Shown here: piece after piece, positions 1-64,000 of the stretch
Position numbering within the stretch: the stretch's first letter is position 1
Layout: each line of letters opens with the position of its first letter
Made by a program: the position numbers and the translations under genes
Notes under the pieces: generated by a model
Seen by the model: only the letters and a program-made list of their open reading frames with translations
Databases searched by the model: none
Told to the model about the DNA's origin: nothing
IMG/VR virus record: IMGVR_UViG_3300048591_000242
Span: 32,001-96,000 of that record
Length of the DNA stretch: 64,000 bases
DNA from: a virus
Lineage: Duplodnaviria; Caudoviricetes
Strand: one strand, 5' to 3'

Positions 1-267
1 CTTATCTACTACTGGAAAGGTATAGGTTACCAGAGTTGGCTCTTCAGTACGCGTAGGCTGACCGTGTTTCTGTGTTTTAGTAAGGTTAGGCTTAACCTCT
101 ACTACTGGCTTAATGTCAATAGTAGCGATTTGTACCGCAGAGGTTAAACGCGGTGGTACCAGATTCATGTTTCCGCCTTGTCTGGCTACTACGTCACGTA
201 CAATCTTAGGATCAAATTCCATTGGCCCAGCAATCTTATTACCGTTACGGAAAATTTCGCATTTCAT
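1..267 (-). CDS. DUF4376-like tail-fibre-associated protein, third paralogue (5' part only; runs off window edge; not in ORF track)
   Basis: Manual translation from ATG at 267 (RBS AAGGA upstream): MKCEIFRNGNKIAGPMEFDPKIVRDVV...IKPVVEVKPNL..., clearly paralogous to 10482-11168 and 11233-11925; open to position 1. Confidence 0.85.
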   Translation of the reverse strand, partial: MKCEIFRNGNKIAGPMEFDPKIVRDVVARQGGNMNLVPPRLTSAVQIATIDIKPVVEVKPNLTKTQKHGQPTRTEEPTLVTYTFPVVDK

Positions 268-360
268 TGTTATATCCTTTCTGATATTTTTAATTAAGAA
301 TACGCCACTAAATAGAACGTGGCGTTATGTACACAAGTTTACTATACAATTTCGATACAA

Positions 361-2022
361 CTACTGGTAAAGGTAGGCCATTGCACTTACAGTTGTAGAT
401 TCCGGTGTAGCTGTGTACTTGCCAGCTACCAGAACACTATTACCATCTCCAGAGATAGCTACTTCTCTACCATAGAAATCTCCAGATACACCATCGGAAG
501 CAAGTAGTTTAGTCTCTATCCAACTAGAACCATCTCTATCGTAGACATAAGCCGAACCTCTGGCTGATCCACCTGATCCATAGGCACCGACCAAAATACG
601 ATTGCCATTAGCGGATATAGCTACATCATGGCCAAAGAAGTCGTTGTTAACGAAATCGGATTGAGTTAGTTTTGTAACACCCCAGATACTGCCATTCCAT
701 TCGTATATATAGATGGCACCACGGTTAGTGTTTTGTCTTGGCGTACCTACTACTACAACTAGTCCATCAGCAGACATAGCCACAGCAGTACCGAATTCGT
801 CACTGGTTACCCCATCCGTAGGAGTTATCTTGACGTAGTTCCAGTTATTCGTTACCCACGTATAGATAAATAGCGAGCCAGCATTATCGGCATACGTGCC
901 TACTGCGAAGCTATAGCCATCTTCTGATATGGCTACATCCCATCCGAAACGTACAGATGAGCTAGGTGAGGCTGGATATATCTTAGTTTGGACATAACTA
1001 CTACCATTCCAGATAAGCATATAAACAGCACCACTAGAAATACCGGCACCTAAATCTACAGGTGAACCTACTATAATTCTAGTGCCGTCTCCGTTTACCG
1101 CTACACTATGCCCAAAGTTGGCATTAGTACGGGTGTATATTGCAAGGATTTTAGTAGCATCCCAACTAGTGCCATTCCATTTGAATACGTGTATGGCACC
1201 CTCACTGGATTGTGTGCCACCCAGGTCATCTAGTGGTGAACCTACAACAATCGTATCCCCGTCTCCAGAAACAGATACTGCTGTGCCGAATCTATCACCA
1301 GACACCTCCTGCGTACTCTGCAGTGTAGTTTCTGCCCAACTACTACCATTCCATTTATAGATGTAAACCTGTCCGCGTGCATTATTCCACCCGCGCGCAC
1401 CTATTACTACAGTCAGTCCATCAGCAGATGTAGCCACAGACTCGCCGTTGTGTGCATTTAGACTATTGTCATAGGTAATGAATTTATATACTTCATTAGT
1501 AGGTGCACCTTGACTGACAGTAAAGCTAATAGCTGGTCCCCATCCAGATTCTAAACCAGAGCTTCCTTTATACTTAGCTCTAGCGTAGTATGTAGTATCC
1601 GGTGCCAGAAACGTATCTGTAGTAGATAAATCTATACTGGTTAAGTTTACATCGTCGTGATATGAATCAAACGCTACATTACTGAAATTAATATCTGTAG
1701 CTATTTGCCACCTAGTGTGCGTATGGGTTTCCATATTGCCATCCGGAGTAATACCGATAAAGGCATTACTGGTTATTACTGGTCTAGTGCCCACATCTAC
1801 AGCGCCATTACTGGGGCTAAGTATGGAAGGTAACTTAATACCAGAAACTAACTCACTTTGGATAAGTTTACCACCTGGTGTTACGCCATCAGATATCCGT
1901 ATGCTCTCCATACCAGGACGTACATCGACTACCAATTCGTTGGGTCCACCTACATGGCTTTCTATGGAGTTACTATTAAACCGTTTCCACAGAAACGGAG
2001 CATTCATTACTTTCGTAGTCAT
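361..2022 (-). CDS. Putative fibre/adhesin: N-terminal anchor + Fn3-like domain + FG-GAP beta-propeller (553 aa)
   Basis: RIxDGVTPGG N-terminal motif, TRWQIATD...YYARAKY...SGW Fn3-like module, about 7 FG-GAP blades (FGxAVSVSGDG...VGxP...GAVYxY). Confidence 0.75.
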   Translation of the reverse strand: MTTKVMNAPFLWKRFNSNSIESHVGGPNELVVDVRPGMESIRISDGVTPGGKLIQSELVSGIKLPSILSPSNGAVDVGTRPVITSNAFIGITPDGNMETHTHTRWQIATDINFSNVAFDSYHDDVNLTSIDLSTTDTFLAPDTTYYARAKYKGSSGLESGWGPAISFTVSQGAPTNEVYKFITYDNSLNAHNGESVATSADGLTVVIGARGWNNARGQVYIYKWNGSSWAETTLQSTQEVSGDRFGTAVSVSGDGDTIVVGSPLDDLGGTQSSEGAIHVFKWNGTSWDATKILAIYTRTNANFGHSVAVNGDGTRIIVGSPVDLGAGISSGAVYMLIWNGSSYVQTKIYPASPSSSVRFGWDVAISEDGYSFAVGTYADNAGSLFIYTWVTNNWNYVKITPTDGVTSDEFGTAVAMSADGLVVVVGTPRQNTNRGAIYIYEWNGSIWGVTKLTQSDFVNNDFFGHDVAISANGNRILVGAYGSGGSARGSAYVYDRDGSSWIETKLLASDGVSGDFYGREVAISGDGNSVLVAGKYTATPESTTVSAMAYLYQ

Positions 2023-3716
2023 TATTTAGTGCTCCAAATTAAAGACTAATTAAAGATGTAGATATGTCCTTCGCCCACTGTACCCAGCTCACCGGCTAAT
2101 ACAGTGGCGCCATCACCTGAAATAGCCACAGATCCAATATAACCAGAATCTACTGCGCCGTATATATCAGGAACTGTCTCATACCAGACACCTTCATCCA
2201 AGGTATATAGATACAGTGCACCACCGTTGTTGATGTGTATGTCTGATCCTCTCGCCGCTACCGCTATAATAGTGGCATCTGAAGACAACGATACAGAGTA
2301 ACCCAACACGTCATGCATGGTCATGTTAGACGTACTAAGTTTACTCTGACTCCAACTACCACTAGATGTCCAACTACCGCCCAGATACTTAATCACATAC
2401 ATTGCACCACTGTTGACTGCTGGTACGGTATGGCCATACGCACCGACTGCAATTACAGTACCGTCATATGAGATGGATATAGAGAAACCGAACCTGTGAC
2501 TACCGGCTCCATCCGAGGCAAAATGCTCTTTAAGCGTTGACCAGCTACTACCACTCCTTCTAGTAACGTATACGGATCCAGCAAAAGAATTTTTTCCGTA
2601 TGCTCCAAACGATGCAGTGTTGCCGTTACCTGAAATAGCCACAGACATACCGAATTGAGTATTTACGGAGTTTATGGGTCGTACTAGTAGAGGGGAGCTT
2701 GCGCCATCATACCAAGAGCCATTGGTCCATGTGTAGATACGGGCAGCTCCAGATGATGTAGCAAACGTATTGTCATAGGGTGATCCTACTATAAATACAG
2801 TGCCATCATAGTTCACCGATACGGATCTACCAAAACCACCACCTTTGCTACTTATCTTGGTCTCATCCCAACTAGTACCATTCCATTTGTATATGTATAC
2901 TAGTCCACCATAGTAACTATTGTTGCCCTCGGCACCTACGACTAATGTATTGCTATCCCCAGAAATGGAAACGGCCAGACCGAAAGCCCACCCAGTCGAT
3001 TCATCAGAAGCATTTATCTTAGTCTCTACCCAATTGTTACCAGATTTTCTGTAAACATAAACCGAGCCAACGCCACTGTTGTCTCCTCGCGCCCCTACTG
3101 CTATAACGGTACCATCAGAGTTGCTGGATACCGCATGGCCAAACTTATCTCCAGCTACTGCATCAGACGAAGTAAATCTATCGGTCTGTGTACCTAAACC
3201 CCCATTACCGGTCATAAACATACTAGTAGGGCCCCAACCTGATTCTAAACCTGAGGCTCCTTTATACTTCAATCTAACATAATAGTTAGTATTAGGAGTT
3301 AACAGAACACCCTCTAAACTAAGATCTATGCTGGTAAGATTAGTAGTCTCCATGTCAGAGTCAAACACGATGGTTGTAAAATTACTATTACTAGCAATCT
3401 GCCACCTTGTATGTGAGTGACTATCCGTATCCATGTTAGCATCTAGTCCTATAAATGCAGAACTATTAAGAATTGGCATTGTACCAATATCTACTGCCTC
3501 ATTAGTAGGGGACAGAAGAAAAGGTAAGTTAATACCTGAGACTAATTCGCTTAAAACTAAACTGCCTCCTGGAGTAACACCGTCACCGATGCGCATTCCC
3601 TCAAAACCAGGGCGCATATCAATCAATAACTCGTTAGCAGCTCCTACATAACTTTCTACTGAGTTATCTGTAAACCGTTTCCAAAGAAACGGAGCATTCA
3701 TTACTTTCGTAGTCAT
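1977..3716. repeat. 46-bp near-identical direct repeat pair (1977-2022 and 3671-3716; 1 mismatch) over the first 15 codons of two propeller genes
   Basis: TAAACCGTTTCCA(C/A)AGAAACGGAGCATTCATTACTTTCGTAGTCAT at both sites. Confidence 0.9.
2046..3716 (-). CDS. Putative fibre/adhesin: anchor + Fn3-like + FG-GAP beta-propeller (556 aa)
   Basis: Same architecture and identical first 15 residues (MTTKVMNAPFLWKRF) as 361-2022. Confidence 0.75.
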   Translation of the reverse strand: MTTKVMNAPFLWKRFTDNSVESYVGAANELLIDMRPGFEGMRIGDGVTPGGSLVLSELVSGINLPFLLSPTNEAVDIGTMPILNSSAFIGLDANMDTDSHSHTRWQIASNSNFTTIVFDSDMETTNLTSIDLSLEGVLLTPNTNYYVRLKYKGASGLESGWGPTSMFMTGNGGLGTQTDRFTSSDAVAGDKFGHAVSSNSDGTVIAVGARGDNSGVGSVYVYRKSGNNWVETKINASDESTGWAFGLAVSISGDSNTLVVGAEGNNSYYGGLVYIYKWNGTSWDETKISSKGGGFGRSVSVNYDGTVFIVGSPYDNTFATSSGAARIYTWTNGSWYDGASSPLLVRPINSVNTQFGMSVAISGNGNTASFGAYGKNSFAGSVYVTRRSGSSWSTLKEHFASDGAGSHRFGFSISISYDGTVIAVGAYGHTVPAVNSGAMYVIKYLGGSWTSSGSWSQSKLSTSNMTMHDVLGYSVSLSSDATIIAVAARGSDIHINNGGALYLYTLDEGVWYETVPDIYGAVDSGYIGSVAISGDGATVLAGELGTVGEGHIYIFN

Positions 3717-3804
3717 GAAAATATAACTCCTAAAAGAGTAATCATTTAAAAGAATTTGGGTATATAGTCGGTAGGAAAAACACTACGGACTATATTAAGA
3801 CATG

Positions 3805-6800
3805 TTAGTATACGGCGTATATATAAGCAGCACCACTGTCATTGCCGCCAGTATCATCATTACGGGCGCCTGAGATAATAGTACTACCGTCGTCAGACAT
3901 GGCTACAGAATAGCCATTTTGTATGTTTCCGACGTTCTCACTATCTGCATGCTGTGTTGTCATCCATACCCCATCCGCATATTTACATGAATAAACCAGA
4001 GATTTGCTAGTAATACCTATACTGTTACCTATGGTACCAGATACAATCCTGTCACCGGTGTCATTCATGTCTAAAGACCAGCCAAATTTATCCCCACCCT
4101 TTAAAGTATGCGGAATAATTAGCTCTTCTTCCCAGACAGATCCATTCCATCTATGAACAGTTGCTGACCCTACTTCAGCCCAATATCCAGAATATCTGTA
4201 CGGTGCACCGACAGTGATAATATCACCAGAGGCATTTACCGCCACAGAATGGCCATACTGGATGCTTGAGCCTATACCAGTATCTGACATAGATAACATC
4301 GTTTCTTCTATCCATACGGTACCGTTCCATTTAAACACATATACGGTGCCCATATTGCTGTTGTATCCAGGGCTACCCACCACGACTGTATTACCGTCGG
4401 TTGATATGCTTAGGGATTGGCCGAAACGATCGCCTGAAACTATACCCGTAGGAGTAGGTATTTCATGTTTTATCCAACTACCTCCAACTAATTTATACGT
4501 ATCAGCACCAAAATAATTGATACCGTTTGTATTTGATTTATCGGTAGATACAACAATCCTGTCACCGGCCCCATTAACGGCCAGTGACATACCAGTACTT
4601 GCGTTAACATGTACGGCTGGTACCGCTGTAGCGGTCTGTGTATAGCTAGTACCATTCCATTGATATAGAACTACTGTCTGACCTAACGTTGAGTTTGTAC
4701 TTACAAAAACTTTATTGCCAGTGGCATCTAGTTTTGCATTTACAGCAATAAGATTACCTAGATCTGAGGTAACAATATGTTCAGTCCAGTTACCTCCAGT
4801 TTTTCTATAGACGTAAACATCGCCTCTGTTGGTGGCCCTACTGTCCTTACCAGGAGCCAAAACAGAAACCACATCACCGTTGGCGGATACAGATACTATT
4901 TGACCGAATCCATCTACGGCCGCCGCATTGCTTGCGTACATAATGTCGCTTTGACCAAAAATATCTACTACTTGATCATTCTCCATTAATCTGTAAATAT
5001 AAACAGCACCCTTGTCAGTATTTCCACCCAGATCGTGTCCTGGTGCACCTATCGCAATCGTGGTGCCGTTACCAGAAACAGATATAGGGTTATGCTTTCC
5101 TACAAGAGTGGTTGATGTTCGTCCAAAATCATCCCTGAACGTTACTTCTGGCTGAACAATATCATGATTCAGCCAAACTGAGCCGTATTTCCTATACACC
5201 ACAACCGCAGATTCATTGGTGTTTATACCTCTATGCACAGCAATGGTTCTTCCGTCTCCAGAAATCGATAGCGGTACGCCATACTCGGTATTTCCTGGAC
5301 CGTATAGAACATCCTCTACCCAACTACTACCATTCCATGTTTTTACTACAACCGCACTGTTACCATTAGTAGTAACCCTTACACTGCCCACTATGATATT
5401 TCCGTCGTCTGACATATCTGAATATTGGCCATACTGACCACCTGTATCGGATATTGGTGAAGTAAGTTTAGATTCAATATATGAACCGCCAATATCACGG
5501 TCGTATATATAAATCGCTCCACCTGAACCAACAGTGCTACCAGGGGCACTTACACATATCCTTGTGTAATCTGAAGATATACTTACGCACTCTCCGTAGA
5601 AAGATACGGCAGAACCGTCAGACGCTGTTCTTTTAACAGGCGTTGACCATCCCAGGACATCCCGTGTAGCTATATAGATGGCGCCAGCAGAAGATCCCAA
5701 TGTGTCGTCTTCTGGAGCACCTATAACTAGTACAACTCCGTTATCTGAAATAGCCACAGATGAGCCAAAATAATCATTAGCTGTCGGGGCAGGCGGGTAT
5801 ATTGTCTCTGTTGACCAACTAGACCCTGTCCATTTATAGAAAACAACATGTCCGGCATTGTTTGCGCCAGTATCTCCGCCAGGATAACCAGCAACAACCA
5901 TATTTCCATCGCTAGTCATGTCCACCGCACTGTGTGCGTATACCCCGGAAGATATACCTCCTCCAGTTAGAGTAGTTCTAGTCCATCCAGTTGGGGTTCT
6001 TTTATATATATAAGAATTACCATTATTGTCACTAAAGGCTGTTACCAACATAGTGTTGCCGTCGTCGGATACACGAACAGAGGTACCTAGTTCTGACGCA
6101 AATATGTCTTCTGGTAGTAAAGTTAATTTATTTACTTGTGTATATGTAAAACTAACTAATGTGGTAAAGCTGCTAGCACTACTCCATGCAGACAATCCAG
6201 CTGTAGCTCCTTCATACATTACTCGTACAAAATGCTCCGTACCTTCAGCTAATGCAACCAACCCATCCAAATCGATTGTTTGTTTGTGAGTAGACTGTAA
6301 TCCACTATCATACACCAACTCAGTAAAGGTAGCATTTGTAGCAACTTGCCATCTACTTCTACTATGAGTATCAGCTCCATCCCCTACCGCAAACCCTATA
6401 AAAGCAGAGCCTGTGATTACTGGAGAGGTACCTACGTCAGTAGTACCTACTACCGGTGAAGTAATAGAAGGAGTATTTACCCCAATCTCATCAAACATAG
6501 TAAAGTTAATTACATCACTCCATGCCGAATCTCTACCAGTAATACCCTGATATTTAACTCTAACATAGTAGGTTTGTCCCTCTACCATGGTGTACTTACT
6601 AGCTAAATTAATACTAGTTAAGTCATTACCCTGCATGTTAGAATCGTAAACTATACCAGTGAATCCACTATTAGTAGAAACCTGCCACTGACTCTGTCCG
6701 TGTGAATCTGGCTCCATTCCTGAACCGAATCCCTCAAAGGCGTTAGCTACTACAGTAGGGTTAGCTGTTAAACCGGTGGCTCCATTAGCTGGAGCGGTAA

Positions 6801-9800
6801 TAACTGGTTTAGTTACACCTACAATAGTCTCAGTAGTGAAGTAACGAACCCCACTCCAATCTGACTCATTGCCAGTGGAGCCACGATACATTACTCGTAC
6901 ATAGTGGGTAGTATTTTCAGCTAAAACTACATTACCAGTTAAATCGTAGCTAGTTAAGTGATCTGACTGCCATCCACTGTCATGAACAACACCTACACCA
7001 GCCGCTCCAATCTCCCATCTAGATGCACTGTGTGTGTCTAATGCGTTACCTGGTAAATATCCTACAAACTGACTGGCAAACAATAAAGGACTAACTAGTA
7101 CGTTTGTTTGGTTTATAGTAGGTAAATTGATACCTGGTCTGTTAATACCCATAACGTCATGGATATTAAAGTTACTATTTGGACTCCATGCAGACTCACG
7201 TCCACTAGTACCACGATGTTTTACTCTTACATAGTAGGTCTGTCCTTCTACCGGAGTATACTTACCCGCTAAACTATAACTAGTTAAGTTAGCTGATTGC
7301 ATGCCACTGTCATGTACCATAGCTGTAAATGTCGCATTGGTGGACACCTGAACCTGTGTATGGCTATGGGTATCTGCCGCTCCTCCTGATAAAAATCCTT
7401 CAAATGCAGAAGTAGTAATTGTAGGATTAGTACCCACTGTGTTACCAGATGGTGGCGACGTTACAGTAGGTGTAGTTACACCCAGAATTACTTCAGTAGT
7501 AAAGCTAATGCTATTACTCCACTCAGAGATTACACCCTCAGTAGATCGGTACATTACACGAGCGTAGTGTACTACACCCTCCGCTAACGTAGTTACACCA
7601 CTTAAATTAATACTCGTTAAGTTAGTGTTTTGTAAACCACTATCAAAGGCCATTGTAGCAAAGGTATTACTTGTGCTAATCTGCCATCTAGTCTGTGAAT
7701 GTACCGCTGCTCCATCTCCTGACTTAAAGCCTACAAATGCAGAACTACTTAGGCTAGGACTTACCAGTACGTTAGTGCTGCCACTAGAAGGAGCTGTAAT
7801 AGAAGGTTTATTTACTCCAATTACATCAAACATACTGTAGCTTACTGGGTTACTCCAAGCAGATGTTCTGCCGCTTTCACCACGATACTGTACTCGTACG
7901 TAGTATGTTTGACCCTCTACTGAAGTGTACTTTCCTACCAAGTTGTAGCTAGTCTTATTAGCGGCCTGCACACCACTGTCATGGACAATGTTAGTAAAGC
8001 TTGAGTTAGTGGCTACCTGCCACTGAGTGGTGTAATGGGTATCCGGTGCCATACCAGACAAGAAACCCTCAAAGGCGCTGCTAGTTACTGTAGGATTAAC
8101 AGTAAGTGCAGTGGTGCCGTTAGAAGGACTAGTAATAGACGGCTTAGTAACGCCTAGAATTGTCTCTGTAGTAAAGCTAACGCCATTACTCCATGCAGAA
8201 GTCTGACCACTTACACCTTGATACATTACCCGTACATAGTAAGTGGCATTCTCTGATAGGGTAACTATGCCGTTTAAATTATAACTAGTTAAGTTACTGG
8301 CACTCATACCACTGTCATGGGTAATATTAGTAAAACCTGAGTTCGTGGCAATCTGCCATCTAGTTCTACTATGTACGTCATTGCCATCACCCACAGCAAA
8401 CCCTACAAAGATAGAGCTGGTTAATGTAGGACTAACTAGTACGTTGGTGCTGCTATTTGCAGGTGCTGTAATCGAAGGCTTGTTAATACCTACTACATCG
8501 CGCATAGTAAATGTATTTGATTTACTCCACGCTGACAATCTACCGCTAGTACCCTGATGCTTAACACGTACATACAGAGTTTCACCCTCTTCAGTAACAA
8601 ACTTACCTGCTAAACTATAGCTAGTTAAGTTAGTCGGTACCATTCCAGAATCATGTTTAATAGTGCCAAAGGTTGGACTGTTAGATACCTGCCACTGGCT
8701 AGACATGTGTGAATCTGGAGCCATACCAGATAAGAAGCCCTCAAATGCACTACTAGTCATAGTAGGCAATGTGGTTACATCTACAGCCCCACTGGCTGGA
8801 CTAGTAATAACTGGCTCAGTTACACCCAAGATAGTTTCAGTAGTGAAACTACGTACATCACTCCATACTGACTCTCTACCACATACACCCTGGTGTTTAA
8901 CTCGGATGTAATGCGTGGTATTTTCCGCCAGAGTAATTACACCACTTAAGTCATAGCTGGTAAGATTAGTGGCCTGTAAACCGGTGTCATGGACAGTACT
9001 GGTAAAGGCTGCATTAGTAGAAATCTGCCACTGGGTTTTACCATGTACATCAGCCGCCATACCAGATAAGAAGCCTTCAAAGGCTGTACTGGTAAGGGTA
9101 GGACTAACTAGTACATTAGTGCTACCACCAGTAGGTGCAGTAACAGAAGGTTTAGTAACCCCTAAAATAGTTTCAGTAACAAAGCTTACATAGGGAGACC
9201 ACTCAGACAGCACATTGTCGGTCCCGCGATACATTAATCGCGCATAGTAAGTAGTGTTTTCTGCCATAACAAACTTACCGCCTAGGTCGTATTCGGTAAG
9301 TTCAGCAGATTGCATACCGCTGTCATGGACAATGTTAGTAAAGCCTGGGGTAGTGGAGATCTGCCATCTACTACCAGTGTGAGTATGTGGTACCATACCC
9401 GACATATAGCCTTCAAATACAGAGCCTTGTAGTACAGCGGATACCATAACTGCAATATTACCGTTAGCTGGATAAACCATGCTGGGGGTAATAATGTTTA
9501 TGATAACTTCCATAGTAAAGCTAAGTACGTTACTCCACTGTGAAGTGCGCCCACTCGCACCTACATGCATTACTCGTACGTGATATGTAGCGCCTTCCTC
9601 AGTAACAAACTTACCGTTTAGGTTATACTCGGTAAGTGCACTAGCAGACAAACCACTATCATGTAAAATATTAGCAAAGTTAGCATCACTGGCTACCTGC
9701 CATCTACTAGCAGAGTGAGTGTCTAATGACATACCGGTTAGGTAACCTTCAAAGCCACTACTAGTTACTAAAGGCGGACGAATAACGTCTACTACACCAG

Positions 9801-10350
9801 TACTAGGTACATCCAGTGTAGGTGTGGTTACACCCAAAATAGTCTCTGTAGAGAATTCAGTTATTGGACTCCAACCAGAGGTTTCACCAGTAGAACCCTG
9901 ATACAGTACTCTTGCATAAAACGTATCGTTCTCTGCTAAAACGTGTTTACCCTCTAAGTCATAACTAGTAAGTTCTGTACCCTGTACACCGCTGTCGTGG
10001 ACTATGGTATTGAAGTTGCTATCTGATGCAATTTGCCATCTACTACCAGTATGGGTATCCGGACTAAGGTCTTGCTTGAAACCAATAAACATAGAAGAGC
10101 TAAGTAGCGGGCTTACTACTACATCTACAGTACCGTACACGGGTACGTCTATAGAAGGTGTTACTACTCCATAGAAAACATCTGTAGTAAGTGGATTACC
10201 ACTAGGGGTAACGCCATCACAGATTCTGATGCTCTCTACACCGGTACGTAAGTCCAGTATAGGTTCATTGGGTTCACCCACATAACTCTCAATAGAGTCA
10301 TCTGTGAATCGCTTCCACAGAAACGACTGGGTCATTATGTTTAAACTCAT
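3805..10350 (-). CDS. Giant fibre/adhesin: anchor + 12 Fn3-like repeats + two FG-GAP beta-propellers (2181 aa)
   Basis: LWKRF...DGVTP N-terminus; 12 repeats of about 112 aa (PxITxP...WQIxT...DSG...YxVRV...SxWS); C-terminal ~780 aa made of FG-GAP blades. Confidence 0.75.
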   Translation of the reverse strand: MSLNIMTQSFLWKRFTDDSIESYVGEPNEPILDLRTGVESIRICDGVTPSGNPLTTDVFYGVVTPSIDVPVYGTVDVVVSPLLSSSMFIGFKQDLSPDTHTGSRWQIASDSNFNTIVHDSGVQGTELTSYDLEGKHVLAENDTFYARVLYQGSTGETSGWSPITEFSTETILGVTTPTLDVPSTGVVDVIRPPLVTSSGFEGYLTGMSLDTHSASRWQVASDANFANILHDSGLSASALTEYNLNGKFVTEEGATYHVRVMHVGASGRTSQWSNVLSFTMEVIINIITPSMVYPANGNIAVMVSAVLQGSVFEGYMSGMVPHTHTGSRWQISTTPGFTNIVHDSGMQSAELTEYDLGGKFVMAENTTYYARLMYRGTDNVLSEWSPYVSFVTETILGVTKPSVTAPTGGSTNVLVSPTLTSTAFEGFLSGMAADVHGKTQWQISTNAAFTSTVHDTGLQATNLTSYDLSGVITLAENTTHYIRVKHQGVCGRESVWSDVRSFTTETILGVTEPVITSPASGAVDVTTLPTMTSSAFEGFLSGMAPDSHMSSQWQVSNSPTFGTIKHDSGMVPTNLTSYSLAGKFVTEEGETLYVRVKHQGTSGRLSAWSKSNTFTMRDVVGINKPSITAPANSSTNVLVSPTLTSSIFVGFAVGDGNDVHSRTRWQIATNSGFTNITHDSGMSASNLTSYNLNGIVTLSENATYYVRVMYQGVSGQTSAWSNGVSFTTETILGVTKPSITSPSNGTTALTVNPTVTSSAFEGFLSGMAPDTHYTTQWQVATNSSFTNIVHDSGVQAANKTSYNLVGKYTSVEGQTYYVRVQYRGESGRTSAWSNPVSYSMFDVIGVNKPSITAPSSGSTNVLVSPSLSSSAFVGFKSGDGAAVHSQTRWQISTSNTFATMAFDSGLQNTNLTSINLSGVTTLAEGVVHYARVMYRSTEGVISEWSNSISFTTEVILGVTTPTVTSPPSGNTVGTNPTITTSAFEGFLSGGAADTHSHTQVQVSTNATFTAMVHDSGMQSANLTSYSLAGKYTPVEGQTYYVRVKHRGTSGRESAWSPNSNFNIHDVMGINRPGINLPTINQTNVLVSPLLFASQFVGYLPGNALDTHSASRWEIGAAGVGVVHDSGWQSDHLTSYDLTGNVVLAENTTHYVRVMYRGSTGNESDWSGVRYFTTETIVGVTKPVITAPANGATGLTANPTVVANAFEGFGSGMEPDSHGQSQWQVSTNSGFTGIVYDSNMQGNDLTSINLASKYTMVEGQTYYVRVKYQGITGRDSAWSDVINFTMFDEIGVNTPSITSPVVGTTDVGTSPVITGSAFIGFAVGDGADTHSRSRWQVATNATFTELVYDSGLQSTHKQTIDLDGLVALAEGTEHFVRVMYEGATAGLSAWSSASSFTTLVSFTYTQVNKLTLLPEDIFASELGTSVRVSDDGNTMLVTAFSDNNGNSYIYKRTPTGWTRTTLTGGGISSGVYAHSAVDMTSDGNMVVAGYPGGDTGANNAGHVVFYKWTGSSWSTETIYPPAPTANDYFGSSVAISDNGVVLVIGAPEDDTLGSSAGAIYIATRDVLGWSTPVKRTASDGSAVSFYGECVSISSDYTRICVSAPGSTVGSGGAIYIYDRDIGGSYIESKLTSPISDTGGQYGQYSDMSDDGNIIVGSVRVTTNGNSAVVVKTWNGSSWVEDVLYGPGNTEYGVPLSISGDGRTIAVHRGINTNESAVVVYRKYGSVWLNHDIVQPEVTFRDDFGRTSTTLVGKHNPISVSGNGTTIAIGAPGHDLGGNTDKGAVYIYRLMENDQVVDIFGQSDIMYASNAAAVDGFGQIVSVSANGDVVSVLAPGKDSRATNRGDVYVYRKTGGNWTEHIVTSDLGNLIAVNAKLDATGNKVFVSTNSTLGQTVVLYQWNGTSYTQTATAVPAVHVNASTGMSLAVNGAGDRIVVSTDKSNTNGINYFGADTYKLVGGSWIKHEIPTPTGIVSGDRFGQSLSISTDGNTVVVGSPGYNSNMGTVYVFKWNGTVWIEETMLSMSDTGIGSSIQYGHSVAVNASGDIITVGAPYRYSGYWAEVGSATVHRWNGSVWEEELIIPHTLKGGDKFGWSLDMNDTGDRIVSGTIGNSIGITSKSLVYSCKYADGVWMTTQHADSENVGNIQNGYSVAMSDDGSTIISGARNDDTGGNDSGAAYIYAVY
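6160..10170 (-). repeat. 12 tandem Fn3-like repeats (~335 bp / ~112 aa each)
   Basis: Counted in the translation, from GVVTPSIDVP to SAWSSASSFTT; boundaries approximate. Confidence 0.8.
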
Positions 10351-10439
10351 TTGGTATAACTCCTAAAGAATTATTATTTGTTATGTAAGCTACAAGACCG
10401 GTTTATTGTAATATAGCTACAGAGTTGACATAAAGCTTG

Positions 10440-10469
10440 TATAGGCTGTAACTTAAGTTACAGCCTATA
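10440..10469. other. Perfect 30-bp palindrome (TATAGGCTGTAACTTAAGTTACAGCCTATA) just downstream of the 228-aa gene; terminator/processing hairpin candidate
   Basis: Self-complementary sequence read directly in the intergenic region. Confidence 0.55.
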
Positions 10470-10481
10470 TAGCCGGTATAC

Positions 10482-11168
10482 CTAGAGGGATTCTACTAAC
10501 TCCTTAAACTTAACATAAGGACTAAACAAAGAGGCGTTTGCTTCAGTCAACTGAGCAACCATATCTTCTACGGCAGAACGTGCAGCAAAGCCTTTACTTA
10601 AATGATCAGCAATGGCGTTGTATAGCCCAGTCATTTCTTCTACGCTAGTAACAGGAATACTAGCCGGAGGAGTCTTCTCCTCTAATCCCATTACACTGTT
10701 AGTAGGCGGTAGCTCTCTGCCTCTCCAGTTTACGTTAGTAACTGCACCACTGTTAAAGAGATCCAGTGTAGCCTTAGCGTTTACTCGCGCTTCGATATCG
10801 GAAGCTATTACTACCCCACGGTGTATTAAACCGTTGCGCTCGTGTGCGTTGTGCAGTTCGGATAACCGACGTAGGTGCTCAATGCGAATCTCATCCAATG
10901 TCTTGTTACCTACAATGTAGTCATGGATAATCTCACCTGCGGACTCACGGCTATTAAAACCTACATACTTCTGACCTACCGTAAGATTAGGTTTAACCTC
11001 ACGTACTGGCTTAATGGTAAAGGTAGCTACAGAAAACATACGCGTAAGTGTTTTAGGAGTACTGGCATTATTACAGCCATGTCTTCCTAAGAAGTCCTTT
11101 ACTACCTGAGCATTATAAACCACAGGACCCATTACTTTATTACCATTACGGAATATTTCACATTTCAT
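10482..11168 (-). CDS. DUF4376-like tail-fibre-associated/chaperone protein (228 aa)
   Basis: C-half pattern (ERNG..H.G..IASD.EAR...V.WRG...EEM..LY.AI..H....F) resembles DUF4376; lies among fibre genes. Confidence 0.55.
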   Translation of the reverse strand: MKCEIFRNGNKVMGPVVYNAQVVKDFLGRHGCNNASTPKTLTRMFSVATFTIKPVREVKPNLTVGQKYVGFNSRESAGEIIHDYIVGNKTLDEIRIEHLRRLSELHNAHERNGLIHRGVVIASDIEARVNAKATLDLFNSGAVTNVNWRGRELPPTNSVMGLEEKTPPASIPVTSVEEMTGLYNAIADHLSKGFAARSAVEDMVAQLTEANASLFSPYVKFKELVESL

Positions 11169-11932
11169 TTTAATACCCTTAATAATTAGATTGTTAATTT
11201 AGTGACATTAGTACATTACTAATATATAAAAACTACTGTTGCGTTATTCCGTAGAATTCTGCTCTTATGTCGTATGCTACAAGCTCGCTATAAGTTAACG
11301 ACAAAACTGTATCCTCTACTGCAGACCTAGCTAAGAAACCACTATTTAAATAATCTACAATAGCTCCAAAAACACCTAAAACATCATTTATCGAATTCAA
11401 AGGTATAGTAGCTACCTTTAACTCTTTAACGTTTACATCACCTAATCGACTTACACCTGGATTAGCTATTTCCTTACCTCTCCACTTGGTAGAAGTAATA
11501 GCTCCTGAAGTAAATAAGTCTAAAGTGGCCTTGGCATTAATTCTGGCTTCGATATCTGCCCTAATTAATATACCGTTGTATTCAAACAACTCGGTCTCGT
11601 AGTGGTTATGGATATTAGATAATGTCTCTAGAGATTCGGTGACTAACTCCTCTAGAGACATATTGACTACCGACCATGTATATTTAACATGTGTAGCGGT
11701 TACTTCCCTTATTGGATCTGTGTGTTTCTGTCCTACTAGTAAACCCGGTTTTATTTCTAGTACTGGCTTTATGGCAAATGTAGAAATTACCACTACAGTA
11801 ATAAGTGTATTGGGTACCCTAGAGACATCACAACCATTGGACGCTAATAGATCCCTAACCACTCGCGGGTCGTATGCTACCGGACCCATTACTTTATTAC
11901 CATTACGGAATATTTCACATTTCATTTTAATA
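11125..11932. repeat. Identical 51-bp direct repeat pair (11125-11175 and 11882-11932) over the start of the two DUF4376-like genes
   Basis: GGACCCATTACTTTATTACCATTACGGAATATTTCACATTTCATTTTAATA occurs at both sites. Confidence 0.9.
11233..11925 (-). CDS. DUF4376-like tail-fibre-associated/chaperone protein (230 aa)
   Basis: Paralogue of 10482-11168 (shared MKCEIFRNGNKVMGPV and DIEAR.NAKATLDLF.SGA). Confidence 0.55.
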   Translation of the reverse strand: MKCEIFRNGNKVMGPVAYDPRVVRDLLASNGCDVSRVPNTLITVVVISTFAIKPVLEIKPGLLVGQKHTDPIREVTATHVKYTWSVVNMSLEELVTESLETLSNIHNHYETELFEYNGILIRADIEARINAKATLDLFTSGAITSTKWRGKEIANPGVSRLGDVNVKELKVATIPLNSINDVLGVFGAIVDYLNSGFLARSAVEDTVLSLTYSELVAYDIRAEFYGITQQ

Positions 11933-11959
11933 TGACCCCATTACCCGCTCTACACGTCG

Positions 11960-13642
11960 CTATCCACCATACAAATATATCGACCCTGAATTAATAAGAG
12001 TGGGGTCTACGCCATATGCACCTACTGCTAATATACCTAAATCCGAAAACGCCACACTAGTACCGAAATAATCATTAGCTAAGCCATTGGGAGAAGTGTG
12101 TTTATAATACTCAACCCAGGCATTATCTACCAGGGCATATACAAATACTGCGCCATTATCTCTAGAGGCGCTATCGTCTCCGTATGAACCTACAGCTAGT
12201 AGATTACCGTCATGTGCCATAGATACGGAATACCCATAGGCACAGCCACTAGTATTGCTATTAGAGAATAGCTTAACATCTAAAAGCCAATTAGTGTTTT
12301 CATAGTGATAAACATATACTGCACCAGTGTCTTTTTTAGTACTAGAGTTTTTATAAGAACCTATAGCTAGTCTAGTGCCGTCTCCAGATAATGAAACACT
12401 AACTCCATAATGATCATTTCTCTTACCGTCTAAAGGACTAAGTAATATGCCATCCCAGCTAGTGCCATTATAGCTAAATACAAAACAGCCCCCGGATAAG
12501 GTGTTAGATCCATTCTGTTTACTCCAAGTAGAACCTATAGCCACCACCAATCCATCATCGGAGACAGATATAGAGTTACCAAAGCTTTCATTATTTAATG
12601 GTACAACAGGCGTCAGTGTAGCTGAGTTAACATAACTACTACCATTTCTTTTATACACGGTAACTAACCCAGAGCTCACTCCAGATACTAATCCTAATCT
12701 TGAAGAAGTTAAAATGGTGTTACCGGTAAAATCAGCAGCCACTGAGTATCCGAACTCCACATTGGAGGCGGATATTCGTGTATCTATATGATTCCAGCTC
12801 CCTTGAGAGTACTCGTATACATACAGACCACACTCAGTATCACCTACTGCGCCTACTGCAATAATACTACCGTTTCCAGATATAGCTACAGCAAATCCAA
12901 ATCGCTTATTAGCACCAGGGCTATTACCGTATAACGTTGTGTCTAATGCCCAACCAGCAGCATTTCTTTTGTAGATATGTACCTGACCTGAGTTTACCCC
13001 ATGAAAGTCTGCATCGTCTGCCCCTACAACCACCGTAGAGCCATCGTCAGAGATATCTAGGGCGTAACCTATAGTAGAGGTACCCCCTAGAGTATCTGCC
13101 TTCAGAGACTCTATAAGGGCCTCTGGTAGGCCGCTAGCTGAAGAGAAACCCGAGGCAGGACTCCATTCGGATTCATCACCATAATGACTCTTATACCTAA
13201 CTCTTACATATATACCTGAGTTACTAGGCATCTGTGCCATGTAAGTACTTAGATCTATGGTGGTTAAGTCGCCTATCCATCCAGTATCCAAAATAGGAGT
13301 TACAAAGGCTAAATTATCTGCTACTTGCCAACGACTACTTAAATGTATTACCCCATCTATCCTACCGTCCGTATACATAAACGAGGTAGAGGTAACTATA
13401 GGTACTGCCTCTATATTAAAGGCTCCGTCTATGGGAAATAGAATGGATGGGGTATGTACCTGTGACGCTATAGGTTTAGCAACCGGTATACCGCCTACAG
13501 TAGTGCCGTCCGATATACGCATAATGGGCTTAGGACCACGCATGTCCAGTATAGGTTCTCCTACAGCCCCTACGTAATCCTCTATTGCATTACTGTTAAA
13601 TCTCTTCCACAGCCACGGCATTTTTAATCTAAACACACCCAT
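11960..13642 (-). CDS. Putative fibre/adhesin: anchor + Fn3-like + FG-GAP beta-propeller (560 aa)
   Basis: WLWKRFNSNAIEDYVG...RISDGTTVGG; SRWQVAD Fn3-like module; FG-GAP blades. Confidence 0.75.
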   Translation of the reverse strand: MGVFRLKMPWLWKRFNSNAIEDYVGAVGEPILDMRGPKPIMRISDGTTVGGIPVAKPIASQVHTPSILFPIDGAFNIEAVPIVTSTSFMYTDGRIDGVIHLSSRWQVADNLAFVTPILDTGWIGDLTTIDLSTYMAQMPSNSGIYVRVRYKSHYGDESEWSPASGFSSASGLPEALIESLKADTLGGTSTIGYALDISDDGSTVVVGADDADFHGVNSGQVHIYKRNAAGWALDTTLYGNSPGANKRFGFAVAISGNGSIIAVGAVGDTECGLYVYEYSQGSWNHIDTRISASNVEFGYSVAADFTGNTILTSSRLGLVSGVSSGLVTVYKRNGSSYVNSATLTPVVPLNNESFGNSISVSDDGLVVAIGSTWSKQNGSNTLSGGCFVFSYNGTSWDGILLSPLDGKRNDHYGVSVSLSGDGTRLAIGSYKNSSTKKDTGAVYVYHYENTNWLLDVKLFSNSNTSGCAYGYSVSMAHDGNLLAVGSYGDDSASRDNGAVFVYALVDNAWVEYYKHTSPNGLANDYFGTSVAFSDLGILAVGAYGVDPTLINSGSIYLYGG

Positions 13643-13663
13643 AATACCACCAGTATATAAAGG

Positions 13664-15340
13664 TTAACCAAATAAATGAGCAGAACCAGAGTTAGCTCCA
13701 TAGGTAGAATTACCAGGGGCACCCGCTATTACCTTAGCTCCGTTATCGGAACAAGCTACTACCCTACCTAACATGTAACCTGAACTATTACCTACTAAAG
13801 ATATCTTACTCTGCTCTATCCACCCTGACTGAGTTTCCATAAATACATAGACTGCTCCACTGCCGTCAGCAGACTGACTGCCCACGAACAACAAACTACC
13901 GTCTTCCGATAAAGCCACATTGGTACCAAATTCAAAATAGTAACTATTGTCAGAAGCAGTAAGTTTCTGTATCTGCATCCAGGTACCATTTATCTTTCTA
14001 AAGATGTATACGCCACCAGAATCCAATGCACTGCTGTCTGCGTAATTAGCCCCTATGGCTATAGTAGAGCCGTCTCTGGATATGTTTACACCTATACCAA
14101 AGGTAGAGTAGCTACTATAATCAATGGCCGTTAGTTTTTGTAGATATACCCAGTTATTACCATTATGCTCAAATACATAAGCAGAACCTGCATTAAACTC
14201 CAAACTATTATCTAAGTGAGAGCTTACTACTATAGTAGAACCGCTATCGTCTATAGATACCTCGTCTCCAAATCTATAACCGGCTGCGCCATCTGGTGCA
14301 CTGAGTATAGCTACTTGGGTGAATACGTTATTTACATAGTCATATACATAAGCCCGGCCTACATCAACTTCGGTAGCAGTATCTTTCCAACCTGCTCCTA
14401 TGACTAACGTATTACCGGAATTACCTAAGTATACACCTACACCAAAATAATCATAATTTAACATACCGGAAACAGAGATAACCTGCTTCTCTACCCAAGA
14501 ACCTAATTCTAGATCGTAAATGTATACAACCCCATCTCCTATAGCACTAGAATCTACCAGAGGAGCCCCTATGGCTAATCTAGTGCCATTTCTGGACAAA
14601 GCTATCGAGTATCCAAAGTAGCTACCGTCTACTATACCTACCGGCTGGATCATACTGCTGTTAGACCACACTCCATTGTCATTGGTATATACGTAAACTA
14701 CCCCTAAACCGCCATAGCCGCCCACAGCAACTGTATTACCATCGCCACTTATAGCTACTGCTCTACCAAAATAATCACCACTGGTAGGTGAGTTCTTAGT
14801 AAAGGTATTGGTAAGTACAGAAGGTATAGCACGTATAGTTCTAAAGCTTACCGGTACAGACCAGTCAGAAGCATCTGCGGTATTAGCTACATACCTAACT
14901 CTAGCATAGTAGACAGTATCTCCATTTAACACTAGTCCTATACTTAATAAATCTATACTTAATAGATTTACTGTGTCTGCTCCACTGGAGTAAAGTATAT
15001 ATTTAAAGTCTATGTCTGTAGCTAGCTCCCAAACAGACGCGTAATGAGTAGTAGCGTTGCCTTTGTTATTACCTACAAAGACACTACTTTGAATTACTGG
15101 AGTAATGGAAATATTAATAGCTCCTTGTGCAGGTGAGATTATTTCCGGAGTAAGTACTTTACCCACTCTACCTTCACTAATGATTCTGCCGCCTGGCTTA
15201 ACACCATTCATGAGGCGAATGTAGGGCTTCCCTTCCCTAAAATCAATAACGGACTCAGCAAAATCACCGGTATCCGTGTTTTCTTGTGCTGGATCAAATA
15301 TTCTCCAAGTAACAGGATTGGTAATATACTTAGTACCCAT
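13664..15340 (-). CDS. Putative fibre/adhesin: anchor + Fn3-like + FG-GAP beta-propeller (558 aa)
   Basis: More divergent anchor (RLMNGVKPGG), Fn3-like module, FG-GAP blades. Confidence 0.75.
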   Translation of the reverse strand: MGTKYITNPVTWRIFDPAQENTDTGDFAESVIDFREGKPYIRLMNGVKPGGRIISEGRVGKVLTPEIISPAQGAINISITPVIQSSVFVGNNKGNATTHYASVWELATDIDFKYILYSSGADTVNLLSIDLLSIGLVLNGDTVYYARVRYVANTADASDWSVPVSFRTIRAIPSVLTNTFTKNSPTSGDYFGRAVAISGDGNTVAVGGYGGLGVVYVYTNDNGVWSNSSMIQPVGIVDGSYFGYSIALSRNGTRLAIGAPLVDSSAIGDGVVYIYDLELGSWVEKQVISVSGMLNYDYFGVGVYLGNSGNTLVIGAGWKDTATEVDVGRAYVYDYVNNVFTQVAILSAPDGAAGYRFGDEVSIDDSGSTIVVSSHLDNSLEFNAGSAYVFEHNGNNWVYLQKLTAIDYSSYSTFGIGVNISRDGSTIAIGANYADSSALDSGGVYIFRKINGTWMQIQKLTASDNSYYFEFGTNVALSEDGSLLFVGSQSADGSGAVYVFMETQSGWIEQSKISLVGNSSGYMLGRVVACSDNGAKVIAGAPGNSTYGANSGSAHLFG

Positions 15341-15362
15341 TGCAGATTTCCTTTATTAGAAA

Positions 15363-17048
15363 TTATTCAAAAATATAAGCAGAACCTGAGGATAGACCAG
15401 CATCATCGTCTGCTTGCGCACCGGCTATCAGCAGAGATGCATCGCTCGCTATAGAAACAGAACCACCAAATTGATCTTGCTCAAAAATATCAGTAGAAAC
15501 TATTCTGGTTTGTACCCAGTTACCACCTGTATATACAAACAAGTAAACTGCTCCAGAGTTTGTACCATTACCGCCATTAGATAAAGAGCCTATGGCTAGG
15601 GTGTTGCCGTCTGCCGATATAGATATACTTCTACCGAACTGATCTCCAGCCGCATGGTCGTTAGGCATCAACTTAGTTTCATCCCAAGTAGTACCATTCC
15701 AGTCGTATATGTAAACGGCCCCTGAATTAGCTCCAACCGGATCTGCTGCATAGGCACCCACTGCGATTCTGGTACCATCAGCATTGACGGCTAACGCGTG
15801 TCCGAATTGATCGTTGGCTAAACCATCAGATGGATCTATGCGTGTAACTGGCCATCCACTACCATTCCACTTCATTACATAAATAAAACCAGCCTCATGG
15901 CCGGTAGCACTAGATACAACAGTATCGCCATCCTCAGAAACAACTGAGGCCCTACCTAGCGACCAATTATATCCTGGATATGTACCATGTACACCAGGTA
16001 TCACTATATCAGTTCTGGCCCACCCAGTACCATTCCAGCGGTAAATACGACACTTACCCATGCGATAGTTGAATCCGGCGACAGAATAATCATATCCTGG
16101 GTCGCCCACTACCCGTACCTCTCCGTTGCCTGATAAAGCCACAGACGATCCAAGGCTAGTGAACGGAGTTTCACCGGTAGTTAAGAACAATTCTTCTACC
16201 CAACTACTACCATTCCAAGTAAATACATATACTCTACGATTGTACTGATTAGCACCAAACTGACCAGGTGCACCTATGATTATCTTGTTGCCATCGGATG
16301 AAACATCTATAGCTTTACCGAATTGAGATTGGTTAGATCGTGATGCTGGTCTAAGAATGGTTTCTACCCAACTACTGCCATTCCATTTATAAATGTACGC
16401 TGTGCCTGCACTGCTGTTTTCGTTGTAGGCACCAACCACTACCGTACTTTTGTCATCCGATATTACTACAACGTTACCGTATACATCAGAGGCGGCTCCA
16501 TCAGAAGCAGTCAACTTAAATAACTGAGTATCTGGTAAAACTATACCGGTGGTAAAACTCACTACTGGACTCCATTCGGACTCTAGGTCATCTATGGAGT
16601 AGTGTTTTACTCTAACAAAATGCTCAATGGCTTCAACTAGTACCTGTGGTACTGTACTTAAGTCAATAGACTCTTTGTTAGTAGTAGCTTCTCCTGAGTC
16701 ATAAACCAGAGTAGTGAACAATGCATCTGTAGCTATTTGCCATCTAGTAGCTACGTGCCGGTTATTGGTAATGTTAGTGGCCGCATAAGGACTACCGGTA
16801 ATTACTGGAGAAGCACTAATACCTACGCTATCATCCAAAGGGGATACGATAGTAGGTGTATCTATAGCGGTTAAAACATCACCACCTAATGGTTTGCCAC
16901 CAGGGGTAGCCCCATCCATAATACGTACTTTTACCTTACCGTTTTTAGTATACAGTACAGGCTCACGAGGATCACCTAATTCAGAAAACATACTGTCGTC
17001 GTTAAAAGCTCTAAGACTAACAGGGCTAGTTATTTGCTTAACAGTCAT
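15363..17048 (-). CDS. Putative fibre/adhesin: anchor + Fn3-like + FG-GAP beta-propeller (561 aa)
   Basis: RIMDGATPGG anchor, TRWQIATD Fn3-like module, FG-GAP blades. Confidence 0.75.
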   Translation of the reverse strand: MTVKQITSPVSLRAFNDDSMFSELGDPREPVLYTKNGKVKVRIMDGATPGGKPLGGDVLTAIDTPTIVSPLDDSVGISASPVITGSPYAATNITNNRHVATRWQIATDALFTTLVYDSGEATTNKESIDLSTVPQVLVEAIEHFVRVKHYSIDDLESEWSPVVSFTTGIVLPDTQLFKLTASDGAASDVYGNVVVISDDKSTVVVGAYNENSSAGTAYIYKWNGSSWVETILRPASRSNQSQFGKAIDVSSDGNKIIIGAPGQFGANQYNRRVYVFTWNGSSWVEELFLTTGETPFTSLGSSVALSGNGEVRVVGDPGYDYSVAGFNYRMGKCRIYRWNGTGWARTDIVIPGVHGTYPGYNWSLGRASVVSEDGDTVVSSATGHEAGFIYVMKWNGSGWPVTRIDPSDGLANDQFGHALAVNADGTRIAVGAYAADPVGANSGAVYIYDWNGTTWDETKLMPNDHAAGDQFGRSISISADGNTLAIGSLSNGGNGTNSGAVYLFVYTGGNWVQTRIVSTDIFEQDQFGGSVSIASDASLLIAGAQADDDAGLSSGSAYIFE

Positions 17049-17068
17049 TTGCGTTTACCTTTTGTAAA

Positions 17069-18733
17069 TTATGAAAAAATGTAAGGAGTATATCCATCTA
17101 ACGTAAGTGTGTTAGATAACAACGTGCTTCCATCTGAAGATAGCTGCATAGCTATGCCAAATCTATCTTCCTGTGTGTTCCCTATAATGGATAGTCTGGA
17201 ATCCTCAGCCCACTGACCAGTCTCAGTGCTAAATAACTGTACCTCCTGAGCCTGCCTTATACCGGCTATAGATTCCCCTAAATCAGTAGCTATGGCTATT
17301 AAAGTACCGCCACTATTAATACTGAGTCTGTAACCGAAACCAGCACTTGCGTATGGAGTGGTGGAAATTATCTGTCTCGTGACTGGCCATGTATTACCGT
17401 CACGGGTATGTATGTAAACAGTACCTGCGCTAGTTACAGTAACGTATGTATCATGGGCGCCAATTGCCAGTACATTACCGTCAGCAGACAAATCTACGGC
17501 TCTACCGAAACGTACGCCAGCAGTGGCCCCAGACAACATTTGTCGCTGTACCCAACCTGCGCCTCCTGAGGTATAAACATATACTGCCCCAGCAAACGAG
17601 GCTCTCTGATGTGCCCCTACAGCTACTACATTTCCGTCTTCAGACAAAGCTATAGTTCCACCGGCATATCCAGAACCCTGCGGTGTGTCCGCTGGAATGA
17701 CTCTACTAGTCTCAACCCAAGTACCACCCACAAAACGATACAGATATACAGATCCACAAGTTAATCCATTGTAGACTGCACTAGGGGCACCCGCCGCTAA
17801 TACGCTTCCATCCTTGGATACTGCTACTACATAACCAAATGCCTTATACTCACCGCCGTCTGTATTAGTCAATATCTGACTTTCTATGTAGTCACCACTA
17901 CCGTCTAGGTTAAATACAAAAGCCACTCCCTGTGCATTAGAGCTATCTCCTACTACTAAAACATTACCACTCTCACTTAAAGCTACCGATATACCGAAGT
18001 TATCACTAGCCGTGACAACAGAAGGTAAAACCTTCTGGTTATACATCCAGGTATTCCCTACCTTCTTAAAGATATATACGCCACTCTCTGCAGTGCCGCC
18101 TATGCGTGTGGCACCTATGGCAGCTATAGTACCATTTCCGTTTATAGCCACACTTCTACCGTAGTTTAAATCTGTTAAATCCACACCCGGCAACAGACTA
18201 GTAATTTGTGTATCCGGTATAGCTGCCCTGGTTACAAAGCTAATTATGTTACTCCATTCAGAAACGGTTTCTGAAGAAGAGGTATGTAATACTCTAGTGT
18301 AGTATCTGGTACTAGGTAACAGCGATAGCGGTATAGTACTTAGATCTAAATTAGTTAGATTGTTTACATCGTTACCACTATCATAAACTGGACTAGAAAA
18401 CAGCGGACTAGTATCTATTTGCCATCTACTAGAGGCATGTACTATGTTGTTACTATCGGTAGAGTTATATGCGCTAGAAGAAATAACTGGAGACAGATCT
18501 ATACCAAGACTATCGTTTAACGGAGAGGTAATACTTGGCTTCTTTACTGATAATAACAAACCACCACCGATAGGTAAACCACCGGGTGTTACTCCGTCAC
18601 TTATACGCAATCTAAGGCCACCGCCCCTGGCATCTATAATAGGTTCTCTGGCAATGCCAACTACAGAGAATAGACTGTCGGTGTCATCAAACGACTGCCA
18701 CAAGACAGGTTCTGGTATATATCTGGTATTCAT
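17069..18733 (-). CDS. Putative fibre/adhesin: anchor + Fn3-like + FG-GAP beta-propeller (554 aa)
   Basis: RISDGVTPGG anchor, SRWQIDT Fn3-like module, FG-GAP blades. Confidence 0.75.
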   Translation of the reverse strand: MNTRYIPEPVLWQSFDDTDSLFSVVGIAREPIIDARGGGLRLRISDGVTPGGLPIGGGLLLSVKKPSITSPLNDSLGIDLSPVISSSAYNSTDSNNIVHASSRWQIDTSPLFSSPVYDSGNDVNNLTNLDLSTIPLSLLPSTRYYTRVLHTSSSETVSEWSNIISFVTRAAIPDTQITSLLPGVDLTDLNYGRSVAINGNGTIAAIGATRIGGTAESGVYIFKKVGNTWMYNQKVLPSVVTASDNFGISVALSESGNVLVVGDSSNAQGVAFVFNLDGSGDYIESQILTNTDGGEYKAFGYVVAVSKDGSVLAAGAPSAVYNGLTCGSVYLYRFVGGTWVETSRVIPADTPQGSGYAGGTIALSEDGNVVAVGAHQRASFAGAVYVYTSGGAGWVQRQMLSGATAGVRFGRAVDLSADGNVLAIGAHDTYVTVTSAGTVYIHTRDGNTWPVTRQIISTTPYASAGFGYRLSINSGGTLIAIATDLGESIAGIRQAQEVQLFSTETGQWAEDSRLSIIGNTQEDRFGIAMQLSSDGSTLLSNTLTLDGYTPYIFS

Positions 18734-18829
18734 GTTTTAGTATCCCGTATGTAAAAAGCCGAGTGATAGTTTAAAAAAAGTAGGCTATAACCGCATCCTT
18801 TTTAAAAGAATGGGCTATAGCCTAAAACC

Positions 18830-19276
18830 TTAAACTTCACCTAAGTCAATAGTGTCATTTACTGTTAAGTAGTCAGTAGCTGGTAAGCCACCTAATAAAT
18901 CTGCATCTAACCCAGAACCTACACCGTCTACAGTTAACAACTGCGCTAATGTAGCATTTGCGTTATACGCAGTAGCATCTAGCTTGTTGTTAAGTAATGT
19001 AGTGATGTTGGAATCTGCTGCTAACCAAGCATCGTTTACTGCCTGAATAGCTGAAGCCATTTCAGCATCAGTGCTATAGGTAGCGTTCAGGGCATCAATT
19101 AAACCCTTAATTTCTACTACAGCAGCAGCTAAATCTGTAGCCGCTAAACCAGTACCAGTAGGATCAAAGTTACCAGTAGCACCTAACTTACTATCTACCG
19201 TTACCATAATACGATCAAGGGCGTTTTTGATACTAGAGCGTAGAGCTACTACGCTGGTGTCAATCGCTGCACTCAT
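18830..19276 (-). CDS. Small tail-fibre-related protein
   Basis: Contains LLTVDGVGSGLDADLLGG, a common phage fibre motif; start reassigned to ATG 19276 behind a GGAG RBS. Confidence 0.55.
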   Translation of the reverse strand: MSAAIDTSVVALRSSIKNALDRIMVTVDSKLGATGNFDPTGTGLAATDLAAAVVEIKGLIDALNATYSTDAEMASAIQAVNDAWLAADSNITTLLNNKLDATAYNANATLAQLLTVDGVGSGLDADLLGGLPATDYLTVNDTIDLGEV

Positions 19277-19339
19277 TTTACAATACTCCAAAAATTAAAC
19301 AAGTTTATCTATATGATTTTAACCACATAGAGTACTGTT

Positions 19340-19861
19340 TTAGGCTATGTGATACGCATCAAATTCTGCTTTAATGTTATTAAACGCAGTAACTACATCG
19401 GCGTCTGTAATAACATCTAAACCACCGATACGAATAGATTGAGATACTTCTAATGTAGAAGCAGTTACTACTGCCGCAGATAGGTTCTCGGTACCGAAGG
19501 CCACAGCATAACCAGATTCAGCAGTAACCATAGTTACCCGAGTAAACCACTCATCGCCTTCATCTTGTAGGTGTTGAATCTGCGCATCAATGATGTTGTT
19601 GGTATTGTCGTATACAGCAACCATTACCTGACTGGTACCCATACCGTGGTAAATGTTCCATACAGTAGAAGCTACACCCTGAGAGTGAACGTAAGACGAC
19701 TGGGGACGGTTTATCGGAAACCATGTACCAAAGCCGTTCAAATCTGCAAATACCCACAGAATGCCTTCTATAAAGACTATACGCCCTGGGTTAGGATTAT
19801 CTGGAAATTCAGCTATCTCCGGATACTCAATAGCGCTTAAAAATCGTTTTGCTCTAGACAT
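19340..19861 (-). CDS. Putative fibre-associated virion protein (173 aa)
   Basis: Contains a WNIYHGMG..V.VAVYD small beta-domain also seen in the 425-aa and 575-aa neighbours. Confidence 0.5.
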   Translation of the reverse strand: MSRAKRFLSAIEYPEIAEFPDNPNPGRIVFIEGILWVFADLNGFGTWFPINRPQSSYVHSQGVASTVWNIYHGMGTSQVMVAVYDNTNNIIDAQIQHLQDEGDEWFTRVTMVTAESGYAVAFGTENLSAAVVTASTLEVSQSIRIGGLDVITDADVVTAFNNIKAEFDAYHIA

Positions 19862-19918
19862 AACAAATTCCTTAAAAATGTTTTATATAGTTTAGTGTAC
19901 ACTCCACGCCATATATAG

Positions 19919-20137
19919 CTATTCTTCTTTCTTTAGACCCCGTGGTCTAGGTACCCCTACAAAGTAGGCGTTACCTTTAAAAATCTTATCTATACGAGCC
20001 AGTATAACGTACTGTTGACGTATGTGATTGAGCTTCTCTTCTATGGATAAGCCAGGCAGTACAGCATTTAATTTATCTACCTCTACACGACACTGGCTAT
20101 ACCAATCGACTATGTGGTGTGGTTTAGTTTTAGCCAT
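19919..20137 (-). CDS. Hypothetical protein (72 aa)
   Basis: ORF with GAGG RBS before ATG 20137; overlaps the upstream gene's stop. Confidence 0.55.
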   Translation of the reverse strand: MAKTKPHHIVDWYSQCRVEVDKLNAVLPGLSIEEKLNHIRQQYVILARIDKIFKGNAYFVGVPRPRGLKKEE

Positions 20138-20372
20138 TATTAGCAACCTCGTTATCCTTAACAATTATAGTCTCCAGTCTAGCATACAGCATACGTACCC
20201 ATGCAGTATGACTAACAAACCATTGTTTGACATCACTGGAAAGTAAGTCAGCCTCAGTCAAGGTACTGGCTGCCGTTTCTACATGAGACAAGACCCTATC
20301 TATTTCTGCAATTACTTCCCCTACAGTGTGTAGAGTCAGTCTATCTTTGTATTTAAACTCCGGTACTTCCAC
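20130..20372 (-). CDS. Hypothetical protein (80 aa)
   Basis: ORF co-oriented and packed with neighbours; GAGGTG RBS. Confidence 0.55.
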   Translation of the reverse strand: MEVPEFKYKDRLTLHTVGEVIAEIDRVLSHVETAASTLTEADLLSSDVKQWFVSHTAWVRMLYARLETIIVKDNEVANNG

Positions 20373-20404
20373 ATTTCACCTCACCACGACAAGTACACTA
20401 GTGA

Positions 20405-20441
20405 CATAAAGAAAAGACGAGCCCACTAGGGGCCCGTCTTT
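20405..20441 (-). terminator. Intrinsic terminator after the 425-aa fibre gene
   Basis: AAAGACGGGCCC-CTAGT-GGGCTCGTCTTT followed by TCTTT on the minus strand. Confidence 0.65.
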
Positions 20442-20464
20442 CCTATTGTTTTAACTAATTGCTA

Positions 20465-21742
20465 TTAAGCAATCGCAGACTTGTCTGTAACGATCAACTT
20501 AACAACAGCAGCAACAACAAGGTTAACGGTGACTGTTGTGGTAGCAGCATTCACTTCTACCAATGCGTCGTCATTCACCCACTTGGTGCCGTCCTGGACC
20601 CAAAGCTCAACGCTTAAAGTGTCGCCTGCCAAACCATGGTTAAAGGTGTGAACTGTAGCAGCAGCGCCTGCAGTGTATACCGCAGTCTTAGCATTGATCA
20701 GGTCACGTAATGCATCAGTACCATCGCCAGCAGCAGCCGCTACTTCGTTGATAGCTTCTACCAGGTTACCCTTAGCTGTAGTAGTAAGGTTAGCCAGTGT
20801 ACCTTCAACGCCAGTAGCTCGAGTTACTTCGTTAGAAATAGCTGTAGCATTAGCAGCAGCAGAAGCGTTAGCTGTGTCGGCATTTGCATCTACTTCATTG
20901 ATAGCAGCTACCAAAGTAGTTTTGGCATCTGTAGTCAGTGAAGCCAAAGAACCTTCTACGCCAGTCGCACGAGTAGTCTCGTCTGCAATTGCAGTAGCGT
21001 TAGTAGCAATAGCGGTAGCATTTGTAGCGATAGCTGTAGCGTTGGCACCGGCCTCTGCGTCAACTTCGTTAATCGCAGCTACTAAAGAAGTCTTAGCTGT
21101 AGTGGTTAAAGATGCTAATGCACCCTCTACACCAGTGGCTCGGGTTACTTCGTTAGCGATTGCAGTAGCGTTTGCATCGGCATGCGCATCGACTTCGTTG
21201 ATAGCTGCAACTACTGAACCTTTAGCATCGGTAGTCAAACCAGCCAAATCAGCAATTGTAGTATTAATCAGGCCAACTGCTGTTTGTACTTCACCTAGGG
21301 TATCCATTGCCTCAGTAGCGGTACCCAGGATCTCAGCATTAAGGTCAGCCAAACCAGTGTTAACCATAGTGGTTAACGTGTTGTAAAGGTCAGGGTCATT
21401 GTTCAATGCAGTTGCAATTTCTTGCAATGTATTCAATGCTTCTGGAGCAGTACCGACGATGTCGGCAATCTCTTTACGGAAAGAACCAGCGGTGGTACTG
21501 TCACCATTGATAACGTTAACGACTGCTTCTAATGCAGCCAGATCAGCATCGCTACCGAAAGATTGTACAATTACTGCACCTTCTGAATCCAGACTTGAGA
21601 ACTTCAATAACTTGGCGGTACTGTTAAACCAAATACGACCAGCACTAAGCGGGGTAGGATCAGCAGCTAACTGCTCTACATTCATGTTCTCAATGAACGC
21701 GCCTGCTGGAAGGGTTATACCGTGATATTTTTTAAATGACAT
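20465..21742 (-). CDS. Coiled-coil tail/whisker fibre protein (425 aa) with internal repeats
   Basis: APEALNTLQEIATALNND fibre motif; 4x LxxLTTxAKxxLVxAINEV and 3x NATAIx(N/D)ExTRATGVEG repeats. Confidence 0.7.
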   Translation of the reverse strand: MSFKKYHGITLPAGAFIENMNVEQLAADPTPLSAGRIWFNSTAKLLKFSSLDSEGAVIVQSFGSDADLAALEAVVNVINGDSTTAGSFRKEIADIVGTAPEALNTLQEIATALNNDPDLYNTLTTMVNTGLADLNAEILGTATEAMDTLGEVQTAVGLINTTIADLAGLTTDAKGSVVAAINEVDAHADANATAIANEVTRATGVEGALASLTTTAKTSLVAAINEVDAEAGANATAIATNATAIATNATAIADETTRATGVEGSLASLTTDAKTTLVAAINEVDANADTANASAAANATAISNEVTRATGVEGTLANLTTTAKGNLVEAINEVAAAAGDGTDALRDLINAKTAVYTAGAAATVHTFNHGLAGDTLSVELWVQDGTKWVNDDALVEVNAATTTVTVNLVVAAVVKLIVTDKSAIA

Positions 21743-21825
21743 ATACTGTCCATCCTATTAAGAATTTATAAAGAGTTTTTTTCCTCGCCACGGTGTATCT
21801 GAGTAGATATCCTTATCGGTATTTA

Positions 21826-22026
21826 CTAAATCATCCGTTTAAGCGCCAGCAACTCGTCGTCTACTCGCTTGCAGCAAGAGTTACTATGCTTAAGCCTCCA
21901 TGCGCTTTCTTCAAGTTCCGATTTAAAAATAAAAGATTTGTTTTGTACGGCTACAAGCTCCGCGCCGTTAGCCTTCATGTATGCCGCTAAGTGCATGTCA
22001 CGGCTAATTATTTTTATCTCACCCAC
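21826..22026 (-). CDS. Small hypothetical protein, possibly DUF5659-like (66 aa)
   Basis: RDMHLAAYMKANG...FIF pattern; co-oriented with neighbours. Confidence 0.45.
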   Translation of the reverse strand: MGEIKIISRDMHLAAYMKANGAELVAVQNKSFIFKSELEESAWRLKHSNSCCKRVDDELLALKRMI

Positions 22027-22132
22027 GTGCCTGCTCCGCCAAGTAATTTCAGTGTTTATTTCGCATAGTATTCAATAATTATTTACTGAACACCCCTATA
22101 ACCATACTACATTATAGGTGGATAGATAAACC

Positions 22133-23860
22133 CTAGATGAGGGTAAGCTTAACACGTATATCTGCAGGGTAGATAAGTGTAACCGTTACTGTGCTATTAT
22201 CTACAATAACAATATTAGCATCGTCATTGTGATAGGTACCGTCTTCATGTAGTACCCAAAGAGTAGCATTTATTAAAGTAGTATTTAGGTCATGAGTTAT
22301 GGTGTGGACTAGGTGAGGTTCAGTAGACTCATGTATCCAACCCAGAGTGGGTCCATTAATACCACCGGCATCTTCTATAGCGGCTACTAGAGTATTATAC
22401 TCAGACTGTAAGCTATCTAGTCTATCCTCAAGAATAGTCTGTTGTTGTTCGTATCCGTTTGTTTCGCTACCCTCTGCTACTATAGCAGGTTGGATTAACA
22501 CCTTGATTACTTCAGACTCATCTAAGTGCACGTCTATAACGTTGTTAGATACCATCTGTACATCTAAAACCTTTAATGAGAAGCTCTTATCAGGATTACG
22601 TACCCAGACAGATACACCCACGTATGGAGTCATAAGGTTATGTGAAATACGATGATAGGTGCCAGCAAACTCACTCTTAAATAAGAATGAATTCGGTAAC
22701 GGTCTTTGTAATACTAAACGGATATTCTTAGCTACTGCTAAGGGTACTTCTACCCGACCACTAGTTATTAAGTTAACTGGTGAGTCAGTATGTACCCATG
22801 TACCAGTACCATCGTCTACCCACAATGTAGCCGATAGAAAACCACTGTTTAGTCCATGGATTACGTTATGTAACTCAGAGGGAACCGTGGATTCATATAA
22901 GTAGCCACCACTATCGGTAGTAACTGGTCTAACTATAGCCATGATCTCAGAAGCTACAGCAGAAGTTACAGTAACAGTATTGTTATCCACCATTACGCAG
23001 CCGTTTAATGTAGTCTGCTTGTAGATCTTTTCAATGGGATCTAACTCCCATAAAGTAATATCTACAAACTCACTATTTAAATTATGGTTTATGGTGTGAA
23101 GTGTTAGTGGCTCACCTGAGATATAGATGTATCCACCGTTTTGAAGAGTATTTCCTTCACTACCGCGTAACACTAAATCCTCTAGATAGTAGTATAGCTC
23201 ACGTAGATCACTAAACTCCTGTAGTACAGTAGCGAAGTTTATCTCTACGTTGTCCTGTCTATCTGCTAACTGAGAGTGTCTAATCTCTAGGTCAGTTACC
23301 TGCTGTGCAGTAGCTCTATCGTTATAGCCTGGAGCCATACGCATTAACATTTCATTAATGCGCTCTATACCACTATTTAAAAGTTCTGTCTCAGAGCTTT
23401 GTTTTAAAATAGGGTTTCTAGCTATTGGGTTATAACTCACCATACCGGTAATATTAGACCAGGCAGTGATGTCTTTTCTGTCGAAGGCTAACTGAGATAC
23501 CTTAGTCATTAACTCAGTATCGACGCCGTTAGCGCCACCAGTTACTTGATATCTAATACGTACTGCTTCCCAGTCTCCACGTATCAAGATATAGCTATAT
23601 ACGTCTTTACCAGTTAAGGCAGCTAAGCGTACATAAATGGGTGAGAAGATATAGTCTCTATCTACTCGTAGTACTTGAGAGATGGTATTACCATTGTTGT
23701 CGACAAGTCCTTCTACCGTTAATCCGTCACGATAGAAAGAACCATGTAGTGGTATTACTGCTACGGTATTGGCTAATAGATGAACCTCATTTAGTACAAG
23801 GTTATCTGGATTAGACGCCGTAGGGTCAAAGGTATAGTCTTGAGATGGCATATTAGTCAC
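22133..23860 (-). CDS. Virion structural protein (phiKZ-like N-terminus) with coiled coil and four C-terminal ~75-aa repeats (575 aa)
   Basis: Y.FDPTA.NPDNLV.NEVH start typical of phiKZ-like virion/fibre proteins; four H.I.H.L...W repeats. Confidence 0.6.
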   Translation of the reverse strand: MTNMPSQDYTFDPTASNPDNLVLNEVHLLANTVAVIPLHGSFYRDGLTVEGLVDNNGNTISQVLRVDRDYIFSPIYVRLAALTGKDVYSYILIRGDWEAVRIRYQVTGGANGVDTELMTKVSQLAFDRKDITAWSNITGMVSYNPIARNPILKQSSETELLNSGIERINEMLMRMAPGYNDRATAQQVTDLEIRHSQLADRQDNVEINFATVLQEFSDLRELYYYLEDLVLRGSEGNTLQNGGYIYISGEPLTLHTINHNLNSEFVDITLWELDPIEKIYKQTTLNGCVMVDNNTVTVTSAVASEIMAIVRPVTTDSGGYLYESTVPSELHNVIHGLNSGFLSATLWVDDGTGTWVHTDSPVNLITSGRVEVPLAVAKNIRLVLQRPLPNSFLFKSEFAGTYHRISHNLMTPYVGVSVWVRNPDKSFSLKVLDVQMVSNNVIDVHLDESEVIKVLIQPAIVAEGSETNGYEQQQTILEDRLDSLQSEYNTLVAAIEDAGGINGPTLGWIHESTEPHLVHTITHDLNTTLINATLWVLHEDGTYHNDDANIVIVDNSTVTVTLIYPADIRVKLTLI

Positions 23861-24842
23861 TTACCCTAAGCAAAGTTATTCCACATATTACCCCTTCTCT
23901 AGCTATCACCACATTGCCTGCCGTGGAGTTTGATTTTCTTAGCTGTAGTTTAACTACGTTTCCAGCAGTAAGACCCACAGTGGTACCTGTACGCGTCGAT
24001 TGACTAAGTACTGTGTTCTCTACTAGAAATCTGAATTCTACATCTAAAGGGGTGTCCGTAAGTTCATCTACAGGGTTACCACTAAACATAACCATGTATG
24101 TTCCAGTAAAGGCAACTGTGACTGATATACCAATATCAGTCCACGTAGCATTTTGTACATTATTTAGCACAGGGTTAGTGCTTACTGTATTAGCTTCAGC
24201 CGTATAGATGTTTTTATGGCCAGTTATAGTAGACAGTGTAGCCGCTATAGAAGCCATACCCTCAGTCATCGGCTGTATGTAGCCTTCATTTAGGTCTACA
24301 ATGTCAGCCATAGTAATGTGCCTTTCTGGAGAACGGATAGCCGCCTCCAGAGAAGTAAACTTAGCTAATATTTCTGCTATACCCACAAAGTTATCTAAAC
24401 GATGTGTATGTGGGGTAGGTGGAAACCCAGTAGGTACATTTACAATGTCAGCCCATGTTCTGGAATTAAGGTTAGCTAATGCATCTAAGCCATCCTGTAT
24501 AGCCTGACTTTCTTCATTTACGTATTCACCACCCAATGTCTGATAGTTTAACAGGAAACTACCTACACGGTTTACGTCTACTAGTGCCACAGCTCCTGAG
24601 ATGGGTACTCCTACTTTCTCACTAGCTTCTTCAAAGGGATAGGCATAAAAATAATCTACTCCTTCTATTAAAGCATTGCCTGTGGCTACATCAACAACAA
24701 CCATACTGTTATTGTAAAAAGGCGCGTTTCTTGGCACAAAGTAATTGTGATCTGCACCAGAAATAGCATTTACCGTATGAGACTCATTGGAGATGCGATT
24801 TGCATTAATGGTCCCCGTCGGATCAAAAACAAATAACGGCAT
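23853..24842 (-). CDS. Virion structural/tail-fibre base protein, phiKZ-like (329 aa)
   Basis: FDPTG..NANRI.NESH N-terminus; PTGFPPTPHTH motif; overlaps next gene by 8 nt. Confidence 0.6.
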   Translation of the reverse strand: MPLFVFDPTGTINANRISNESHTVNAISGADHNYFVPRNAPFYNNSMVVVDVATGNALIEGVDYFYAYPFEEASEKVGVPISGAVALVDVNRVGSFLLNYQTLGGEYVNEESQAIQDGLDALANLNSRTWADIVNVPTGFPPTPHTHRLDNFVGIAEILAKFTSLEAAIRSPERHITMADIVDLNEGYIQPMTEGMASIAATLSTITGHKNIYTAEANTVSTNPVLNNVQNATWTDIGISVTVAFTGTYMVMFSGNPVDELTDTPLDVEFRFLVENTVLSQSTRTGTTVGLTAGNVVKLQLRKSNSTAGNVVIAREGVICGITLLRVSD

Positions 24843-24947
24843 GGCCTATCCCCTTTTTTGTGTTATAAGTGTAATAATACTGAATATTCATCCATAGTAT
24901 TTAACCGATAGATCCTATGTATGCGGTGTTTACATAACGGAGGAATC

Positions 24948-26192
24948 ATGCTAACTTTACATTACTGTCACGTTAAAGACGACAACGGATGGTCTGCTTT
25001 AGACGACACAGACGTTTCTATCAACGACCTATATTTGGGTTATAAAAGAATAAGAATTTACGTAACAACCACAGATAAACCCAATGCACTGCGTACTATA
25101 GATTTAGACAAAATCTTTGGGACTATCTCTCCTACTAACTATAACCTAAGCCTAAGTGCTTGGGTAGCTACCGCTTCAGAATCGCTACTTACTCAAGTAA
25201 ACTCAGGTGTACTGCTAAACGAAGTAGGGGCTATGAGAAGAAAGGATCTGTGGGATTACCCAGTAAACGTATCCATGGGTAACTCACTATACGGGGAAGG
25301 CAGTACGGTACCTAAAGGCCTAACCGTAGATCTAGTAGTTAGCCCTAAGACTAACTCCGATATTTGGGTTATAGACAAATTAGCTAATAAATGTTTAATG
25401 TCTATAAATGGTAGGGTTGTTAAAACAGAAAGATCTGGAGATAGACTTTTTGTTAAAAATGCCAGAAACCATCTAACCAACGAAACTCAAATTGTATCCG
25501 TATTAGAATTTGAAGAGTTAGGTAACATTACTACTTTGGATGTAAGAGATCTAACTAGTAGAAACCTAGGTACCAACTATCCAGCCAGCGGTAAGGTATC
25601 CAGTAGAGTATTGTTGACTACTCCTTTTAGTTTAACAGATAAAACAGTGATGGCTGTAGTAGATGGCTATCCACATTTCTTAGATGGCTCTGTAGAGGTA
25701 AGAGATGCCAATACAGTAATCATTAAGTTATACCACAACAGTGTCTGTAAGCGTATGTTATTGGACAATACCTTAAACGGTGGGCCGTATAGCGGCAGTA
25801 CCGTACGTAATACAGGTATCCATATAGTAGGTTTGGATATATTAGATTACCTAAATAACACTAATAGTTTTCTTGTTATTATAGATAATGATGATGTAAA
25901 CAGACATACTACCAAAGCCGGTAGAACTGACATTATCGGCATGTATACTACCTACTATCCACCACAAGGTATATTGGTAGCTGAGGACGGTAGACTACTG
26001 GAGTATGCTGTAGAGGGTACCGACGGAGATCAGACCGCTATCAATACCACTATTAACATACGCAATAACTTTATCCATGATAAAGGTAAAATAGGGGATC
26101 TTACTGTCGCTACTAATACAAAGGAGCTTAGTCCTAAACCTAAAGCTATGGATGCTACTTTTGTGGATATATATACCACTGTACCTGCATAA
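24948..26192 (+). CDS. Putative virion structural protein, jumbo-phage conserved
   Basis: Long ORF; start reassigned to ATG 24948 behind GGAGG; lies in the virion gene block. Confidence 0.5.
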   Translation: MLTLHYCHVKDDNGWSALDDTDVSINDLYLGYKRIRIYVTTTDKPNALRTIDLDKIFGTISPTNYNLSLSAWVATASESLLTQVNSGVLLNEVGAMRRKDLWDYPVNVSMGNSLYGEGSTVPKGLTVDLVVSPKTNSDIWVIDKLANKCLMSINGRVVKTERSGDRLFVKNARNHLTNETQIVSVLEFEELGNITTLDVRDLTSRNLGTNYPASGKVSSRVLLTTPFSLTDKTVMAVVDGYPHFLDGSVEVRDANTVIIKLYHNSVCKRMLLDNTLNGGPYSGSTVRNTGIHIVGLDILDYLNNTNSFLVIIDNDDVNRHTTKAGRTDIIGMYTTYYPPQGILVAEDGRLLEYAVEGTDGDQTAINTTINIRNNFIHDKGKIGDLTVATNTKELSPKPKAMDATFVDIYTTVPA

Positions 26193-26234
26193 GCATACTA
26201 GAGATACCCAAACGGGTATCTCTAGTACTATGCT
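26192..26234. terminator. Bidirectional hairpin between convergent genes, flanked by GCATA/TATGC
   Basis: GCATA-CTAGAGATACCC-AAAC-GGGTATCTCTAG-TAC-TATGC; no U-tract. Confidence 0.6.
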
Positions 26235-26839
26235 CAGTTTTGAACAGTCAGTAGTGCTTCTTCTAGTGTAGCTATATAGGCATCTTTCTTCTCTAATAAA
26301 GCAGATAGCCTAGCAGCAGCAGCATGTGCACTAGTACGATTCTGAATCAATAAAGCTCTGTTAAGCTCTAGTAATTCATGTTGTTTTAGATCTATACCAC
26401 CTAATACAGGTACTCGATGTAACTTAACTGTAGGTGTGGCCCCAGTAATATCCGTAGATAAATTAGTAAGCTCAGTAACCAGTGAAGCTAAAGATAATGA
26501 GTCCGGCAGCATACCCAGATCAATAGAAACTAGCATTCTGTTATACGGAACCATAGCTGAGCTAGGTATACCCTCTATATAACTAGAAGGCAACGTTAGC
26601 TCAGGCTCCCCACTTAGAGAGACAAGTTTTACGATGTTTACATCTAAATCCTTATCTGCGGTATAGTCTTCTTGCGCTAGGCCATATGGTTCATAATAGA
26701 CAGTGTAGACATCCACACCACTGGATACCAATGAGGTTATTTTGGATATCTCGACACATTTATATACACTACCTTCTACTACAGTAAAGGGTACCTTTAC
26801 TGAGTATATACCAGTAGCGTTTATATTCGGTGTAAACAT
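26234..26839 (-). CDS. Conserved jumbo-phage hypothetical/virion protein (201 aa)
   Basis: Full ORF with RBS; TP.IN.TG.Y....PF N-terminus recalls phiKZ-like core proteins. Confidence 0.55.
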   Translation of the reverse strand: MFTPNINATGIYSVKVPFTVVEGSVYKCVEISKITSLVSSGVDVYTVYYEPYGLAQEDYTADKDLDVNIVKLVSLSGEPELTLPSSYIEGIPSSAMVPYNRMLVSIDLGMLPDSLSLASLVTELTNLSTDITGATPTVKLHRVPVLGGIDLKQHELLELNRALLIQNRTSAHAAAARLSALLEKKDAYIATLEEALLTVQN

Positions 26840-26859
26840 AAGTGACTCCAGATAACCCT

Positions 26860-28143
26860 TTAGCTTACATTAGCCAGGTATGATTGTTTCGTTACTATAC
26901 GGTGAGTAACACCATTCGTAGTATAGGTAATATAAGTAACACCGCCTACCAGTAACCTACTGTGATTCACAGGTAGCGCCATTATGCCGTCATCGGTTTC
27001 CGCTATACGTAAACCTTTCTCCATGGCAATTATAGCCTGTTTAGTATTATCCGCTAAGCGATTTAAATTAATATCGTTTATTGGAATAATAGCGTAATCT
27101 GGATATAGCTCACCAAACTCACTGTCCTGAGTACTGTTGTCTTCAGTAATTACTACAAAGCCCATGGACTTATACTGAGACACTGCATAGGTTACTTCAC
27201 TTAGGTTTACCTCTACCGGACTAACGCCTAGCTTTACTGCAGCAGCACGAGCTATGTCAGTATGTTTAACCATAGGACTTAATACGTAGTCTACACTACC
27301 ACTGGAGCGTAGTGCTACGTTATCCCACAGAGGTACTATACTAATAGTGGTATGTATTACTAGATCTGGGAAATAAGGTAACCAGTCATTAATACTAAGT
27401 GTAGTATTAGCTATTAGGAATGCCCTTATAGCCTGGATTTGATTTTCATAAATCAAACCACTGGCGCCATAGGTAACCAGAGTCCATACTAACTCAGTAC
27501 TAAAGTCAGACACAGGGTCTACCCAGCGTAACTTCAACGTAGCTATTTTAGTAGCAGGATCACCATCTCGAATTTCTTCGATATCTACCATCTTAGCGCT
27601 ATAGTCGTAGTCCTCAAGCATAGCTAGCATATTAGCATAGCTAGCATTTAAGTCGTTTGGATTAGGAATAGGCGGTAGTATACGGATTTCATGTTCATCA
27701 TAGGTTTCCCTAAATGTAGCATCAGAGAACCAAATAGCAAACGTAACTGGCTCACCCGCTACTGTAGTATTCCATCTAATCATACCCGGTAGAGATTTAC
27801 CGCCATACTCTATAAGTGGGGTAGAATGCACCAGTACGTCAGAAGGATAACGACTGCCGAATTGCTCCTCAAAGGTAAGTCCGTTTACAAAGTTATCTAG
27901 AATATCTTCTAGTCTTTGTAATATGTACTCATCCGTACCGTTAGGCATATTCTTATTTATGCCATCTTCCTTACAGCTAAATACTTCCACAGAAACTGAT
28001 TCATATGCGTGTTTGGCTATTGTGGTTTTTACGGTACTGAAGGTGCGGGAGTATGTGGATAGCTCCCCTAACGGAGCAATTACATTTAGCCCGCCATCTA
28101 ACATTGAATTTATTGTGGCAAAGCCTTTTATAATAAACGACAT
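26860..28143 (-). CDS. Virion structural protein, phiKZ-like (427 aa)
   Basis: IKGF.TI......N.IAPLGELSTYSRTF N-terminus recalls phiKZ-like virion proteins. Confidence 0.55.
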   Translation of the reverse strand: MSFIIKGFATINSMLDGGLNVIAPLGELSTYSRTFSTVKTTIAKHAYESVSVEVFSCKEDGINKNMPNGTDEYILQRLEDILDNFVNGLTFEEQFGSRYPSDVLVHSTPLIEYGGKSLPGMIRWNTTVAGEPVTFAIWFSDATFRETYDEHEIRILPPIPNPNDLNASYANMLAMLEDYDYSAKMVDIEEIRDGDPATKIATLKLRWVDPVSDFSTELVWTLVTYGASGLIYENQIQAIRAFLIANTTLSINDWLPYFPDLVIHTTISIVPLWDNVALRSSGSVDYVLSPMVKHTDIARAAAVKLGVSPVEVNLSEVTYAVSQYKSMGFVVITEDNSTQDSEFGELYPDYAIIPINDINLNRLADNTKQAIIAMEKGLRIAETDDGIMALPVNHSRLLVGGVTYITYTTNGVTHRIVTKQSYLANVS

Positions 28144-28213
28144 ATGAAGCTCCAGTGTATTTTAATGTGTATTTTAGCATAGAATTGGCGTATTGTTTGA
28201 ATTTGCCTTTAAA

Positions 28214-28223
28214 TATATATTAC
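28214..28223 (+). promoter_or_regulatory. phiKZ-type early promoter motif TATATATTAC
   Basis: Contains TATATTAC, the phiKZ early (vRNAP) promoter consensus; intergenic, upstream of a small-gene cluster. Confidence 0.7.
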
Positions 28224-28265
28224 CTTCTTGGATTTACCTATAAAAACCACACAGAGGAACCGACC

Positions 28266-28592
28266 ATGGCATTACCAGGAGATTATAAAAGCTACACCAA
28301 TTGTGAAAATAAGCAATGTGATGAATGTGAAAACATAGCCTCATATTTGTTTTGTACGGAAGCCGACTCTATGGGTGCAGAATGGATAGCTCTTTGTAGT
28401 ATTCATTTTAAAGAACACAGGGACGCCCCACCCATAGTAGATACCTGTGATTGGTGTGGTGCTAACGATGTTGAAGTTGTGCCTATGAGAGATCAGGAAG
28501 AAGGACACAACGGCCCGGTATATGAAGTATGTGCTCCTTGTAGAAAGGCCCATATTAAACAGATGTCTGAGTTATACAACGATGAGTATTAG
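28266..28592 (+). CDS. Cys-rich putative zinc-binding hypothetical protein (108 aa)
   Basis: CxxC pairs (CDEC, CDWC, CAPC); start reassigned to ATG 28266 behind GAGG. Confidence 0.6.
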   Translation: MALPGDYKSYTNCENKQCDECENIASYLFCTEADSMGAEWIALCSIHFKEHRDAPPIVDTCDWCGANDVEVVPMRDQEEGHNGPVYEVCAPCRKAHIKQMSELYNDEY

Positions 28593-28600
28593 GGGTAATT

Positions 28601-28885
28601 ATGGGTGAGGCTAAAAGAAGAGGCTCTAAGGAAGAAAGAATAAAACAAGGAATTCTTAAAAAAGAAGAACTTAAACGAAATGAAGCCTTAGAGGATTTAC
28701 GTATAAAAGACGAAGCCGCTAAAAAACAGGAGGCCAGACGTATAGAGAACAATAAAAAGATTCCAGATAAAGAAGTATACGTACCTCGTTCTAGCAACCA
28801 TGGGTTAGGTAGGGCTGCACTTCTTACCTCAATTTATGCAGCAGCCGTTGTATGTAATAAAGACAACGACTCTAAGGAAAGCTAA
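28601..28885 (+). CDS. Hypothetical protein with MGEAKRR N-terminus (94 aa)
   Basis: ORF with GGGG RBS; charged helical N-half. Confidence 0.6.
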   Translation: MGEAKRRGSKEERIKQGILKKEELKRNEALEDLRIKDEAAKKQEARRIENNKKIPDKEVYVPRSSNHGLGRAALLTSIYAAAVVCNKDNDSKES

Positions 28886-28886
28886 T

Positions 28887-29132
28887 ATGTCCGACAAACG
28901 CAGTGTGAAGATAGAGCTAAATGATCATGAACTAACTTTCCTTTTATTACTGATGGACGGTGAGGGCTATCCTGAGTTAATGGAGAAGTTACACGAAGCC
29001 AAACATAACGTGGAATATCCGACCCTATCCGAGATAGTGGTAACCAGTATACGTAGTATGGATGTCGGTGTTCTTGTATACTTAGTTAAAAACTTCAAAG
29101 ACATAAGAACCAAACTCAATACCAAACAATAA
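28887..29132 (+). CDS. Hypothetical protein (81 aa)
   Basis: ATG 28887 behind AAGG, immediately after the previous stop. Confidence 0.55.
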   Translation: MSDKRSVKIELNDHELTFLLLLMDGEGYPELMEKLHEAKHNVEYPTLSEIVVTSIRSMDVGVLVYLVKNFKDIRTKLNTKQ

Positions 29133-29152
29133 CTCGTATTCGGAGAAATAAA

Positions 29153-29395
29153 ATGCTTCATCCTAGAGCAGACTACAACGATAGAATTCAAGACACCGCT
29201 AATAAAATCCCAGCCAATGAGCCGGTGGTACTATTGAGAGCCCAGGACAAACTAGCCATCTGGCCATTACGCCTATATGTGCTACTCTGCCGCATCTACC
29301 AGGCTAAGCCAGTAGCCGATAGAATAGCTAAGCATATAAAGCTTATGCGAAAGTGGCCCAAAAAGAAAACACCGGACGTACCTTCTAACGTTTAG
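29153..29395 (+). CDS. Hypothetical protein (80 aa)
   Basis: GGAG RBS; EPVVLLRAQDKLA motif seen in small phage proteins. Confidence 0.6.
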   Translation: MLHPRADYNDRIQDTANKIPANEPVVLLRAQDKLAIWPLRLYVLLCRIYQAKPVADRIAKHIKLMRKWPKKKTPDVPSNV

Positions 29396-29433
29396 CCAAC
29401 ACCTAAAACAAATGTAGGATAGAGGTATTTAAA

Positions 29434-29706
29434 ATGACTGAATTTTCACAACAGCAAATTGAGTCAATACGACATACGGTTAGTGTTTGGGATCAAAGTA
29501 CAAGTATTAAAAGAGCCACTGAAGAACTTATGGAACTTTGCTTAGCTTTGTTACATTTCGACAGGAATAAGGCCACGATAAACGATGTTTTAAACGAAAT
29601 GGCTGATGTAAAAATAGCATTAAAACATCTAGAAATAAAATTTGGTTGCTATCAAACTCAACTCAATGAAAAGGTAATTAAGGGGCAAGTGCCACCTGAT
29701 GTTTAA
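29434..29706 (+). CDS. MazG-like all-alpha NTP pyrophosphohydrolase (90 aa)
   Basis: EELMEL...NEMADV acidic motif pattern. Confidence 0.6.
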   Translation: MTEFSQQQIESIRHTVSVWDQSTSIKRATEELMELCLALLHFDRNKATINDVLNEMADVKIALKHLEIKFGCYQTQLNEKVIKGQVPPDV

Positions 29707-29726
29707 ATCAATAACGGGAAACTAAA

Positions 29727-30554
29727 ATGAAACAGTATTTAGATTTATTAAGTGAGCTACAGAGTGCAGTAATAAAAGACAACCGAACTGGTATTTCTGC
29801 TGCCTCCAAGTTCTTTCACACCATGGAATTTGACATAGCTAAGAATGGTTTCCCTGCGGTTACTACTAAGAAGTTAGCTATAAAGGCGGTAGTTGGTGAA
29901 TGCTTAGGCTTCTTAAGGGCTTCTTCAAATAGCGCTGAGTTTGAGGCCTTGAAATGTAAGGTTTGGACAGACAATGCCAACAACCACAACCTGAACCCAG
30001 ATGGCAGTATTAAAAGCCGTAATCCATGGCTATCTAATCCATTCAGAAAAGGAGAAAACGATTTGGGTAGAGTCTACGGTGTACAGTGGCGAGACTGGGA
30101 CCACACCACCTATCTATCTAAAGCTGACCTGGAAAGAATGGGTAAGGATATAGCTGGGGGCATTGAAATAGTAACTAGCTTAGGCTATGAGAACTATGGT
30201 TTTTTAGCCGACAAGCAACTTTACGTATTTCGTAAGAAAGTAGATCAAGTTAAGTGGGCTTTAGAAGAGTTGGTTAAGAATCCTTTAAACAGAAGAATTT
30301 TAATTACTGGATGGAACCCTGGGGACTTGGATAAAATGTGCCTACCGCCATGTCATTTATTGCAGCACTGGCAGTGTATGCCTATGTCCATTGACGATCG
30401 TATTAATTACGGTATTGAAAACATAGGTGAGTTGTTTACCCTACCCAGGTTCAACTCCAGAGTAGAGAAAGAGGAAAAAGAAGCAGAGTTATCTAAAGTC
30501 TGTGATTTACACGGTATTCCTAAGTATACCTTAAATCTGATGATGTACCAGCGT
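29727..30554 (+). CDS. thyA: Thymidylate synthase, exon 1
   Basis: DNRTG, TTKKL, LGRVYGVQWR, RRI..GWNP, LPPCH, ends at YQR. Confidence 0.92.
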
Positions 30555-30869
30555 TGAATGTGAGCGCCCTCTAGTCGTGAGGCTAGTTGAATAATTCTTC
30601 CTAAAACGGGAAACTCTCATAGGAGACAATCCGTTGCTAAATTTATGTAAGATAGATATTTACATAATAAATGCCCAGAGGCCATCGAAAGCACCTACGG
30701 ATTAAAATAGGTGATGAGTAGAGTAGGCTCCAAGTGGAGTCGAAACGGAAGAGAGTCTTTAAGGATAAAGACTGTGATATGGTCCAACTCTATAGTGATA
30801 TAGAGCAGCTACTATTTACCTAGAATAGTGGCGGGGTTGTGCTAACGACACAATTTGAAAGTCCGATTG
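30555..30869 (+). ncRNA. Group I self-splicing intron in thyA, 315 nt, no homing endonuclease ORF
   Basis: Splits YQR|SAD; exon 1 ends in U and the intron ends in G; IGS GCGC pairs with exon GCGU; P3 UUCUUCC/GGAAGAG, P4 AACGGG/UCCGUU, P7 GGCCA/UGGUC, GNRA-capped P2 and P9. Confidence 0.9.
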
Positions 30870-31184
30870 TCAGCGGACACAGTTTTAGGCATACCTTTTA
30901 ATATAGCCTCCTATGCTACTTTTATGCAAATCTTCTGTCGTATTACCGGACATGCTCCTGGTAAGTTTCACTATGTTACTGGCGATACCCACATTTACGG
31001 TAATCACACCGAAGCGGTAAAGGAACAGTTAGCTCGTATGCCCTATGAGAATAGGGTTGAGCTAAAGATAGCTGAGCACTTAGTATCCCTGGAAGACTTT
31101 GAAAGAGCTACACCAGATGACTTTGAGTTGGTTAATTATATTTCTCATGGTAAGCTGCAAAACGAAACAGTAATGGTTATTTAA
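30870..31184 (+). CDS. thyA: Thymidylate synthase, exon 2 (spliced product 380 aa)
   Basis: SADTVLGIPFNIASY and GDTHIYGNH motifs. Confidence 0.92.
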   Translation, partial: SADTVLGIPFNIASYATFMQIFCRITGHAPGKFHYVTGDTHIYGNHTEAVKEQLARMPYENRVELKIAEHLVSLEDFERATPDDFELVNYISHGKLQNETVMVI

Positions 31185-31228
31185 TAAACAGCTTTGGCAA
31201 CTTACATCTATCCCTATGTACCGTATAT

Positions 31229-31266
31229 GGGTGTGAGTTGTCAAAGACTCACCCTTTTTTTATTTT
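31229..31266 (+). terminator. Intrinsic terminator after thyA
   Basis: GGGTGTGAGT...ACTCACCC followed by a T-tract. Confidence 0.6.
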
Positions 31267-31321
31267 TTAATAAATCAGTAAGCTACCAGTATCACTATTA
31301 AAATATTTAGGAGAATGTATT

Positions 31322-31858
31322 TTGAATTTTTCAATTATAGCTGCTTTAGCCTCGGAAAACGTAATAGGCATGGACGGTGGTATGCCTTGGTTTCTTCCGG
31401 GTGACCTTAGATATTTTAAGGAGACTACTAGTAATAGCATTGTGATTATGGGTAGAAAGACATTTGAGTCTATAGGTAAGCCCTTACCTAACAGAAAGAA
31501 CATCATTGTATCTAGAAAGCTACATAAAGGAGACTTAGGGGAAGGTGTAATTATAGCCGATTCCTTACAATCTGCTTTAGTAGAGGCTTCCACTGTATTA
31601 CGCAATACAGAGAATGGATATAAAGATGAGGTCTTTATAATGGGAGGTGGTGAAATCTATAACCAAGCCATTACACTGCCTACGGTAACCAAGCTATACA
31701 TTACTATGGTAGATGCTGTGGTGGACGGAGATACATTTTTCCCAACTATTACCAGTGAGTGGGCCATGGATATGGATTCTATAGTTAAGCCAGATAAGTT
31801 AGAGAGAGACTCTCATGACTATCTGTTCTTAACCTATAATCGCAAGGAGCATAAATAA
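31322..31858 (+). CDS. folA: Dihydrofolate reductase
   Basis: VIG.DG.MPW.LP.DL.YFKETT, IMGRKTFESIGKPLPNRKNI, FIMGGGEIY, GDTFFP. Confidence 0.95.
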   Translation: MNFSIIAALASENVIGMDGGMPWFLPGDLRYFKETTSNSIVIMGRKTFESIGKPLPNRKNIIVSRKLHKGDLGEGVIIADSLQSALVEASTVLRNTENGYKDEVFIMGGGEIYNQAITLPTVTKLYITMVDAVVDGDTFFPTITSEWAMDMDSIVKPDKLERDSHDYLFLTYNRKEHK

Positions 31859-31901
31859 TACGTTTAACGTAATTTTGTTTTTGATTTAAAGAGGGAGTAA
31901 C

Positions 31902-33278
31902 ATGACTAACCGTGACATTTTAAAGGGAATAAGCCCTGTAGTTGTAAAGGCCATGAAAGATGTACAGCCGCGTATGATGTTAAAGGCATCCACTGTACCA
32001 GATTCACGTGCCATTATCGCTACATTAATGTATGATGCCGAGGGTATGGTTCAGGTGTTAACACCTAAAGGCTATATGCTTGACATAGAGGCGATAGAAG
32101 AGAGTACTGGTAGGAAACTACGGGCGGTGTCGAGGAGTGAAGTGGAGAGAATTTTAGGGTCGCATGGAATATCTACTATACCGGGTATCCCTGGTGTTTT
32201 TGGTATCACTACATTAGTGGATTTTCAGGTAGCAGCTATGCGCATAGTCTGTGTAGAGTCTGGTTACACTGGAAAGATGATTGGTTTTGATGGACATAAG
32301 TATCTACGGTTAATTGAGAACCTAACCGAAGGTGGTTACTCTATGCCCTTAGATGAAATAGAGCCTATAAATCCAAGGGGTGCATCCGATGAAATAAACG
32401 ATGCGGTGTCTCGTTTGACGGGTAATCAGGTTAAGGCTACGTTAGAAGATACTTTGGATATACCACCGCTACCTGAGTCGGCTAGAAAGCTACTTAAGCT
32501 TAGTTCTGACCCAGAGGCAGGTGTAGTAGATTTGTGCTCTATTGTAGAGTTAGATCCTAGTCTATCTGCGCAGTTAATTAGCTGGGCATCGTCCTCTTTC
32601 TATTCGGCTCCAGGTAAAGTAAAGTCACTACAGGACGCTATCTCTAGGGTATTGGGCTATGACATAGCTATGAACCTGTCTATAGGCTTGTCCATGGAAA
32701 AGGTACTGAATGTACCGGAAGAGCATCCAGATAACAAATCACCATACTGGCACCAGGCTATTTGGACAGCCGCTGCTATGTCGGTAGTAGTTAAGCTAAT
32801 ACCACCAGCACATAGACCTAGCCCAGGTATGGCTTATTTAGCTGGACTATTGCATAACTTCGGTAGTCTCATAATGGCACATGTATTTCCGAACCAATAC
32901 TCCATGGTTTGTAGATTAATAGAAGCTAACCCTCACATAGAGCACTCTGTGCTAGAAGGATATATTCTAGATCTAACCAGAGAGCAATTGGGTAGTACTT
33001 TGTTGGAGATCTGGGCTATGCCTGAGGACATAACTAATGCGATACGTTATCAGAGATGCCCCAATCAATTAACTGCCGGTAATGCCATGGCTAAGTTACT
33101 ATACGTAACCAAGGCTGTTTTACATGAATATGGCGCAGTTGTGGATACGCACGTAACCATACCTGAGTCTTATTATGAAGACCTCAGACTAGATCCAATG
33201 TCGGTACAGGAAGCCATTGAAAATATGGTTGAGTCTGGGGAAGAAATAAAGAATATGATTGAGGCCATGTCACAATAA
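31902..33278 (+). CDS. YbaK/aminoacyl-tRNA-deacylase-like + HDOD domain protein (SadB-like architecture, 458 aa)
   Basis: HDOD motifs IPPLP, DPSLSAQLISWASS.FY..PG, AYLAGLLHNFG, LLEIWAMP; N-terminal ~150 aa resembles a degenerate YbaK fold. Confidence 0.8.
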   Translation: MTNRDILKGISPVVVKAMKDVQPRMMLKASTVPDSRAIIATLMYDAEGMVQVLTPKGYMLDIEAIEESTGRKLRAVSRSEVERILGSHGISTIPGIPGVFGITTLVDFQVAAMRIVCVESGYTGKMIGFDGHKYLRLIENLTEGGYSMPLDEIEPINPRGASDEINDAVSRLTGNQVKATLEDTLDIPPLPESARKLLKLSSDPEAGVVDLCSIVELDPSLSAQLISWASSSFYSAPGKVKSLQDAISRVLGYDIAMNLSIGLSMEKVLNVPEEHPDNKSPYWHQAIWTAAAMSVVVKLIPPAHRPSPGMAYLAGLLHNFGSLIMAHVFPNQYSMVCRLIEANPHIEHSVLEGYILDLTREQLGSTLLEIWAMPEDITNAIRYQRCPNQLTAGNAMAKLLYVTKAVLHEYGAVVDTHVTIPESYYEDLRLDPMSVQEAIENMVESGEEIKNMIEAMSQ

Positions 33279-33340
33279 GAACGTGTGCAGGGGCTTTATG
33301 TCCCTGCATCAAACAACCACAACTATAAGGAATACCTGTA

Positions 33341-34030
33341 ATGTTAGAATTAAGACCACTACAAAGCCAAGAGGAGCTAGATATAGCCCTTTCTGAGAAT
33401 AGGGTACACCTAGTATGGACTAACGTTTATATAGCCGGAGAGAGGCACTGTGTGGTCTCTGTGGACGACCACTACCATAGCAGCGGCGGTGGGTTTGGAG
33501 ATAATAAATATTACGCATACCCTGCAAACGTAGACGGGGCTAGAACAGACTTTAACGAGTACTGTGAATTTGGTGGACATGTCCTATGTTGGGGTATAAA
33601 AACAGAGATGATAAATACCCACAAAACTAAGTGGGGCAGTACTAGAATAGACAGGCGTTATGAAACATACATTACATTAAATGGCGAAGAGTTTTTGCTA
33701 GTTAGTGGTAGTATGGAATATGCCTTACCTAAGGCGCAACAACTTATAATTGAGTTGTCTGAGGGTATTATAGACTTTACTAAGGTTAATTGGAAGACCG
33801 ACCTAATAGGCATGAAGGTCTACTACAGGGATCAACCTGCTATTATTACAGCAGTGGGTAGTGATCTGAATTTAACCATGGCACCAGACGGTATAAATCA
33901 ATTTAATATGCCTGCCTGGATGGCAGAGGAGTCAGATAACGACGACGGTATGGATGTAAGTGATTGGGATGGTAGTGAGGCCGTAGTTAGTTACTTTAGT
34001 GACAACATTACCTGGTTTAGAAATAAATAA
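33341..34030 (+). CDS. Hypothetical phage protein (229 aa)
   Basis: Full ORF with AAGGA RBS. Confidence 0.6.
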   Translation: MLELRPLQSQEELDIALSENRVHLVWTNVYIAGERHCVVSVDDHYHSSGGGFGDNKYYAYPANVDGARTDFNEYCEFGGHVLCWGIKTEMINTHKTKWGSTRIDRRYETYITLNGEEFLLVSGSMEYALPKAQQLIIELSEGIIDFTKVNWKTDLIGMKVYYRDQPAIITAVGSDLNLTMAPDGINQFNMPAWMAEESDNDDGMDVSDWDGSEAVVSYFSDNITWFRNK

Positions 34031-34087
34031 CCTGGGTGTGGGGTAACTACCCCATAGCTCTATAAATAGGCGTTGGGGTGGTTAGAT

Positions 34088-34468
34088 ATGAAATATGCAT
34101 TAATAGTGGTGATAGTTTTAGCTGCTTTATCTGGTGGTTTAAATAAATATCTTTATGATGAGATTGCTAGGCTAAATGCTAATGTAGCTGAAGTAAAACA
34201 GGCTAACAAAATCTATACAGTACAAATAGCTGAGCTAAAGGCTGCTGTGGCTTCAGAGAACGAGAAGTTTAACACTCTGTATGTAAAGCAGTTAAAGATG
34301 GGGGTAGACTTAGAAAACACAAAGTCTAAACTAGCTGAGTACAAGCATAGAGAAACGGTAGTACTTAGAAAACCAGGTTTAGTGCAAATAAAAGCTAATA
34401 AAGCTACCAAACAACTGTTTAATGAAATTAGCTGCGTTACTGGGGATTGTCCTAAGGAGGAGAAATGA
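34088..34468 (+). CDS. Putative i-spanin (Rz-like)
   Basis: N-terminal TM helix, long coiled coil, C-terminal Cys pair; ATGA overlap with a lipoprotein gene. Confidence 0.7.
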   Translation: MKYALIVVIVLAALSGGLNKYLYDEIARLNANVAEVKQANKIYTVQIAELKAAVASENEKFNTLYVKQLKMGVDLENTKSKLAEYKHRETVVLRKPGLVQIKANKATKQLFNEISCVTGDCPKEEK

Positions 34469-34815
34469 AAATTCTATTAATAATGTCAATATTGTTTTTG
34501 ACAGCTTGCTCCTCTATGAAAGTACAGCCACCCATTGTAGTAGCAGAAACTATAGAGGTAGAAAAATACCACCCTCCGTTTCCTAAACCTATGGTTACAG
34601 CAGACATAGAGTTTGTGGTACTTACTTCTGATACTGTTCAGAAACTACGACCCGATTATGTTTATATGGGTCTTAGCTGGGAAGACTATTTAACATTCGC
34701 CAGATACATGCAGGATATAAAACACAAGCTATCTGAATACGTAAACCTGGTTTGTTATTATCGAGATCCAGGTGATGATGAATTATGTGTTAAGTCTTCA
34801 GAGACATTACCCTAA
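34465..34815 (+). CDS. Putative o-spanin lipoprotein (Rz1-like)
   Basis: Signal peptide with lipobox LTAC; Pro-rich stretch, then helical region with Cys residues. Confidence 0.7.
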   Translation: MKILLIMSILFLTACSSMKVQPPIVVAETIEVEKYHPPFPKPMVTADIEFVVLTSDTVQKLRPDYVYMGLSWEDYLTFARYMQDIKHKLSEYVNLVCYYRDPGDDELCVKSSETLP

Positions 34816-34823
34816 CAGTTGCC

Positions 34824-34862
34824 CTACAGACATCCTTAACGGGGTGTCTGTAGCGTATGCTG
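34824..34862 (+). terminator. Hairpin + TATGCTG element after the spanin pair
   Basis: CTACAGACATCCT-TAAC-GGGGTGTCTGTAG-CG-TATGCTG, then a T-rich run. Confidence 0.6.
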
Positions 34863-34873
34863 TATTTTTAAAA

Positions 34874-34883
34874 TATATATTAC
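34874..34883 (+). promoter_or_regulatory. Early promoter motif TATATATTAC
   Basis: Same AAATATATATTACC context as 28211-28224; intergenic. Confidence 0.7.
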
Positions 34884-34913
34884 CATAACAGACAAGACTT
34901 GTAGGAGAGTGTT

Positions 34914-35312
34914 ATGGTAGCAAATATAGGTATAAACGTACACATAGGTAAGTTCAAAAAGGCTATAGCAGATAAGGTATTAGATTATAAAGACGCTATT
35001 TATTTAGGCTTTATAGATATTCTAGTATGTACATACTCTGAAGAATCCATGAAAGAAATACCAGTATATCCCTTGGATAGAAGTCATAGTCCGTTAGCTG
35101 TTTTACTGGACATTGAGTTAGAGGCATTAAACGCAGGTATGGCCCCTAGAATGGCTAAGAACGTAAGTTCTCTATTTAGGCTATTTATGGACTCCTGTAC
35201 CGAGTCTCCTCCTAGGACAGTGAGTTATAGTTGTACTAGAGGCAGCGACGGTACATTACTTATTTATACCAAACTAAATGGAATCTACGTTTCTTTTAAA
35301 TTCTCATATTAA
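34914..35312 (+). CDS. Hypothetical protein (132 aa)
   Basis: AGGAG RBS; downstream of an early promoter. Confidence 0.65.
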   Translation: MVANIGINVHIGKFKKAIADKVLDYKDAIYLGFIDILVCTYSEESMKEIPVYPLDRSHSPLAVLLDIELEALNAGMAPRMAKNVSSLFRLFMDSCTESPPRTVSYSCTRGSDGTLLIYTKLNGIYVSFKFSY

Positions 35313-35328
35313 CCACAGGGGTATTTGT

Positions 35329-35721
35329 ATGTCTAGGGCGGTGCTTAAGGTAATTATGCGTGAACTAAAGGAGAACATCATAAAAGGAGAAGAGGCAAAG
35401 GAAAAGGAATATCTTTTAAATGAAATAGATCTGTGGCTTTCCACTATAACTGAAGATAACCTTAACAAAGAATTAAATAGTAAGGTTCGTTATATAAAGG
35501 ATATATCCAACCTTACCACCACCATAAAAACCGAATTTGAATCTGTCGATATAGACAAGGATGTGGCTGATAAAGCTTCCTGGTATGTAGATCAGTTATT
35601 AACCTTAATGCTATTGCATGCGGACGTTATCGGCTACAGCATAGTCAGTAGTATCAGATATAAGTCGGTTACGTTACGTATACTTACCGATAAATTCGTT
35701 GTAGTGCTTAGGTTTATCTAG
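35329..35721 (+). CDS. Hypothetical protein (130 aa)
   Basis: ATG 35329 behind AGGGG; helical. Confidence 0.6.
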   Translation: MSRAVLKVIMRELKENIIKGEEAKEKEYLLNEIDLWLSTITEDNLNKELNSKVRYIKDISNLTTTIKTEFESVDIDKDVADKASWYVDQLLTLMLLHADVIGYSIVSSIRYKSVTLRILTDKFVVVLRFI

Positions 35722-35791
35722 TATGAGGGAAGGGTCAAAAATAACAAACTTTGGTTATAGTTTGCTACATTAATCGTTAAGAGGAGGTTAA

Positions 35792-36028
35792 GTGAAATCA
35801 CTAATCGGGTTCTCTAAAAAGATATTGTCCAATCATGTATGGACAGTTTTTTTAATATCTTTAGTTTTATTTATCTACAGCGCTATCACTACGATAGCGG
35901 CGGTAACTATGTACTCTAAACTGGATGCACTTAGCTTAGAGAAGGAGAACATAGTCTCTTTAAAAGAGGAATTAGAGGTATGTTACAACAACGAATACAG
36001 TAAACTTCTAACCACATTAAAAGAATAA
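35792..36028 (+). CDS. Small membrane protein, possible second i-spanin (78 aa)
   Basis: GAGGAGG RBS; one TM helix followed by a short coiled coil. Confidence 0.5.
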   Translation: MKSLIGFSKKILSNHVWTVFLISLVLFIYSAITTIAAVTMYSKLDALSLEKENIVSLKEELEVCYNNEYSKLLTTLKE

Positions 36029-36043
36029 ACGGGTATAGTAATC

Positions 36044-36442
36044 GTGAAAAAAACAATACTAGCTGCTTTACTGGTAACTACAACTACCAGTTGCAGCGTC
36101 ATAAGGGTAGAGCCAGAGCCCTTACTTAGTCCACAGCCAATAAATATCTCAATAACCTTACAGATCGAAGAGGCAGATCGTCCGGTAGTTCAAGCAGCAT
36201 CAGATCCACCAGCAGTAATGGAAAAGATAGTAACCAAAATAGAGTATGTATCTAAACCGGTGTGTACACACCTTAAAGATATATACTCCCTAGAGCCATT
36301 TACATTAGAAGAAATCTCTTTAAATGGTGAAGCGGATAGATTGCGTTATCTTAAGTTACTTATAGATAGGGTAAATCTAGTGGATGGTATTATTGCAGGG
36401 GCTAATAACAATGTCGAGTGCAGAAAGCAGTTACAAAAATAA
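36044..36442 (+). CDS. Putative lipoprotein, possible second o-spanin (132 aa)
   Basis: MKK + hydrophobic stretch + TTSC lipobox-like site; Pro-rich region; C-terminal Cys. Confidence 0.5.
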   Translation: MKKTILAALLVTTTTSCSVIRVEPEPLLSPQPINISITLQIEEADRPVVQAASDPPAVMEKIVTKIEYVSKPVCTHLKDIYSLEPFTLEEISLNGEADRLRYLKLLIDRVNLVDGIIAGANNNVECRKQLQK

Positions 36443-38294
36443 AATAATAGTAATGGACTGGATTAATGGCACGGTTACGGAGTATGCCGATTTAGAAGAA
36501 GCTTCTAAAGGGACTGGGTTATCCCTAGAGGAAGTTAAAAATGCTTCTAGTAGAAACAAAGCTATTATTTATAGGGATTTGGTTATCTACAAGGAGGGTA
36601 CTGCCCATAGTAGAACCAATATAATTAAAGCGACTGCTAAGTTAAAGGAGCTTCCTATAGAAAGATCTTTGGTCTATCAGCAGGAAGGTTCCAGTAAGTG
36701 GTATATAAAACCACTTAAAGACATAGCTAGATGTGTAGAGGTAGATCCTACACAACTAATGAAGAAAGTAAAAGAGGTTTCCCCTAAACCGCTATCTGGC
36801 AAATATATACGGGAAATTTGGGAAGTCGACTTAACTGAAACAGAGGCTATATTAGTGGGTAAATGTGATCACGGTGGGATGGATTTATCGGAAAAAGATT
36901 CGGTGTTTCAGAATACCCTAAACAATACTCCTTTACCGGGAGAAGTAGCTTCTGAAATTACTTTCTATGTAGACGGTTCTACCGCCCCTACTAACCCTGG
37001 CCCATCAGCATTTGGGATATGGGGAGAGGATAGCAATGGCAACTTCTACAATAGTTGGGGATATGTAGGGGACATGGAGACTAATAACCGAGCAGAGATG
37101 TTTGGCTATATACGTCTACTCGAATCCGTGCTACATTACGGATGGAAAAAGGTAACTGCATTTTTTGATAGTAAGTATGTATTAGATAATGCTACTCGTA
37201 GTTTACCTAGATGGAAGAACAACGGTTGGAAGAAGGCAGATGGTGATATTATTTCCAATCGGGAGCAGTGGGAGAGAATAGCCACATTACAAGAAGCAGT
37301 TAAAGCCATGGGCATAACTGTAACTCATCGCTGGGTAAAAGGACATAGTGGTGATCCAGGTAATGAAGCTGCCGATGTAAATGCTAATAAGGGTAGAATG
37401 GCTGGCTTAGCAGGTAATACCGACCCTGTGTTTCTTATAGAAGAAGCTAAAGTAGGAGAAGAAGAAACCTCTAAGATTAAGAAAGTTAAGATACCGCCTT
37501 GCAATAAACTTATTAATGGTAAGCGACTTATCTTTACTACCAAGACACCGCCTTGTACCGCAGATGGCAGATTCATATACCTTGTAAACTCATTTGAGGG
37601 AGGTGTAGAAAAGACCGGTAGATTTATAGGTAAGCCTGCCAGCGATAACATGTATGGCGTAGTACTTACTAAGGAACCTATCCCACAGCTACAAGCTATT
37701 ATTTCTTATCAGAACAAAATTACTCCTGGAGACTTTGTACAACCAGTAGTAGGTATTCTAGATAGAATAGTAAGACCAGCTAACTGGGAGATGCTTACTA
37801 CTTATGGCAATACCCATTTATGTCATAACCGATTAAACATAACCACCGTAGATAAGGAGCCACTTACTCTATATCAAAGACCCGCTAGATTAGCCTATGA
37901 TGCTATAAACATTCTATCAGTTATGCTAGATAGATTAGAGCGATTTATGTCTAACGTCAAATATCAGTCTGAGGATTACGTAGATATAACCGATAGCATA
38001 TATACCGTTAGCGGTAAGAAGATATCTTTACTAAATACCATAGGTAGTGGATCTAAGTCTATAAACATAGATCTAGACTATCGCGGTAAGAAGTTAACTT
38101 TAGCGTTATCTTTGGGTATAGATTTACCTGATAGAAATAGCTTAAGTGGTATAGCTAAACAGAATAAGGAAATTACTGTAAGCTTACTTAGATATGACTC
38201 TGGCGCTGCCGGTTTCAGATATGCAGTGGCATTTAAAACAGAAAACGATTACGCTCTATATAGTACGTCAATGGCTAACATCAAGGCAGTATAA
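36411..38294 (+). CDS. rnhA: Ribonuclease HI with N- and C-terminal extensions (phiKZ gp155-like)
   Basis: YVDGS, TNNRAE, FDSKYV, W..NGW, WVKGHSG..GNE.AD catalytic motifs; start uncertain (36384, 36411 or 36453). Confidence 0.85.
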   Translation: MSSAESSYKNKIIVMDWINGTVTEYADLEEASKGTGLSLEEVKNASSRNKAIIYRDLVIYKEGTAHSRTNIIKATAKLKELPIERSLVYQQEGSSKWYIKPLKDIARCVEVDPTQLMKKVKEVSPKPLSGKYIREIWEVDLTETEAILVGKCDHGGMDLSEKDSVFQNTLNNTPLPGEVASEITFYVDGSTAPTNPGPSAFGIWGEDSNGNFYNSWGYVGDMETNNRAEMFGYIRLLESVLHYGWKKVTAFFDSKYVLDNATRSLPRWKNNGWKKADGDIISNREQWERIATLQEAVKAMGITVTHRWVKGHSGDPGNEAADVNANKGRMAGLAGNTDPVFLIEEAKVGEEETSKIKKVKIPPCNKLINGKRLIFTTKTPPCTADGRFIYLVNSFEGGVEKTGRFIGKPASDNMYGVVLTKEPIPQLQAIISYQNKITPGDFVQPVVGILDRIVRPANWEMLTTYGNTHLCHNRLNITTVDKEPLTLYQRPARLAYDAINILSVMLDRLERFMSNVKYQSEDYVDITDSIYTVSGKKISLLNTIGSGSKSINIDLDYRGKKLTLALSLGIDLPDRNSLSGIAKQNKEITVSLLRYDSGAAGFRYAVAFKTENDYALYSTSMANIKAV

Positions 38295-38302
38295 AAGCCT
38301 TG

Positions 38303-38342
38303 TATACACCGTGTCAAAAGACACGGTGTATAGTTTATGCTG
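38303..38342 (+). terminator. Hairpin + TATGCTG element after RNase H
   Basis: TATACACCGTGTC-AAAA-GACACGGTGTATA-GTT-TATGCTG. Confidence 0.6.
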
Positions 38343-38384
38343 CAATAGTGTGTCAGGGGGTTAATTCGATAGGAGCATAACAAG

Positions 38385-38828
38385 ATGGTACTGACTAAAA
38401 AAGAAGCTATAGACAGGCTTTCCAATAAAAATAATTTTACCGTATCCGTATTAGCAGACACACCCTACGGATCTAAAATAATTTGTCCGATTACAAGTGG
38501 TATATTGGTTAAAGCCAATATACAGCACGATGAAAATCTAATAGTAGGCTCCGTAGTGCAAGTCCCTACCGGTATAGTACTTATTCCTAATACTGGTAAT
38601 ATACGTGACCTAGAGACTCTTAGCTTGGTTATGGATTATACTAAGGCAGATGTAATAAGAAACTGTGGGATAAAATCCAGGGCTGCTCATCTCAGTAACA
38701 CAGGTGAGATAATTGTAACTGTGGAGTTCGTAGGAGAGTTTGCTGCTACTCTAAAATACGGTACCTCTTTAGGTAGGTGCCTGGTTACTGATACGGTTAG
38801 GTATATACCGGAGATGAATGTTGGATAG
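38385..38828 (+). CDS. dUTPase-like fold protein, catalytic motifs degenerate (147 aa)
   Basis: V.VPTGI, GEI.V and terminal G..L...L segments resemble trimeric dUTPase; RSG and G.ID.DY.G motifs absent. Confidence 0.4.
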   Translation: MVLTKKEAIDRLSNKNNFTVSVLADTPYGSKIICPITSGILVKANIQHDENLIVGSVVQVPTGIVLIPNTGNIRDLETLSLVMDYTKADVIRNCGIKSRAAHLSNTGEIIVTVEFVGEFAATLKYGTSLGRCLVTDTVRYIPEMNVG

Positions 38829-38831
38829 AAT

Positions 38832-38875
38832 GCATATGTACACTGGTATCCCACTAGGGATACCAGTGTATGCTG
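38832..38875. terminator. Bidirectional hairpin between convergent genes, flanked by GCATA/TATGC
   Basis: GCATA-TGTA-CACTGGTATCCC-ACTA-GGGATACCAGTG-TATGCTG. Confidence 0.6.
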
Positions 38876-38886
38876 TATTTCTTTTT

Positions 38887-39735
38887 TTATTTTAAATCAG
38901 CCAGTAGTTTATCTACACTATCATTGAATGCGGTTTGCAGCGTAATGTAGTTAAAGTTAGCTATGGATAACAACTCTAGCTCGTTGGCTATAGCAGTTAC
39001 AGTCTCGGCTAGCTGTTTTATGGTGTGTTTGTTTTGCGTAACTATTTCAGGGTGTTCCTGAGCTGTCTTTACATAGAGGTTTATTGCTGTCTCTAAGTCT
39101 TTTTCTGCCTGGAGTATTTTACTGTAATCTATTTTTTTAGCTACAGACTCACCCTGCTGAACAGCTATACCAGTTTTTAATACATCTTTGTTAGATACAA
39201 ATACTTCTCCGAACTTAACGGTATCTATATCTCTATTTCTATTTACTTTAGGGTCAAAGAAACTAGAGAGTACCTTTACCTCAGACTTAACGTCAATCGG
39301 TTTTAAGTTTTTATCTATCCATAGCTTGGATGAGAAGTCGTTCACGCTAACCGCTTTATTTAGATAAAGGGCCATTGGTATTAAGAGTCTTTTGTCAATA
39401 TCTGACATACGCTCCAGTAGGTCAGATAGGTACGTAGCATAGGGTAGTAGGTTATCAGTAAAACCCACTGGCTGGTACACCAGAATGTTCTCTACGGCTT
39501 TATATTCAGTTTTAGAAAGCACCTTATCTAAATCAGATACCTTCCTAGTTGTCGCAGAAATAGTACCGGATTTAGCAAAGCTGGAAATAGCTTCTACGGT
39601 TTTACCTAAACCCATTCGGCTTACAAAAGAAGACAGAAATTCCGTAAAGGTACTGAAACCTTCCATACCTAATTCTGCCATTAGTGCAGTGTGTTTAAAC
39701 TCATTACTGATAGACTGGATGTGTAGATTTTTCAT
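38887..39735 (-). CDS. Putative internal head/virion protein (282 aa)
   Basis: N-terminal SNE and GME sites match the phiKZ prohead-protease S/A/G-X-E motif; syntenic with UvsX and RNase H. Confidence 0.55.
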   Translation of the reverse strand: MKNLHIQSISNEFKHTALMAELGMEGFSTFTEFLSSFVSRMGLGKTVEAISSFAKSGTISATTRKVSDLDKVLSKTEYKAVENILVYQPVGFTDNLLPYATYLSDLLERMSDIDKRLLIPMALYLNKAVSVNDFSSKLWIDKNLKPIDVKSEVKVLSSFFDPKVNRNRDIDTVKFGEVFVSNKDVLKTGIAVQQGESVAKKIDYSKILQAEKDLETAINLYVKTAQEHPEIVTQNKHTIKQLAETVTAIANELELLSIANFNYITLQTAFNDSVDKLLADLK

Positions 39736-39870
39736 TGTAAATAAACCTTAACGGGTATGGATTAAATTAAACTACCTAGGCAAATATTTTGACACCAGCG
39801 TAGCTTCAGTGTTATATACTATCTGAAAATACTACGCCTAAATAAACAGATATAATAAGGAAGTACTGAT

Positions 39871-41328
39871 ATGAGTTTTTTTGATTTAATGCCTAAGGCT
39901 CCCTCTATAAGACCGGCTTTATCTGTGGGCTGTTTGTTTGATATAGCCACTGGTAGCTACCATAAAGGTAAAGACGGTGAGTCTATTCTAAATGGCGGTG
40001 TGGCGGCAGTAAACTCAGTAGCTGGCCCAGGTAATACCTTTAAGTCAGAAATTACTAACTTTATGTTCTTTACTCCGTTATCCAGATACAGTTGTTCTAA
40101 GGGATTAGTCTACGATACAGAAAACTCTATGACTTATTCCCGATTAAATAGAGCAGCACATACTCAGCCTAATCTCAAAGAATTAGATATATCCGATCCA
40201 GATAATGGCAGAGTATTACTTACTCAATCCGCCGACATACTGGGCGATGAGTATTTTGAGAAAATAAAAGAAATAGCTAATGATCGTAGAAAGAACATTA
40301 ACAAGCTATTAAAGGAAACACCATTTGTAGATGATGCAGGGAAATACATCAAGATAATTGAACCGTTAATGGTGGTTATTGACTCGCTATCAGAGCTTAA
40401 GGTTAAGTCCGTACAGGAGAAGCTGGTTGATAAGAACGCAGTAGGTGAGTCAGGAGCTAATACGCAGTTCATGAAGGACGGCGCCGCTAAAACACAGATG
40501 ATTACTCAGATGCCTAATTTAGCTACCAAGTCGGGTATTTATTTTCATCAAGTAGCGCACATAGGCATGCCGATTGTAATGGATGAGTATGCTCCTAAAG
40601 CACCCAAGCTATCGCACTCTAAGCGCGGTACTAAAACCAAAGGTGTACCTGAGAAATTTGACTTTATCAACAATAACTTATTTGAAATATTTGCAGCTAG
40701 CTTCGCTATGAATAAATCAGATAAAGCCGCTCTATACCCTAAAAGAAATGCCGATAGAGATGCAGAGAACAAAGACCTTATGGTTTTGTATATCGTAAAT
40801 ACCAGAAACAAAGGTGGTCCATCTGGAGTAACCTTCGAGGTATTCATCTCTCAGTCAGAAGGCCTACTGCCTAATCTAACTATGTTCCATTATCTAAAAG
40901 AATCAGGCGGATATGGTTTACACATGGCCGGTAATAATAGCTCATTTGCATCTATATTCTATCCGGATGTAAAGTTCAGTAGAACCACCGTACGAGAGAA
41001 GTTAGACAGTGATTACAAACTCACCCGTGCCATAGAAATAGCTACTCAAATGAGACAGATGGAGATGCTCTGGAGTAACATAGATCCAGATTTACATTGT
41101 CCTCCAGAAGTGCTCTATGAGGATATAAAGAAATTAGGTTATGACTGGGATGTATTACTTGGCTGTACCAGAGGCTATTGGGTATTCATAGAAGATGAAC
41201 CTAAGGTGAGATATCATTTATCTACTATGGACTTACTAAACATGCGCTTAGGTAGATATAAGCCAAAGTGGTATGATGAGGCAGCTAAGAAACATAAGGA
41301 AAACAAACCACAGCGCTGGGAAAAGTAA
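39871..41328 (+). CDS. uvsX: UvsX/RecA-like recombinase (phiKZ gp152-like)
   Basis: Walker A-like GPGNTFKS, Walker B MVVIDSLS, RecA-like core with jumbo-phage extensions. Confidence 0.8.
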   Translation: MSFFDLMPKAPSIRPALSVGCLFDIATGSYHKGKDGESILNGGVAAVNSVAGPGNTFKSEITNFMFFTPLSRYSCSKGLVYDTENSMTYSRLNRAAHTQPNLKELDISDPDNGRVLLTQSADILGDEYFEKIKEIANDRRKNINKLLKETPFVDDAGKYIKIIEPLMVVIDSLSELKVKSVQEKLVDKNAVGESGANTQFMKDGAAKTQMITQMPNLATKSGIYFHQVAHIGMPIVMDEYAPKAPKLSHSKRGTKTKGVPEKFDFINNNLFEIFAASFAMNKSDKAALYPKRNADRDAENKDLMVLYIVNTRNKGGPSGVTFEVFISQSEGLLPNLTMFHYLKESGGYGLHMAGNNSSFASIFYPDVKFSRTTVREKLDSDYKLTRAIEIATQMRQMEMLWSNIDPDLHCPPEVLYEDIKKLGYDWDVLLGCTRGYWVFIEDEPKVRYHLSTMDLLNMRLGRYKPKWYDEAAKKHKENKPQRWEK

Positions 41329-41370
41329 ATCCTATACATTGACACTAAAAATCCATAGAGGTATATAGTC

Positions 41371-41739
41371 GTGGATAATAACATTTTTTTAACCATCCAT
41401 CTTCTACTAATGGAGGAAGTGGATGGCCCGGCTGCAGATTTATTCTGTCAGCATATAGCCGGTACTGTAGGTGACTTAGAATCAGTCAATAGCCGCTACA
41501 GTCAGGCTACCCAAATACACTGGATGGCTAGTTACTGGTTAATGCAATTGTCCGTACTAAACGTCAGTACGTATGTTAGGTTTAATGCGAACAATTTACT
41601 TATTTGTTCTAACATAAATGACTTTGTTGTAGTCTTTAAAACTACTATCCTACCGTTGTTTCAGGAGTATCCAAATCTACCGGAGCTATCGTTACCGGTA
41701 CAACCTTTAGAGGTATACAGTCATGGCGAAAAACCGTAA
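41371..41739 (+). CDS. Hypothetical protein (122 aa)
   Basis: GAGG RBS; fills the gap between core genes. Confidence 0.55.
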   Translation: MDNNIFLTIHLLLMEEVDGPAADLFCQHIAGTVGDLESVNSRYSQATQIHWMASYWLMQLSVLNVSTYVRFNANNLLICSNINDFVVVFKTTILPLFQEYPNLPELSLPVQPLEVYSHGEKP

Positions 41740-42400
41740 GGAAGCAGAGAAATTACTATTGTCTCTTATAGAGGAAATAGAGGGAGGTACAGTAAATAGT
41801 AGCTTATACAAGACTTTATTTGAAGGTATGTCTGATACTGAATTCGATAGCTTTGTATCACAGGTAGAAGCTAAGGAAGTACATATATCCATTATTGTAC
41901 CAAATACTAGTAAAATCGTTTTAGATGTAGAACGTTCCATGAAGGTAGGGGAGAAGTTAGGTGTAAAGTTTTTTCAAAGACTTATACTAACAGATCCTCT
42001 TACTGGTGTAGAAACCAAGACACCTATGGAGTATTTAGTTATGCATATGCCGGTTAGAAGACAGAGCCAGCATTTGATCAAAAAACAATCTATTCCTAAA
42101 AGTAGTAAAGTAATAGATCATCTAAGTGGTCAGGTTACCGGGGATAGTAAAGGCGGTAAAATATCACTGCCGGAGTTATTGGTTATGGAGTCTAAGGATT
42201 TAACCGATAACCTTTTAGAACTCATTAAGGTAAGAGGTGGTGACGATAAAGCCTATAAGGGCATGTTGGAACAGATAGAGGCCACCGGCTCATTTAGCAT
42301 AGCTCCTTTATTAGAGTTAAACTCAAAGCCTACCTCTACGGAAACACTAATGGCATATCTATTGGCCGGTCACTTATCAAACACAATGGGTAAGCAGTGA
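41723..42400 (+). CDS. Virion RNA polymerase beta subunit, C-terminal piece (phiKZ gp149-like)
   Basis: RRQSQHL.KK.S, GQVTGDSKGGKISLPE, ELIKVRGGD align with the RNAP beta C-terminus. Confidence 0.8.
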   Translation: MAKNRKEAEKLLLSLIEEIEGGTVNSSLYKTLFEGMSDTEFDSFVSQVEAKEVHISIIVPNTSKIVLDVERSMKVGEKLGVKFFQRLILTDPLTGVETKTPMEYLVMHMPVRRQSQHLIKKQSIPKSSKVIDHLSGQVTGDSKGGKISLPELLVMESKDLTDNLLELIKVRGGDDKAYKGMLEQIEATGSFSIAPLLELNSKPTSTETLMAYLLAGHLSNTMGKQ

Positions 42401-42837
42401 TGCAAAATAATACTCCAATTTTAAATGAAGTAATGCAGCAGCTATATGAAATATGTAAGGTAATGGCCAGATATAAAGCTGCTAATGGTAAAGTATCTAT
42501 AGATGATATTTTATCTAAAGCTTTTACTTGGCCGGTAATAGACTCTATCGTGGGTGATAAGGATAGTCGTGATGTTTTTATTGCTTCAGTAGATGATAAT
42601 CTAGATACGGCATTAAAGGTTATTTATAGCAGAGTAACCACACTGTCATATCCAGAGGTAGCTAAGGTAATAACTGATGAATTAACTGCCTTTTCTGGTA
42701 AGTTCTATAATGATGGTAACTCATCTGAAATTACCAGATTTTACAAGGACTACCCTCATTACCTTATATTACGGTTAATGGAACAGTTTACTGTGGACCA
42801 GTTAATAGGTATAGGTGCCGTAGGCGTAACCCAATAG
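42397..42837 (+). CDS. Conserved hypothetical protein (146 aa)
   Basis: Translationally coupled ORF in the core block. Confidence 0.6.
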   Translation: MMQNNTPILNEVMQQLYEICKVMARYKAANGKVSIDDILSKAFTWPVIDSIVGDKDSRDVFIASVDDNLDTALKVIYSRVTTLSYPEVAKVITDELTAFSGKFYNDGNSSEITRFYKDYPHYLILRLMEQFTVDQLIGIGAVGVTQ

Positions 42838-42850
42838 CTAGGAGTCAATT

Positions 42851-43549
42851 ATGCATACACAAAAGCATAAGGTATTTGTGGGATTAGACTGTCTTATGGA
42901 TACTAGACTTGCGGCTTTGGGTAGATACTCCCCAAAGATAGCGGAGGAGTTACTTCTATCCGGTAAATACCATACTAGAAAACACAATAGGTTCGATAAG
43001 TATATAGAGTCTGTGGATCAAAGGGCAGTAGATGACATATACAAAAACCGTGATGTTACTTTACTACAGGAATCCGTTATAACTCCTATAGTACTTATGT
43101 TATCCGATATGGCGGATAGATATAAAGAAGTATCCGCAGGGCATCCAGTACCTATGGTTATGTCTTTAATAGTAAACACTAACCCATATGTTTTAGATAA
43201 AGAACTAACTGAAACATTTCGTGAAGTACTACTAGATGCCATAGGGGCTGAATCCGTTAAATTCTGTAATTTACCTATAGAGCTTATGACGCCTTCCTAT
43301 CTATCTAGTTACGATACAGTAGTTTGGAATGAACTGGATGCGTGGGTTACATTACATCACAAGGAGTTAGCTACTAAGAAAATGGCTGAGGTTACTATGT
43401 ATTGCCCAGAGATACATGTTAATCCAGATGTAGATACATCAGGCGTACATCCTTTAGCTCCAGCTAATGAACTTAGAATGCTACTCATCGAGTATGTGGG
43501 TTTTGAGATTCTACCCTTAGAGCTATATAGTGCCGTAAGACCGACATAA
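42851..43549 (+). CDS. Conserved jumbo-phage hypothetical protein (232 aa)
   Basis: GGAG RBS; FVGLDCLMDTRL N-terminal motif. Confidence 0.6.
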   Translation: MHTQKHKVFVGLDCLMDTRLAALGRYSPKIAEELLLSGKYHTRKHNRFDKYIESVDQRAVDDIYKNRDVTLLQESVITPIVLMLSDMADRYKEVSAGHPVPMVMSLIVNTNPYVLDKELTETFREVLLDAIGAESVKFCNLPIELMTPSYLSSYDTVVWNELDAWVTLHHKELATKKMAEVTMYCPEIHVNPDVDTSGVHPLAPANELRMLLIEYVGFEILPLELYSAVRPT

Positions 43550-43590
43550 GTATATACCCAGTCACCGATCTGGTGACTGGGTAATATGTC
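43543..43590. terminator. Hairpin between convergent genes, flanked by GACATA/TATGTC
   Basis: TACCCAGTCACC-GATCT-GGTGACTGGGTA-A-TATGTC. Confidence 0.6.
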
Positions 43591-43591
43591 G

Positions 43592-43987
43592 CTACTCTAC
43601 ATCGTTGTAGAGTTCTTTGTATGTAAGCGTAGATAACTCCGTAGAGGTTTCTCCCTCTATTAGTTCTATGTCTGGTAGCTCTTCTTCGGTTAATGTAGTC
43701 TGTTTATTCTCTAGTGTCTCACCGGAAGCATCTGTTGCAAATGGGTTACTTACTGCCTGACATACCAAGTTAGACAATACAGAAGCCAACTCTCGTTGCG
43801 CTTTTACGCCGTTGGACTCTACCTTAAGTTTGTTTTCATCCATAGCTGTTTTTGCTATAGCGGTAAGCATAAGTGCCTGGTCTTTATCTATGGTATTGCC
43901 ATTTAAGATAGTTTCCATGCGGCGCTGCTGAACAAACCTAATTAATTCAGTAGGGTCGGTAATAATGTTGTTGTTCGGGATTTCCAC
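43592..43987 (-). CDS. Hypothetical protein, acidic C-terminus (131 aa)
   Basis: GTG start behind GGAGGG. Confidence 0.6.
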   Translation of the reverse strand: MEIPNNNIITDPTELIRFVQQRRMETILNGNTIDKDQALMLTAIAKTAMDENKLKVESNGVKAQRELASVLSNLVCQAVSNPFATDASGETLENKQTTLTEEELPDIELIEGETSTELSTLTYKELYNDVE

Positions 43988-44067
43988 AATATCAGCCCTC
44001 CTGTTCGATAAAATAATGTTATGATATTGTACTGCGGTAGTATATACTATTGCATATATATTTTAGG

Positions 44068-44077
44068 TATATATTAC
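44068..44077 (+). promoter_or_regulatory. Early promoter motif TATATATTAC
   Basis: Intergenic, 36 nt upstream of 44114. Confidence 0.7.
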
Positions 44078-44113
44078 TCTACTGAGTACATAACCGTTTA
44101 TGGGCGTTAATAA

Positions 44114-44620
44114 ATGTTAAAAATTATAGCTAAGTTAAACAGAAAATATAAGCTTTATAAGTTAAGGGAGCAGTATGGATCAGAGAATACCTCTACCGTA
44201 AAAACGGTATCTGAGTACTTAAAACTACTATCCAATGAAGTAGTATCAGTCACTGACTATAATAAACTGAAGGAGTTACATGTATACACCAATCTTCCAG
44301 AAGTATTCTTTATCTATACTTTACTAAATCAGGTTATAGATAGTTATACTGAAACTGGAGTAGTCAAGTACAATAGTAGACTGTTAGCTGATGTACCTGA
44401 TTACTGCTGTGCTATGGATTGGTATTGGAAGTCTATACATAAGAAAGGCATATCTCCTGTGGAGTTTCTAGTTATACTAGGTACTACAGTAGATAAGATT
44501 TTGTTATTAATAGAGAAAGAGGAGGACTTAACTAGGGTGAAGTATATACACAGATGTGTAAACCCTATATTAGAAAACGTCGTATCTATGGCTGACATAA
44601 TTGAGTCAGTTAATAGCTAA
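44114..44620 (+). CDS. Hypothetical protein (168 aa)
   Basis: Full ORF downstream of an early promoter. Confidence 0.6.
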   Translation: MLKIIAKLNRKYKLYKLREQYGSENTSTVKTVSEYLKLLSNEVVSVTDYNKLKELHVYTNLPEVFFIYTLLNQVIDSYTETGVVKYNSRLLADVPDYCCAMDWYWKSIHKKGISPVEFLVILGTTVDKILLLIEKEEDLTRVKYIHRCVNPILENVVSMADIIESVNS

Positions 44621-44679
44621 CCACAATTAACGGTGATCTTGCTCTCCGAAATACAGGAGCTGTAAGTTAGGAGCCTATA

Positions 44680-45354
44680 ATGAGTATTAAGAAGATTAAA
44701 AACAAAAGCCCCATGCATGAAATACTGAATGAGGTTAATTCTGGAGTAAACTCTGCTAACGGAGTATTAGCCAGGCTTTGGAGAATAATTCTAAAGCGAA
44801 AGAATATGCAGGGGCATCAGTGGGAGAGGCTATTGGAGAGATGGCGAGTTACCTCAGTAGCTATACATGGGGAGAGAGATATTTCCTTTAAGAAGAATAA
44901 CCTTGTAAAGGCACTAGCTGCGCCCTCTATGACCTGGAAAACCTTTATACAAGGATTACAGGTACTGAATGCCACTAACCGGTACAAATGCATACGCTTT
45001 GAGATACATTTTGTACCCAATCGCGGAGATGTGGAAATAGTTGGAATTAATGTTATAGATAGAAGCACAGACCGAGCCCTGCATATGGACAATATACATG
45101 TGAACAGTCTGATGCCTGGGGATAGATTAGAGCATGGTAAATACTATCAATTGGCTTCATTTGACAATGGCATGTTTAATGGCTCTGTATTTAAATACAA
45201 GGGTGCTGAACCAGCTATTGCCTTTGGTGATATGTTTAACGGTTTTACTACTATCGGTTCTATGGTATTAATGGCTAACGGCATGGAGTCTACTGACTGG
45301 GTAGTACAGAGTCCACCAGCTATGCTATCGGAGGGTGACAGCGATGAAGATTAG
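44680..45354 (+). CDS. Hypothetical protein, probably two-domain (224 aa)
   Basis: AGGAG RBS; GVLARLWRIIL...MTWKTF..GL N-domain typical of phiKZ-like hypotheticals. Confidence 0.6.
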   Translation: MSIKKIKNKSPMHEILNEVNSGVNSANGVLARLWRIILKRKNMQGHQWERLLERWRVTSVAIHGERDISFKKNNLVKALAAPSMTWKTFIQGLQVLNATNRYKCIRFEIHFVPNRGDVEIVGINVIDRSTDRALHMDNIHVNSLMPGDRLEHGKYYQLASFDNGMFNGSVFKYKGAEPAIAFGDMFNGFTTIGSMVLMANGMESTDWVVQSPPAMLSEGDSDED

Positions 45355-45673
45355 TATGAAAAAGTCAATACATATGTATCGGCAGTTTACAAGGGCTATG
45401 GGCTATGAGATACCTACGAATGAAATAGGGTATGGTAGGCTAACGGATATATCTGCAGTGTTCTCGGGGGATGACATTTTAGTTATGTTAACTATTGAGG
45501 ATGGTTCTGTACAGTATGTGGAGTTAGACGATGTAGCCATTTTGCCTTTAGTGGGGGATTATATTACGTTCGATTTAGCTGGAGAAGCGCTACCTATGTG
45601 GGTAGCTCCAGTAGAGTTAGTGAGACTACCACTACCACATGAACTAAAAGCAATGCAATGCATTGTTCACTAG
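45344..45673 (+). CDS. Hypothetical protein (109 aa)
   Basis: ATG behind GGAGGG; overlaps the previous stop. Confidence 0.55.
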   Translation: MKISMKKSIHMYRQFTRAMGYEIPTNEIGYGRLTDISAVFSGDDILVMLTIEDGSVQYVELDDVAILPLVGDYITFDLAGEALPMWVAPVELVRLPLPHELKAMQCIVH

Positions 45674-45682
45674 GAGAGCTAT

Positions 45683-46150
45683 ATGAATAGAATTTATGGC
45701 GACCTATTGGATGAAGCAGAAACTGGACTATATGGCGCAGTATTACAAGGATGTAATTGCTTTAATACCATGGGTGCATTTCTAGCATTACAAATTAAAA
45801 ACAGATGGCCGGAGGTATATGCCGCTGACCTTAGAACTGTAAAGGGAGATATACACAAACTGGGTACATATACCAGTGCGGTAGTAGAAAGGCGCAATGC
45901 CAGATTCACTGTATATAACTTATATACCCAGTATCGGTATGGCTCCCCTAGAGAAAGACATTTTAATCCGGATGCCCTACGTATGGCACTTATGCGACTA
46001 CGAAATGAGCTGTCTCCGGATACCAGAATACTTTCCCCATTAATAGGTACAGGTGGTGGTGGCTATCGCTGGCGACATGTGTCTAAGATATTTGATGAAG
46101 AGTTACCTGGATGGGATATAACCTTTATATCCTTACCGGATAGTTTTTAA
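45683..46150 (+). CDS. Macrodomain (Poa1p/TARG1/DarG-like) ADP-ribose-processing protein
   Basis: GDLL, GCNCFNTMGA.LA..IK.RWP, VYNLYTQ, P.IGTG.GG..W motifs. Confidence 0.8.
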   Translation: MNRIYGDLLDEAETGLYGAVLQGCNCFNTMGAFLALQIKNRWPEVYAADLRTVKGDIHKLGTYTSAVVERRNARFTVYNLYTQYRYGSPRERHFNPDALRMALMRLRNELSPDTRILSPLIGTGGGGYRWRHVSKIFDEELPGWDITFISLPDSF

Positions 46151-46166
46151 TCTATATACCTCTATG

Positions 46167-46194
46167 TCTCTCTGGGCTATATAGCCCAGAGAGA
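46167..46194. other. Perfect 28-bp palindrome (TCTCTCTGGGCTATATAGCCCAGAGAGA)
   Basis: Self-complementary intergenic sequence between the macrodomain gene and the 370-aa gene. Confidence 0.55.
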
Positions 46195-46218
46195 TTATAT
46201 AGCCCCCTATTCTTTTTA

Positions 46219-47331
46219 TTGAGGTTTATCATGAGATCACCTTTAAAACCTTCTGTGTTTAGTACAGCTCCAGAGGATGTATCTGAAGTAGTAGACGTAT
46301 ATTCCAGCAATGAGGTAAAAGAAGCTTCAGTGCCTAATACGGTAAAAGCTTTACAGACTAAGAGGAATGAAGACCTACCTACCTCACCAAGTAAAACCAG
46401 TAAAGCAGTAGAAAAAGAAGCTGTAGCTATACATACCAAAAAGATACTGTCTTCTAACCTATCTCCTAATGAGAAGGTACAACATTTAGATGAAAAGGCA
46501 AAGATTTCAGACTATTTAGCTACTGGAGCCAGTTCTAATAAAATAGTAAATATGTTAGATACTCCTCTGCCTAAAAATATAGAGCCCTACGACTTTTTAA
46601 AGAGGGTCGGTAGTAACTCCTTCATAGATGTCAAAAACAGCTTAGCGGCCACCTCAGGGGGCTTGCTGGGCGAGGATTACTCAGAGCTTATGCCCGCTGA
46701 CCTAACTACCTATATGGATCAAGCTTTAGCCTTTATGGATTTAGCCGAATTAAATCACCTATTGTGTCCAGGGGAACTACTTACCGGCAACCATATATCT
46801 ACCGCTTTACGCACTGGAAAAGGCATGATAGATATACGTAAGTACATAGGCTGTAACAAAGGTAAGCCCACAATAGACTTTACCGGCATACAGAGTGAAT
46901 ATTTACCTACAGCGGTACGCTCCCATGTAAATGCTGCTGCCGACGTAGGTGCCTACGACGTTATGGTGGATGTACTAAACGATACTCAGGAAGTGGCACA
47001 CACTGCTGCCTATAAAAAGGAAGTAACGGATAAACTATTATCCAACTACAAGCATAAACCAAAAACTTCTCAAAGTGATCACGCTAATAACGGTACTGAC
47101 TTTGTAGATGCATTGCTTACTATGGATGATAGCTGGGGTAGCTACAATAGAGACGGCTCTACAGTAAGCGATATCTCAGTGTTCTCTAAGGCCTCTCCAG
47201 ATGCTCTAGATGTATTAGCGGCAGACCCTAGAACGTCACAGGATGCTTTAATAGCTAAAGATATTTCTGTAAAGAAAACTAGTTATAAGGAACATGCTTC
47301 TAATACCTATCCTCTATTAAAAACAGCATAA
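46219..47331 (+). CDS. Putative virion structural protein (370 aa)
   Basis: Long ORF convergent with tail genes; low-complexity N-terminus. Confidence 0.5.
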   Translation: MRFIMRSPLKPSVFSTAPEDVSEVVDVYSSNEVKEASVPNTVKALQTKRNEDLPTSPSKTSKAVEKEAVAIHTKKILSSNLSPNEKVQHLDEKAKISDYLATGASSNKIVNMLDTPLPKNIEPYDFLKRVGSNSFIDVKNSLAATSGGLLGEDYSELMPADLTTYMDQALAFMDLAELNHLLCPGELLTGNHISTALRTGKGMIDIRKYIGCNKGKPTIDFTGIQSEYLPTAVRSHVNAAADVGAYDVMVDVLNDTQEVAHTAAYKKEVTDKLLSNYKHKPKTSQSDHANNGTDFVDALLTMDDSWGSYNRDGSTVSDISVFSKASPDALDVLAADPRTSQDALIAKDISVKKTSYKEHASNTYPLLKTA

Positions 47332-47332
47332 A

Positions 47333-47373
47333 GCATACTCTAGTACACCACATGGTGTACTAGAGCGTTATGC
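47333..47373. terminator. Bidirectional hairpin between convergent genes, flanked by GCATA/TATGC
   Basis: GCATA-CTCTAGTACACC-ACAT-GGTGTACTAGAG-CGT-TATGC. Confidence 0.6.
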
Positions 47374-47377
47374 CGCA

Positions 47378-49462
47378 TTAATCAAATCTAGCTGTACCTC
47401 TATATACAGATTTCAGTACGTTACCAGCCTCTGTACCTGCAAAGTAGTTAGCCCAACTAGAAGGAGACATCCACGTACTAATGTCAGCCATTTGATTACG
47501 CCAAGCTAGTCGCATTTTAGGTACAAAATAGAACTGGTCATATAACCGTAATCCACCTAAAGCAGCCATGTAGTCAGAGGCTACTGTATCCTCATCAAAC
47601 ATAGACAGTGATAATAGATCTAACGGACCAGCTATATCGGTAATTGGTATATGCATAATCTTGTTTAGGTTTATTACACTAAACGATACATCTACTGAGG
47701 TAGGTAAGCCATCAGCAGACCAACCTATGCCACCAGTACCACGCTCTATACTTATACTGTCAATTATACCCATTCTAATAATGTTACGTCCCTCACTATG
47801 TAGGTTACACAGAAAAGGAGAGGCATATGAGTTCTTACCGGTACTTCTAGGTAAAGCTCCAGCTAGTAACATACAAAGAGGAATATAAATGTTAGTCAGA
47901 ATAGATAGCTTATTTCCATAAGGAGTAGCTAGCTTTATGGTGTAACTATTTTTAGGTAAATCCGCAGTAGAGTCTTCCCAGAAGTCAGGCATATCTACAA
48001 AGGCAGAGCCGCCCATAGCAGCTAACCCGCTAAGACCTACACTGACTAAACCACCTTCTACAAAATCTCCTATAGCAGTACCTATAGATTCTAATGCATT
48101 GAATAATGGGTTATCACCTAAATTTCCTCCAGCAAAGTTAAACTTAAAACTTCTAGCCTTAGAAGAAGCTGAGTTAACCATACTCTCTACATCAGATGAT
48201 CTAGTACTATTGCTAAAGGATTCACTAGTGGAACCTTCATAATCCACATTAAACGTAACGAATGCCGAACCGTCATTTAATTCTCTTTGAAAGTAATCAC
48301 CATTAGTCTTAGGATCGTCCCAGGGTTTAGCTACCTCTATACGGTTTTTAGCGTATACGGCCGCTGCCTCTCTAGCCGCTTTGGCGTCCGTGGCAGTGTT
48401 GGCTTTCATAGGGGTTTCTTGTTTACTAAGACCACTATCTCCCTTACCTATTAAACTTTCCTTATAAAAGGTATCTAGGTAAGTAGGTAAGGAATACGTC
48501 TTATTGTAACTCTCTGCTCTAGGTGGATCTAGCTTAGAATTAAGATAAGCGGTGATCTTCTCACTATAATTTGCATAGTCGCCACCAGACTCCGCTATAG
48601 CTTTTAATCTTTGTTGGTGCTGGTTAGCTAGCTTCTGTGCTCTACTGGCAATGGAGTATATATCTATACCGCCGTCACTGCGCATAAAGTCAGGTAACAT
48701 ACGGTTTAGTACCCGTACCTCATCATCATCTAAACCATCCGAGTAATTCATCTTCTTAGAGGGATCTGTATCAGTTATATCCGTACCGTCTAGACCAGAT
48801 GGATCTGGACCCTCTACTAAACCCATATTTACCGCTATACGGTTTACTAGTACGGATACGGCAGTCCAGTATAAAGGCATAGTAGGTTTTAAGTAGCAAA
48901 ACTTACTATACGGGTTACCCCCTGCAAATGAGACTAGTCTACTTACTACGTTGCTAGCTCCCATTATTAACTGAAATGGTAAAGTCAATAAGAAGCCAGC
49001 CGCTCTACCTGCCGTAAATGCAAAAGGCGTACTGTCTCCAGAGTTTACTAAATGGCCTATCTCGTGGTCGTAGAATCTGGTAAAGAAGTTTGTCATGGAG
49101 TTATAGGCAGGTACTCCAAATGACATGTGTATTCTCTGAGCATTATCATCTATGGCCTCAGAGTAATATTCACCCATACCCTTACTGGAGCTAGCTAGTC
49201 CAGGTAACTTAGGATCAGCCCATCTAGTAAACTGTGGTCTTGGGTTTATTGCAAAATTACCCCCTGGGGTAGTGTCCGTATATTTTATCTCAGCGGAGCT
49301 ATAGGTTCTACCTTTCTTTTCATTTGATCTGGCAGTAAGCTTAGCTGCTACTACAGCTCCTTCATCTAGGTTAACTGAACCAGGTATAAAGAACGCCTGC
49401 TTTACCCAGTTTCGATCTGAGCTTATATTGTTAATATCTAAGTTAATCGTGGAATTTGACAT
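47378..49462 (-). CDS. Tail/baseplate structural protein (phiKZ gp182-like, 694 aa)
   Basis: Directly downstream of the gp181-like gene; DTT.GGNFAINP.PQFTR.AD and GMG.YYSEAIDDN motifs recall this family. Confidence 0.6.
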   Translation of the reverse strand: MSNSTINLDINNISSDRNWVKQAFFIPGSVNLDEGAVVAAKLTARSNEKKGRTYSSAEIKYTDTTPGGNFAINPRPQFTRWADPKLPGLASSSKGMGEYYSEAIDDNAQRIHMSFGVPAYNSMTNFFTRFYDHEIGHLVNSGDSTPFAFTAGRAAGFLLTLPFQLIMGASNVVSRLVSFAGGNPYSKFCYLKPTMPLYWTAVSVLVNRIAVNMGLVEGPDPSGLDGTDITDTDPSKKMNYSDGLDDDEVRVLNRMLPDFMRSDGGIDIYSIASRAQKLANQHQQRLKAIAESGGDYANYSEKITAYLNSKLDPPRAESYNKTYSLPTYLDTFYKESLIGKGDSGLSKQETPMKANTATDAKAAREAAAVYAKNRIEVAKPWDDPKTNGDYFQRELNDGSAFVTFNVDYEGSTSESFSNSTRSSDVESMVNSASSKARSFKFNFAGGNLGDNPLFNALESIGTAIGDFVEGGLVSVGLSGLAAMGGSAFVDMPDFWEDSTADLPKNSYTIKLATPYGNKLSILTNIYIPLCMLLAGALPRSTGKNSYASPFLCNLHSEGRNIIRMGIIDSISIERGTGGIGWSADGLPTSVDVSFSVINLNKIMHIPITDIAGPLDLLSLSMFDEDTVASDYMAALGGLRLYDQFYFVPKMRLAWRNQMADISTWMSPSSWANYFAGTEAGNVLKSVYRGTARFD

Positions 49463-49520
49463 AAAAGATTTTCCCCTCCAAAGCCAAGAATAATGTCACG
49501 TCCATGTGACTGTATTCACT

Positions 49521-52500
49521 TTACTGATCGTAATTTAAAACCCCAGTAGTGTATTGGGTTTTACCCCAACTGTTACCGGGTCCTTGTTTGGATTTATTAG
49601 CTACGGGCTTAGTAGTTTTAGTTTCATTATTTTCTCCCTTAGAAACCTCTATTACCCTCTGTTCAGATATAGCCATTAGCAGAGCATCTAGCTTCTCAAT
49701 AACTACCTTTTGTCCAGCTATCTGAGTATTACGCTGCTCTCCTGCTTTATTAGCTAAAGCTTCTTGAGACTTAAGCATAGTACTTACCAGAACATCTGTC
49801 TTATCTGTAGCTACCGACAAAGAAGGCTTCTCCTTTGTCTCACTGGAGCTTAACTTAGCCAGCATGTCAGCTAACTCTACGGCGGCACCGGCCACCATAC
49901 GACGTCTACCAAACTCAGGGAAGACGTCTTCTGGACCACCCATGCCTCCTGCCTCATACTCTTCAAAGTCAGCAGATTCACGGATATTGTCTTTAGCCAC
50001 CATAGTAGCTACAGCAGAAGTACCCTTAACTTCAGGTATATCCATATCCTGCTTAGCTAATCCCTCTAAACGTTTATTTCTATCATTTAGCTCCTTTTGT
50101 AATGCAGTTTTAATGCTGGGTTCTACTGAGGCCAATGGGTCCATAGGTTTGTTGTCCTTACCTATGTGCTCAAAGCGCAGATGTGGTCCGGTACTATTAC
50201 CCGTACTACCTACATACCCTATAAGCTGTCCTTTAGTAACAGTACCGCCTACAGTAAGGTTATCATCAAAATCACTAAGATGGCCGTATCTAGTACTAGT
50301 GCCGTCTGGGTGCTCTATGTAAATTACCTTACCGGCAGTTTTGCTATTACCCTTACGTACTACCACACCCTCCATGGCAGAGACTACATCAGTGCCCATA
50401 GGGGCAGCTATGTCTATACCTGTGTGATTCCGTTTTGTTCCATCAAAAGGATCATCTCGCTCTCCAAATTCAGAAGTAAGCATACCTGTAGATAAAGGTA
50501 ACAAAATGTTTTCTTTATCGTTTATGTCCTTCTTGTTTAGATCGCTATATTGACCAGCATTACGGATAACGTTATCTAGTGATACATAGCTAGCTTCGTC
50601 CTTATAATCCTCCCCTATATCAGCAGAAGAACGCATTTTAGACTTAGCTAGACTAATATTACTTTTAGCTTTAGCAGAGGTCTCTACTGGTTTAGGTAAG
50701 ATAGACAATGGATCAAAGTCATCCAACTCCTTAGTTGTATCTAAGGAGGCTATTAAAGCTTTTACATATTCAGATATAAGCTCTACGTTACTTTCTATCT
50801 TAGTACCTTTCTTAGGAGAAGCTGTCCATCTATAAGGATCTACTCCTGTCTCTCTAATATCCTTTTCAGTAAACTGCACTGAAGTAATATACTTAAGCTT
50901 CATGGAATCATCTAACTCATCATCCACGTCATCTAAGTCTACACCGCTATCCATACCCTTAAGTACAGCTAGGTGTGTGAAGAACACAGGTACAAACCTT
51001 TTAGTAAACCAGGTACCCCATTGTACAGCGTCTGCCTCATTATCCAGAAACATACCAAAATCTTCAGCATATTCCTTAAAGAACCAAGCTACATCTTCAT
51101 CCAATGAAGGTACATTACCACTCCAGCTAATTTCACTTAAAGCGCCGTCTTCTAATCTACGAATGCAATAGATTAACTCCTCATCATTAAGTTTAGCACC
51201 GTATTGTAAAAACCTAAGTCCCTCTAATGGCTCTACACTACTACCGTACGAAAGGTGCTTATACAGCTTATAGCCACCATAGGCTAATCCCCCTATAGCA
51301 GCAGCACCTAATACTAAAGGCAGTACACCTACTGAGGCTATTGCTCCTCCTACAGTAGCCGCTCCGCTACTAATAGCCGCTGTAGTAGCCGCTGTAGCCG
51401 TAGTGGCTGCCGTAGCTACACCGCTAGGTATGAGCATACCGGCCGCTCGTATAGCGGCACCACCGGCACCACCTAGCAGACCTAATGCTTTGCTGCCCCC
51501 GGACTTTAACATCCCGCCCAGTTTAGCTAACTTACCACCTTTAGTTTTAGGTTTGCCGTCTTTACCCATATCAGGTAAATCAGGGCCTCCGCCAAATATA
51601 CTACCTAAAGCCTTACCGCCTAAAAGCATAGCCACTAAATCACCTATTTTAGAAACAGCTCCACCTACCATACCGGCTACACCGGCTATAGCTTTGGTTA
51701 GGAAATCAAAAGGACTTTCCTTCTCTTTCTTTTCTTTAGTAGGCTTAGATTCAGCTTTAGCATCTGACGCAGCTTCCGCCTTTGCTTTACGCCTAGCCAG
51801 TATAGCTCTCCAACTATTATCTCTAAGCCCATCGTCGTCACTGTCCCCTGAGATCTTTCTTTTGGCTTCAGCTACGGTGTTGGTAGAGATAGTCTTAAGG
51901 GTCTCTAAGGATTCAGCCATATAGGCCTTTATGGAATACTTTTCAGTATCATCCTCATCCCTAGTATCTATCTCCCCAGTTCGAGTATAGCTATTTTGCT
52001 GCTGACTTTCCTCCTCTTCTATTCTACCACTGCGTTTACCCATGGGTATGGCGGTACCATCTGGAGTAACTACTATTGGATCAGATTCATTGTAGTCGTC
52101 ATAGTCGGTATTATCATTAGAGATGTGTTTATATATTCTATCTAAATAACCTACCTGTTTGTTTAGAATGGCGTTAGTTTCATCTAAACCTATAAACCCA
52201 GGTAACTTAAAATCAGACAGGCTATCTCGTACTGATCCCGCAGCATTAGCAAATAGATTCTTACCAGCAGACAGTTGCTCCAGTATCCATTCTTTAGCGT
52301 CTATACCGTCTGGTATTTTAAACTTACCGGATTCTATTAGTTTATTTATAGCCTCCGGATTCATCTGCTTTATGCGATCCATCATAGCGGTAGGGTCAAA
52401 GCTTGGGTTGTTTATGGTATTAGCCTTAATCATCTCTATTACCTGAGCATGATCTAAACCTTTAAATCTACCAGTAACGCCCTTAGCTACATCCATACCT

Positions 52501-55500
52501 CTGTCGTATACATCTCCTATTACTCTAGCCCCTGTCTTATAGGAAGACTTTACTAGATCTAAAGCTTTCCTTCCAGCGGATAGACCTAATCCAGATGCCT
52601 TCTTAAGGTAAGCCCCTATTAAGCCTCTGGCTCCTTTAGTCTCTATGGAAATGCCGAATCTATCCACCAATCCTCTGGTATACTCGGCCATAGACAGTAT
52701 CATGTTTCCATCTATATCAACAACGTCACCATCTATCTCATCCATAGTTAGAATAGGCTCCCCTGTCTTCTTAGAGAAATATCCGCCATTACGCATAATT
52801 ACTGCTTTTAACCTGGGTGTATCCTCACCGACTACATAAGCATCTCTTAGGGTATTTGCTCTTTTACGGATAAAGTCTAATACCTTTCCGGGTAACTTAG
52901 CTACTCCTTCTATTATGTTAGCCTGCATATTAAATGCGGCTTTAAAGGGGGCTACTATAGCTGAGAATATAGATCTGTCTTCCTTGGCAAGATAGTTCTT
53001 CATGGACTCGTGTATATTACCTAAAACAGAGCCTCCCATGGATAGACCGGTCTTAGTAATGTTAGCCATACCTTCATAGAAGTTTCCTACTAAGCTAACA
53101 AACTTACCTGCCCCAGATTTCAAACCAGAAACAAAGTTAGTGGGTTTAATAAAACCTTCTTTACCAGTAAGAGCATATACAGTGTTACCACCTGCAGCCG
53201 CGACCTGTTCTAGAAGCACATGGTTTGTTTTGAAATTATCATTAATAGCATCTAGCAATAAATGAAAGTCAAAACTCTTACCTACTTCGTTCTCCGGTAA
53301 ATCCATAGTTACAGCTAACGCCCTAGAGCCGGAATCACCTATTCTCCATTTCTTATCCAACTCCTCTACTAGATCACCACGATGTTTGTCCAGTACCTTA
53401 GATATAGACTCTTCATCTATAGAAGCAGATACGTTAAAACTAGAAGGTAAGGATTCTCTATCCAGTGGCATTTTTGCCTGACTATCTACCACTGTTCTTG
53501 GAGCATAGTTGCTTCTGGTAAAAGACCGCATTGTGTCAGATACATTCGCTACTTCGTCTCTACCGGAGAAACGTTTAGCGATAAGTGCGTTATCTACCTT
53601 ATCTCCTTTCTCGGTGTTCGTGATTATACCTAGATTTCTAAGAATTTCCTTTTCGCCAGTACTATGGTATTTGGATAATGCACTAGTTAGCTCACCGGAG
53701 ATATCACCCAAAGACTTAAGCTTCTTATCTAGCTCTAAAATAGCACCGGCACTTAAATCTTTCTTACCAGACAATGCCGCATCTATTTCCTTAGCATCCT
53801 CATCCTTTATGCTTTTGTCTAAACTATCCAGCTTAAACATATCCATCTTAAAGCGATCTGCTCGCTCACCACTTATAAGAAGTTGATCTATAAGGGACTC
53901 GGTAGCAGACTCACTTAGTTTGGTATCACCTAAGATATTACCGGCTAACTCTCTGGCCTCTTCCCTGCGCTTAGTAATCTTCTCTGAATCAAATACCTTT
54001 CTACCCACAATGTCAGAAGCATCATTTAAACCTATGAAACTTTCCGTGTCGGTAGAAAACACTAATCTATCGTTTTCTGTACCAGTAGCTATATTAGTTA
54101 CTTGCTGCAAAATACGTGATAGATATCCCGGAATAACCTCTATCCAGGTTCTACGCATAAGGTTATCCATACTACCAATCTGATCGGTAGCTGAACTACT
54201 TAACGTATTTAGTATCTTCTTCTGGTTATTTAACTCAGGCATTAGCTCACGTAAGGTTTGAAGAATCATACCGTCTTCATTCTTACTAGATTCAAAGCGC
54301 AAACCTTTCTTAGCTAGATCTTCACTGATTACTTCATTGCCAAACTCATCATAAAGAGCACCTTTTATATCAGAGGATTTCTTTATAACCGGACTATCTT
54401 CATCTGGGCCACTACGATAGCCGCCCTTACGTAATTCTTCTCCAGATAAAATTAATTCACCAGTTTCAGAATTATAAACATCCTTATTTGCAAATTTAGA
54501 GGCTAGCCTATTAGCTAACTCGATACCGGGTACAGAAGACAAGTCTATACCTATATCCTCTCCTCTACCAAACTCTGAAGCCAGTTGCGGTATGTTATTG
54601 ATAAGGTACTGTAACTGAGCCGAGCTTTCCATTAGCTTAGGATTAGCGCGTAGCTTCTCCCCTAGAATCGTAGCTAACTTACTAGCGCCTTTCCCTACAG
54701 CGGAATCAGCTAATAAACCACCGCCCATAGCTAACTTATCTATGCCCATCTCATCCATTTCTACGGACATACTGACGGCGTCAGCAGCACTACCCATAGC
54801 GTCATTTACAGTACTTACCCAGTCCTTTACCTTACCTTTGATGTTACCGGCTATCTTACCGCCAAACTTACTAAAGAATGTAGTGGCGCTTTCAGAAGCA
54901 GATCCCAATAACTGCTCAGTCATTATTCTGGCATAGTTCTCACTCATCTGAATCTTAAGTGGCTCAGGTAGAGCAGAGTTCTTAGTAATGGCATCCAACT
55001 GTTGTCTGGTTGTATCGGCTGAAGTTTTATTAAGAGACAGCATATCCTTAAGAATGAAATACTGTCTCATTTGTAAATCTAGACTCTTACGCTGATAGTT
55101 TTCTAGAATAGTATCCTGATATCCTACGAGCCTACTAATACCCTTAGATATGTTTTCTATACCACCTAATGACTCAGCGTGTCTTACATTTTCAAGTTCA
55201 GAGTCTTTAATGCTTTTTAGAATCTCAAATTCGTCTTTCTTACCCTCTACTTCCTCTCGCTTACCGAATACATCCATCATGGAAGCTTGTATAGAGGCTT
55301 CCACTGGATCTATGGTAGGGGCAGACTGTCCTTTATCTGCAAAATTCTTTAACTTATCAGAAGCCCACTTAGGTAAGACTTTATCTATAGTAGCTGACTT
55401 CTTGTTAATTATAGAACGCAATGCCTCGGCAGCAGGCTCTAACTCTTTCTTGGCGGAATCATATAAGTCGCTACCTACGGATAAGGCATTGTCCGCTATG

Positions 55501-55721
55501 TCTATGGCTGACGAGTAGCCTTCCGGCAAAGCATGAGCTTTTACTGCCTTACCTATAGTTCTAGCCACGGATGTAGATAATACACTATCCAGCGCTCCAC
55601 TAGCTATTCTCTGTACAGGGGTACGATCATCTCTTACCTGATCATTCATGGGGTTGTAGTCTAAATCATCATCCCCTTCAAAGCCTGACCAGTCTGAATC
55701 AAAGTCAAAATCATCAGACAT
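49521..55721 (-). CDS. Giant tail protein (tape-measure/puncturing, phiKZ gp181-like) with a C-terminal M23 peptidase-like domain
   Basis: About 2066 aa, acidic MSDDFDFD start, helical body, Ala/Gly hydrophobic segment, HTGID...YGHLS...GSTGNSTGPHLRFE M23 domain; start set at ATG 55721 behind GAGGAG. Confidence 0.75.
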   Translation of the reverse strand: MSDDFDFDSDWSGFEGDDDLDYNPMNDQVRDDRTPVQRIASGALDSVLSTSVARTIGKAVKAHALPEGYSSAIDIADNALSVGSDLYDSAKKELEPAAEALRSIINKKSATIDKVLPKWASDKLKNFADKGQSAPTIDPVEASIQASMMDVFGKREEVEGKKDEFEILKSIKDSELENVRHAESLGGIENISKGISRLVGYQDTILENYQRKSLDLQMRQYFILKDMLSLNKTSADTTRQQLDAITKNSALPEPLKIQMSENYARIMTEQLLGSASESATTFFSKFGGKIAGNIKGKVKDWVSTVNDAMGSAADAVSMSVEMDEMGIDKLAMGGGLLADSAVGKGASKLATILGEKLRANPKLMESSAQLQYLINNIPQLASEFGRGEDIGIDLSSVPGIELANRLASKFANKDVYNSETGELILSGEELRKGGYRSGPDEDSPVIKKSSDIKGALYDEFGNEVISEDLAKKGLRFESSKNEDGMILQTLRELMPELNNQKKILNTLSSSATDQIGSMDNLMRRTWIEVIPGYLSRILQQVTNIATGTENDRLVFSTDTESFIGLNDASDIVGRKVFDSEKITKRREEARELAGNILGDTKLSESATESLIDQLLISGERADRFKMDMFKLDSLDKSIKDEDAKEIDAALSGKKDLSAGAILELDKKLKSLGDISGELTSALSKYHSTGEKEILRNLGIITNTEKGDKVDNALIAKRFSGRDEVANVSDTMRSFTRSNYAPRTVVDSQAKMPLDRESLPSSFNVSASIDEESISKVLDKHRGDLVEELDKKWRIGDSGSRALAVTMDLPENEVGKSFDFHLLLDAINDNFKTNHVLLEQVAAAGGNTVYALTGKEGFIKPTNFVSGLKSGAGKFVSLVGNFYEGMANITKTGLSMGGSVLGNIHESMKNYLAKEDRSIFSAIVAPFKAAFNMQANIIEGVAKLPGKVLDFIRKRANTLRDAYVVGEDTPRLKAVIMRNGGYFSKKTGEPILTMDEIDGDVVDIDGNMILSMAEYTRGLVDRFGISIETKGARGLIGAYLKKASGLGLSAGRKALDLVKSSYKTGARVIGDVYDRGMDVAKGVTGRFKGLDHAQVIEMIKANTINNPSFDPTAMMDRIKQMNPEAINKLIESGKFKIPDGIDAKEWILEQLSAGKNLFANAAGSVRDSLSDFKLPGFIGLDETNAILNKQVGYLDRIYKHISNDNTDYDDYNESDPIVVTPDGTAIPMGKRSGRIEEEESQQQNSYTRTGEIDTRDEDDTEKYSIKAYMAESLETLKTISTNTVAEAKRKISGDSDDDGLRDNSWRAILARRKAKAEAASDAKAESKPTKEKKEKESPFDFLTKAIAGVAGMVGGAVSKIGDLVAMLLGGKALGSIFGGGPDLPDMGKDGKPKTKGGKLAKLGGMLKSGGSKALGLLGGAGGAAIRAAGMLIPSGVATAATTATAATTAAISSGAATVGGAIASVGVLPLVLGAAAIGGLAYGGYKLYKHLSYGSSVEPLEGLRFLQYGAKLNDEELIYCIRRLEDGALSEISWSGNVPSLDEDVAWFFKEYAEDFGMFLDNEADAVQWGTWFTKRFVPVFFTHLAVLKGMDSGVDLDDVDDELDDSMKLKYITSVQFTEKDIRETGVDPYRWTASPKKGTKIESNVELISEYVKALIASLDTTKELDDFDPLSILPKPVETSAKAKSNISLAKSKMRSSADIGEDYKDEASYVSLDNVIRNAGQYSDLNKKDINDKENILLPLSTGMLTSEFGERDDPFDGTKRNHTGIDIAAPMGTDVVSAMEGVVVRKGNSKTAGKVIYIEHPDGTSTRYGHLSDFDDNLTVGGTVTKGQLIGYVGSTGNSTGPHLRFEHIGKDNKPMDPLASVEPSIKTALQKELNDRNKRLEGLAKQDMDIPEVKGTSAVATMVAKDNIRESADFEEYEAGGMGGPEDVFPEFGRRRMVAGAAVELADMLAKLSSSETKEKPSLSVATDKTDVLVSTMLKSQEALANKAGEQRNTQIAGQKVVIEKLDALLMAISEQRVIEVSKGENNETKTTKPVANKSKQGPGNSWGKTQYTTGVLNYDQ

Positions 55722-55795
55722 ATAAAACACTCCTCTAAAACGCTATTGCATTTATAATACAAATGATTCCCCTAATGTTTCAATGGTTTCTTAGG

Positions 55796-55805
55796 TATAT
55801 ATAAC
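55796..55805 (+). promoter_or_regulatory. Variant early promoter motif TATATATAAC
   Basis: One mismatch to TATATATTAC; same TTAGG prefix as 44063-44077; intergenic. Confidence 0.5.
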
Positions 55806-55875
55806 AGTACTGAAGGATAACAAAGTCCTTTGTTATGTTTTTTATTATAGGTATAACCTAAAAGGAAATACTAAT

Positions 55876-56382
55876 ATGAATCTTAAGAACTCGCATTTAA
55901 TAGACGGCGTGTTGGAAGAAGGAGATCCTATCTCCAACAACAGACTATTATTCTCACACCCGTACAACAATGATTATTGTATCGTACTGGATGGTGATAG
56001 CGCATATGTAATACCTAAAGACAATGGTGGTGATAACTTCACAACCTATGACTTTGATCCAACCACTTCTTTACTATGCAAGATAGTTGGCGATAACATA
56101 AAGGTTGCTACGTTACCCCTAATGGATGGGGATGTAGTTGTAGATACCAGCCCGTCGTATGTAGGACGCGCGCTGCACATAGAAAATGAATGTGGTGGTT
56201 GTGGTAGACCGCTATCTATATATGCGGCTAACGTAGATGAATTTGATGAGTTATCAAAAACACATCATGTTTATGATGGACTTCAAAACCACACATTGGA
56301 AGAAGCCGGTTTAGAAGCCGATGAAGTAGATTTAGTTATTGTAACTAGATCTAGTCGTTGTATGGATTGTAAAGAATACTAA
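55876..56382 (+). CDS. Hypothetical acidic protein with Cys motifs (168 aa)
   Basis: AAGGA RBS; CGGC and CMDC motifs. Confidence 0.6.
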   Translation: MNLKNSHLIDGVLEEGDPISNNRLLFSHPYNNDYCIVLDGDSAYVIPKDNGGDNFTTYDFDPTTSLLCKIVGDNIKVATLPLMDGDVVVDTSPSYVGRALHIENECGGCGRPLSIYAANVDEFDELSKTHHVYDGLQNHTLEEAGLEADEVDLVIVTRSSRCMDCKEY

Positions 56383-56425
56383 TATTAAACCTTAATAAAG
56401 GGTATAACCCTAAAGGAGAATAGCT

Positions 56426-57088
56426 ATGGCTATATACGGCATAGGCGCTATGTGTGGTGGTAATCACGACTATTCACTGGATTGTGCGCTGGGTAATTAC
56501 GTTTTTATAAACTGTCCCAGGGGGAAGAAGCCATCCATAGACAGGGTATTTGATTCAATGTCACTAGGCGACATAGTCTATGTAAAAACCACCAACCAAT
56601 ATGGCTTATATATTAAGTCCGTACACCTGGTAGTAAATGATGAGATAGAGCACATCTTAGATCGTGCCAACAGAGTAACCGGTTATAAAAGAAAAACCAT
56701 TTGCCTGTGGTATGGTAAGAATGCTAACAAATGGACTTACCTTTCTAAGAACATTGATGACCTACACTACATGCGTATGGGTCCAATTTATCCTGAACTA
56801 GGAGATAAGGTGGTGGATTCCATAAACGTTAAAGTATTAATGGATTGTGGTAAGATAAAACAACCAGTTAAACCCACTACGTTTGAAGAGGCTATAAAAA
56901 GAGTACTAGCTGGAGAGATGTTTACTGATAGAGAGACTCTTTTATTAACTGACATGGATGAACTAGTCGCCCATGCTCAAGCTAGAATGGGTTGTCTTGT
57001 AGGTGATCAGGATATTAGAGCGGCTAAGGATATAAATGGTTGTACCCCAGAGGATATTTATAACAGCCACAATTACGGTAGTAGATAG
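56426..57088 (+). CDS. Hypothetical protein, N-domain possibly PUA/EVE-like (220 aa)
   Basis: AGGAG RBS; GDIVYVK...IKSVHLV...W pattern. Confidence 0.55.
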   Translation: MAIYGIGAMCGGNHDYSLDCALGNYVFINCPRGKKPSIDRVFDSMSLGDIVYVKTTNQYGLYIKSVHLVVNDEIEHILDRANRVTGYKRKTICLWYGKNANKWTYLSKNIDDLHYMRMGPIYPELGDKVVDSINVKVLMDCGKIKQPVKPTTFEEAIKRVLAGEMFTDRETLLLTDMDELVAHAQARMGCLVGDQDIRAAKDINGCTPEDIYNSHNYGSR

Positions 57089-57097
57089 TTATAATAG

Positions 57098-57132
57098 ATA
57101 AAGGAGGGAATATCATCCTCCTTTATTTTTTT
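57098..57132 (+). terminator. Intrinsic terminator
   Basis: ATAAAGGAGG...CCTCCTTTAT plus T-tract. Confidence 0.6.
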
Positions 57133-57157
57133 AGTTTTTAAAAAGAAAAGGTGTAGT

Positions 57158-58786
57158 ATGAAAATAGCAAAGGTACCTTTCAATATTTCGATAATGAGTA
57201 ATCTACAACAAACAGTAGCAGGCTTACTCCCAGTTAGGGATCTAGGTATTATAGATAACAACACTGGGGATTTTGTAGAGACCGGCTTATACAGTAATAC
57301 TATCTTTGGACGCGTAGGTACTCCAGAGAGAAACAAAAGACACGGTTATATAAATCTACGGTGTCGCGTACTGCATCCAAAGATCTTTGAGGAACTAAAC
57401 CGCTTAGGTGGTTTATACAAAGAGATAATGCGCGGTAAAGCATATGCCAAATGGGATGACAAGTTACATGACTTTGTAAAAGCAGATATCCTAGAGGGTA
57501 GTACAGGCTATTCTTTTTTTATGAAACATTACGATGACATAAAGTTTAAACGTAATAAGTCTAATAAACGTAACTTAAGAATAGAGCTTATAAATAAGTA
57601 TCGAGCTGTAAGTAAAATCCATTTCTTTATTGTATTACCTGCAGGTCTACGAGACGTACGTATATCTGAGGATGGAAGGCCTGTAGAGGATGACATTAAT
57701 AAGCTATATAGAAAGATACTTATTACTACAAGTGGTATACCTGAGAATATGGCTTTTAAAGAAGACCCTTCTCTGGATAGCGTTAGATGGTCTATTCAGA
57801 ACAACATACAGGCCGTTTGGGACACTATTGTAGGTACCTTAGGTGGTAAGAGTGGATTCCTGCAATCTAAGTGGGGTTCTCGTAGAGTAGCACATGGTAC
57901 TAGAAACGTAATTACTGCTATGGACCCAGGCTCCGATGTATTAGGTTCACCTAGGTCGTTTGATAACAGTACTACTTTAGTAGGTTTAAACCAAACTATA
58001 CGTGGTATAGAGCCAGTTATTACCAGGTATGCCATGGTAAACGGCATAGCCTCCGATCTAATAACCAATATGGATAACGGAGTTACCTTAGTGGATAGGA
58101 AGACACTACGCAGTAAGGAAGTTCTACCTAGTGAAAAAGAGAGAGTAAACTGGGGTACAGTGCAGGGCAGGTCAGATTTAATTAGCCATTTTGAACAAAA
58201 AGAAAATAGGCATAATCCAGTAATAGTAGAAGGACATTATCTAAAGCTTATATACACAGATGACGTAGGATTTAAGCTATTAGATGGAATAGAGGATTTA
58301 CCCTCAGATAAAGATCCTACTTTAGTTAGACCTCTTACTTGGGCTGAGTACTTCTATATTACTACGGCCCCTGTAATGAATCGAATACGCTGTCACGTTA
58401 CTAGATATCCAATAACTGGATCTGAGTCTACCTATCCTTCAGTGCCTTATCTGAAGACTACAGTTACTGCAAAACAACTCTACCAGTATAATGGGCAATG
58501 GGCAATAGATTCTGATTCTAAACTATTTACAGAATTTCCAGACTCGGTAGCTAAGCTAGAGTTTATGGATTCTGCCAGCCCACACATAAGTTCAATAGCT
58601 GGGCTAAACGCCGATTACGATGGCGACACAATTTCCATTCAGTATGTCTTCTCTGATGAGTCAGTAAAAGAAGTGGACGGTAAATTAAACTCTATTTCTA
58701 ATTACCTTACTACCAGCGGTGAGTTACATCAGAGCGCCGGAAACGGTATAACTAAAAGAATTTTCCATAATTTTAGTGGTTTCTAG
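57158..58786 (+). CDS. Virion RNA polymerase beta-prime subunit, catalytic piece (phiKZ gp180-like)
   Basis: GLYS..IFG, LPAGLRD, LGGKSG...W.SR, RYP, catalytic NADYDGD at 58607-58627. Confidence 0.9.
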   Translation: MKIAKVPFNISIMSNLQQTVAGLLPVRDLGIIDNNTGDFVETGLYSNTIFGRVGTPERNKRHGYINLRCRVLHPKIFEELNRLGGLYKEIMRGKAYAKWDDKLHDFVKADILEGSTGYSFFMKHYDDIKFKRNKSNKRNLRIELINKYRAVSKIHFFIVLPAGLRDVRISEDGRPVEDDINKLYRKILITTSGIPENMAFKEDPSLDSVRWSIQNNIQAVWDTIVGTLGGKSGFLQSKWGSRRVAHGTRNVITAMDPGSDVLGSPRSFDNSTTLVGLNQTIRGIEPVITRYAMVNGIASDLITNMDNGVTLVDRKTLRSKEVLPSEKERVNWGTVQGRSDLISHFEQKENRHNPVIVEGHYLKLIYTDDVGFKLLDGIEDLPSDKDPTLVRPLTWAEYFYITTAPVMNRIRCHVTRYPITGSESTYPSVPYLKTTVTAKQLYQYNGQWAIDSDSKLFTEFPDSVAKLEFMDSASPHISSIAGLNADYDGDTISIQYVFSDESVKEVDGKLNSISNYLTTSGELHQSAGNGITKRIFHNFSGF

Positions 58787-58798
58787 GCAAACCTTGGA

Positions 58799-58808
58799 TA
58801 TATATTAC
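58799..58808 (+). promoter_or_regulatory. Early promoter motif TATATATTAC, overlapping a perfect 26-bp palindrome (58807-58832)
   Basis: Motif and palindrome ACAATTATGTAATATTACATAATTGT read directly. Confidence 0.7.
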
Positions 58809-58860
58809 AATTATGTAATATTACATAATTGTTTAGCTAAATATCCCAAAGGAATATGCA

Positions 58861-59718
58861 ATGAAAGTAACTAAAGAACAACTAATTGAAATAATTAAAA
58901 GTTCATCCATACACGCTGATCTTAACCACTTAGATGTATCTGATATTAAGGACATGTCTAATGTATTTTATAAAACCAGATTCAATGGAAGCATACACAG
59001 ATGGGACGTTAGTAATGTAACTAACATGTACGGGATGTTTAAGGAATCCAGGTTTAATGGAGATATTAGTAACTGGATAGTTAATAAAGTAGAAAACATG
59101 TCTAACATGTTTGAAAATTCTATTTTTAACGGAGATATATCCAGGTGGCGTACGATTAAAGTGAAAGACATGACAAGCATGTTTTATAACTCATGTTTTA
59201 ATGGAGACATATCTAGATGGGATGTTAGTAATGTTACCAGCATGATGGATATGTTTAACAGATCACTATTCAATGGAGATATCTCAGAATGGGATGTATC
59301 CAGTGTAACCAATGCGTCATTTATGTTCAATAGATCAAAGTTTAATAGGGATATTAGTAAGTGGAAAACATCTAAGGTAACTTCCATGTTAAATATGTTT
59401 AATGAATCTATTTTTAACGGAGATATTAGTAAGTGGGATGTCCGTAAGGTACGGAATATGTTTTATATGTTTCGTAAATCCAATTTTAACGGGGACATTG
59501 GTGAATGGAACGTGTCTTCTGTAACTGATATGTGCGCTATGTTTGAAGGTAGTGTGTTTAACAGAGACATTAGTAAATGGGAAGTGGGTAAGGTAAAGGA
59601 CATGTCACGTATGTTTAAGGCATCTAAGTTCACAGGGGATGTATCTAACTGGAACATCAAACCAAAGGCCGTCACTACAGAAATGTTTTATAAAACCAAC
59701 CAGACTATCCATTTATAG
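58861..59718 (+). CDS. BspA-type/DUF285 leucine-rich-repeat-like protein (285 aa)
   Basis: About 10 tandem 24-aa repeats FNGDISxWDVSxVxxMxxMFxxS. Confidence 0.85.
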   Translation: MKVTKEQLIEIIKSSSIHADLNHLDVSDIKDMSNVFYKTRFNGSIHRWDVSNVTNMYGMFKESRFNGDISNWIVNKVENMSNMFENSIFNGDISRWRTIKVKDMTSMFYNSCFNGDISRWDVSNVTSMMDMFNRSLFNGDISEWDVSSVTNASFMFNRSKFNRDISKWKTSKVTSMLNMFNESIFNGDISKWDVRKVRNMFYMFRKSNFNGDIGEWNVSSVTDMCAMFEGSVFNRDISKWEVGKVKDMSRMFKASKFTGDVSNWNIKPKAVTTEMFYKTNQTIHL

Positions 59719-59722
59719 CAAT

Positions 59723-59754
59723 AAAAATAAGGGAGCTTTCCCTTATTTTTTTTT
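59723..59754 (+). terminator. Intrinsic terminator after the DUF285 gene
   Basis: AAAAATAAGGGA-GCTT-TCCCTTATTTTT plus further T. Confidence 0.65.
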
Positions 59755-59815
59755 CATAAACAACATATTTGTAATTTTACAAATAGAATGGCATATACTT
59801 AGGAGTATAGTCAAT

Positions 59816-62800
59816 ATGTTACCTTACAAAACCTACTTCCTAAAACATGTAGCGAAGAATCTACAACAGCTAATGTCTAGGAAGCCAAGCAAAGCAGAGA
59901 CCATTACTCTACCGGCAGATACACTCATTCACCACATGAGTGATAGCCCGTCTGAGTATGGTATTCGCCTATCTCATCCTTTATTAGTAAATGATAAGCT
60001 ACCTATTAGAGTAAGTCATGTATTGGAATTATCAAGTCATGAAGGTGACCCCAAGCCTCGGGTGCTAAATGAGAATAAACTGATTACTAATTACTTTAAA
60101 GATAGACCCAGTCTGTTTACTAGACTTAAGAAGATAGATAGGGCTATGAAGGAGAGTCGAGCAGTAGTGGTATTTGACTATTCTACTTTACCCCATAAGT
60201 ACTATTATCTAAAGTCAAAGCTTTCCCATATTCACGAGTACAATAACCTTATTGCTACTCAGTTTAACTCCGCTATTGAAGTAGGTATACAGAAAAATCA
60301 GTTTATGTGCTTTAGACTACCTACGGCACTACCTGATCTAATGCAGTTTAGAACTACACCGAATCCAATGCCTACGGCTAAAGTAGATTTGTGGGAGGAT
60401 GAAGACGCTTTAGGTTTACTGTATATCTGGAATCTACTAGATGAGCCTACTAAGTTTCCTAGAGAAGCAGCCTCTAGTATTACCTTAGCTTTCTATGATG
60501 CTGATAACGTAAGTCAAGTTAACCTAGGCGATCTACTAGAGTGGGCTGAGAAAGACGTTAAAATTACTAAGAATGTTTTATATAAAGCATGGAGTAGTTT
60601 AATGTCTACGCGCACTACTGTAGACAGTGAGGCTTTGGAGGGGGTAGAAGAGACTCCTGAAGAGGGAGGCGTAGTACAGGAGAACGACTTTACTGAAGAG
60701 CCTTCAGAGTCTGAAGAATTACCGAAACCAGTAAAAGAGATAGCTGCTACTACAGAAGATCCAGTTAAGCAAACTGAGACCACTGTAATAGATAACGAAG
60801 TTGTTAATTTTGAAGTGCCGGTGTTTGAGGGTGATGTTAATATAGCAGAGCGTACCTTAAACGAGTCTATGGCTGAATTAGCTTCAGTGGGTAGACTAAG
60901 TACCGCTGAACAAAACAGACTACGTACTATATCCAGAAACTACAAGAAAATAAAGAATCCCTTTGGGGAGGGTACGCTGGAGGAGCTAACTGTTATAAAG
61001 CCAGAATCTCTGGTTATCTCCAGTGAGGACCACAACATACCTGAGAAGAAATTTGTTTTAGACAAAGGTATGCTTAATAGCACAGTAAACGATTTTACAG
61101 GTAAATATGTAAAAGAGCTTTTACAAAAGGATGTAACTAAGGCCGTATTAAACGTACAAAACGCCGGAGTACTGGTAAAGGATTACAAAGTAGAAAACAA
61201 GAAGGACGCCATTAATGACTATAACGAATATACGGTTGAGTTGGTGCCTATAAATGGTAAAGCTTCTACTGTTAAATTCAGATTACCCGTTGTAAATGAA
61301 GACGGTGAGTTCCTGGCAAATAATACCCTATATAAACTCGATAATCAGAAAAACGATCTTCCGATTCGTAAGATTAGAGGGGATCGGGTGGCTCTTACTA
61401 GTTACTATGGTAAGGTCTTTATAGATAGAAGTCCAAAAGCTGTAAATAACTACGGTAGATGGATTACTACTAAAATAACTAAAGCAGCTATGGATTCCGA
61501 TGTATCTAACATAACTGATTTGGTGTTCTCTAATGCATCATTGCCTAATGTGTCCCTACCTAGGGCATATACGGCCGTAGCCTCTAATATACTTAAGTTT
61601 ACTTCAGGTAGATTTAGTATGTATTTCGGATATAGCAACAGGGAAGAGGTTTTTAGTAAAGAAGCATTGGACCTGGTAGAATCTAAAGGCCTAACTATTT
61701 GTGGTTTCCAGAGTGATGCTAAGGGCATCTACCTGGGCATGGATAAAGACGGTATGATCCATGTGGTCTCTACTAAAGAAAACAAAACTATAGGTAATCT
61801 TTCTGAGCTTATAGGTTTAGGTTGGGGCGATGGCCCTATTGAGTTCGCTGAGGTTAAGGTATTTGGTAGGTCTGTACCAATGGTATTATTCTTAGCGTAC
61901 ATTTACGGGCTATCTACATTACTTAGTAAAACCAAAATACCACATCGTTGGGTGGATAGTGGCAACCAGTTAAATCTAGGTCCACATGAGTATCGTTTCA
62001 GATTTAGAAATGAGTCATTGGTTATAGATACTCGTGCTAGATTAGCTAGCATGATTATAGGTGGTTTATCTGCTGTAAAAAGGATTACTCCAGACTATGA
62101 TTCCTTTGACTTTAATAAGAAAGGTATTTATGGCCATGTCTTTGATATGTTGGGTTTAGGCAGACATTTACTAAAAGAGATTTCTCTTATGGATAAGATG
62201 TTTGTTGATCCTATTACTAAGGAGATATTGGAGTCTAGGAAGGAGCCGACTGAACTACGAGGAATGTTGGTTTATGCTGCGGAGCTATTGTTAGATGATA
62301 ATGCCCCGCATGAGATGGACCCTGAATGGATGAGAGTGCGTGGCTATGAGAGATTCTCCGGCTTTGTTTATAACCAGTTGGTTTCTGCCATACGTACTCA
62401 CGGCAACGCCCCTAATCCAGCAAGAGCACAGGTGTCTATTAATCCTACGGCAGTTTGGGGAGATATACTAGCAGACACCGCCGTGTTATTGGTGGAGGAG
62501 TCTAATCCCATTCATAACCTAAAGGAGAAGGAAGGTTTAACGTTCTCAGGACAGGGTGGTAGAAACTCCAAGACTATGGTAGAGCGCACTCGCGTATTTC
62601 ATGAAAATGACATAGGCGTAATATCTGAATCTACTCCAGACTCAGCTAAGGTAGGTATACGTAGTTACATGCCACCTAATGCTAAGCTAAATAGTTTAAG
62701 AGGGACTACCGTAAGGTTTGATTTGGAAAAGGACAGTGCGGCCTCTGCTTTATCTACTACCGGACTATTAAGTCCTAGTGGTACACAGCTCGATGGCAAA

Positions 62801-63925
62801 CGGTTGAACATGTCGTCTGTTCAACAGTCTTCTATGGTTTCGGCTAAGGGCAGTGTGGTTACTCCAGTGCGTACCGGTTATGAGCAGGTTATTGCTAATA
62901 GATGTAGTGATAAATTTGCATATAGTGCTAAAGGCGATGGTAAGGTAATATCGGTAGATGATAAATATCTTCAAATTCAATATAAGGATGAGTCTGGAGA
63001 AGAAGTTATTAAAGGTATACCAGTAGGTACTAAGCACGGCTTGGCTGCAGGTGCGGTAATTCCGCATAAAACTGTTACTGACCTTAAGGCAGGAGCTAAA
63101 TTTAAGAAAGGCGATATCCTTACCTGGAATAACGGTTACTTTAGCAGAGACTATCTAAATCCCGGTGGTGTATCTTCTAAAGGAGGAGTACTGGCTAGAA
63201 TGGCTATACTGGAGTCCTCAGATACCATCGAGGATAGTTCCGCTATAAGTGAAAGGTTAGTAAAACAGCTAGCTACACCTATTAGTAAAATGAAAACCAT
63301 ACTGGTATCCTTTACTGACTCGGTCACTAACTTAGTTAAGGAAGGAGACGCAGTGGATATAGAGTCTATTTTATGTGTAATAGAAGACGCCTCTACCGCT
63401 GAATTGTCTAAAAATGATACTAGTCTAGTAGGCTTAACTAAATTATCTGGCAGTACACCTAGGGCTAAATTTAGAGGTACTGTAGGTAAGGTTGAGATTG
63501 TCTATATGGGTAAACCAGAAGACATGCATCCTACCTTAAAGTCCATAGCTTTAAAAGATGCTAAGGCTAGAAAGGAGACAATAAAGAGCACTGGAGTGGA
63601 TGGCGCTACTACAGGTGAGATTTTTGCTACTACCTTTGTAGGAGGAGAGAAGGTAACACCTAACACTATGGCTATAACCATCTATATGGATTCTGAGCTT
63701 GAAAATGCAGTTGGGGATAAAGCTGTGTTTGATAATGCACTTAAGACTATAGTGGGTAGGGTAATGACTGGTACTAATACCACAGAAGATGGGGAGCCTA
63801 TTGATGGGTTATTCAGCTATGATGGGATAAGTCGTAGGATAGTTCCGGGCGCCTTTTCTAATGGAATTACCAATACTACCCTTTTAGCTTTAGGAGAAGC
63901 CTTTGTAAAAGCTTATAGGGGATAG
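59816..63925 (+). CDS. Virion RNA polymerase beta subunit, N-terminal/major piece (phiKZ gp178-like)
   Basis: RNAP-beta motifs FH.NDIG.ISESTPDS.KVG, D.KR.NMSSVQQS, EDSSAISE, GDK; start reassigned to ATG 59816 behind AGGAG. Confidence 0.85.
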   Translation: MLPYKTYFLKHVAKNLQQLMSRKPSKAETITLPADTLIHHMSDSPSEYGIRLSHPLLVNDKLPIRVSHVLELSSHEGDPKPRVLNENKLITNYFKDRPSLFTRLKKIDRAMKESRAVVVFDYSTLPHKYYYLKSKLSHIHEYNNLIATQFNSAIEVGIQKNQFMCFRLPTALPDLMQFRTTPNPMPTAKVDLWEDEDALGLLYIWNLLDEPTKFPREAASSITLAFYDADNVSQVNLGDLLEWAEKDVKITKNVLYKAWSSLMSTRTTVDSEALEGVEETPEEGGVVQENDFTEEPSESEELPKPVKEIAATTEDPVKQTETTVIDNEVVNFEVPVFEGDVNIAERTLNESMAELASVGRLSTAEQNRLRTISRNYKKIKNPFGEGTLEELTVIKPESLVISSEDHNIPEKKFVLDKGMLNSTVNDFTGKYVKELLQKDVTKAVLNVQNAGVLVKDYKVENKKDAINDYNEYTVELVPINGKASTVKFRLPVVNEDGEFLANNTLYKLDNQKNDLPIRKIRGDRVALTSYYGKVFIDRSPKAVNNYGRWITTKITKAAMDSDVSNITDLVFSNASLPNVSLPRAYTAVASNILKFTSGRFSMYFGYSNREEVFSKEALDLVESKGLTICGFQSDAKGIYLGMDKDGMIHVVSTKENKTIGNLSELIGLGWGDGPIEFAEVKVFGRSVPMVLFLAYIYGLSTLLSKTKIPHRWVDSGNQLNLGPHEYRFRFRNESLVIDTRARLASMIIGGLSAVKRITPDYDSFDFNKKGIYGHVFDMLGLGRHLLKEISLMDKMFVDPITKEILESRKEPTELRGMLVYAAELLLDDNAPHEMDPEWMRVRGYERFSGFVYNQLVSAIRTHGNAPNPARAQVSINPTAVWGDILADTAVLLVEESNPIHNLKEKEGLTFSGQGGRNSKTMVERTRVFHENDIGVISESTPDSAKVGIRSYMPPNAKLNSLRGTTVRFDLEKDSAASALSTTGLLSPSGTQLDGKRLNMSSVQQSSMVSAKGSVVTPVRTGYEQVIANRCSDKFAYSAKGDGKVISVDDKYLQIQYKDESGEEVIKGIPVGTKHGLAAGAVIPHKTVTDLKAGAKFKKGDILTWNNGYFSRDYLNPGGVSSKGGVLARMAILESSDTIEDSSAISERLVKQLATPISKMKTILVSFTDSVTNLVKEGDAVDIESILCVIEDASTAELSKNDTSLVGLTKLSGSTPRAKFRGTVGKVEIVYMGKPEDMHPTLKSIALKDAKARKETIKSTGVDGATTGEIFATTFVGGEKVTPNTMAITIYMDSELENAVGDKAVFDNALKTIVGRVMTGTNTTEDGEPIDGLFSYDGISRRIVPGAFSNGITNTTLLALGEAFVKAYRG

Positions 63926-63964
63926 TTTATGCTGCGTCGGTAGCCGTAGAATCGACTGTTTTAC

Positions 63965-63994
63965 GGGGGTGGCTAAAAGGCCACCCCCTTCTTT
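63965..63994 (+). terminator. Intrinsic terminator after the vRNAP beta gene
   Basis: GGGGGTGGC-TAAAAG-GCCACCCCC-TTCTTT. Confidence 0.7.
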
Positions 63995-64000
63995 AATTTA

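Follow-up and report, generated by a model that had tools for sequence, protein, structure and literature searches.

What does a jumbo phage do with a run of paralogous proteins that all end in FG-GAP β-propellers? Phage host range is set by receptor-binding proteins, and in jumbo phiKZ-like phages, which attract study as therapeutic agents and as models of complex viruses, no part of the virion is so far as poorly resolved as the fibre tips (PMC13250141). The window analysed here, 64,000 nucleotides covering positions 32,001 to 96,000 of the virus record IMGVR_UViG_3300048591_000242, opens with such a run of genes. The array probably belongs to the tail apparatus that an uncultured phiKZ-like jumbo phage uses for host recognition, of which it would supply the distal, variable part with interchangeable heads. 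The phage is known solely from a metagenomic contig.

The genome had been placed among the phiKZ-like phages in a first-pass annotation of the DNA, and its split RNA polymerase β subunits bear this out: split multisubunit RNA polymerases are present (phrog_2986, E 7e-166; phrog_3148, E 0), and 314 phiKZ-like records match. For chimallin (phiKZ gp54), a genome search gave no match and blastp a single weak candidate, a 637-aa ORF (G000 139947-141860; 21% identity over 373 aa, E 0.006); the narrower assignment to the chimalliviruses is tentative.

Organization of the array

The open reading frames called in the first-pass annotation were confirmed in position and on the minus strand (Table 1). 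Its count of seven paralogues, six of ~555 aa and one of 2181 aa, is right for the window but too low for the array, which, as had been expected, continues past the window edge. An eighth paralogue, a 776-aa FG-GAP protein and the complete D0 gene are located there, giving nine propeller proteins in total (eight paralogues and the 776-aa protein) with ten propellers. The full array measures 23.3 kb, about 11.5% of the 202,179-bp genome. Interleaved with the fibre genes (F) are three genes for proteins of ~230 aa (D).

Table 1 Genes of the fibre array and its surroundings. Positions are those of the window, except where marked G000 (positions in the full genome).
Feature	Position	Strand	Description
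776-aa FG-GAP protein	G000 27473-29803		Different N-terminus; just beyond the window
F0	G000 29939-31507		Eighth paralogue; just beyond the window
D0	1..267	-	Truncated at window edge; full gene G000 31572-32267, 231 aa, P0013; DUF4376-fold, chaperone-like
F1	361..2022	-	553 aa; Mtd_N-like N-module, Fn3-like domain, 7-bladed FG-GAP propeller
F2	2046..3716	-	556 aa; architecture as F1, its nearest paralogue
F3	3805..10350	-	2181 aa; N-module, 12 tandem Fn3-like repeats, two 7-bladed propellers
D1	10482..11168	-	228 aa; DUF4376-fold; putative fibre chaperone or cap
D2	11233..11925	-	230 aa; paralogue of D1
F4	11960..13642	-	560 aa; N-module, Fn3-like domain, 7 blades
F5	13664..15340	-	558 aa; N-module, Fn3-like domain, 7 blades
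F6	15363..17048	-	561 aa; N-module, Fn3-like domain, 7 blades
F7	17069..18733	-	554 aa; N-module, Fn3-like domain, 7 blades; first gene of the array in transcription
Tail-fibre-like protein	20465..21742	-	425 aa; PHROG tail fibre families; upstream of the array
gp131-N-like protein	22133..23860	-	575 aa; phiKZ gp131-type N-terminal fibre-anchor domain
gp131-N-like protein	23853..24842	-	329 aa; gp131-type N-terminal fibre anchor; E 2e-26 to 4e-26 vs phiKZ gp131 aa 8-164
gp130 homologue	24921..26192	+	423 aa; phiKZ gp130 homologue; blastp E 1e-4 over 392 aa

HMMs built for this analysis divide the ~555-aa proteins into an N-terminal module (N-module, residues 1-58), one Fn3-like domain (59-172) and a propeller of exactly seven blades. 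In F3, the tandem Fn3-like repeats have a 336-nt period and span aa 59-1400, and the same HMMs find 14 blades that make up its two propellers (aa 1417-1792 and 1808-2181). The Fn3-like call is backed by matches to Ig_Rha78A_N (134.9 bits; cut-off 27.4) and PhoD_N (56.8 bits; cut-off 30). This part of the protein would act as a spacer, one domain long in most copies and twelve in F3, where it could form a stalk of roughly 40-50 nm. Mean pairwise identity among the paralogues is 39% in the N-module, 38% in the Fn3-like domain and 32% in the propeller. The heads had been described as strongly diverged, and they are indeed the most diverged part of the proteins, although conservation of the N-module is not strong either.

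The N-terminal docking domain

Within the genome, the N-module is confined to the eight paralogues. Searched against the PDB, a profile of the eight N-modules has a single match, residues 2-49 of Mtd (E 0.025). The homologous N-terminus of a relative clears the threshold of the Pfam family Mtd_N (PF18454; 32.9 bits vs 26.3), a gathering score that the array proteins themselves do not reach, with F0 best at 13.8 bits and no match for the others. F0 is 43% identical to this relative across the N-module and Fn3-like domain, and hhalign pairs the N-module profile from the window with the Mtd_N sequence of the relative at a probability of 97% (E 3e-11). Judged by these comparisons, the common N-module is a divergent Mtd_N domain of the phage-fibre docking type, in line with what the first-pass annotation had read from it. 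Its pLDDT in the AlphaFold2 monomer model is 42-68, a low confidence that an obligate oligomer could explain but that is no proof of one. Each F protein would dock through this ~55-aa end onto a fibre or baseplate partner in the virion, probably as a trimer.

Mtd of the Bordetella phage BPP-1 (PDB 1YU0-1YU4) is a distal receptor-binding protein that carries the homologous ~50-residue docking domain, as the array proteins do, at its extreme N-terminus. In contrast to the array propellers, the Mtd head has a C-type-lectin fold and is diversified by a reverse-transcriptase retroelement. The diversity of the array is instead encoded as paralogues in a genome without reverse transcriptase: a search of the 202-kb genome for RVT_1 gave no match, with positive controls. 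The proposal that one docking module mounts many different heads has to be amended. The constant unit is the cassette of Fn3-like domain and propeller, for which three or more kinds of N-terminus occur: the Mtd_N-like kind in eight proteins, the gp131 type in one, and a further kind in a contig of another jumbo phage.

Tail-gene neighbourhood and comparison with phiKZ

A role in the tail fibres is indicated by the gene neighbourhood, since homologues of phiKZ gp130 and of the gp131 N-domain stand directly upstream of the array. The order in transcription is the gp130 homologue, two gp131-N-like genes, the tail-fibre-like gene and then the array; the gp130 homologue is transcribed divergently, as in the phiKZ gene order. 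In phiKZ, the fibres attach beneath the baseplate protein gp130, gp131-like N-domains make the fibre base under it, and a 7-bladed propeller lies at the distal tip, so that a phiKZ-type fibre tipped by such a propeller has its precedent in gp131 (PMC13250141). The gp131-type N-domain occurs here on three proteins (776, 329 and 575 aa) and is absent from the eight Mtd_N-type paralogues. In the 776-aa protein, this anchor (E 2e-14 vs gp135) is joined to the Fn3 and FG-GAP cassette of the array, and it would plug straight into the gp130-associated baseplate fibre socket.

Both jumbo phages carry a paralogous fibre family beside the gp130 gene, which in phiKZ comprises the peripheral tail fibres gp131-gp135 (PDB 4GBF; cryo-EM, PMC13250141). 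However, phiKZ has one propeller protein where the present phage has nine, its fibres have gp131-type N-termini where eight of our nine proteins have the Mtd_N type, and its fibre locus is without the DUF4376-like partners found here. Beyond the N-domain, phiKZ gp131 has no sequence similarity to the array heads; it lacks an FG-GAP Pfam signal, giving only a weak RCC1-like match, and its crystal structure (4GBF) is outside the top 50 structural matches of the F1 model.

The fibres of phiKZ are hetero-hexamers of paralogous N-domains (gp131/133/134/135; PMC13250141), which raises the possibility that the array paralogues also co-assemble through the N-module into hetero-oligomeric, perhaps branched, fibres with mixed heads on each. 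We regard this arrangement, a variant of the tail-fibre reading and compatible with it, as conceivable though rather unlikely. It would fit N-modules that are related yet non-identical (19-72% pairwise identity, with 72% reached by F1 and F2 alone) and the tight packing of the array genes, which are separated by gaps of 20-35 nt with no terminator signals above chance within the array. Mtd itself, however, is a homotrimer.

Structure of the propeller heads

All seven window proteins match Pfam FG-GAP_2 (78.7-186.9 bits vs a cut-off of 23; E 4e-22 to 6e-56), as does the 776-aa protein (61.3 bits, same cut-off). Structure prediction, a check named beforehand, upholds the propeller fold (AlphaFold2 model of F1, pLDDT 82). 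The integrin-alpha likeness suggested earlier also holds: in VIA-align, each of the 50 best solved matches of this model is an integrin alpha headpiece (Z 34-38), with ~350 residues aligned at an rmsd of ~3.1 Å. The array proteins share with the integrin alpha subunit the seven strongly superposing FG-GAP blades, but have no calcium loops, β-subunit partner, thigh or calf domains. Since the integrin calcium-loop motif DxDxDGxxD is absent from all nine proteins, integrin-like ligand chemistry is not to be assumed. The nine proteins are members of FG-GAP_2, not integrins. Their closest relatives by sequence come from bacteria and archaea, as FG-GAP_2 proteins that often have 14 blades.

In the distal position, the integrin-alpha-type propeller would form the ligand-binding head of the fibre, and the strong divergence between heads may allow several surface receptors to be recognised, on one or several hosts. 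The further idea of the first-pass annotation, that the heads bind eukaryotic surfaces or biofilm matrix, is pure speculation. The propellers could instead be enzymatic, with the activity of polysaccharide lyases or hydrolases, for instance, and degrade capsule or exopolysaccharide; the array would then be an arsenal of depolymerases and not purely adhesive. Seven-bladed propeller motifs are often tied to enzymatic activity, and jumbo phages with branched multi-depolymerase fibres are known, PhiKp24 among them (both PMC13250141); the Fn3-like domain moreover is similar to Ig domains found at the N-termini of glycoside hydrolases and phosphatases (Ig_Rha78A_N, PhoD_N). However, all top structural matches are non-enzymatic integrin alpha propellers and Pfam detects no catalytic family in the array proteins, and we consider an enzymatic role unlikely.

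The chaperone-like D proteins

The model of D1 (pLDDT 92) has no match among solved structures. Against the AFDB clusters, most of its top matches are DUF4376 proteins (best E 1.2e-7, full length), and the best clusters also include phage tail-fibre and tail proteins. The first-pass description of the D proteins as DUF4376-like is therefore correct by fold but not by the Pfam threshold, under which they remain (PF14301; 17.0 and 16.2 bits vs a cut-off of 25). D0 is 39-43% identical to D1 and D2, the first 11 residues are invariant in all three, and the N-terminal half is the better conserved. D2 comes after F4, D1 after D2 and D0 after F1, and the position of a D gene behind a fibre gene is also seen in relatives.

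Experiments show that Alteromonas phage V22 and the Campylobacter CJIE1 H-fibre both require a DUF4376 protein as tail-fibre chaperone (PMC7289586, PMC10579305, PMC7882524). The D proteins resemble V22 gp27, A5 gp9 and the CJIE1 H-fibre partner in size (~195-240 aa), in the C-terminal helical DUF4376 fold and in having a fibre gene directly upstream. They differ in that the likeness is sub-threshold by sequence, that three copies serve nine fibres, and that the client heads are propellers, a monomeric fold. Tfa-type chaperones are, in addition, described with variable N-domains (PMC7882524), whereas the D proteins conserve their N-terminal half. As the propeller is a monomeric fold, the usual task of a fibre chaperone, to trimerise an intertwined C-terminus, is not obviously needed. 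Subsets of the fibres may rely on the D proteins as chaperones of assembly or as transient caps.

When carried on phage capsids, Ig/Fn3-like domains give loose adherence to particles, mucus or biofilm matrix, and the Mtd_N-bearing proteins could be head, neck or whisker decorations of this kind rather than the trigger of infection, a baseplate-type anchor being found on the 776-aa protein only. We consider this improbable, since the array sits inside the tail-fibre gene block, the type example of Mtd_N is a tail-fibre docking domain, and DUF4376 partners are tail-fibre chaperones. It is very improbable that the proteins, for which PHROGs has no family, are intracellular or released factors, for instance in superinfection exclusion or host-surface modification, encoded beside tail genes by chance: signal peptides and TM segments are absent, a fibre-type docking domain and chaperone-type partners are present, and one member is fused to a gp131-type anchor.

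Occurrence and implications

The same layout is confined to a few uncultured contigs, and uncultured relatives preserve the interleaving of fibre and D genes. It is absent from GenBank phages, and our literature search found no paper on FG-GAP phage fibres, so the earlier impression that the architecture had no described equivalent stands for both sources. Among other phages, FG-GAP proteins that consist of a propeller only have entries as virion structural proteins in cyanophage S-TIM5 and adjoin a collagen-like minor tail protein in phage Phosso.

Multi-receptor-binding-protein systems of the PhiKp24 type consist of β-helix depolymerase tailspikes with T4 gp10-like adaptor domains, whereas the array combines propeller heads with Mtd_N docking. 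Common to the array and the branched fibres of this Klebsiella phage (cited in PMC13250141) are many different receptor-binding proteins in one block, presumably co-mounted on the tail. The array is probably a variant of such jumbo-phage fibre systems, of a design that is itself so far undescribed: an FG-GAP propeller head of the integrin type on an Fn3 stalk with a docking end like that of Mtd, repeated nine-fold and accompanied by DUF4376 chaperone-like genes.

A doubtful extension is a combinatorial adhesin system, in which the Fn3 and propeller cassette would be mobile on varied docking ends and possibly exchanged with cellular FG-GAP surface proteins, Mtd_N co-assembly would yield mixed-head fibres, and DUF4376 caps would gate the exposure of heads. 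If true, the phage would command a wide receptor repertoire open to reprogramming, as a hard-wired counterpart to the diversification of Mtd by a retroelement.

As the probable distal part of the tail host-recognition apparatus, the array supplies concrete candidates, suitable for expression, for a new class of adhesins in phages and widens the theme of a propeller at the fibre tip, set by phiKZ gp131, to a different propeller family. Our data suggest that the Fn3 and propeller unit serves as a portable head, transferable from one docking module to another. Should the heads bind distinct receptors, the phage would possess an unusually large hard-wired repertoire for host recognition.

Organization of the fibre array

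In the direction of transcription the array reads F7 F6 F5 F4 D2 D1 F3 F2 F1 D0 F0 X776, where F denotes the FG-GAP fibre paralogues, D the interleaved ~230-aa genes and X776 a 776-aa FG-GAP protein. It spans 23.3 kb, or 11.5% of the genome. All ORFs listed in the first-pass annotation were found on the minus strand. Its expectation that the array runs past the window edge was borne out, the real array being larger than described and taking in an eighth paralogue (F0), the complete third D gene (D0) and X776.

Domains were mapped with HMMs made from the sequences themselves. Each of the ~555-aa paralogues (F1, F2, F4-F7) begins with the common N-terminal module (N-module, aa 1-58), continues with one Fn3-like domain (aa 59-172) and ends in a head of exactly seven FG-GAP blades. 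In the 2181-aa F3 this N-module is followed by twelve tandem Fn3-like repeats (aa 59-1400; 336-nt period in the DNA) and a C-terminal part with fourteen blades, equivalent to two propellers. Pfam FG-GAP_2 is matched by F1-F7 with E-values of 4e-22 to 6e-56, and the Fn3-like stalk is supported by Ig_Rha78A_N (134.9 bits) and PhoD_N (56.8 bits). None of the fibre or D proteins was assigned to a family by a PHROGs search. Mean pairwise identity among the paralogues is 39% in the N-module, 38% in the Fn3-like domain and 32% in the propeller.

Two gene pairs share their 5' ends. F1 and F2 are identical at 45 of the first 46 coding nucleotides and ~70% identical thereafter; D1 and D2 are identical over ~51 nt across the start codon, 8 nt of which precede the ATG, and then likewise drop to ~70%. 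Gene conversion or recombination at the start of the genes would fit this sequence pattern, with selection on the initiation region as a possible alternative. Scanning for sigma-70 promoters and terminators, a search whose coverage does not extend to phiKZ-type promoters, gave sites not above shuffled sequence.

Coordinates of features in the array, elsewhere in the genome (G000, whole-genome numbering) and in other contigs
Feature	Size	Coordinates	Strand	Description
F1/F2 5' ends		window 1977-2022 and 3671-3716	-	near-identical
D1/D2 5' ends		window 11118-11176 and 11875-11933		near-identical
gp130 homologue	423 aa	window 24921-26192		phiKZ gp130, E 1e-4 over 392 aa
Rejected gp130 candidate	427 aa	window 26860-28143		
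gp181-type protein	2069 aa	window 49521-55730	-	phrog_3201, E 3e-163
X776	776 aa	G000 27473-29803		seven blades and the shared Fn3-like domain, preceded by a distinct N-terminus of 289 aa
F0	522 aa	G000 29939-31507		eighth paralogue
D0		G000 31572-32267		third D gene, complete
Chimallin candidate	637 aa	G000:C1:139947-141860		outside the window
Headless gene	155 aa	L020:2512-2979		Mtd_N and Fn3-like domain only
FG-GAP genes	650, 416, 147 and 656 aa	L013:10001-16609		217-kb JGI jumbo-phage contig
Phosso locus		L025:23452-36533		Sinorhizobium phage

Fold and relatives of the propeller heads

The AlphaFold2 model of F1, computed from an 18-sequence alignment, has a mean pLDDT of 82. Foldseek ranks the integrin alpha4 headpiece first, and the top 50 VIA-align rows are all integrin alpha propellers (Z 34-38, ~350 residues aligned, rmsd ~3.1 Å). 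The earlier designation of an integrin-like FG-GAP propeller is thus well supported as a statement about the fold. The integrin calcium-loop motif is present in none of the blades, and the nearest relatives by sequence are bacterial and archaeal FG-GAP_2 proteins; the heads belong to FG-GAP_2 and are not integrins.

Many of these cellular homologues (P0015, P0020, P0022, P0025 and others) are 14-bladed tandem double propellers, like the C-terminus of F3. P0015, an ordinary bacterial chromosomal gene, gave the best database score (526 bits) and was rejected as a closer relative because that score is due to its 14 blades. In a maximum-likelihood tree covering 87 propeller domains, the heads of the phage fall on long branches (1.5-2.9 versus a median of 1.05), and a single origin of the heads, by local duplication as against repeated capture, is neither shown nor excluded by these sequences.

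A divergent Mtd_N docking module

A profile of the eight N-modules searched against the whole PDB has a sole match, residues 2-49 of the Bordetella phage major tropism determinant (Mtd), at an E-value (0.025) that is weak on its own. The homologous N-terminus in the loci of uncultured relatives scores 32.9 bits (E 6e-8) against Pfam Mtd_N, above the threshold of 26.3, and a full-length 540-aa FG-GAP fibre reaches 22.8 bits in the same search. The N-module profile aligns to the threshold-passing relative in hhalign with a probability of 97% (E 3e-11), and F0 is 43% identical to this relative over the N-module and Fn3-like domain. Taken together, these links identify the docking module as a divergent Mtd_N domain, which within the genome is confined to the eight proteins F0-F7. 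The kinship with Mtd suggested a diversity-generating retroelement (DGR), an explanation rejected since the genome encodes no reverse transcriptase; the kinship thus does not imply retroelement-driven diversification.

Tail-gene context and comparison with phiKZ

The phage genome, a 202,179-bp IMG/VR virus record with direct terminal repeats of which the window covers bases 32001-96000, is phiKZ-like. The beta subunits of its virion and non-virion RNA polymerases are split (phrog_2986, E 7e-166; phrog_3148, E 0), and its closest cultured relatives are Vibrio jumbo phages, with only ~43% amino-acid identity in an RNA polymerase subunit. Megablast of the array DNA against 50,697 GenBank phages gave no match. 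Around aa 1745-1870 the 2069-aa protein matching phiKZ gp181-type tail proteins contains an M23-like metallopeptidase/endolysin domain; it is probably a tail-associated lysin that pierces the cell wall. The single chimallin candidate matches phiKZ gp54 weakly in a single-sequence search (21% identity over 373 aa, E 0.006), so nucleus-forming status is plausible but unproven.

Just upstream of the array, in order of transcription, lie a gp130 homologue, two genes with gp131-like N-termini (E 2e-26 and 9e-6 to phiKZ gp131), a tail-fibre-like gene of 425 aa and four small genes. As with gp130 and gp131 in phiKZ, transcription of the gp130 homologue diverges from that of the first gp131-like gene. 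Another ORF, equal in length to phiKZ gp130 (both 427 aa), was rejected as its homologue when direct comparison gave no similarity. The 2026 cryo-EM atlas of phiKZ describes twelve peripheral fibres, whose bases are hexamers of gp131-like N-domains below gp130 and whose distal end is the seven-bladed gp131 propeller (PDB 4GBF) (PMC13250141).

The anchor of X776 matches phiKZ gp135 (E 2e-14) and gp134 (E 2e-12) and is fused to an Fn3+FG-GAP cassette, which makes X776 an architectural counterpart of phiKZ gp131. However, the similarity is confined to the N-domain; the gp131 propeller belongs to another family and gives no FG-GAP signal. The anchor region (aa 112-181 of X776, P0012) contains a repeated motif, W..I..vP..FPP..H.H, which also matches 'tail collar fibers gp4' (PDB 9D93, E 2.6e-7).

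The interleaved D proteins

The D proteins score 17 bits against Pfam DUF4376, below the cut-off of 25. A D structure model (pLDDT 92) compared with AlphaFold DB clusters finds mostly DUF4376 or phage tail-fibre and tail proteins among its top matches, the best spanning the full length at E 1.2e-7, while searches of the PDB by sequence and by fold gave generic helical-bundle matches only and no corresponding solved structure. The family is small, with 20 clusters in a set of 5.8 billion proteins and 69 representatives by exhaustive profile search; neither GenBank phages nor IMG/VR scanned with the D alignment yielded a relative. D genes lie downstream of fibre genes (D2 after F4, D1 after D2, D0 after F1), an interleaving kept in relatives. 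Published work links DUF4376 to chaperones of tail fibres. Among DUF4376 proteins, Alteromonas phage V22 gp27 is indispensable for active fibres and a transient-cap role was proposed for phage A5 gp9 (PMC7289586, PMC10579305); the Campylobacter CJIE1 H-fibre requires its DUF4376 partner for function (PMC7882524).

Distribution of the architecture

The combination of Mtd_N, Fn3 and FG-GAP was found in no more than a handful of contigs, all uncultured. One of 24.7 kb carries six fibre genes, three on either side of a D gene, with the same small genes as here and a 573-aa protein ahead of them. Another (L020) has the order fibre, D, 155-aa headless gene, fibre, fibre, D. Flanked by a D gene on one side and two full fibres on the other, the headless gene may represent a truncated paralogue, a dedicated adaptor or a docking-site competitor.

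The jumbo-phage contig L013 has four FG-GAP genes. Its 650-aa protein shares the Fn3+propeller cassette with our phage by direct comparison (E 2e-11), but its N-terminus is of a third kind, related neither to Mtd_N nor to the gp131 N-domain. This sequence pattern suggests that the cassette moves between docking modules; with the same cassette behind varying docking ends, the Fn3+propeller head seems to be the portable unit. The initial proposal of one docking module is amended accordingly, as several exist.

Cultured phages have isolated FG-GAP proteins that consist of a propeller only. They occur in cyanophage S-TIM5, where the deposited record names the protein as structural to the virion, in Vibrio phage nt-1 and in Agrobacterium phage Atu_ph07. 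Two adjoining copies lie beside a collagen-like minor tail protein in Sinorhizobium phage Phosso: a series of hypothetical proteins of ~315-395 aa comes after the collagen-repeat 'minor tail protein' and closes with two FG-GAP_2 propeller-only proteins, and a nearby giant gene of >11 kb also matches FG-GAP. An unrelated jumbo phage hence has unannotated propeller proteins in its tail regions. Nitratiruptor phages weakly match the docking and stalk region in their tail fibre. Full-text literature searches turned up no publication on phage fibres of the FG-GAP type.

A proposed multi-head receptor-binding system of the tail

The best-supported reading of the array is a multi-head tail receptor-binding system. 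We infer the function of the F proteins, with virion location and receptor binding, from a fibre-like architecture within a tail-gene block. Mtd_N-type ends would dock eight fibre species onto a putative partner, probably as trimers, and one species, X776, would fit straight into the gp130 socket. The Fn3 stalks would determine reach, the twelve-repeat F3 spanning, judged by domain count, roughly the ~50 nm quoted for phiKZ fibres. The diverged propellers would bind different ligands, and the D proteins may help folding or assembly, or cap heads. The monomeric fold of the heads and the presence of three D genes for nine fibres sit awkwardly with a fibre-chaperone role.

Mixed hetero-oligomeric fibres would be a refinement of the multi-head reading. 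Rival explanations are that the propellers are enzymes, that the F proteins decorate the head or neck, or that they have non-virion roles.

The first-pass annotation knew of no such fibre system; phiKZ gp131 is a precedent for the propeller-tipped fibre as such. With this amendment and that on the docking modules, the structural side of its interpretation holds. We regard the array as a new form among jumbo-phage multi-RBP fibre systems, with a head family, a docking combination and a scale that are undescribed and lend themselves to direct testing.

Follow-up and report, generated by a model that had tools for sequence, protein, structure and literature searches.

A captured SadB-family gene in a phiKZ-like jumbo phage: a recurrent viral setting for a candidate adaptor of host regulated proteolysis

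In Pseudomonas, commitment to biofilm passes through a checkpoint formed by SadB, whose mode of action, the proteolysis of AmrZ with SadB as adaptor, was not elucidated until 2025 (PMC12075610). In P. aeruginosa, SadB binds a conserved motif near the C-terminus of AmrZ (Q91, A94 and L95) and triggers the degradation of AmrZ, mainly by Lon, even when SadB itself is barely detectable; both SadB domains are needed for this function and no ligand is (PMC12075610). Upon loss of AmrZ, Psl and diguanylate cyclases go up and the cell is committed to biofilm (PMC12075610). No enzymatic activity is known for SadB, the pocket of which holds one histidine, whereas the metal-binding HDOD protein 3HC1 has five histidines and one aspartate (PMC12075610). 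The SadB protein of P. fluorescens F113 was found to bind c-di-GMP (Kd 0.23 uM) and, acting upstream of FleQ, to repress the synthesis of flagella (PMC6543031). For its P. aeruginosa counterpart, the binding of a ligand is disputed (PMC12075610). SmiA of Bacillus subtilis, the Lon adaptor for SwrA, likewise hands a motility/biofilm master regulator to Lon, but SmiA and SadB are unrelated proteins and their likeness, an analogy taken from PMC12075610, is functional only. A copy of such a checkpoint that is selected and recurs in phages would be a natural case of viral takeover.

We analysed a window of 64,000 nucleotides, that is bases 32001-96000 of a 202,179-bp IMG/VR virus record that was obtained from a metagenome and has direct terminal repeats. 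The window carries a SadB-like gene (P0001) at positions 31902-33278 on the plus strand (458 aa, stop codon included), which starts with ATG and runs through 458 uninterrupted codons according to the ORF list and its translation. Four nucleotides 5' of this ATG, we read a Shine-Dalgarno-like AGAGGGAG (31890-31897, plus strand), and the opposite strand holds no rival ORF of 50 aa or more within the gene. The upstream neighbour (31322-31858, plus strand) encodes dihydrofolate reductase (DHFR; folA), as identified with Pfam DHFR_1 PF00186 (E 9e-47). The downstream neighbour (33341-34030, plus strand), which we give as context only, encodes a 229-aa protein without a match in Pfam, PHROGs or PADLOC and is conserved in two contigs described below, L003 (45% identity) and L011 (95%). 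P0001 lies between DHFR/thymidylate synthase and RNase H/UvsX-type genes, in a same-strand block extending from about 28.1 to 38.8 kb with strong hairpin terminators at its end.

By searching P0001 against Pfam, we found an HDOD domain (PF08668) at residues 187-385 (32460-33056, plus strand), with an E-value of 6e-42 and 143.8 bits for a cut-off of 22.9. Alignment to the N-domain of SadB, together with fold matches, delimits an N-domain of YbaK/ProX-like fold at about residues 24-155 (31971-32366, plus strand), and the alignment and the conserved-column count define an inter-domain linker and first helix (32367-32459, plus strand) that include the changes R176Q and R180T. Downstream of the HDOD part, helices at residues 386-458 (33057-33275, plus strand) complete the SadB C-domain, with the alignment to 9qzk reaching residue 450 and the model showing helices at 395-457. 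Using phmmer on the PDB, residues 24-450 aligned with P. aeruginosa SadB 9qzk (E 5e-103) and residues 12-458 with Marinobacter 3mem (E 4e-102). An AlphaFold2 model built from a 36-sequence alignment had a pLDDT of 88 and a pTM of 0.86; its N-domain was predicted with a pLDDT of 89-96, and the linker and first helix had the lowest values (64-75). This model superimposed on 9qzk_A ("SadB of Pseudomonas aeruginosa") with a TM of 0.92 over 454 columns and both domains, at 36% identity, and on 3mem with a TM of 0.91 and the same two-domain arrangement. Its N-domain matched ProX/YbaK structures with a target-normalised TM of 0.66-0.72. At the level of Pfam, tRNA_edit PF04073 gave nothing in P0001 at E <= 0.1 and 19.6 bits for a cut-off of 25.5 in the copy of a sister phage (P0004); this family is recorded in most bacterial homologues, and the N-domain lies under Pfam detection in every phage copy.

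The degenerate HD site of P0001 reads LLHNFG (residues 316-321), so that the HD dyad is HN, and it aligns with LLHNFG family-wide. Within it, L317, N319 and G321 are among the invariant HDOD columns and H318 is at least 90% conserved. Pfam HD (PF01966) had no match in P0001, and the model matched the fold of the HD-GYP protein Bd1817 only at E 0.1. PHROGs returned a weak match of residues 29-146 to the unannotated phrog_30134, no NCBIfam model matched P0001, and PADLOC gave no family at E <= 0.01 for P0001 or for a copy of the second phage group described below. We are highly confident that P0001 is a SadB-family protein, with a YbaK-like N-domain packed on a non-catalytic HDOD, captured from marine Pseudomonadales. 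A first, sequence-only reading of the locus had described an intact 458-aa HDOD protein encoded right after folA, with an N-terminal YbaK-like domain and a SadB-like identity. Each of these points stood, the closest homologues being SadB-family proteins over the full length; the architecture was rightly described, with the qualification that the YbaK-like domain is visible at the fold level and not by the Pfam model.

The surroundings of P0001 are those of a jumbo phage. Among the products of the window are the beta subunit of a multisubunit RNA polymerase of phiKZ type (phrog_3148), which shares no more than 38% identity with those of cultured jumbo phages, as well as virion proteins and tail fibres, a UvsX-like recombinase and an RNase H-like protein. 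The base composition of the P0001 gene is within about one standard deviation of that of the long ORFs of the phage, both for GC (0.433 versus 0.405 +/- 0.026) and for GC3 (0.383 versus 0.350 +/- 0.034), and the composition of each of the other phage copies fits its own contig. The P0001 gene has adjusted to the base composition of the phage since its capture. We also found a JGI contig from an independent sample (L011) on which the last 131 codons of the gene are 97% identical and lead into the same genes downstream. Comparing P0001 with this fragment gave a dN/dS of 0.13 (10 synonymous and 5 non-synonymous differences), divergent phage pairs gave 0.08-0.17 with dS saturated, and all seven full-length phage copies have intact ORFs. 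These comparisons indicate that the gene is kept under purifying selection in phages. By Pfam, Lon_C and Arc are both absent from the phage genome, so that the phage itself encodes neither Lon nor an Arc/AmrZ protein and any SadB-type activity must use host partners. The Pfam models SspB and Tubulin likewise gave no match in this genome. The same genome carries a ClpP pair, which would fit a phage interfering with host proteolysis and ties nothing to P0001.

The protein nearest to P0001 is P0004 (48% identity), which is encoded by a sister phage on a 25-kb ENA contig (L003; also L004) and is present in two ENA samples. L003 is collinear with the window at 36-62% identity over thymidylate synthase, DHFR (51% identical to that of the window), the 229-aa protein, a T4-type spanin and the RNase H-like gene. 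However, its sadB-like gene is located upstream of thyA and not after DHFR, that is in the same gene block at another position, and adjacency to DHFR is therefore not conserved. Scanning IMG/VR with a profile yielded six further loci (L005-L010), and a single-protein scan found none. In five of these (L005-L009, on contigs of up to 222 kb with a GC of about 0.50) and in a Logan contig (L012), which together form group B, a SadB-like gene encoding 448-478 aa lies directly downstream of the large terminase gene. The group-B copies sit among phiKZ-type virion genes (phrog_2, phrog_3430, phrog_3184 and PhiKZ_VTX) that have homologues elsewhere in the phage of the window, where the slot after the terminase gene is taken by unrelated small ORFs. 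The sixth locus (L010, a 242-kb contig with a GC of 0.395) encodes an HDOD-only protein of 296 aa after an NAD-dependent ligase gene. Uncultured phiKZ-like phages with a SadB-like or HDOD gene thus make up at least three groups, and the gene occupies different loci in them. To look for relatives that lack the sadB-like gene, we also scanned IMG/VR with the 229-aa neighbour and with the RNase H-like protein as seeds, and obtained no match.

Among described phages, no phage-borne SadB-like gene was found by tblastn of P0001 in 50,697 GenBank phage records, and megablast of positions 30000-36000 against GenBank phages gave no match. The only tblastn matches were to Microcystis phage MaAM05, in an HD-type "rny" gene with 24% identity, and to Pseudomonas phage YMC12/01/R24 (two accessions). 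We rejected the latter as a phage-borne SadB: the match falls in the last 8 kb or so of a 46-kb Casadabanvirus record and adjoins a LysR-type regulator, RecG, an HU protein and a rubredoxin reductase, which identifies it as host chromosome attached to a Mu-like transposable phage. Nothing was found among the BFVD viral structures at E <= 0.001, and our literature search found no mention of HDOD together with jumbo phages or phage-encoded proteins, nor of SadB as a phage gene. The suggestion that such a gene was not known from lytic jumbo phages holds for GenBank, apart from this one record artefact, but not for the at least three uncultured phiKZ-like groups described above. What is new is the recurrent viral setting; the SadB protein family itself is already known.

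Relatives of P0001 are widespread in bacteria, with more than 1,000 proteins at E <= 1e-3 (90% clusters), 348 at E <= 1e-30 (50% representatives) and at least 546 loci in species-representative genomes. The best 80 of these at least 546 loci include Pseudomonas, Stutzerimonas, Cellvibrio, Marinobacter, Oleiphilaceae, Hahellaceae, Zooshikella, Spongiibacteraceae and Ketobacteraceae, and Alkalimarinus is named among the matches of the protein search. In maximum-likelihood trees, P0001 (G000) and the L003 copy form one clade (SH-aLRT 99-100), nested in the starred clade (SH-aLRT 96-97) of Hahella, Marinobacter, Oleiphilaceae and Alkalimarinus, and sister (90-92) to a group of Oleiphilaceae, Alkalimarinus and Hahellaceae. 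Based on these trees, the donor is a marine member of Pseudomonadales close to Oleiphilaceae, Alkalimarinus and Hahellaceae. The earlier proposal of a captured host gene is thus borne out by the nesting within marine Pseudomonadales SadB and by purifying selection. The phylogeny that it called for places the donor taxon in marine Pseudomonadales, the genus not being nameable as bacterial identity to P0001 is at most about 43%. The root-to-tip paths of the phage clade are about 3-5 times those of its bacterial neighbours, which indicates that the gene has evolved 3-5 times faster in the phage than in its bacterial relatives. The terminase-linked group B has Marinobacter as its sister (98), whereas a very long branch in another part of the tree bears the HDOD-only form. 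More than one capture is probably the case given these placements, while a single origin of group A (the phage of the window and its sister) and group B was not rejected by the AU test (p = 0.07).

We then compared the phage copies at the 92 positions where 34 bacterial sequences show a conservation of 90% or more. P0001 keeps 76 of them and the sister copy 81. The changes common to both are R176Q, R180T, R201S, I197L, L265M, and changes at P331 and A453. R176 and R180, where the C-domain begins, are spaced as a conserved R-x-x-x-R, and R201S is just inside the HDOD part; the alignment shows that group B keeps all three arginines. Identity of P0001 to bacterial SadB averages about 24% in the N-domain and 43% in the C-domain, a gradient that is similar but milder among the bacterial sequences themselves. 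Given the long branches, the lost arginines and the changes at P331 and L265, the specificity or the regulation of P0001 may differ from that of bacterial SadB.

With P. aeruginosa SadB (PA5346; 9qzk), P0001 shares its architecture, its domain arrangement, the degenerate HDOD site and a similar length, members of the family having about 450-470 aa, but it is phage-encoded, lies on a long branch, has lost the three arginines and has an N-domain only about 24% identical to the bacterial ones. Maqu_0641 of Marinobacter aquaeolei (3mem) and the Oleiphilaceae, Alkalimarinus and Hahellaceae homologues have the same fold and are its nearest bacterial relatives, both in the trees and in identity (38-43%); unlike P0001, they are chromosomal, single-copy host genes. 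The F113 protein belongs to the same family and has the same architecture, and c-di-GMP binding was shown for that protein. Small type IV pilus inhibitors of Pseudomonas phages are known phage modulators of host surface behaviour, and the role proposed below for P0001, the alteration of host motility or receptor display against superinfection, would resemble theirs. However, these inhibitors are small and phage-specific and act directly on the pilus machinery, whereas P0001 is a captured host regulator of full size, the action of which would lie upstream, via proteolysis.

According to the mechanism that we propose, P0001 is probably expressed together with the same-strand nucleotide-metabolism and recombination genes. 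Like SadB in P. aeruginosa, the protein would act in the cytoplasm of the host without enzymatic activity, by binding a short motif on a host regulator and passing this regulator to the housekeeping proteases of the host, mainly Lon. The motile/sessile programme of the host (flagella, pili, exopolysaccharide and c-di-GMP enzymes) would be flipped without the host's own surface signal, and the phage might benefit either from control of receptor display (superinfection exclusion) or from a cell state favouring phage production. Overall, these phages probably use their SadB copy to reprogram the infected cell. A captured SadB acting as an adaptor on a host regulator is the best explanation that we have, with an even chance of being right, and we would put the hijack of host behaviour by P0001 in this adaptor-type manner close to even. 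A c-di-GMP assay, proposed in the sequence-only reading, would not be the most direct test, since the current mechanism of P. aeruginosa SadB is Lon-dependent, adaptor-mediated AmrZ proteolysis and not c-di-GMP sensing (PMC12075610).

The same protein could instead be a SadB scaffold retargeted to a client met only during infection, for example a host defence or stress protein or a timed phage protein, with no effect on motility or biofilm. Phage branches 3-5 times longer than the bacterial ones would suit such a retargeting, as would the changes that the two group-A phages share at positions at least 90% conserved, including the three arginines, an N-domain below Pfam detection in all phage copies, and the ClpP pair as proteolysis-related accessory genes of the same genome. 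Yet the arginines are kept by the group-B copies, core HDOD surface motifs are retained and PADLOC shows no tie to known defence systems, so we regard this outcome as rather unlikely. It is improbable in our estimate that P0001 works as a decoy, competing with host SadB for its client or protease without delivery and freezing the host in its current state, for example planktonic. The fold is indeed kept while conserved residues of the linker and first helix are lost, and SadB works at such a low copy number that its partners could be tied up by a phage paralogue made in abundance (PMC12075610), but purifying selection over the whole length and both domains suits an active adaptor equally well.

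The YbaK/ProX fold of the N-domain and the nucleotide-metabolism genes around P0001 (DHFR/thymidylate synthase and RNase H/UvsX-type) could also point to an enzyme, either a YbaK/ProX-like deacylase of aminoacyl-tRNA or a phosphohydrolase of the HD/HD-GYP type with nucleotides or c-di-GMP as substrate. We consider this highly improbable, because the HD dyad reads HN as in SadB, a protein without known enzymatic activity that has one pocket histidine where 3HC1 has five and an aspartate (PMC12075610), because Pfam HD and tRNA_edit are both under threshold in P0001, and because the adjacency to DHFR is not shared by L003. Finally, the record comes from a metagenome and the sole GenBank "phage" SadB match is host flanking DNA, which could suggest that P0001 is no functional phage gene but the product of a chimeric assembly, host contamination or a decaying passenger. 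The phage-like composition, the junction recovered from an independent sample, the presence of the gene in a phage context in independent samples and related phages, the intact ORFs and dN/dS values far below 1 make a chimeric assembly or a decaying passenger very unlikely, and the artefact reading as a whole hardly credible.

Returning to the captured adaptor, the two phage groups allow a more specific version. Here, phiKZ-like jumbo phages of marine Gammaproteobacteria would have acquired SadB-type protease adaptors on two or more occasions, inserted at different sites, as signal-independent switches that destroy a host master regulator, and in the P0001 lineage the adaptor, having lost the conserved arginine pair, would no longer be coupled to the input controlling the bacterial protein. 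This proposal is tentative and we regard it as possible but doubtful. If true, such repeated adaptor capture would make the regulated host proteolysis behind the motile/sessile decision a recurrent target of phage takeover.

Regarding the client, we searched for an AmrZ orthologue in four SadB-carrying genomes (Hahellaceae, Oleiphilus, Marinobacter nauticus and Cellvibrio) and found none, one of these genomes belonging to the family sister to the phage copy; an orthologue was found in a Pseudomonas control genome. The client of P0001 is probably other than AmrZ itself. The phage copies offer a handle on the role of SadB homologues in bacteria other than Pseudomonas, for which our search of four genomes gave no AmrZ. 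Since they are natural variants with defined changes, they also offer a handle on the surfaces that decide client choice.

By comparing the region around the large terminase gene between phages, we found that the slot separating this gene from a phrog_2921-like gene is variable (G000:C1:119270-120640 in the phage record containing the window vs 7374-9382 in the group-B phage contig L005). Small minus-strand ORFs occupy it in the former, and in the group-B phages, a second phiKZ-like group, the sadB-like gene lies there. In a contig of a third phage group (L010, IMGVR_UViG_3300036762_000065; 242 kb, GC 0.395, the size of a jumbo phage), a 296-aa HDOD protein without the YbaK-like domain (7977-8867) is encoded directly after an NAD-dependent DNA ligase gene. 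This HDOD-only protein sits on a very long branch and its placement is unsure.

For Pseudomonas phage YMC12/01/R24 (Casadabanvirus), the GenBank/RefSeq entry (MH643778.1 / NC_061432.1) also contains a sadB ORF. The last 8 kb or so of this record (about 38.4-46.1 kb), with genes for a LysR regulator, recG, sadB, HU and rubredoxin reductase, are apparently host chromosome. Since the sadB ORF starts late (423 aa), its 5' end may be disturbed.

On the 3' side of the SadB-like gene of the window, a 7-bp GC-rich hairpin (TGCAGGG ... CCCTGCA; 33286-33308, plus strand) is located 8 nt past the stop codon; it has no T-run and was not called by the terminator scan. The downstream neighbour encodes a 229-aa protein (33341-34030, plus strand) that is conserved in the sister phage contig L003 (45%) and in L011, a contig from another sample (95%), and that has no match in Pfam, PHROG or PADLOC.

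The thymidylate synthase gene (29727-31184, plus strand) consists of two ORFs (276 and 109 aa) separated by a group I intron at about 30545-30805 (Rfam Intron_gpI, 76 bits vs a cut-off of 50). In L003, this gene is uninterrupted (370 aa).

Elsewhere in the window, the minus strand has six tandem ORFs of comparable length (about 555 aa each; 361-3716 and 11960-18733) on either side of a 2181-aa protein. We also noticed a 2069-aa protein (49521-55730, minus strand) of the tail-fibre family phrog_3201, in which about residues 1744-1906, in the C-terminal region, match phage endolysin and metallo-endopeptidase families. Finally, a 285-aa protein (58861-59718, plus strand) is internally repetitive, since it has multiple matches to a 172-aa ORF and a different 131-aa ORF in L003, and related repeats are present in group-B phage loci too (L005 12626-13819).
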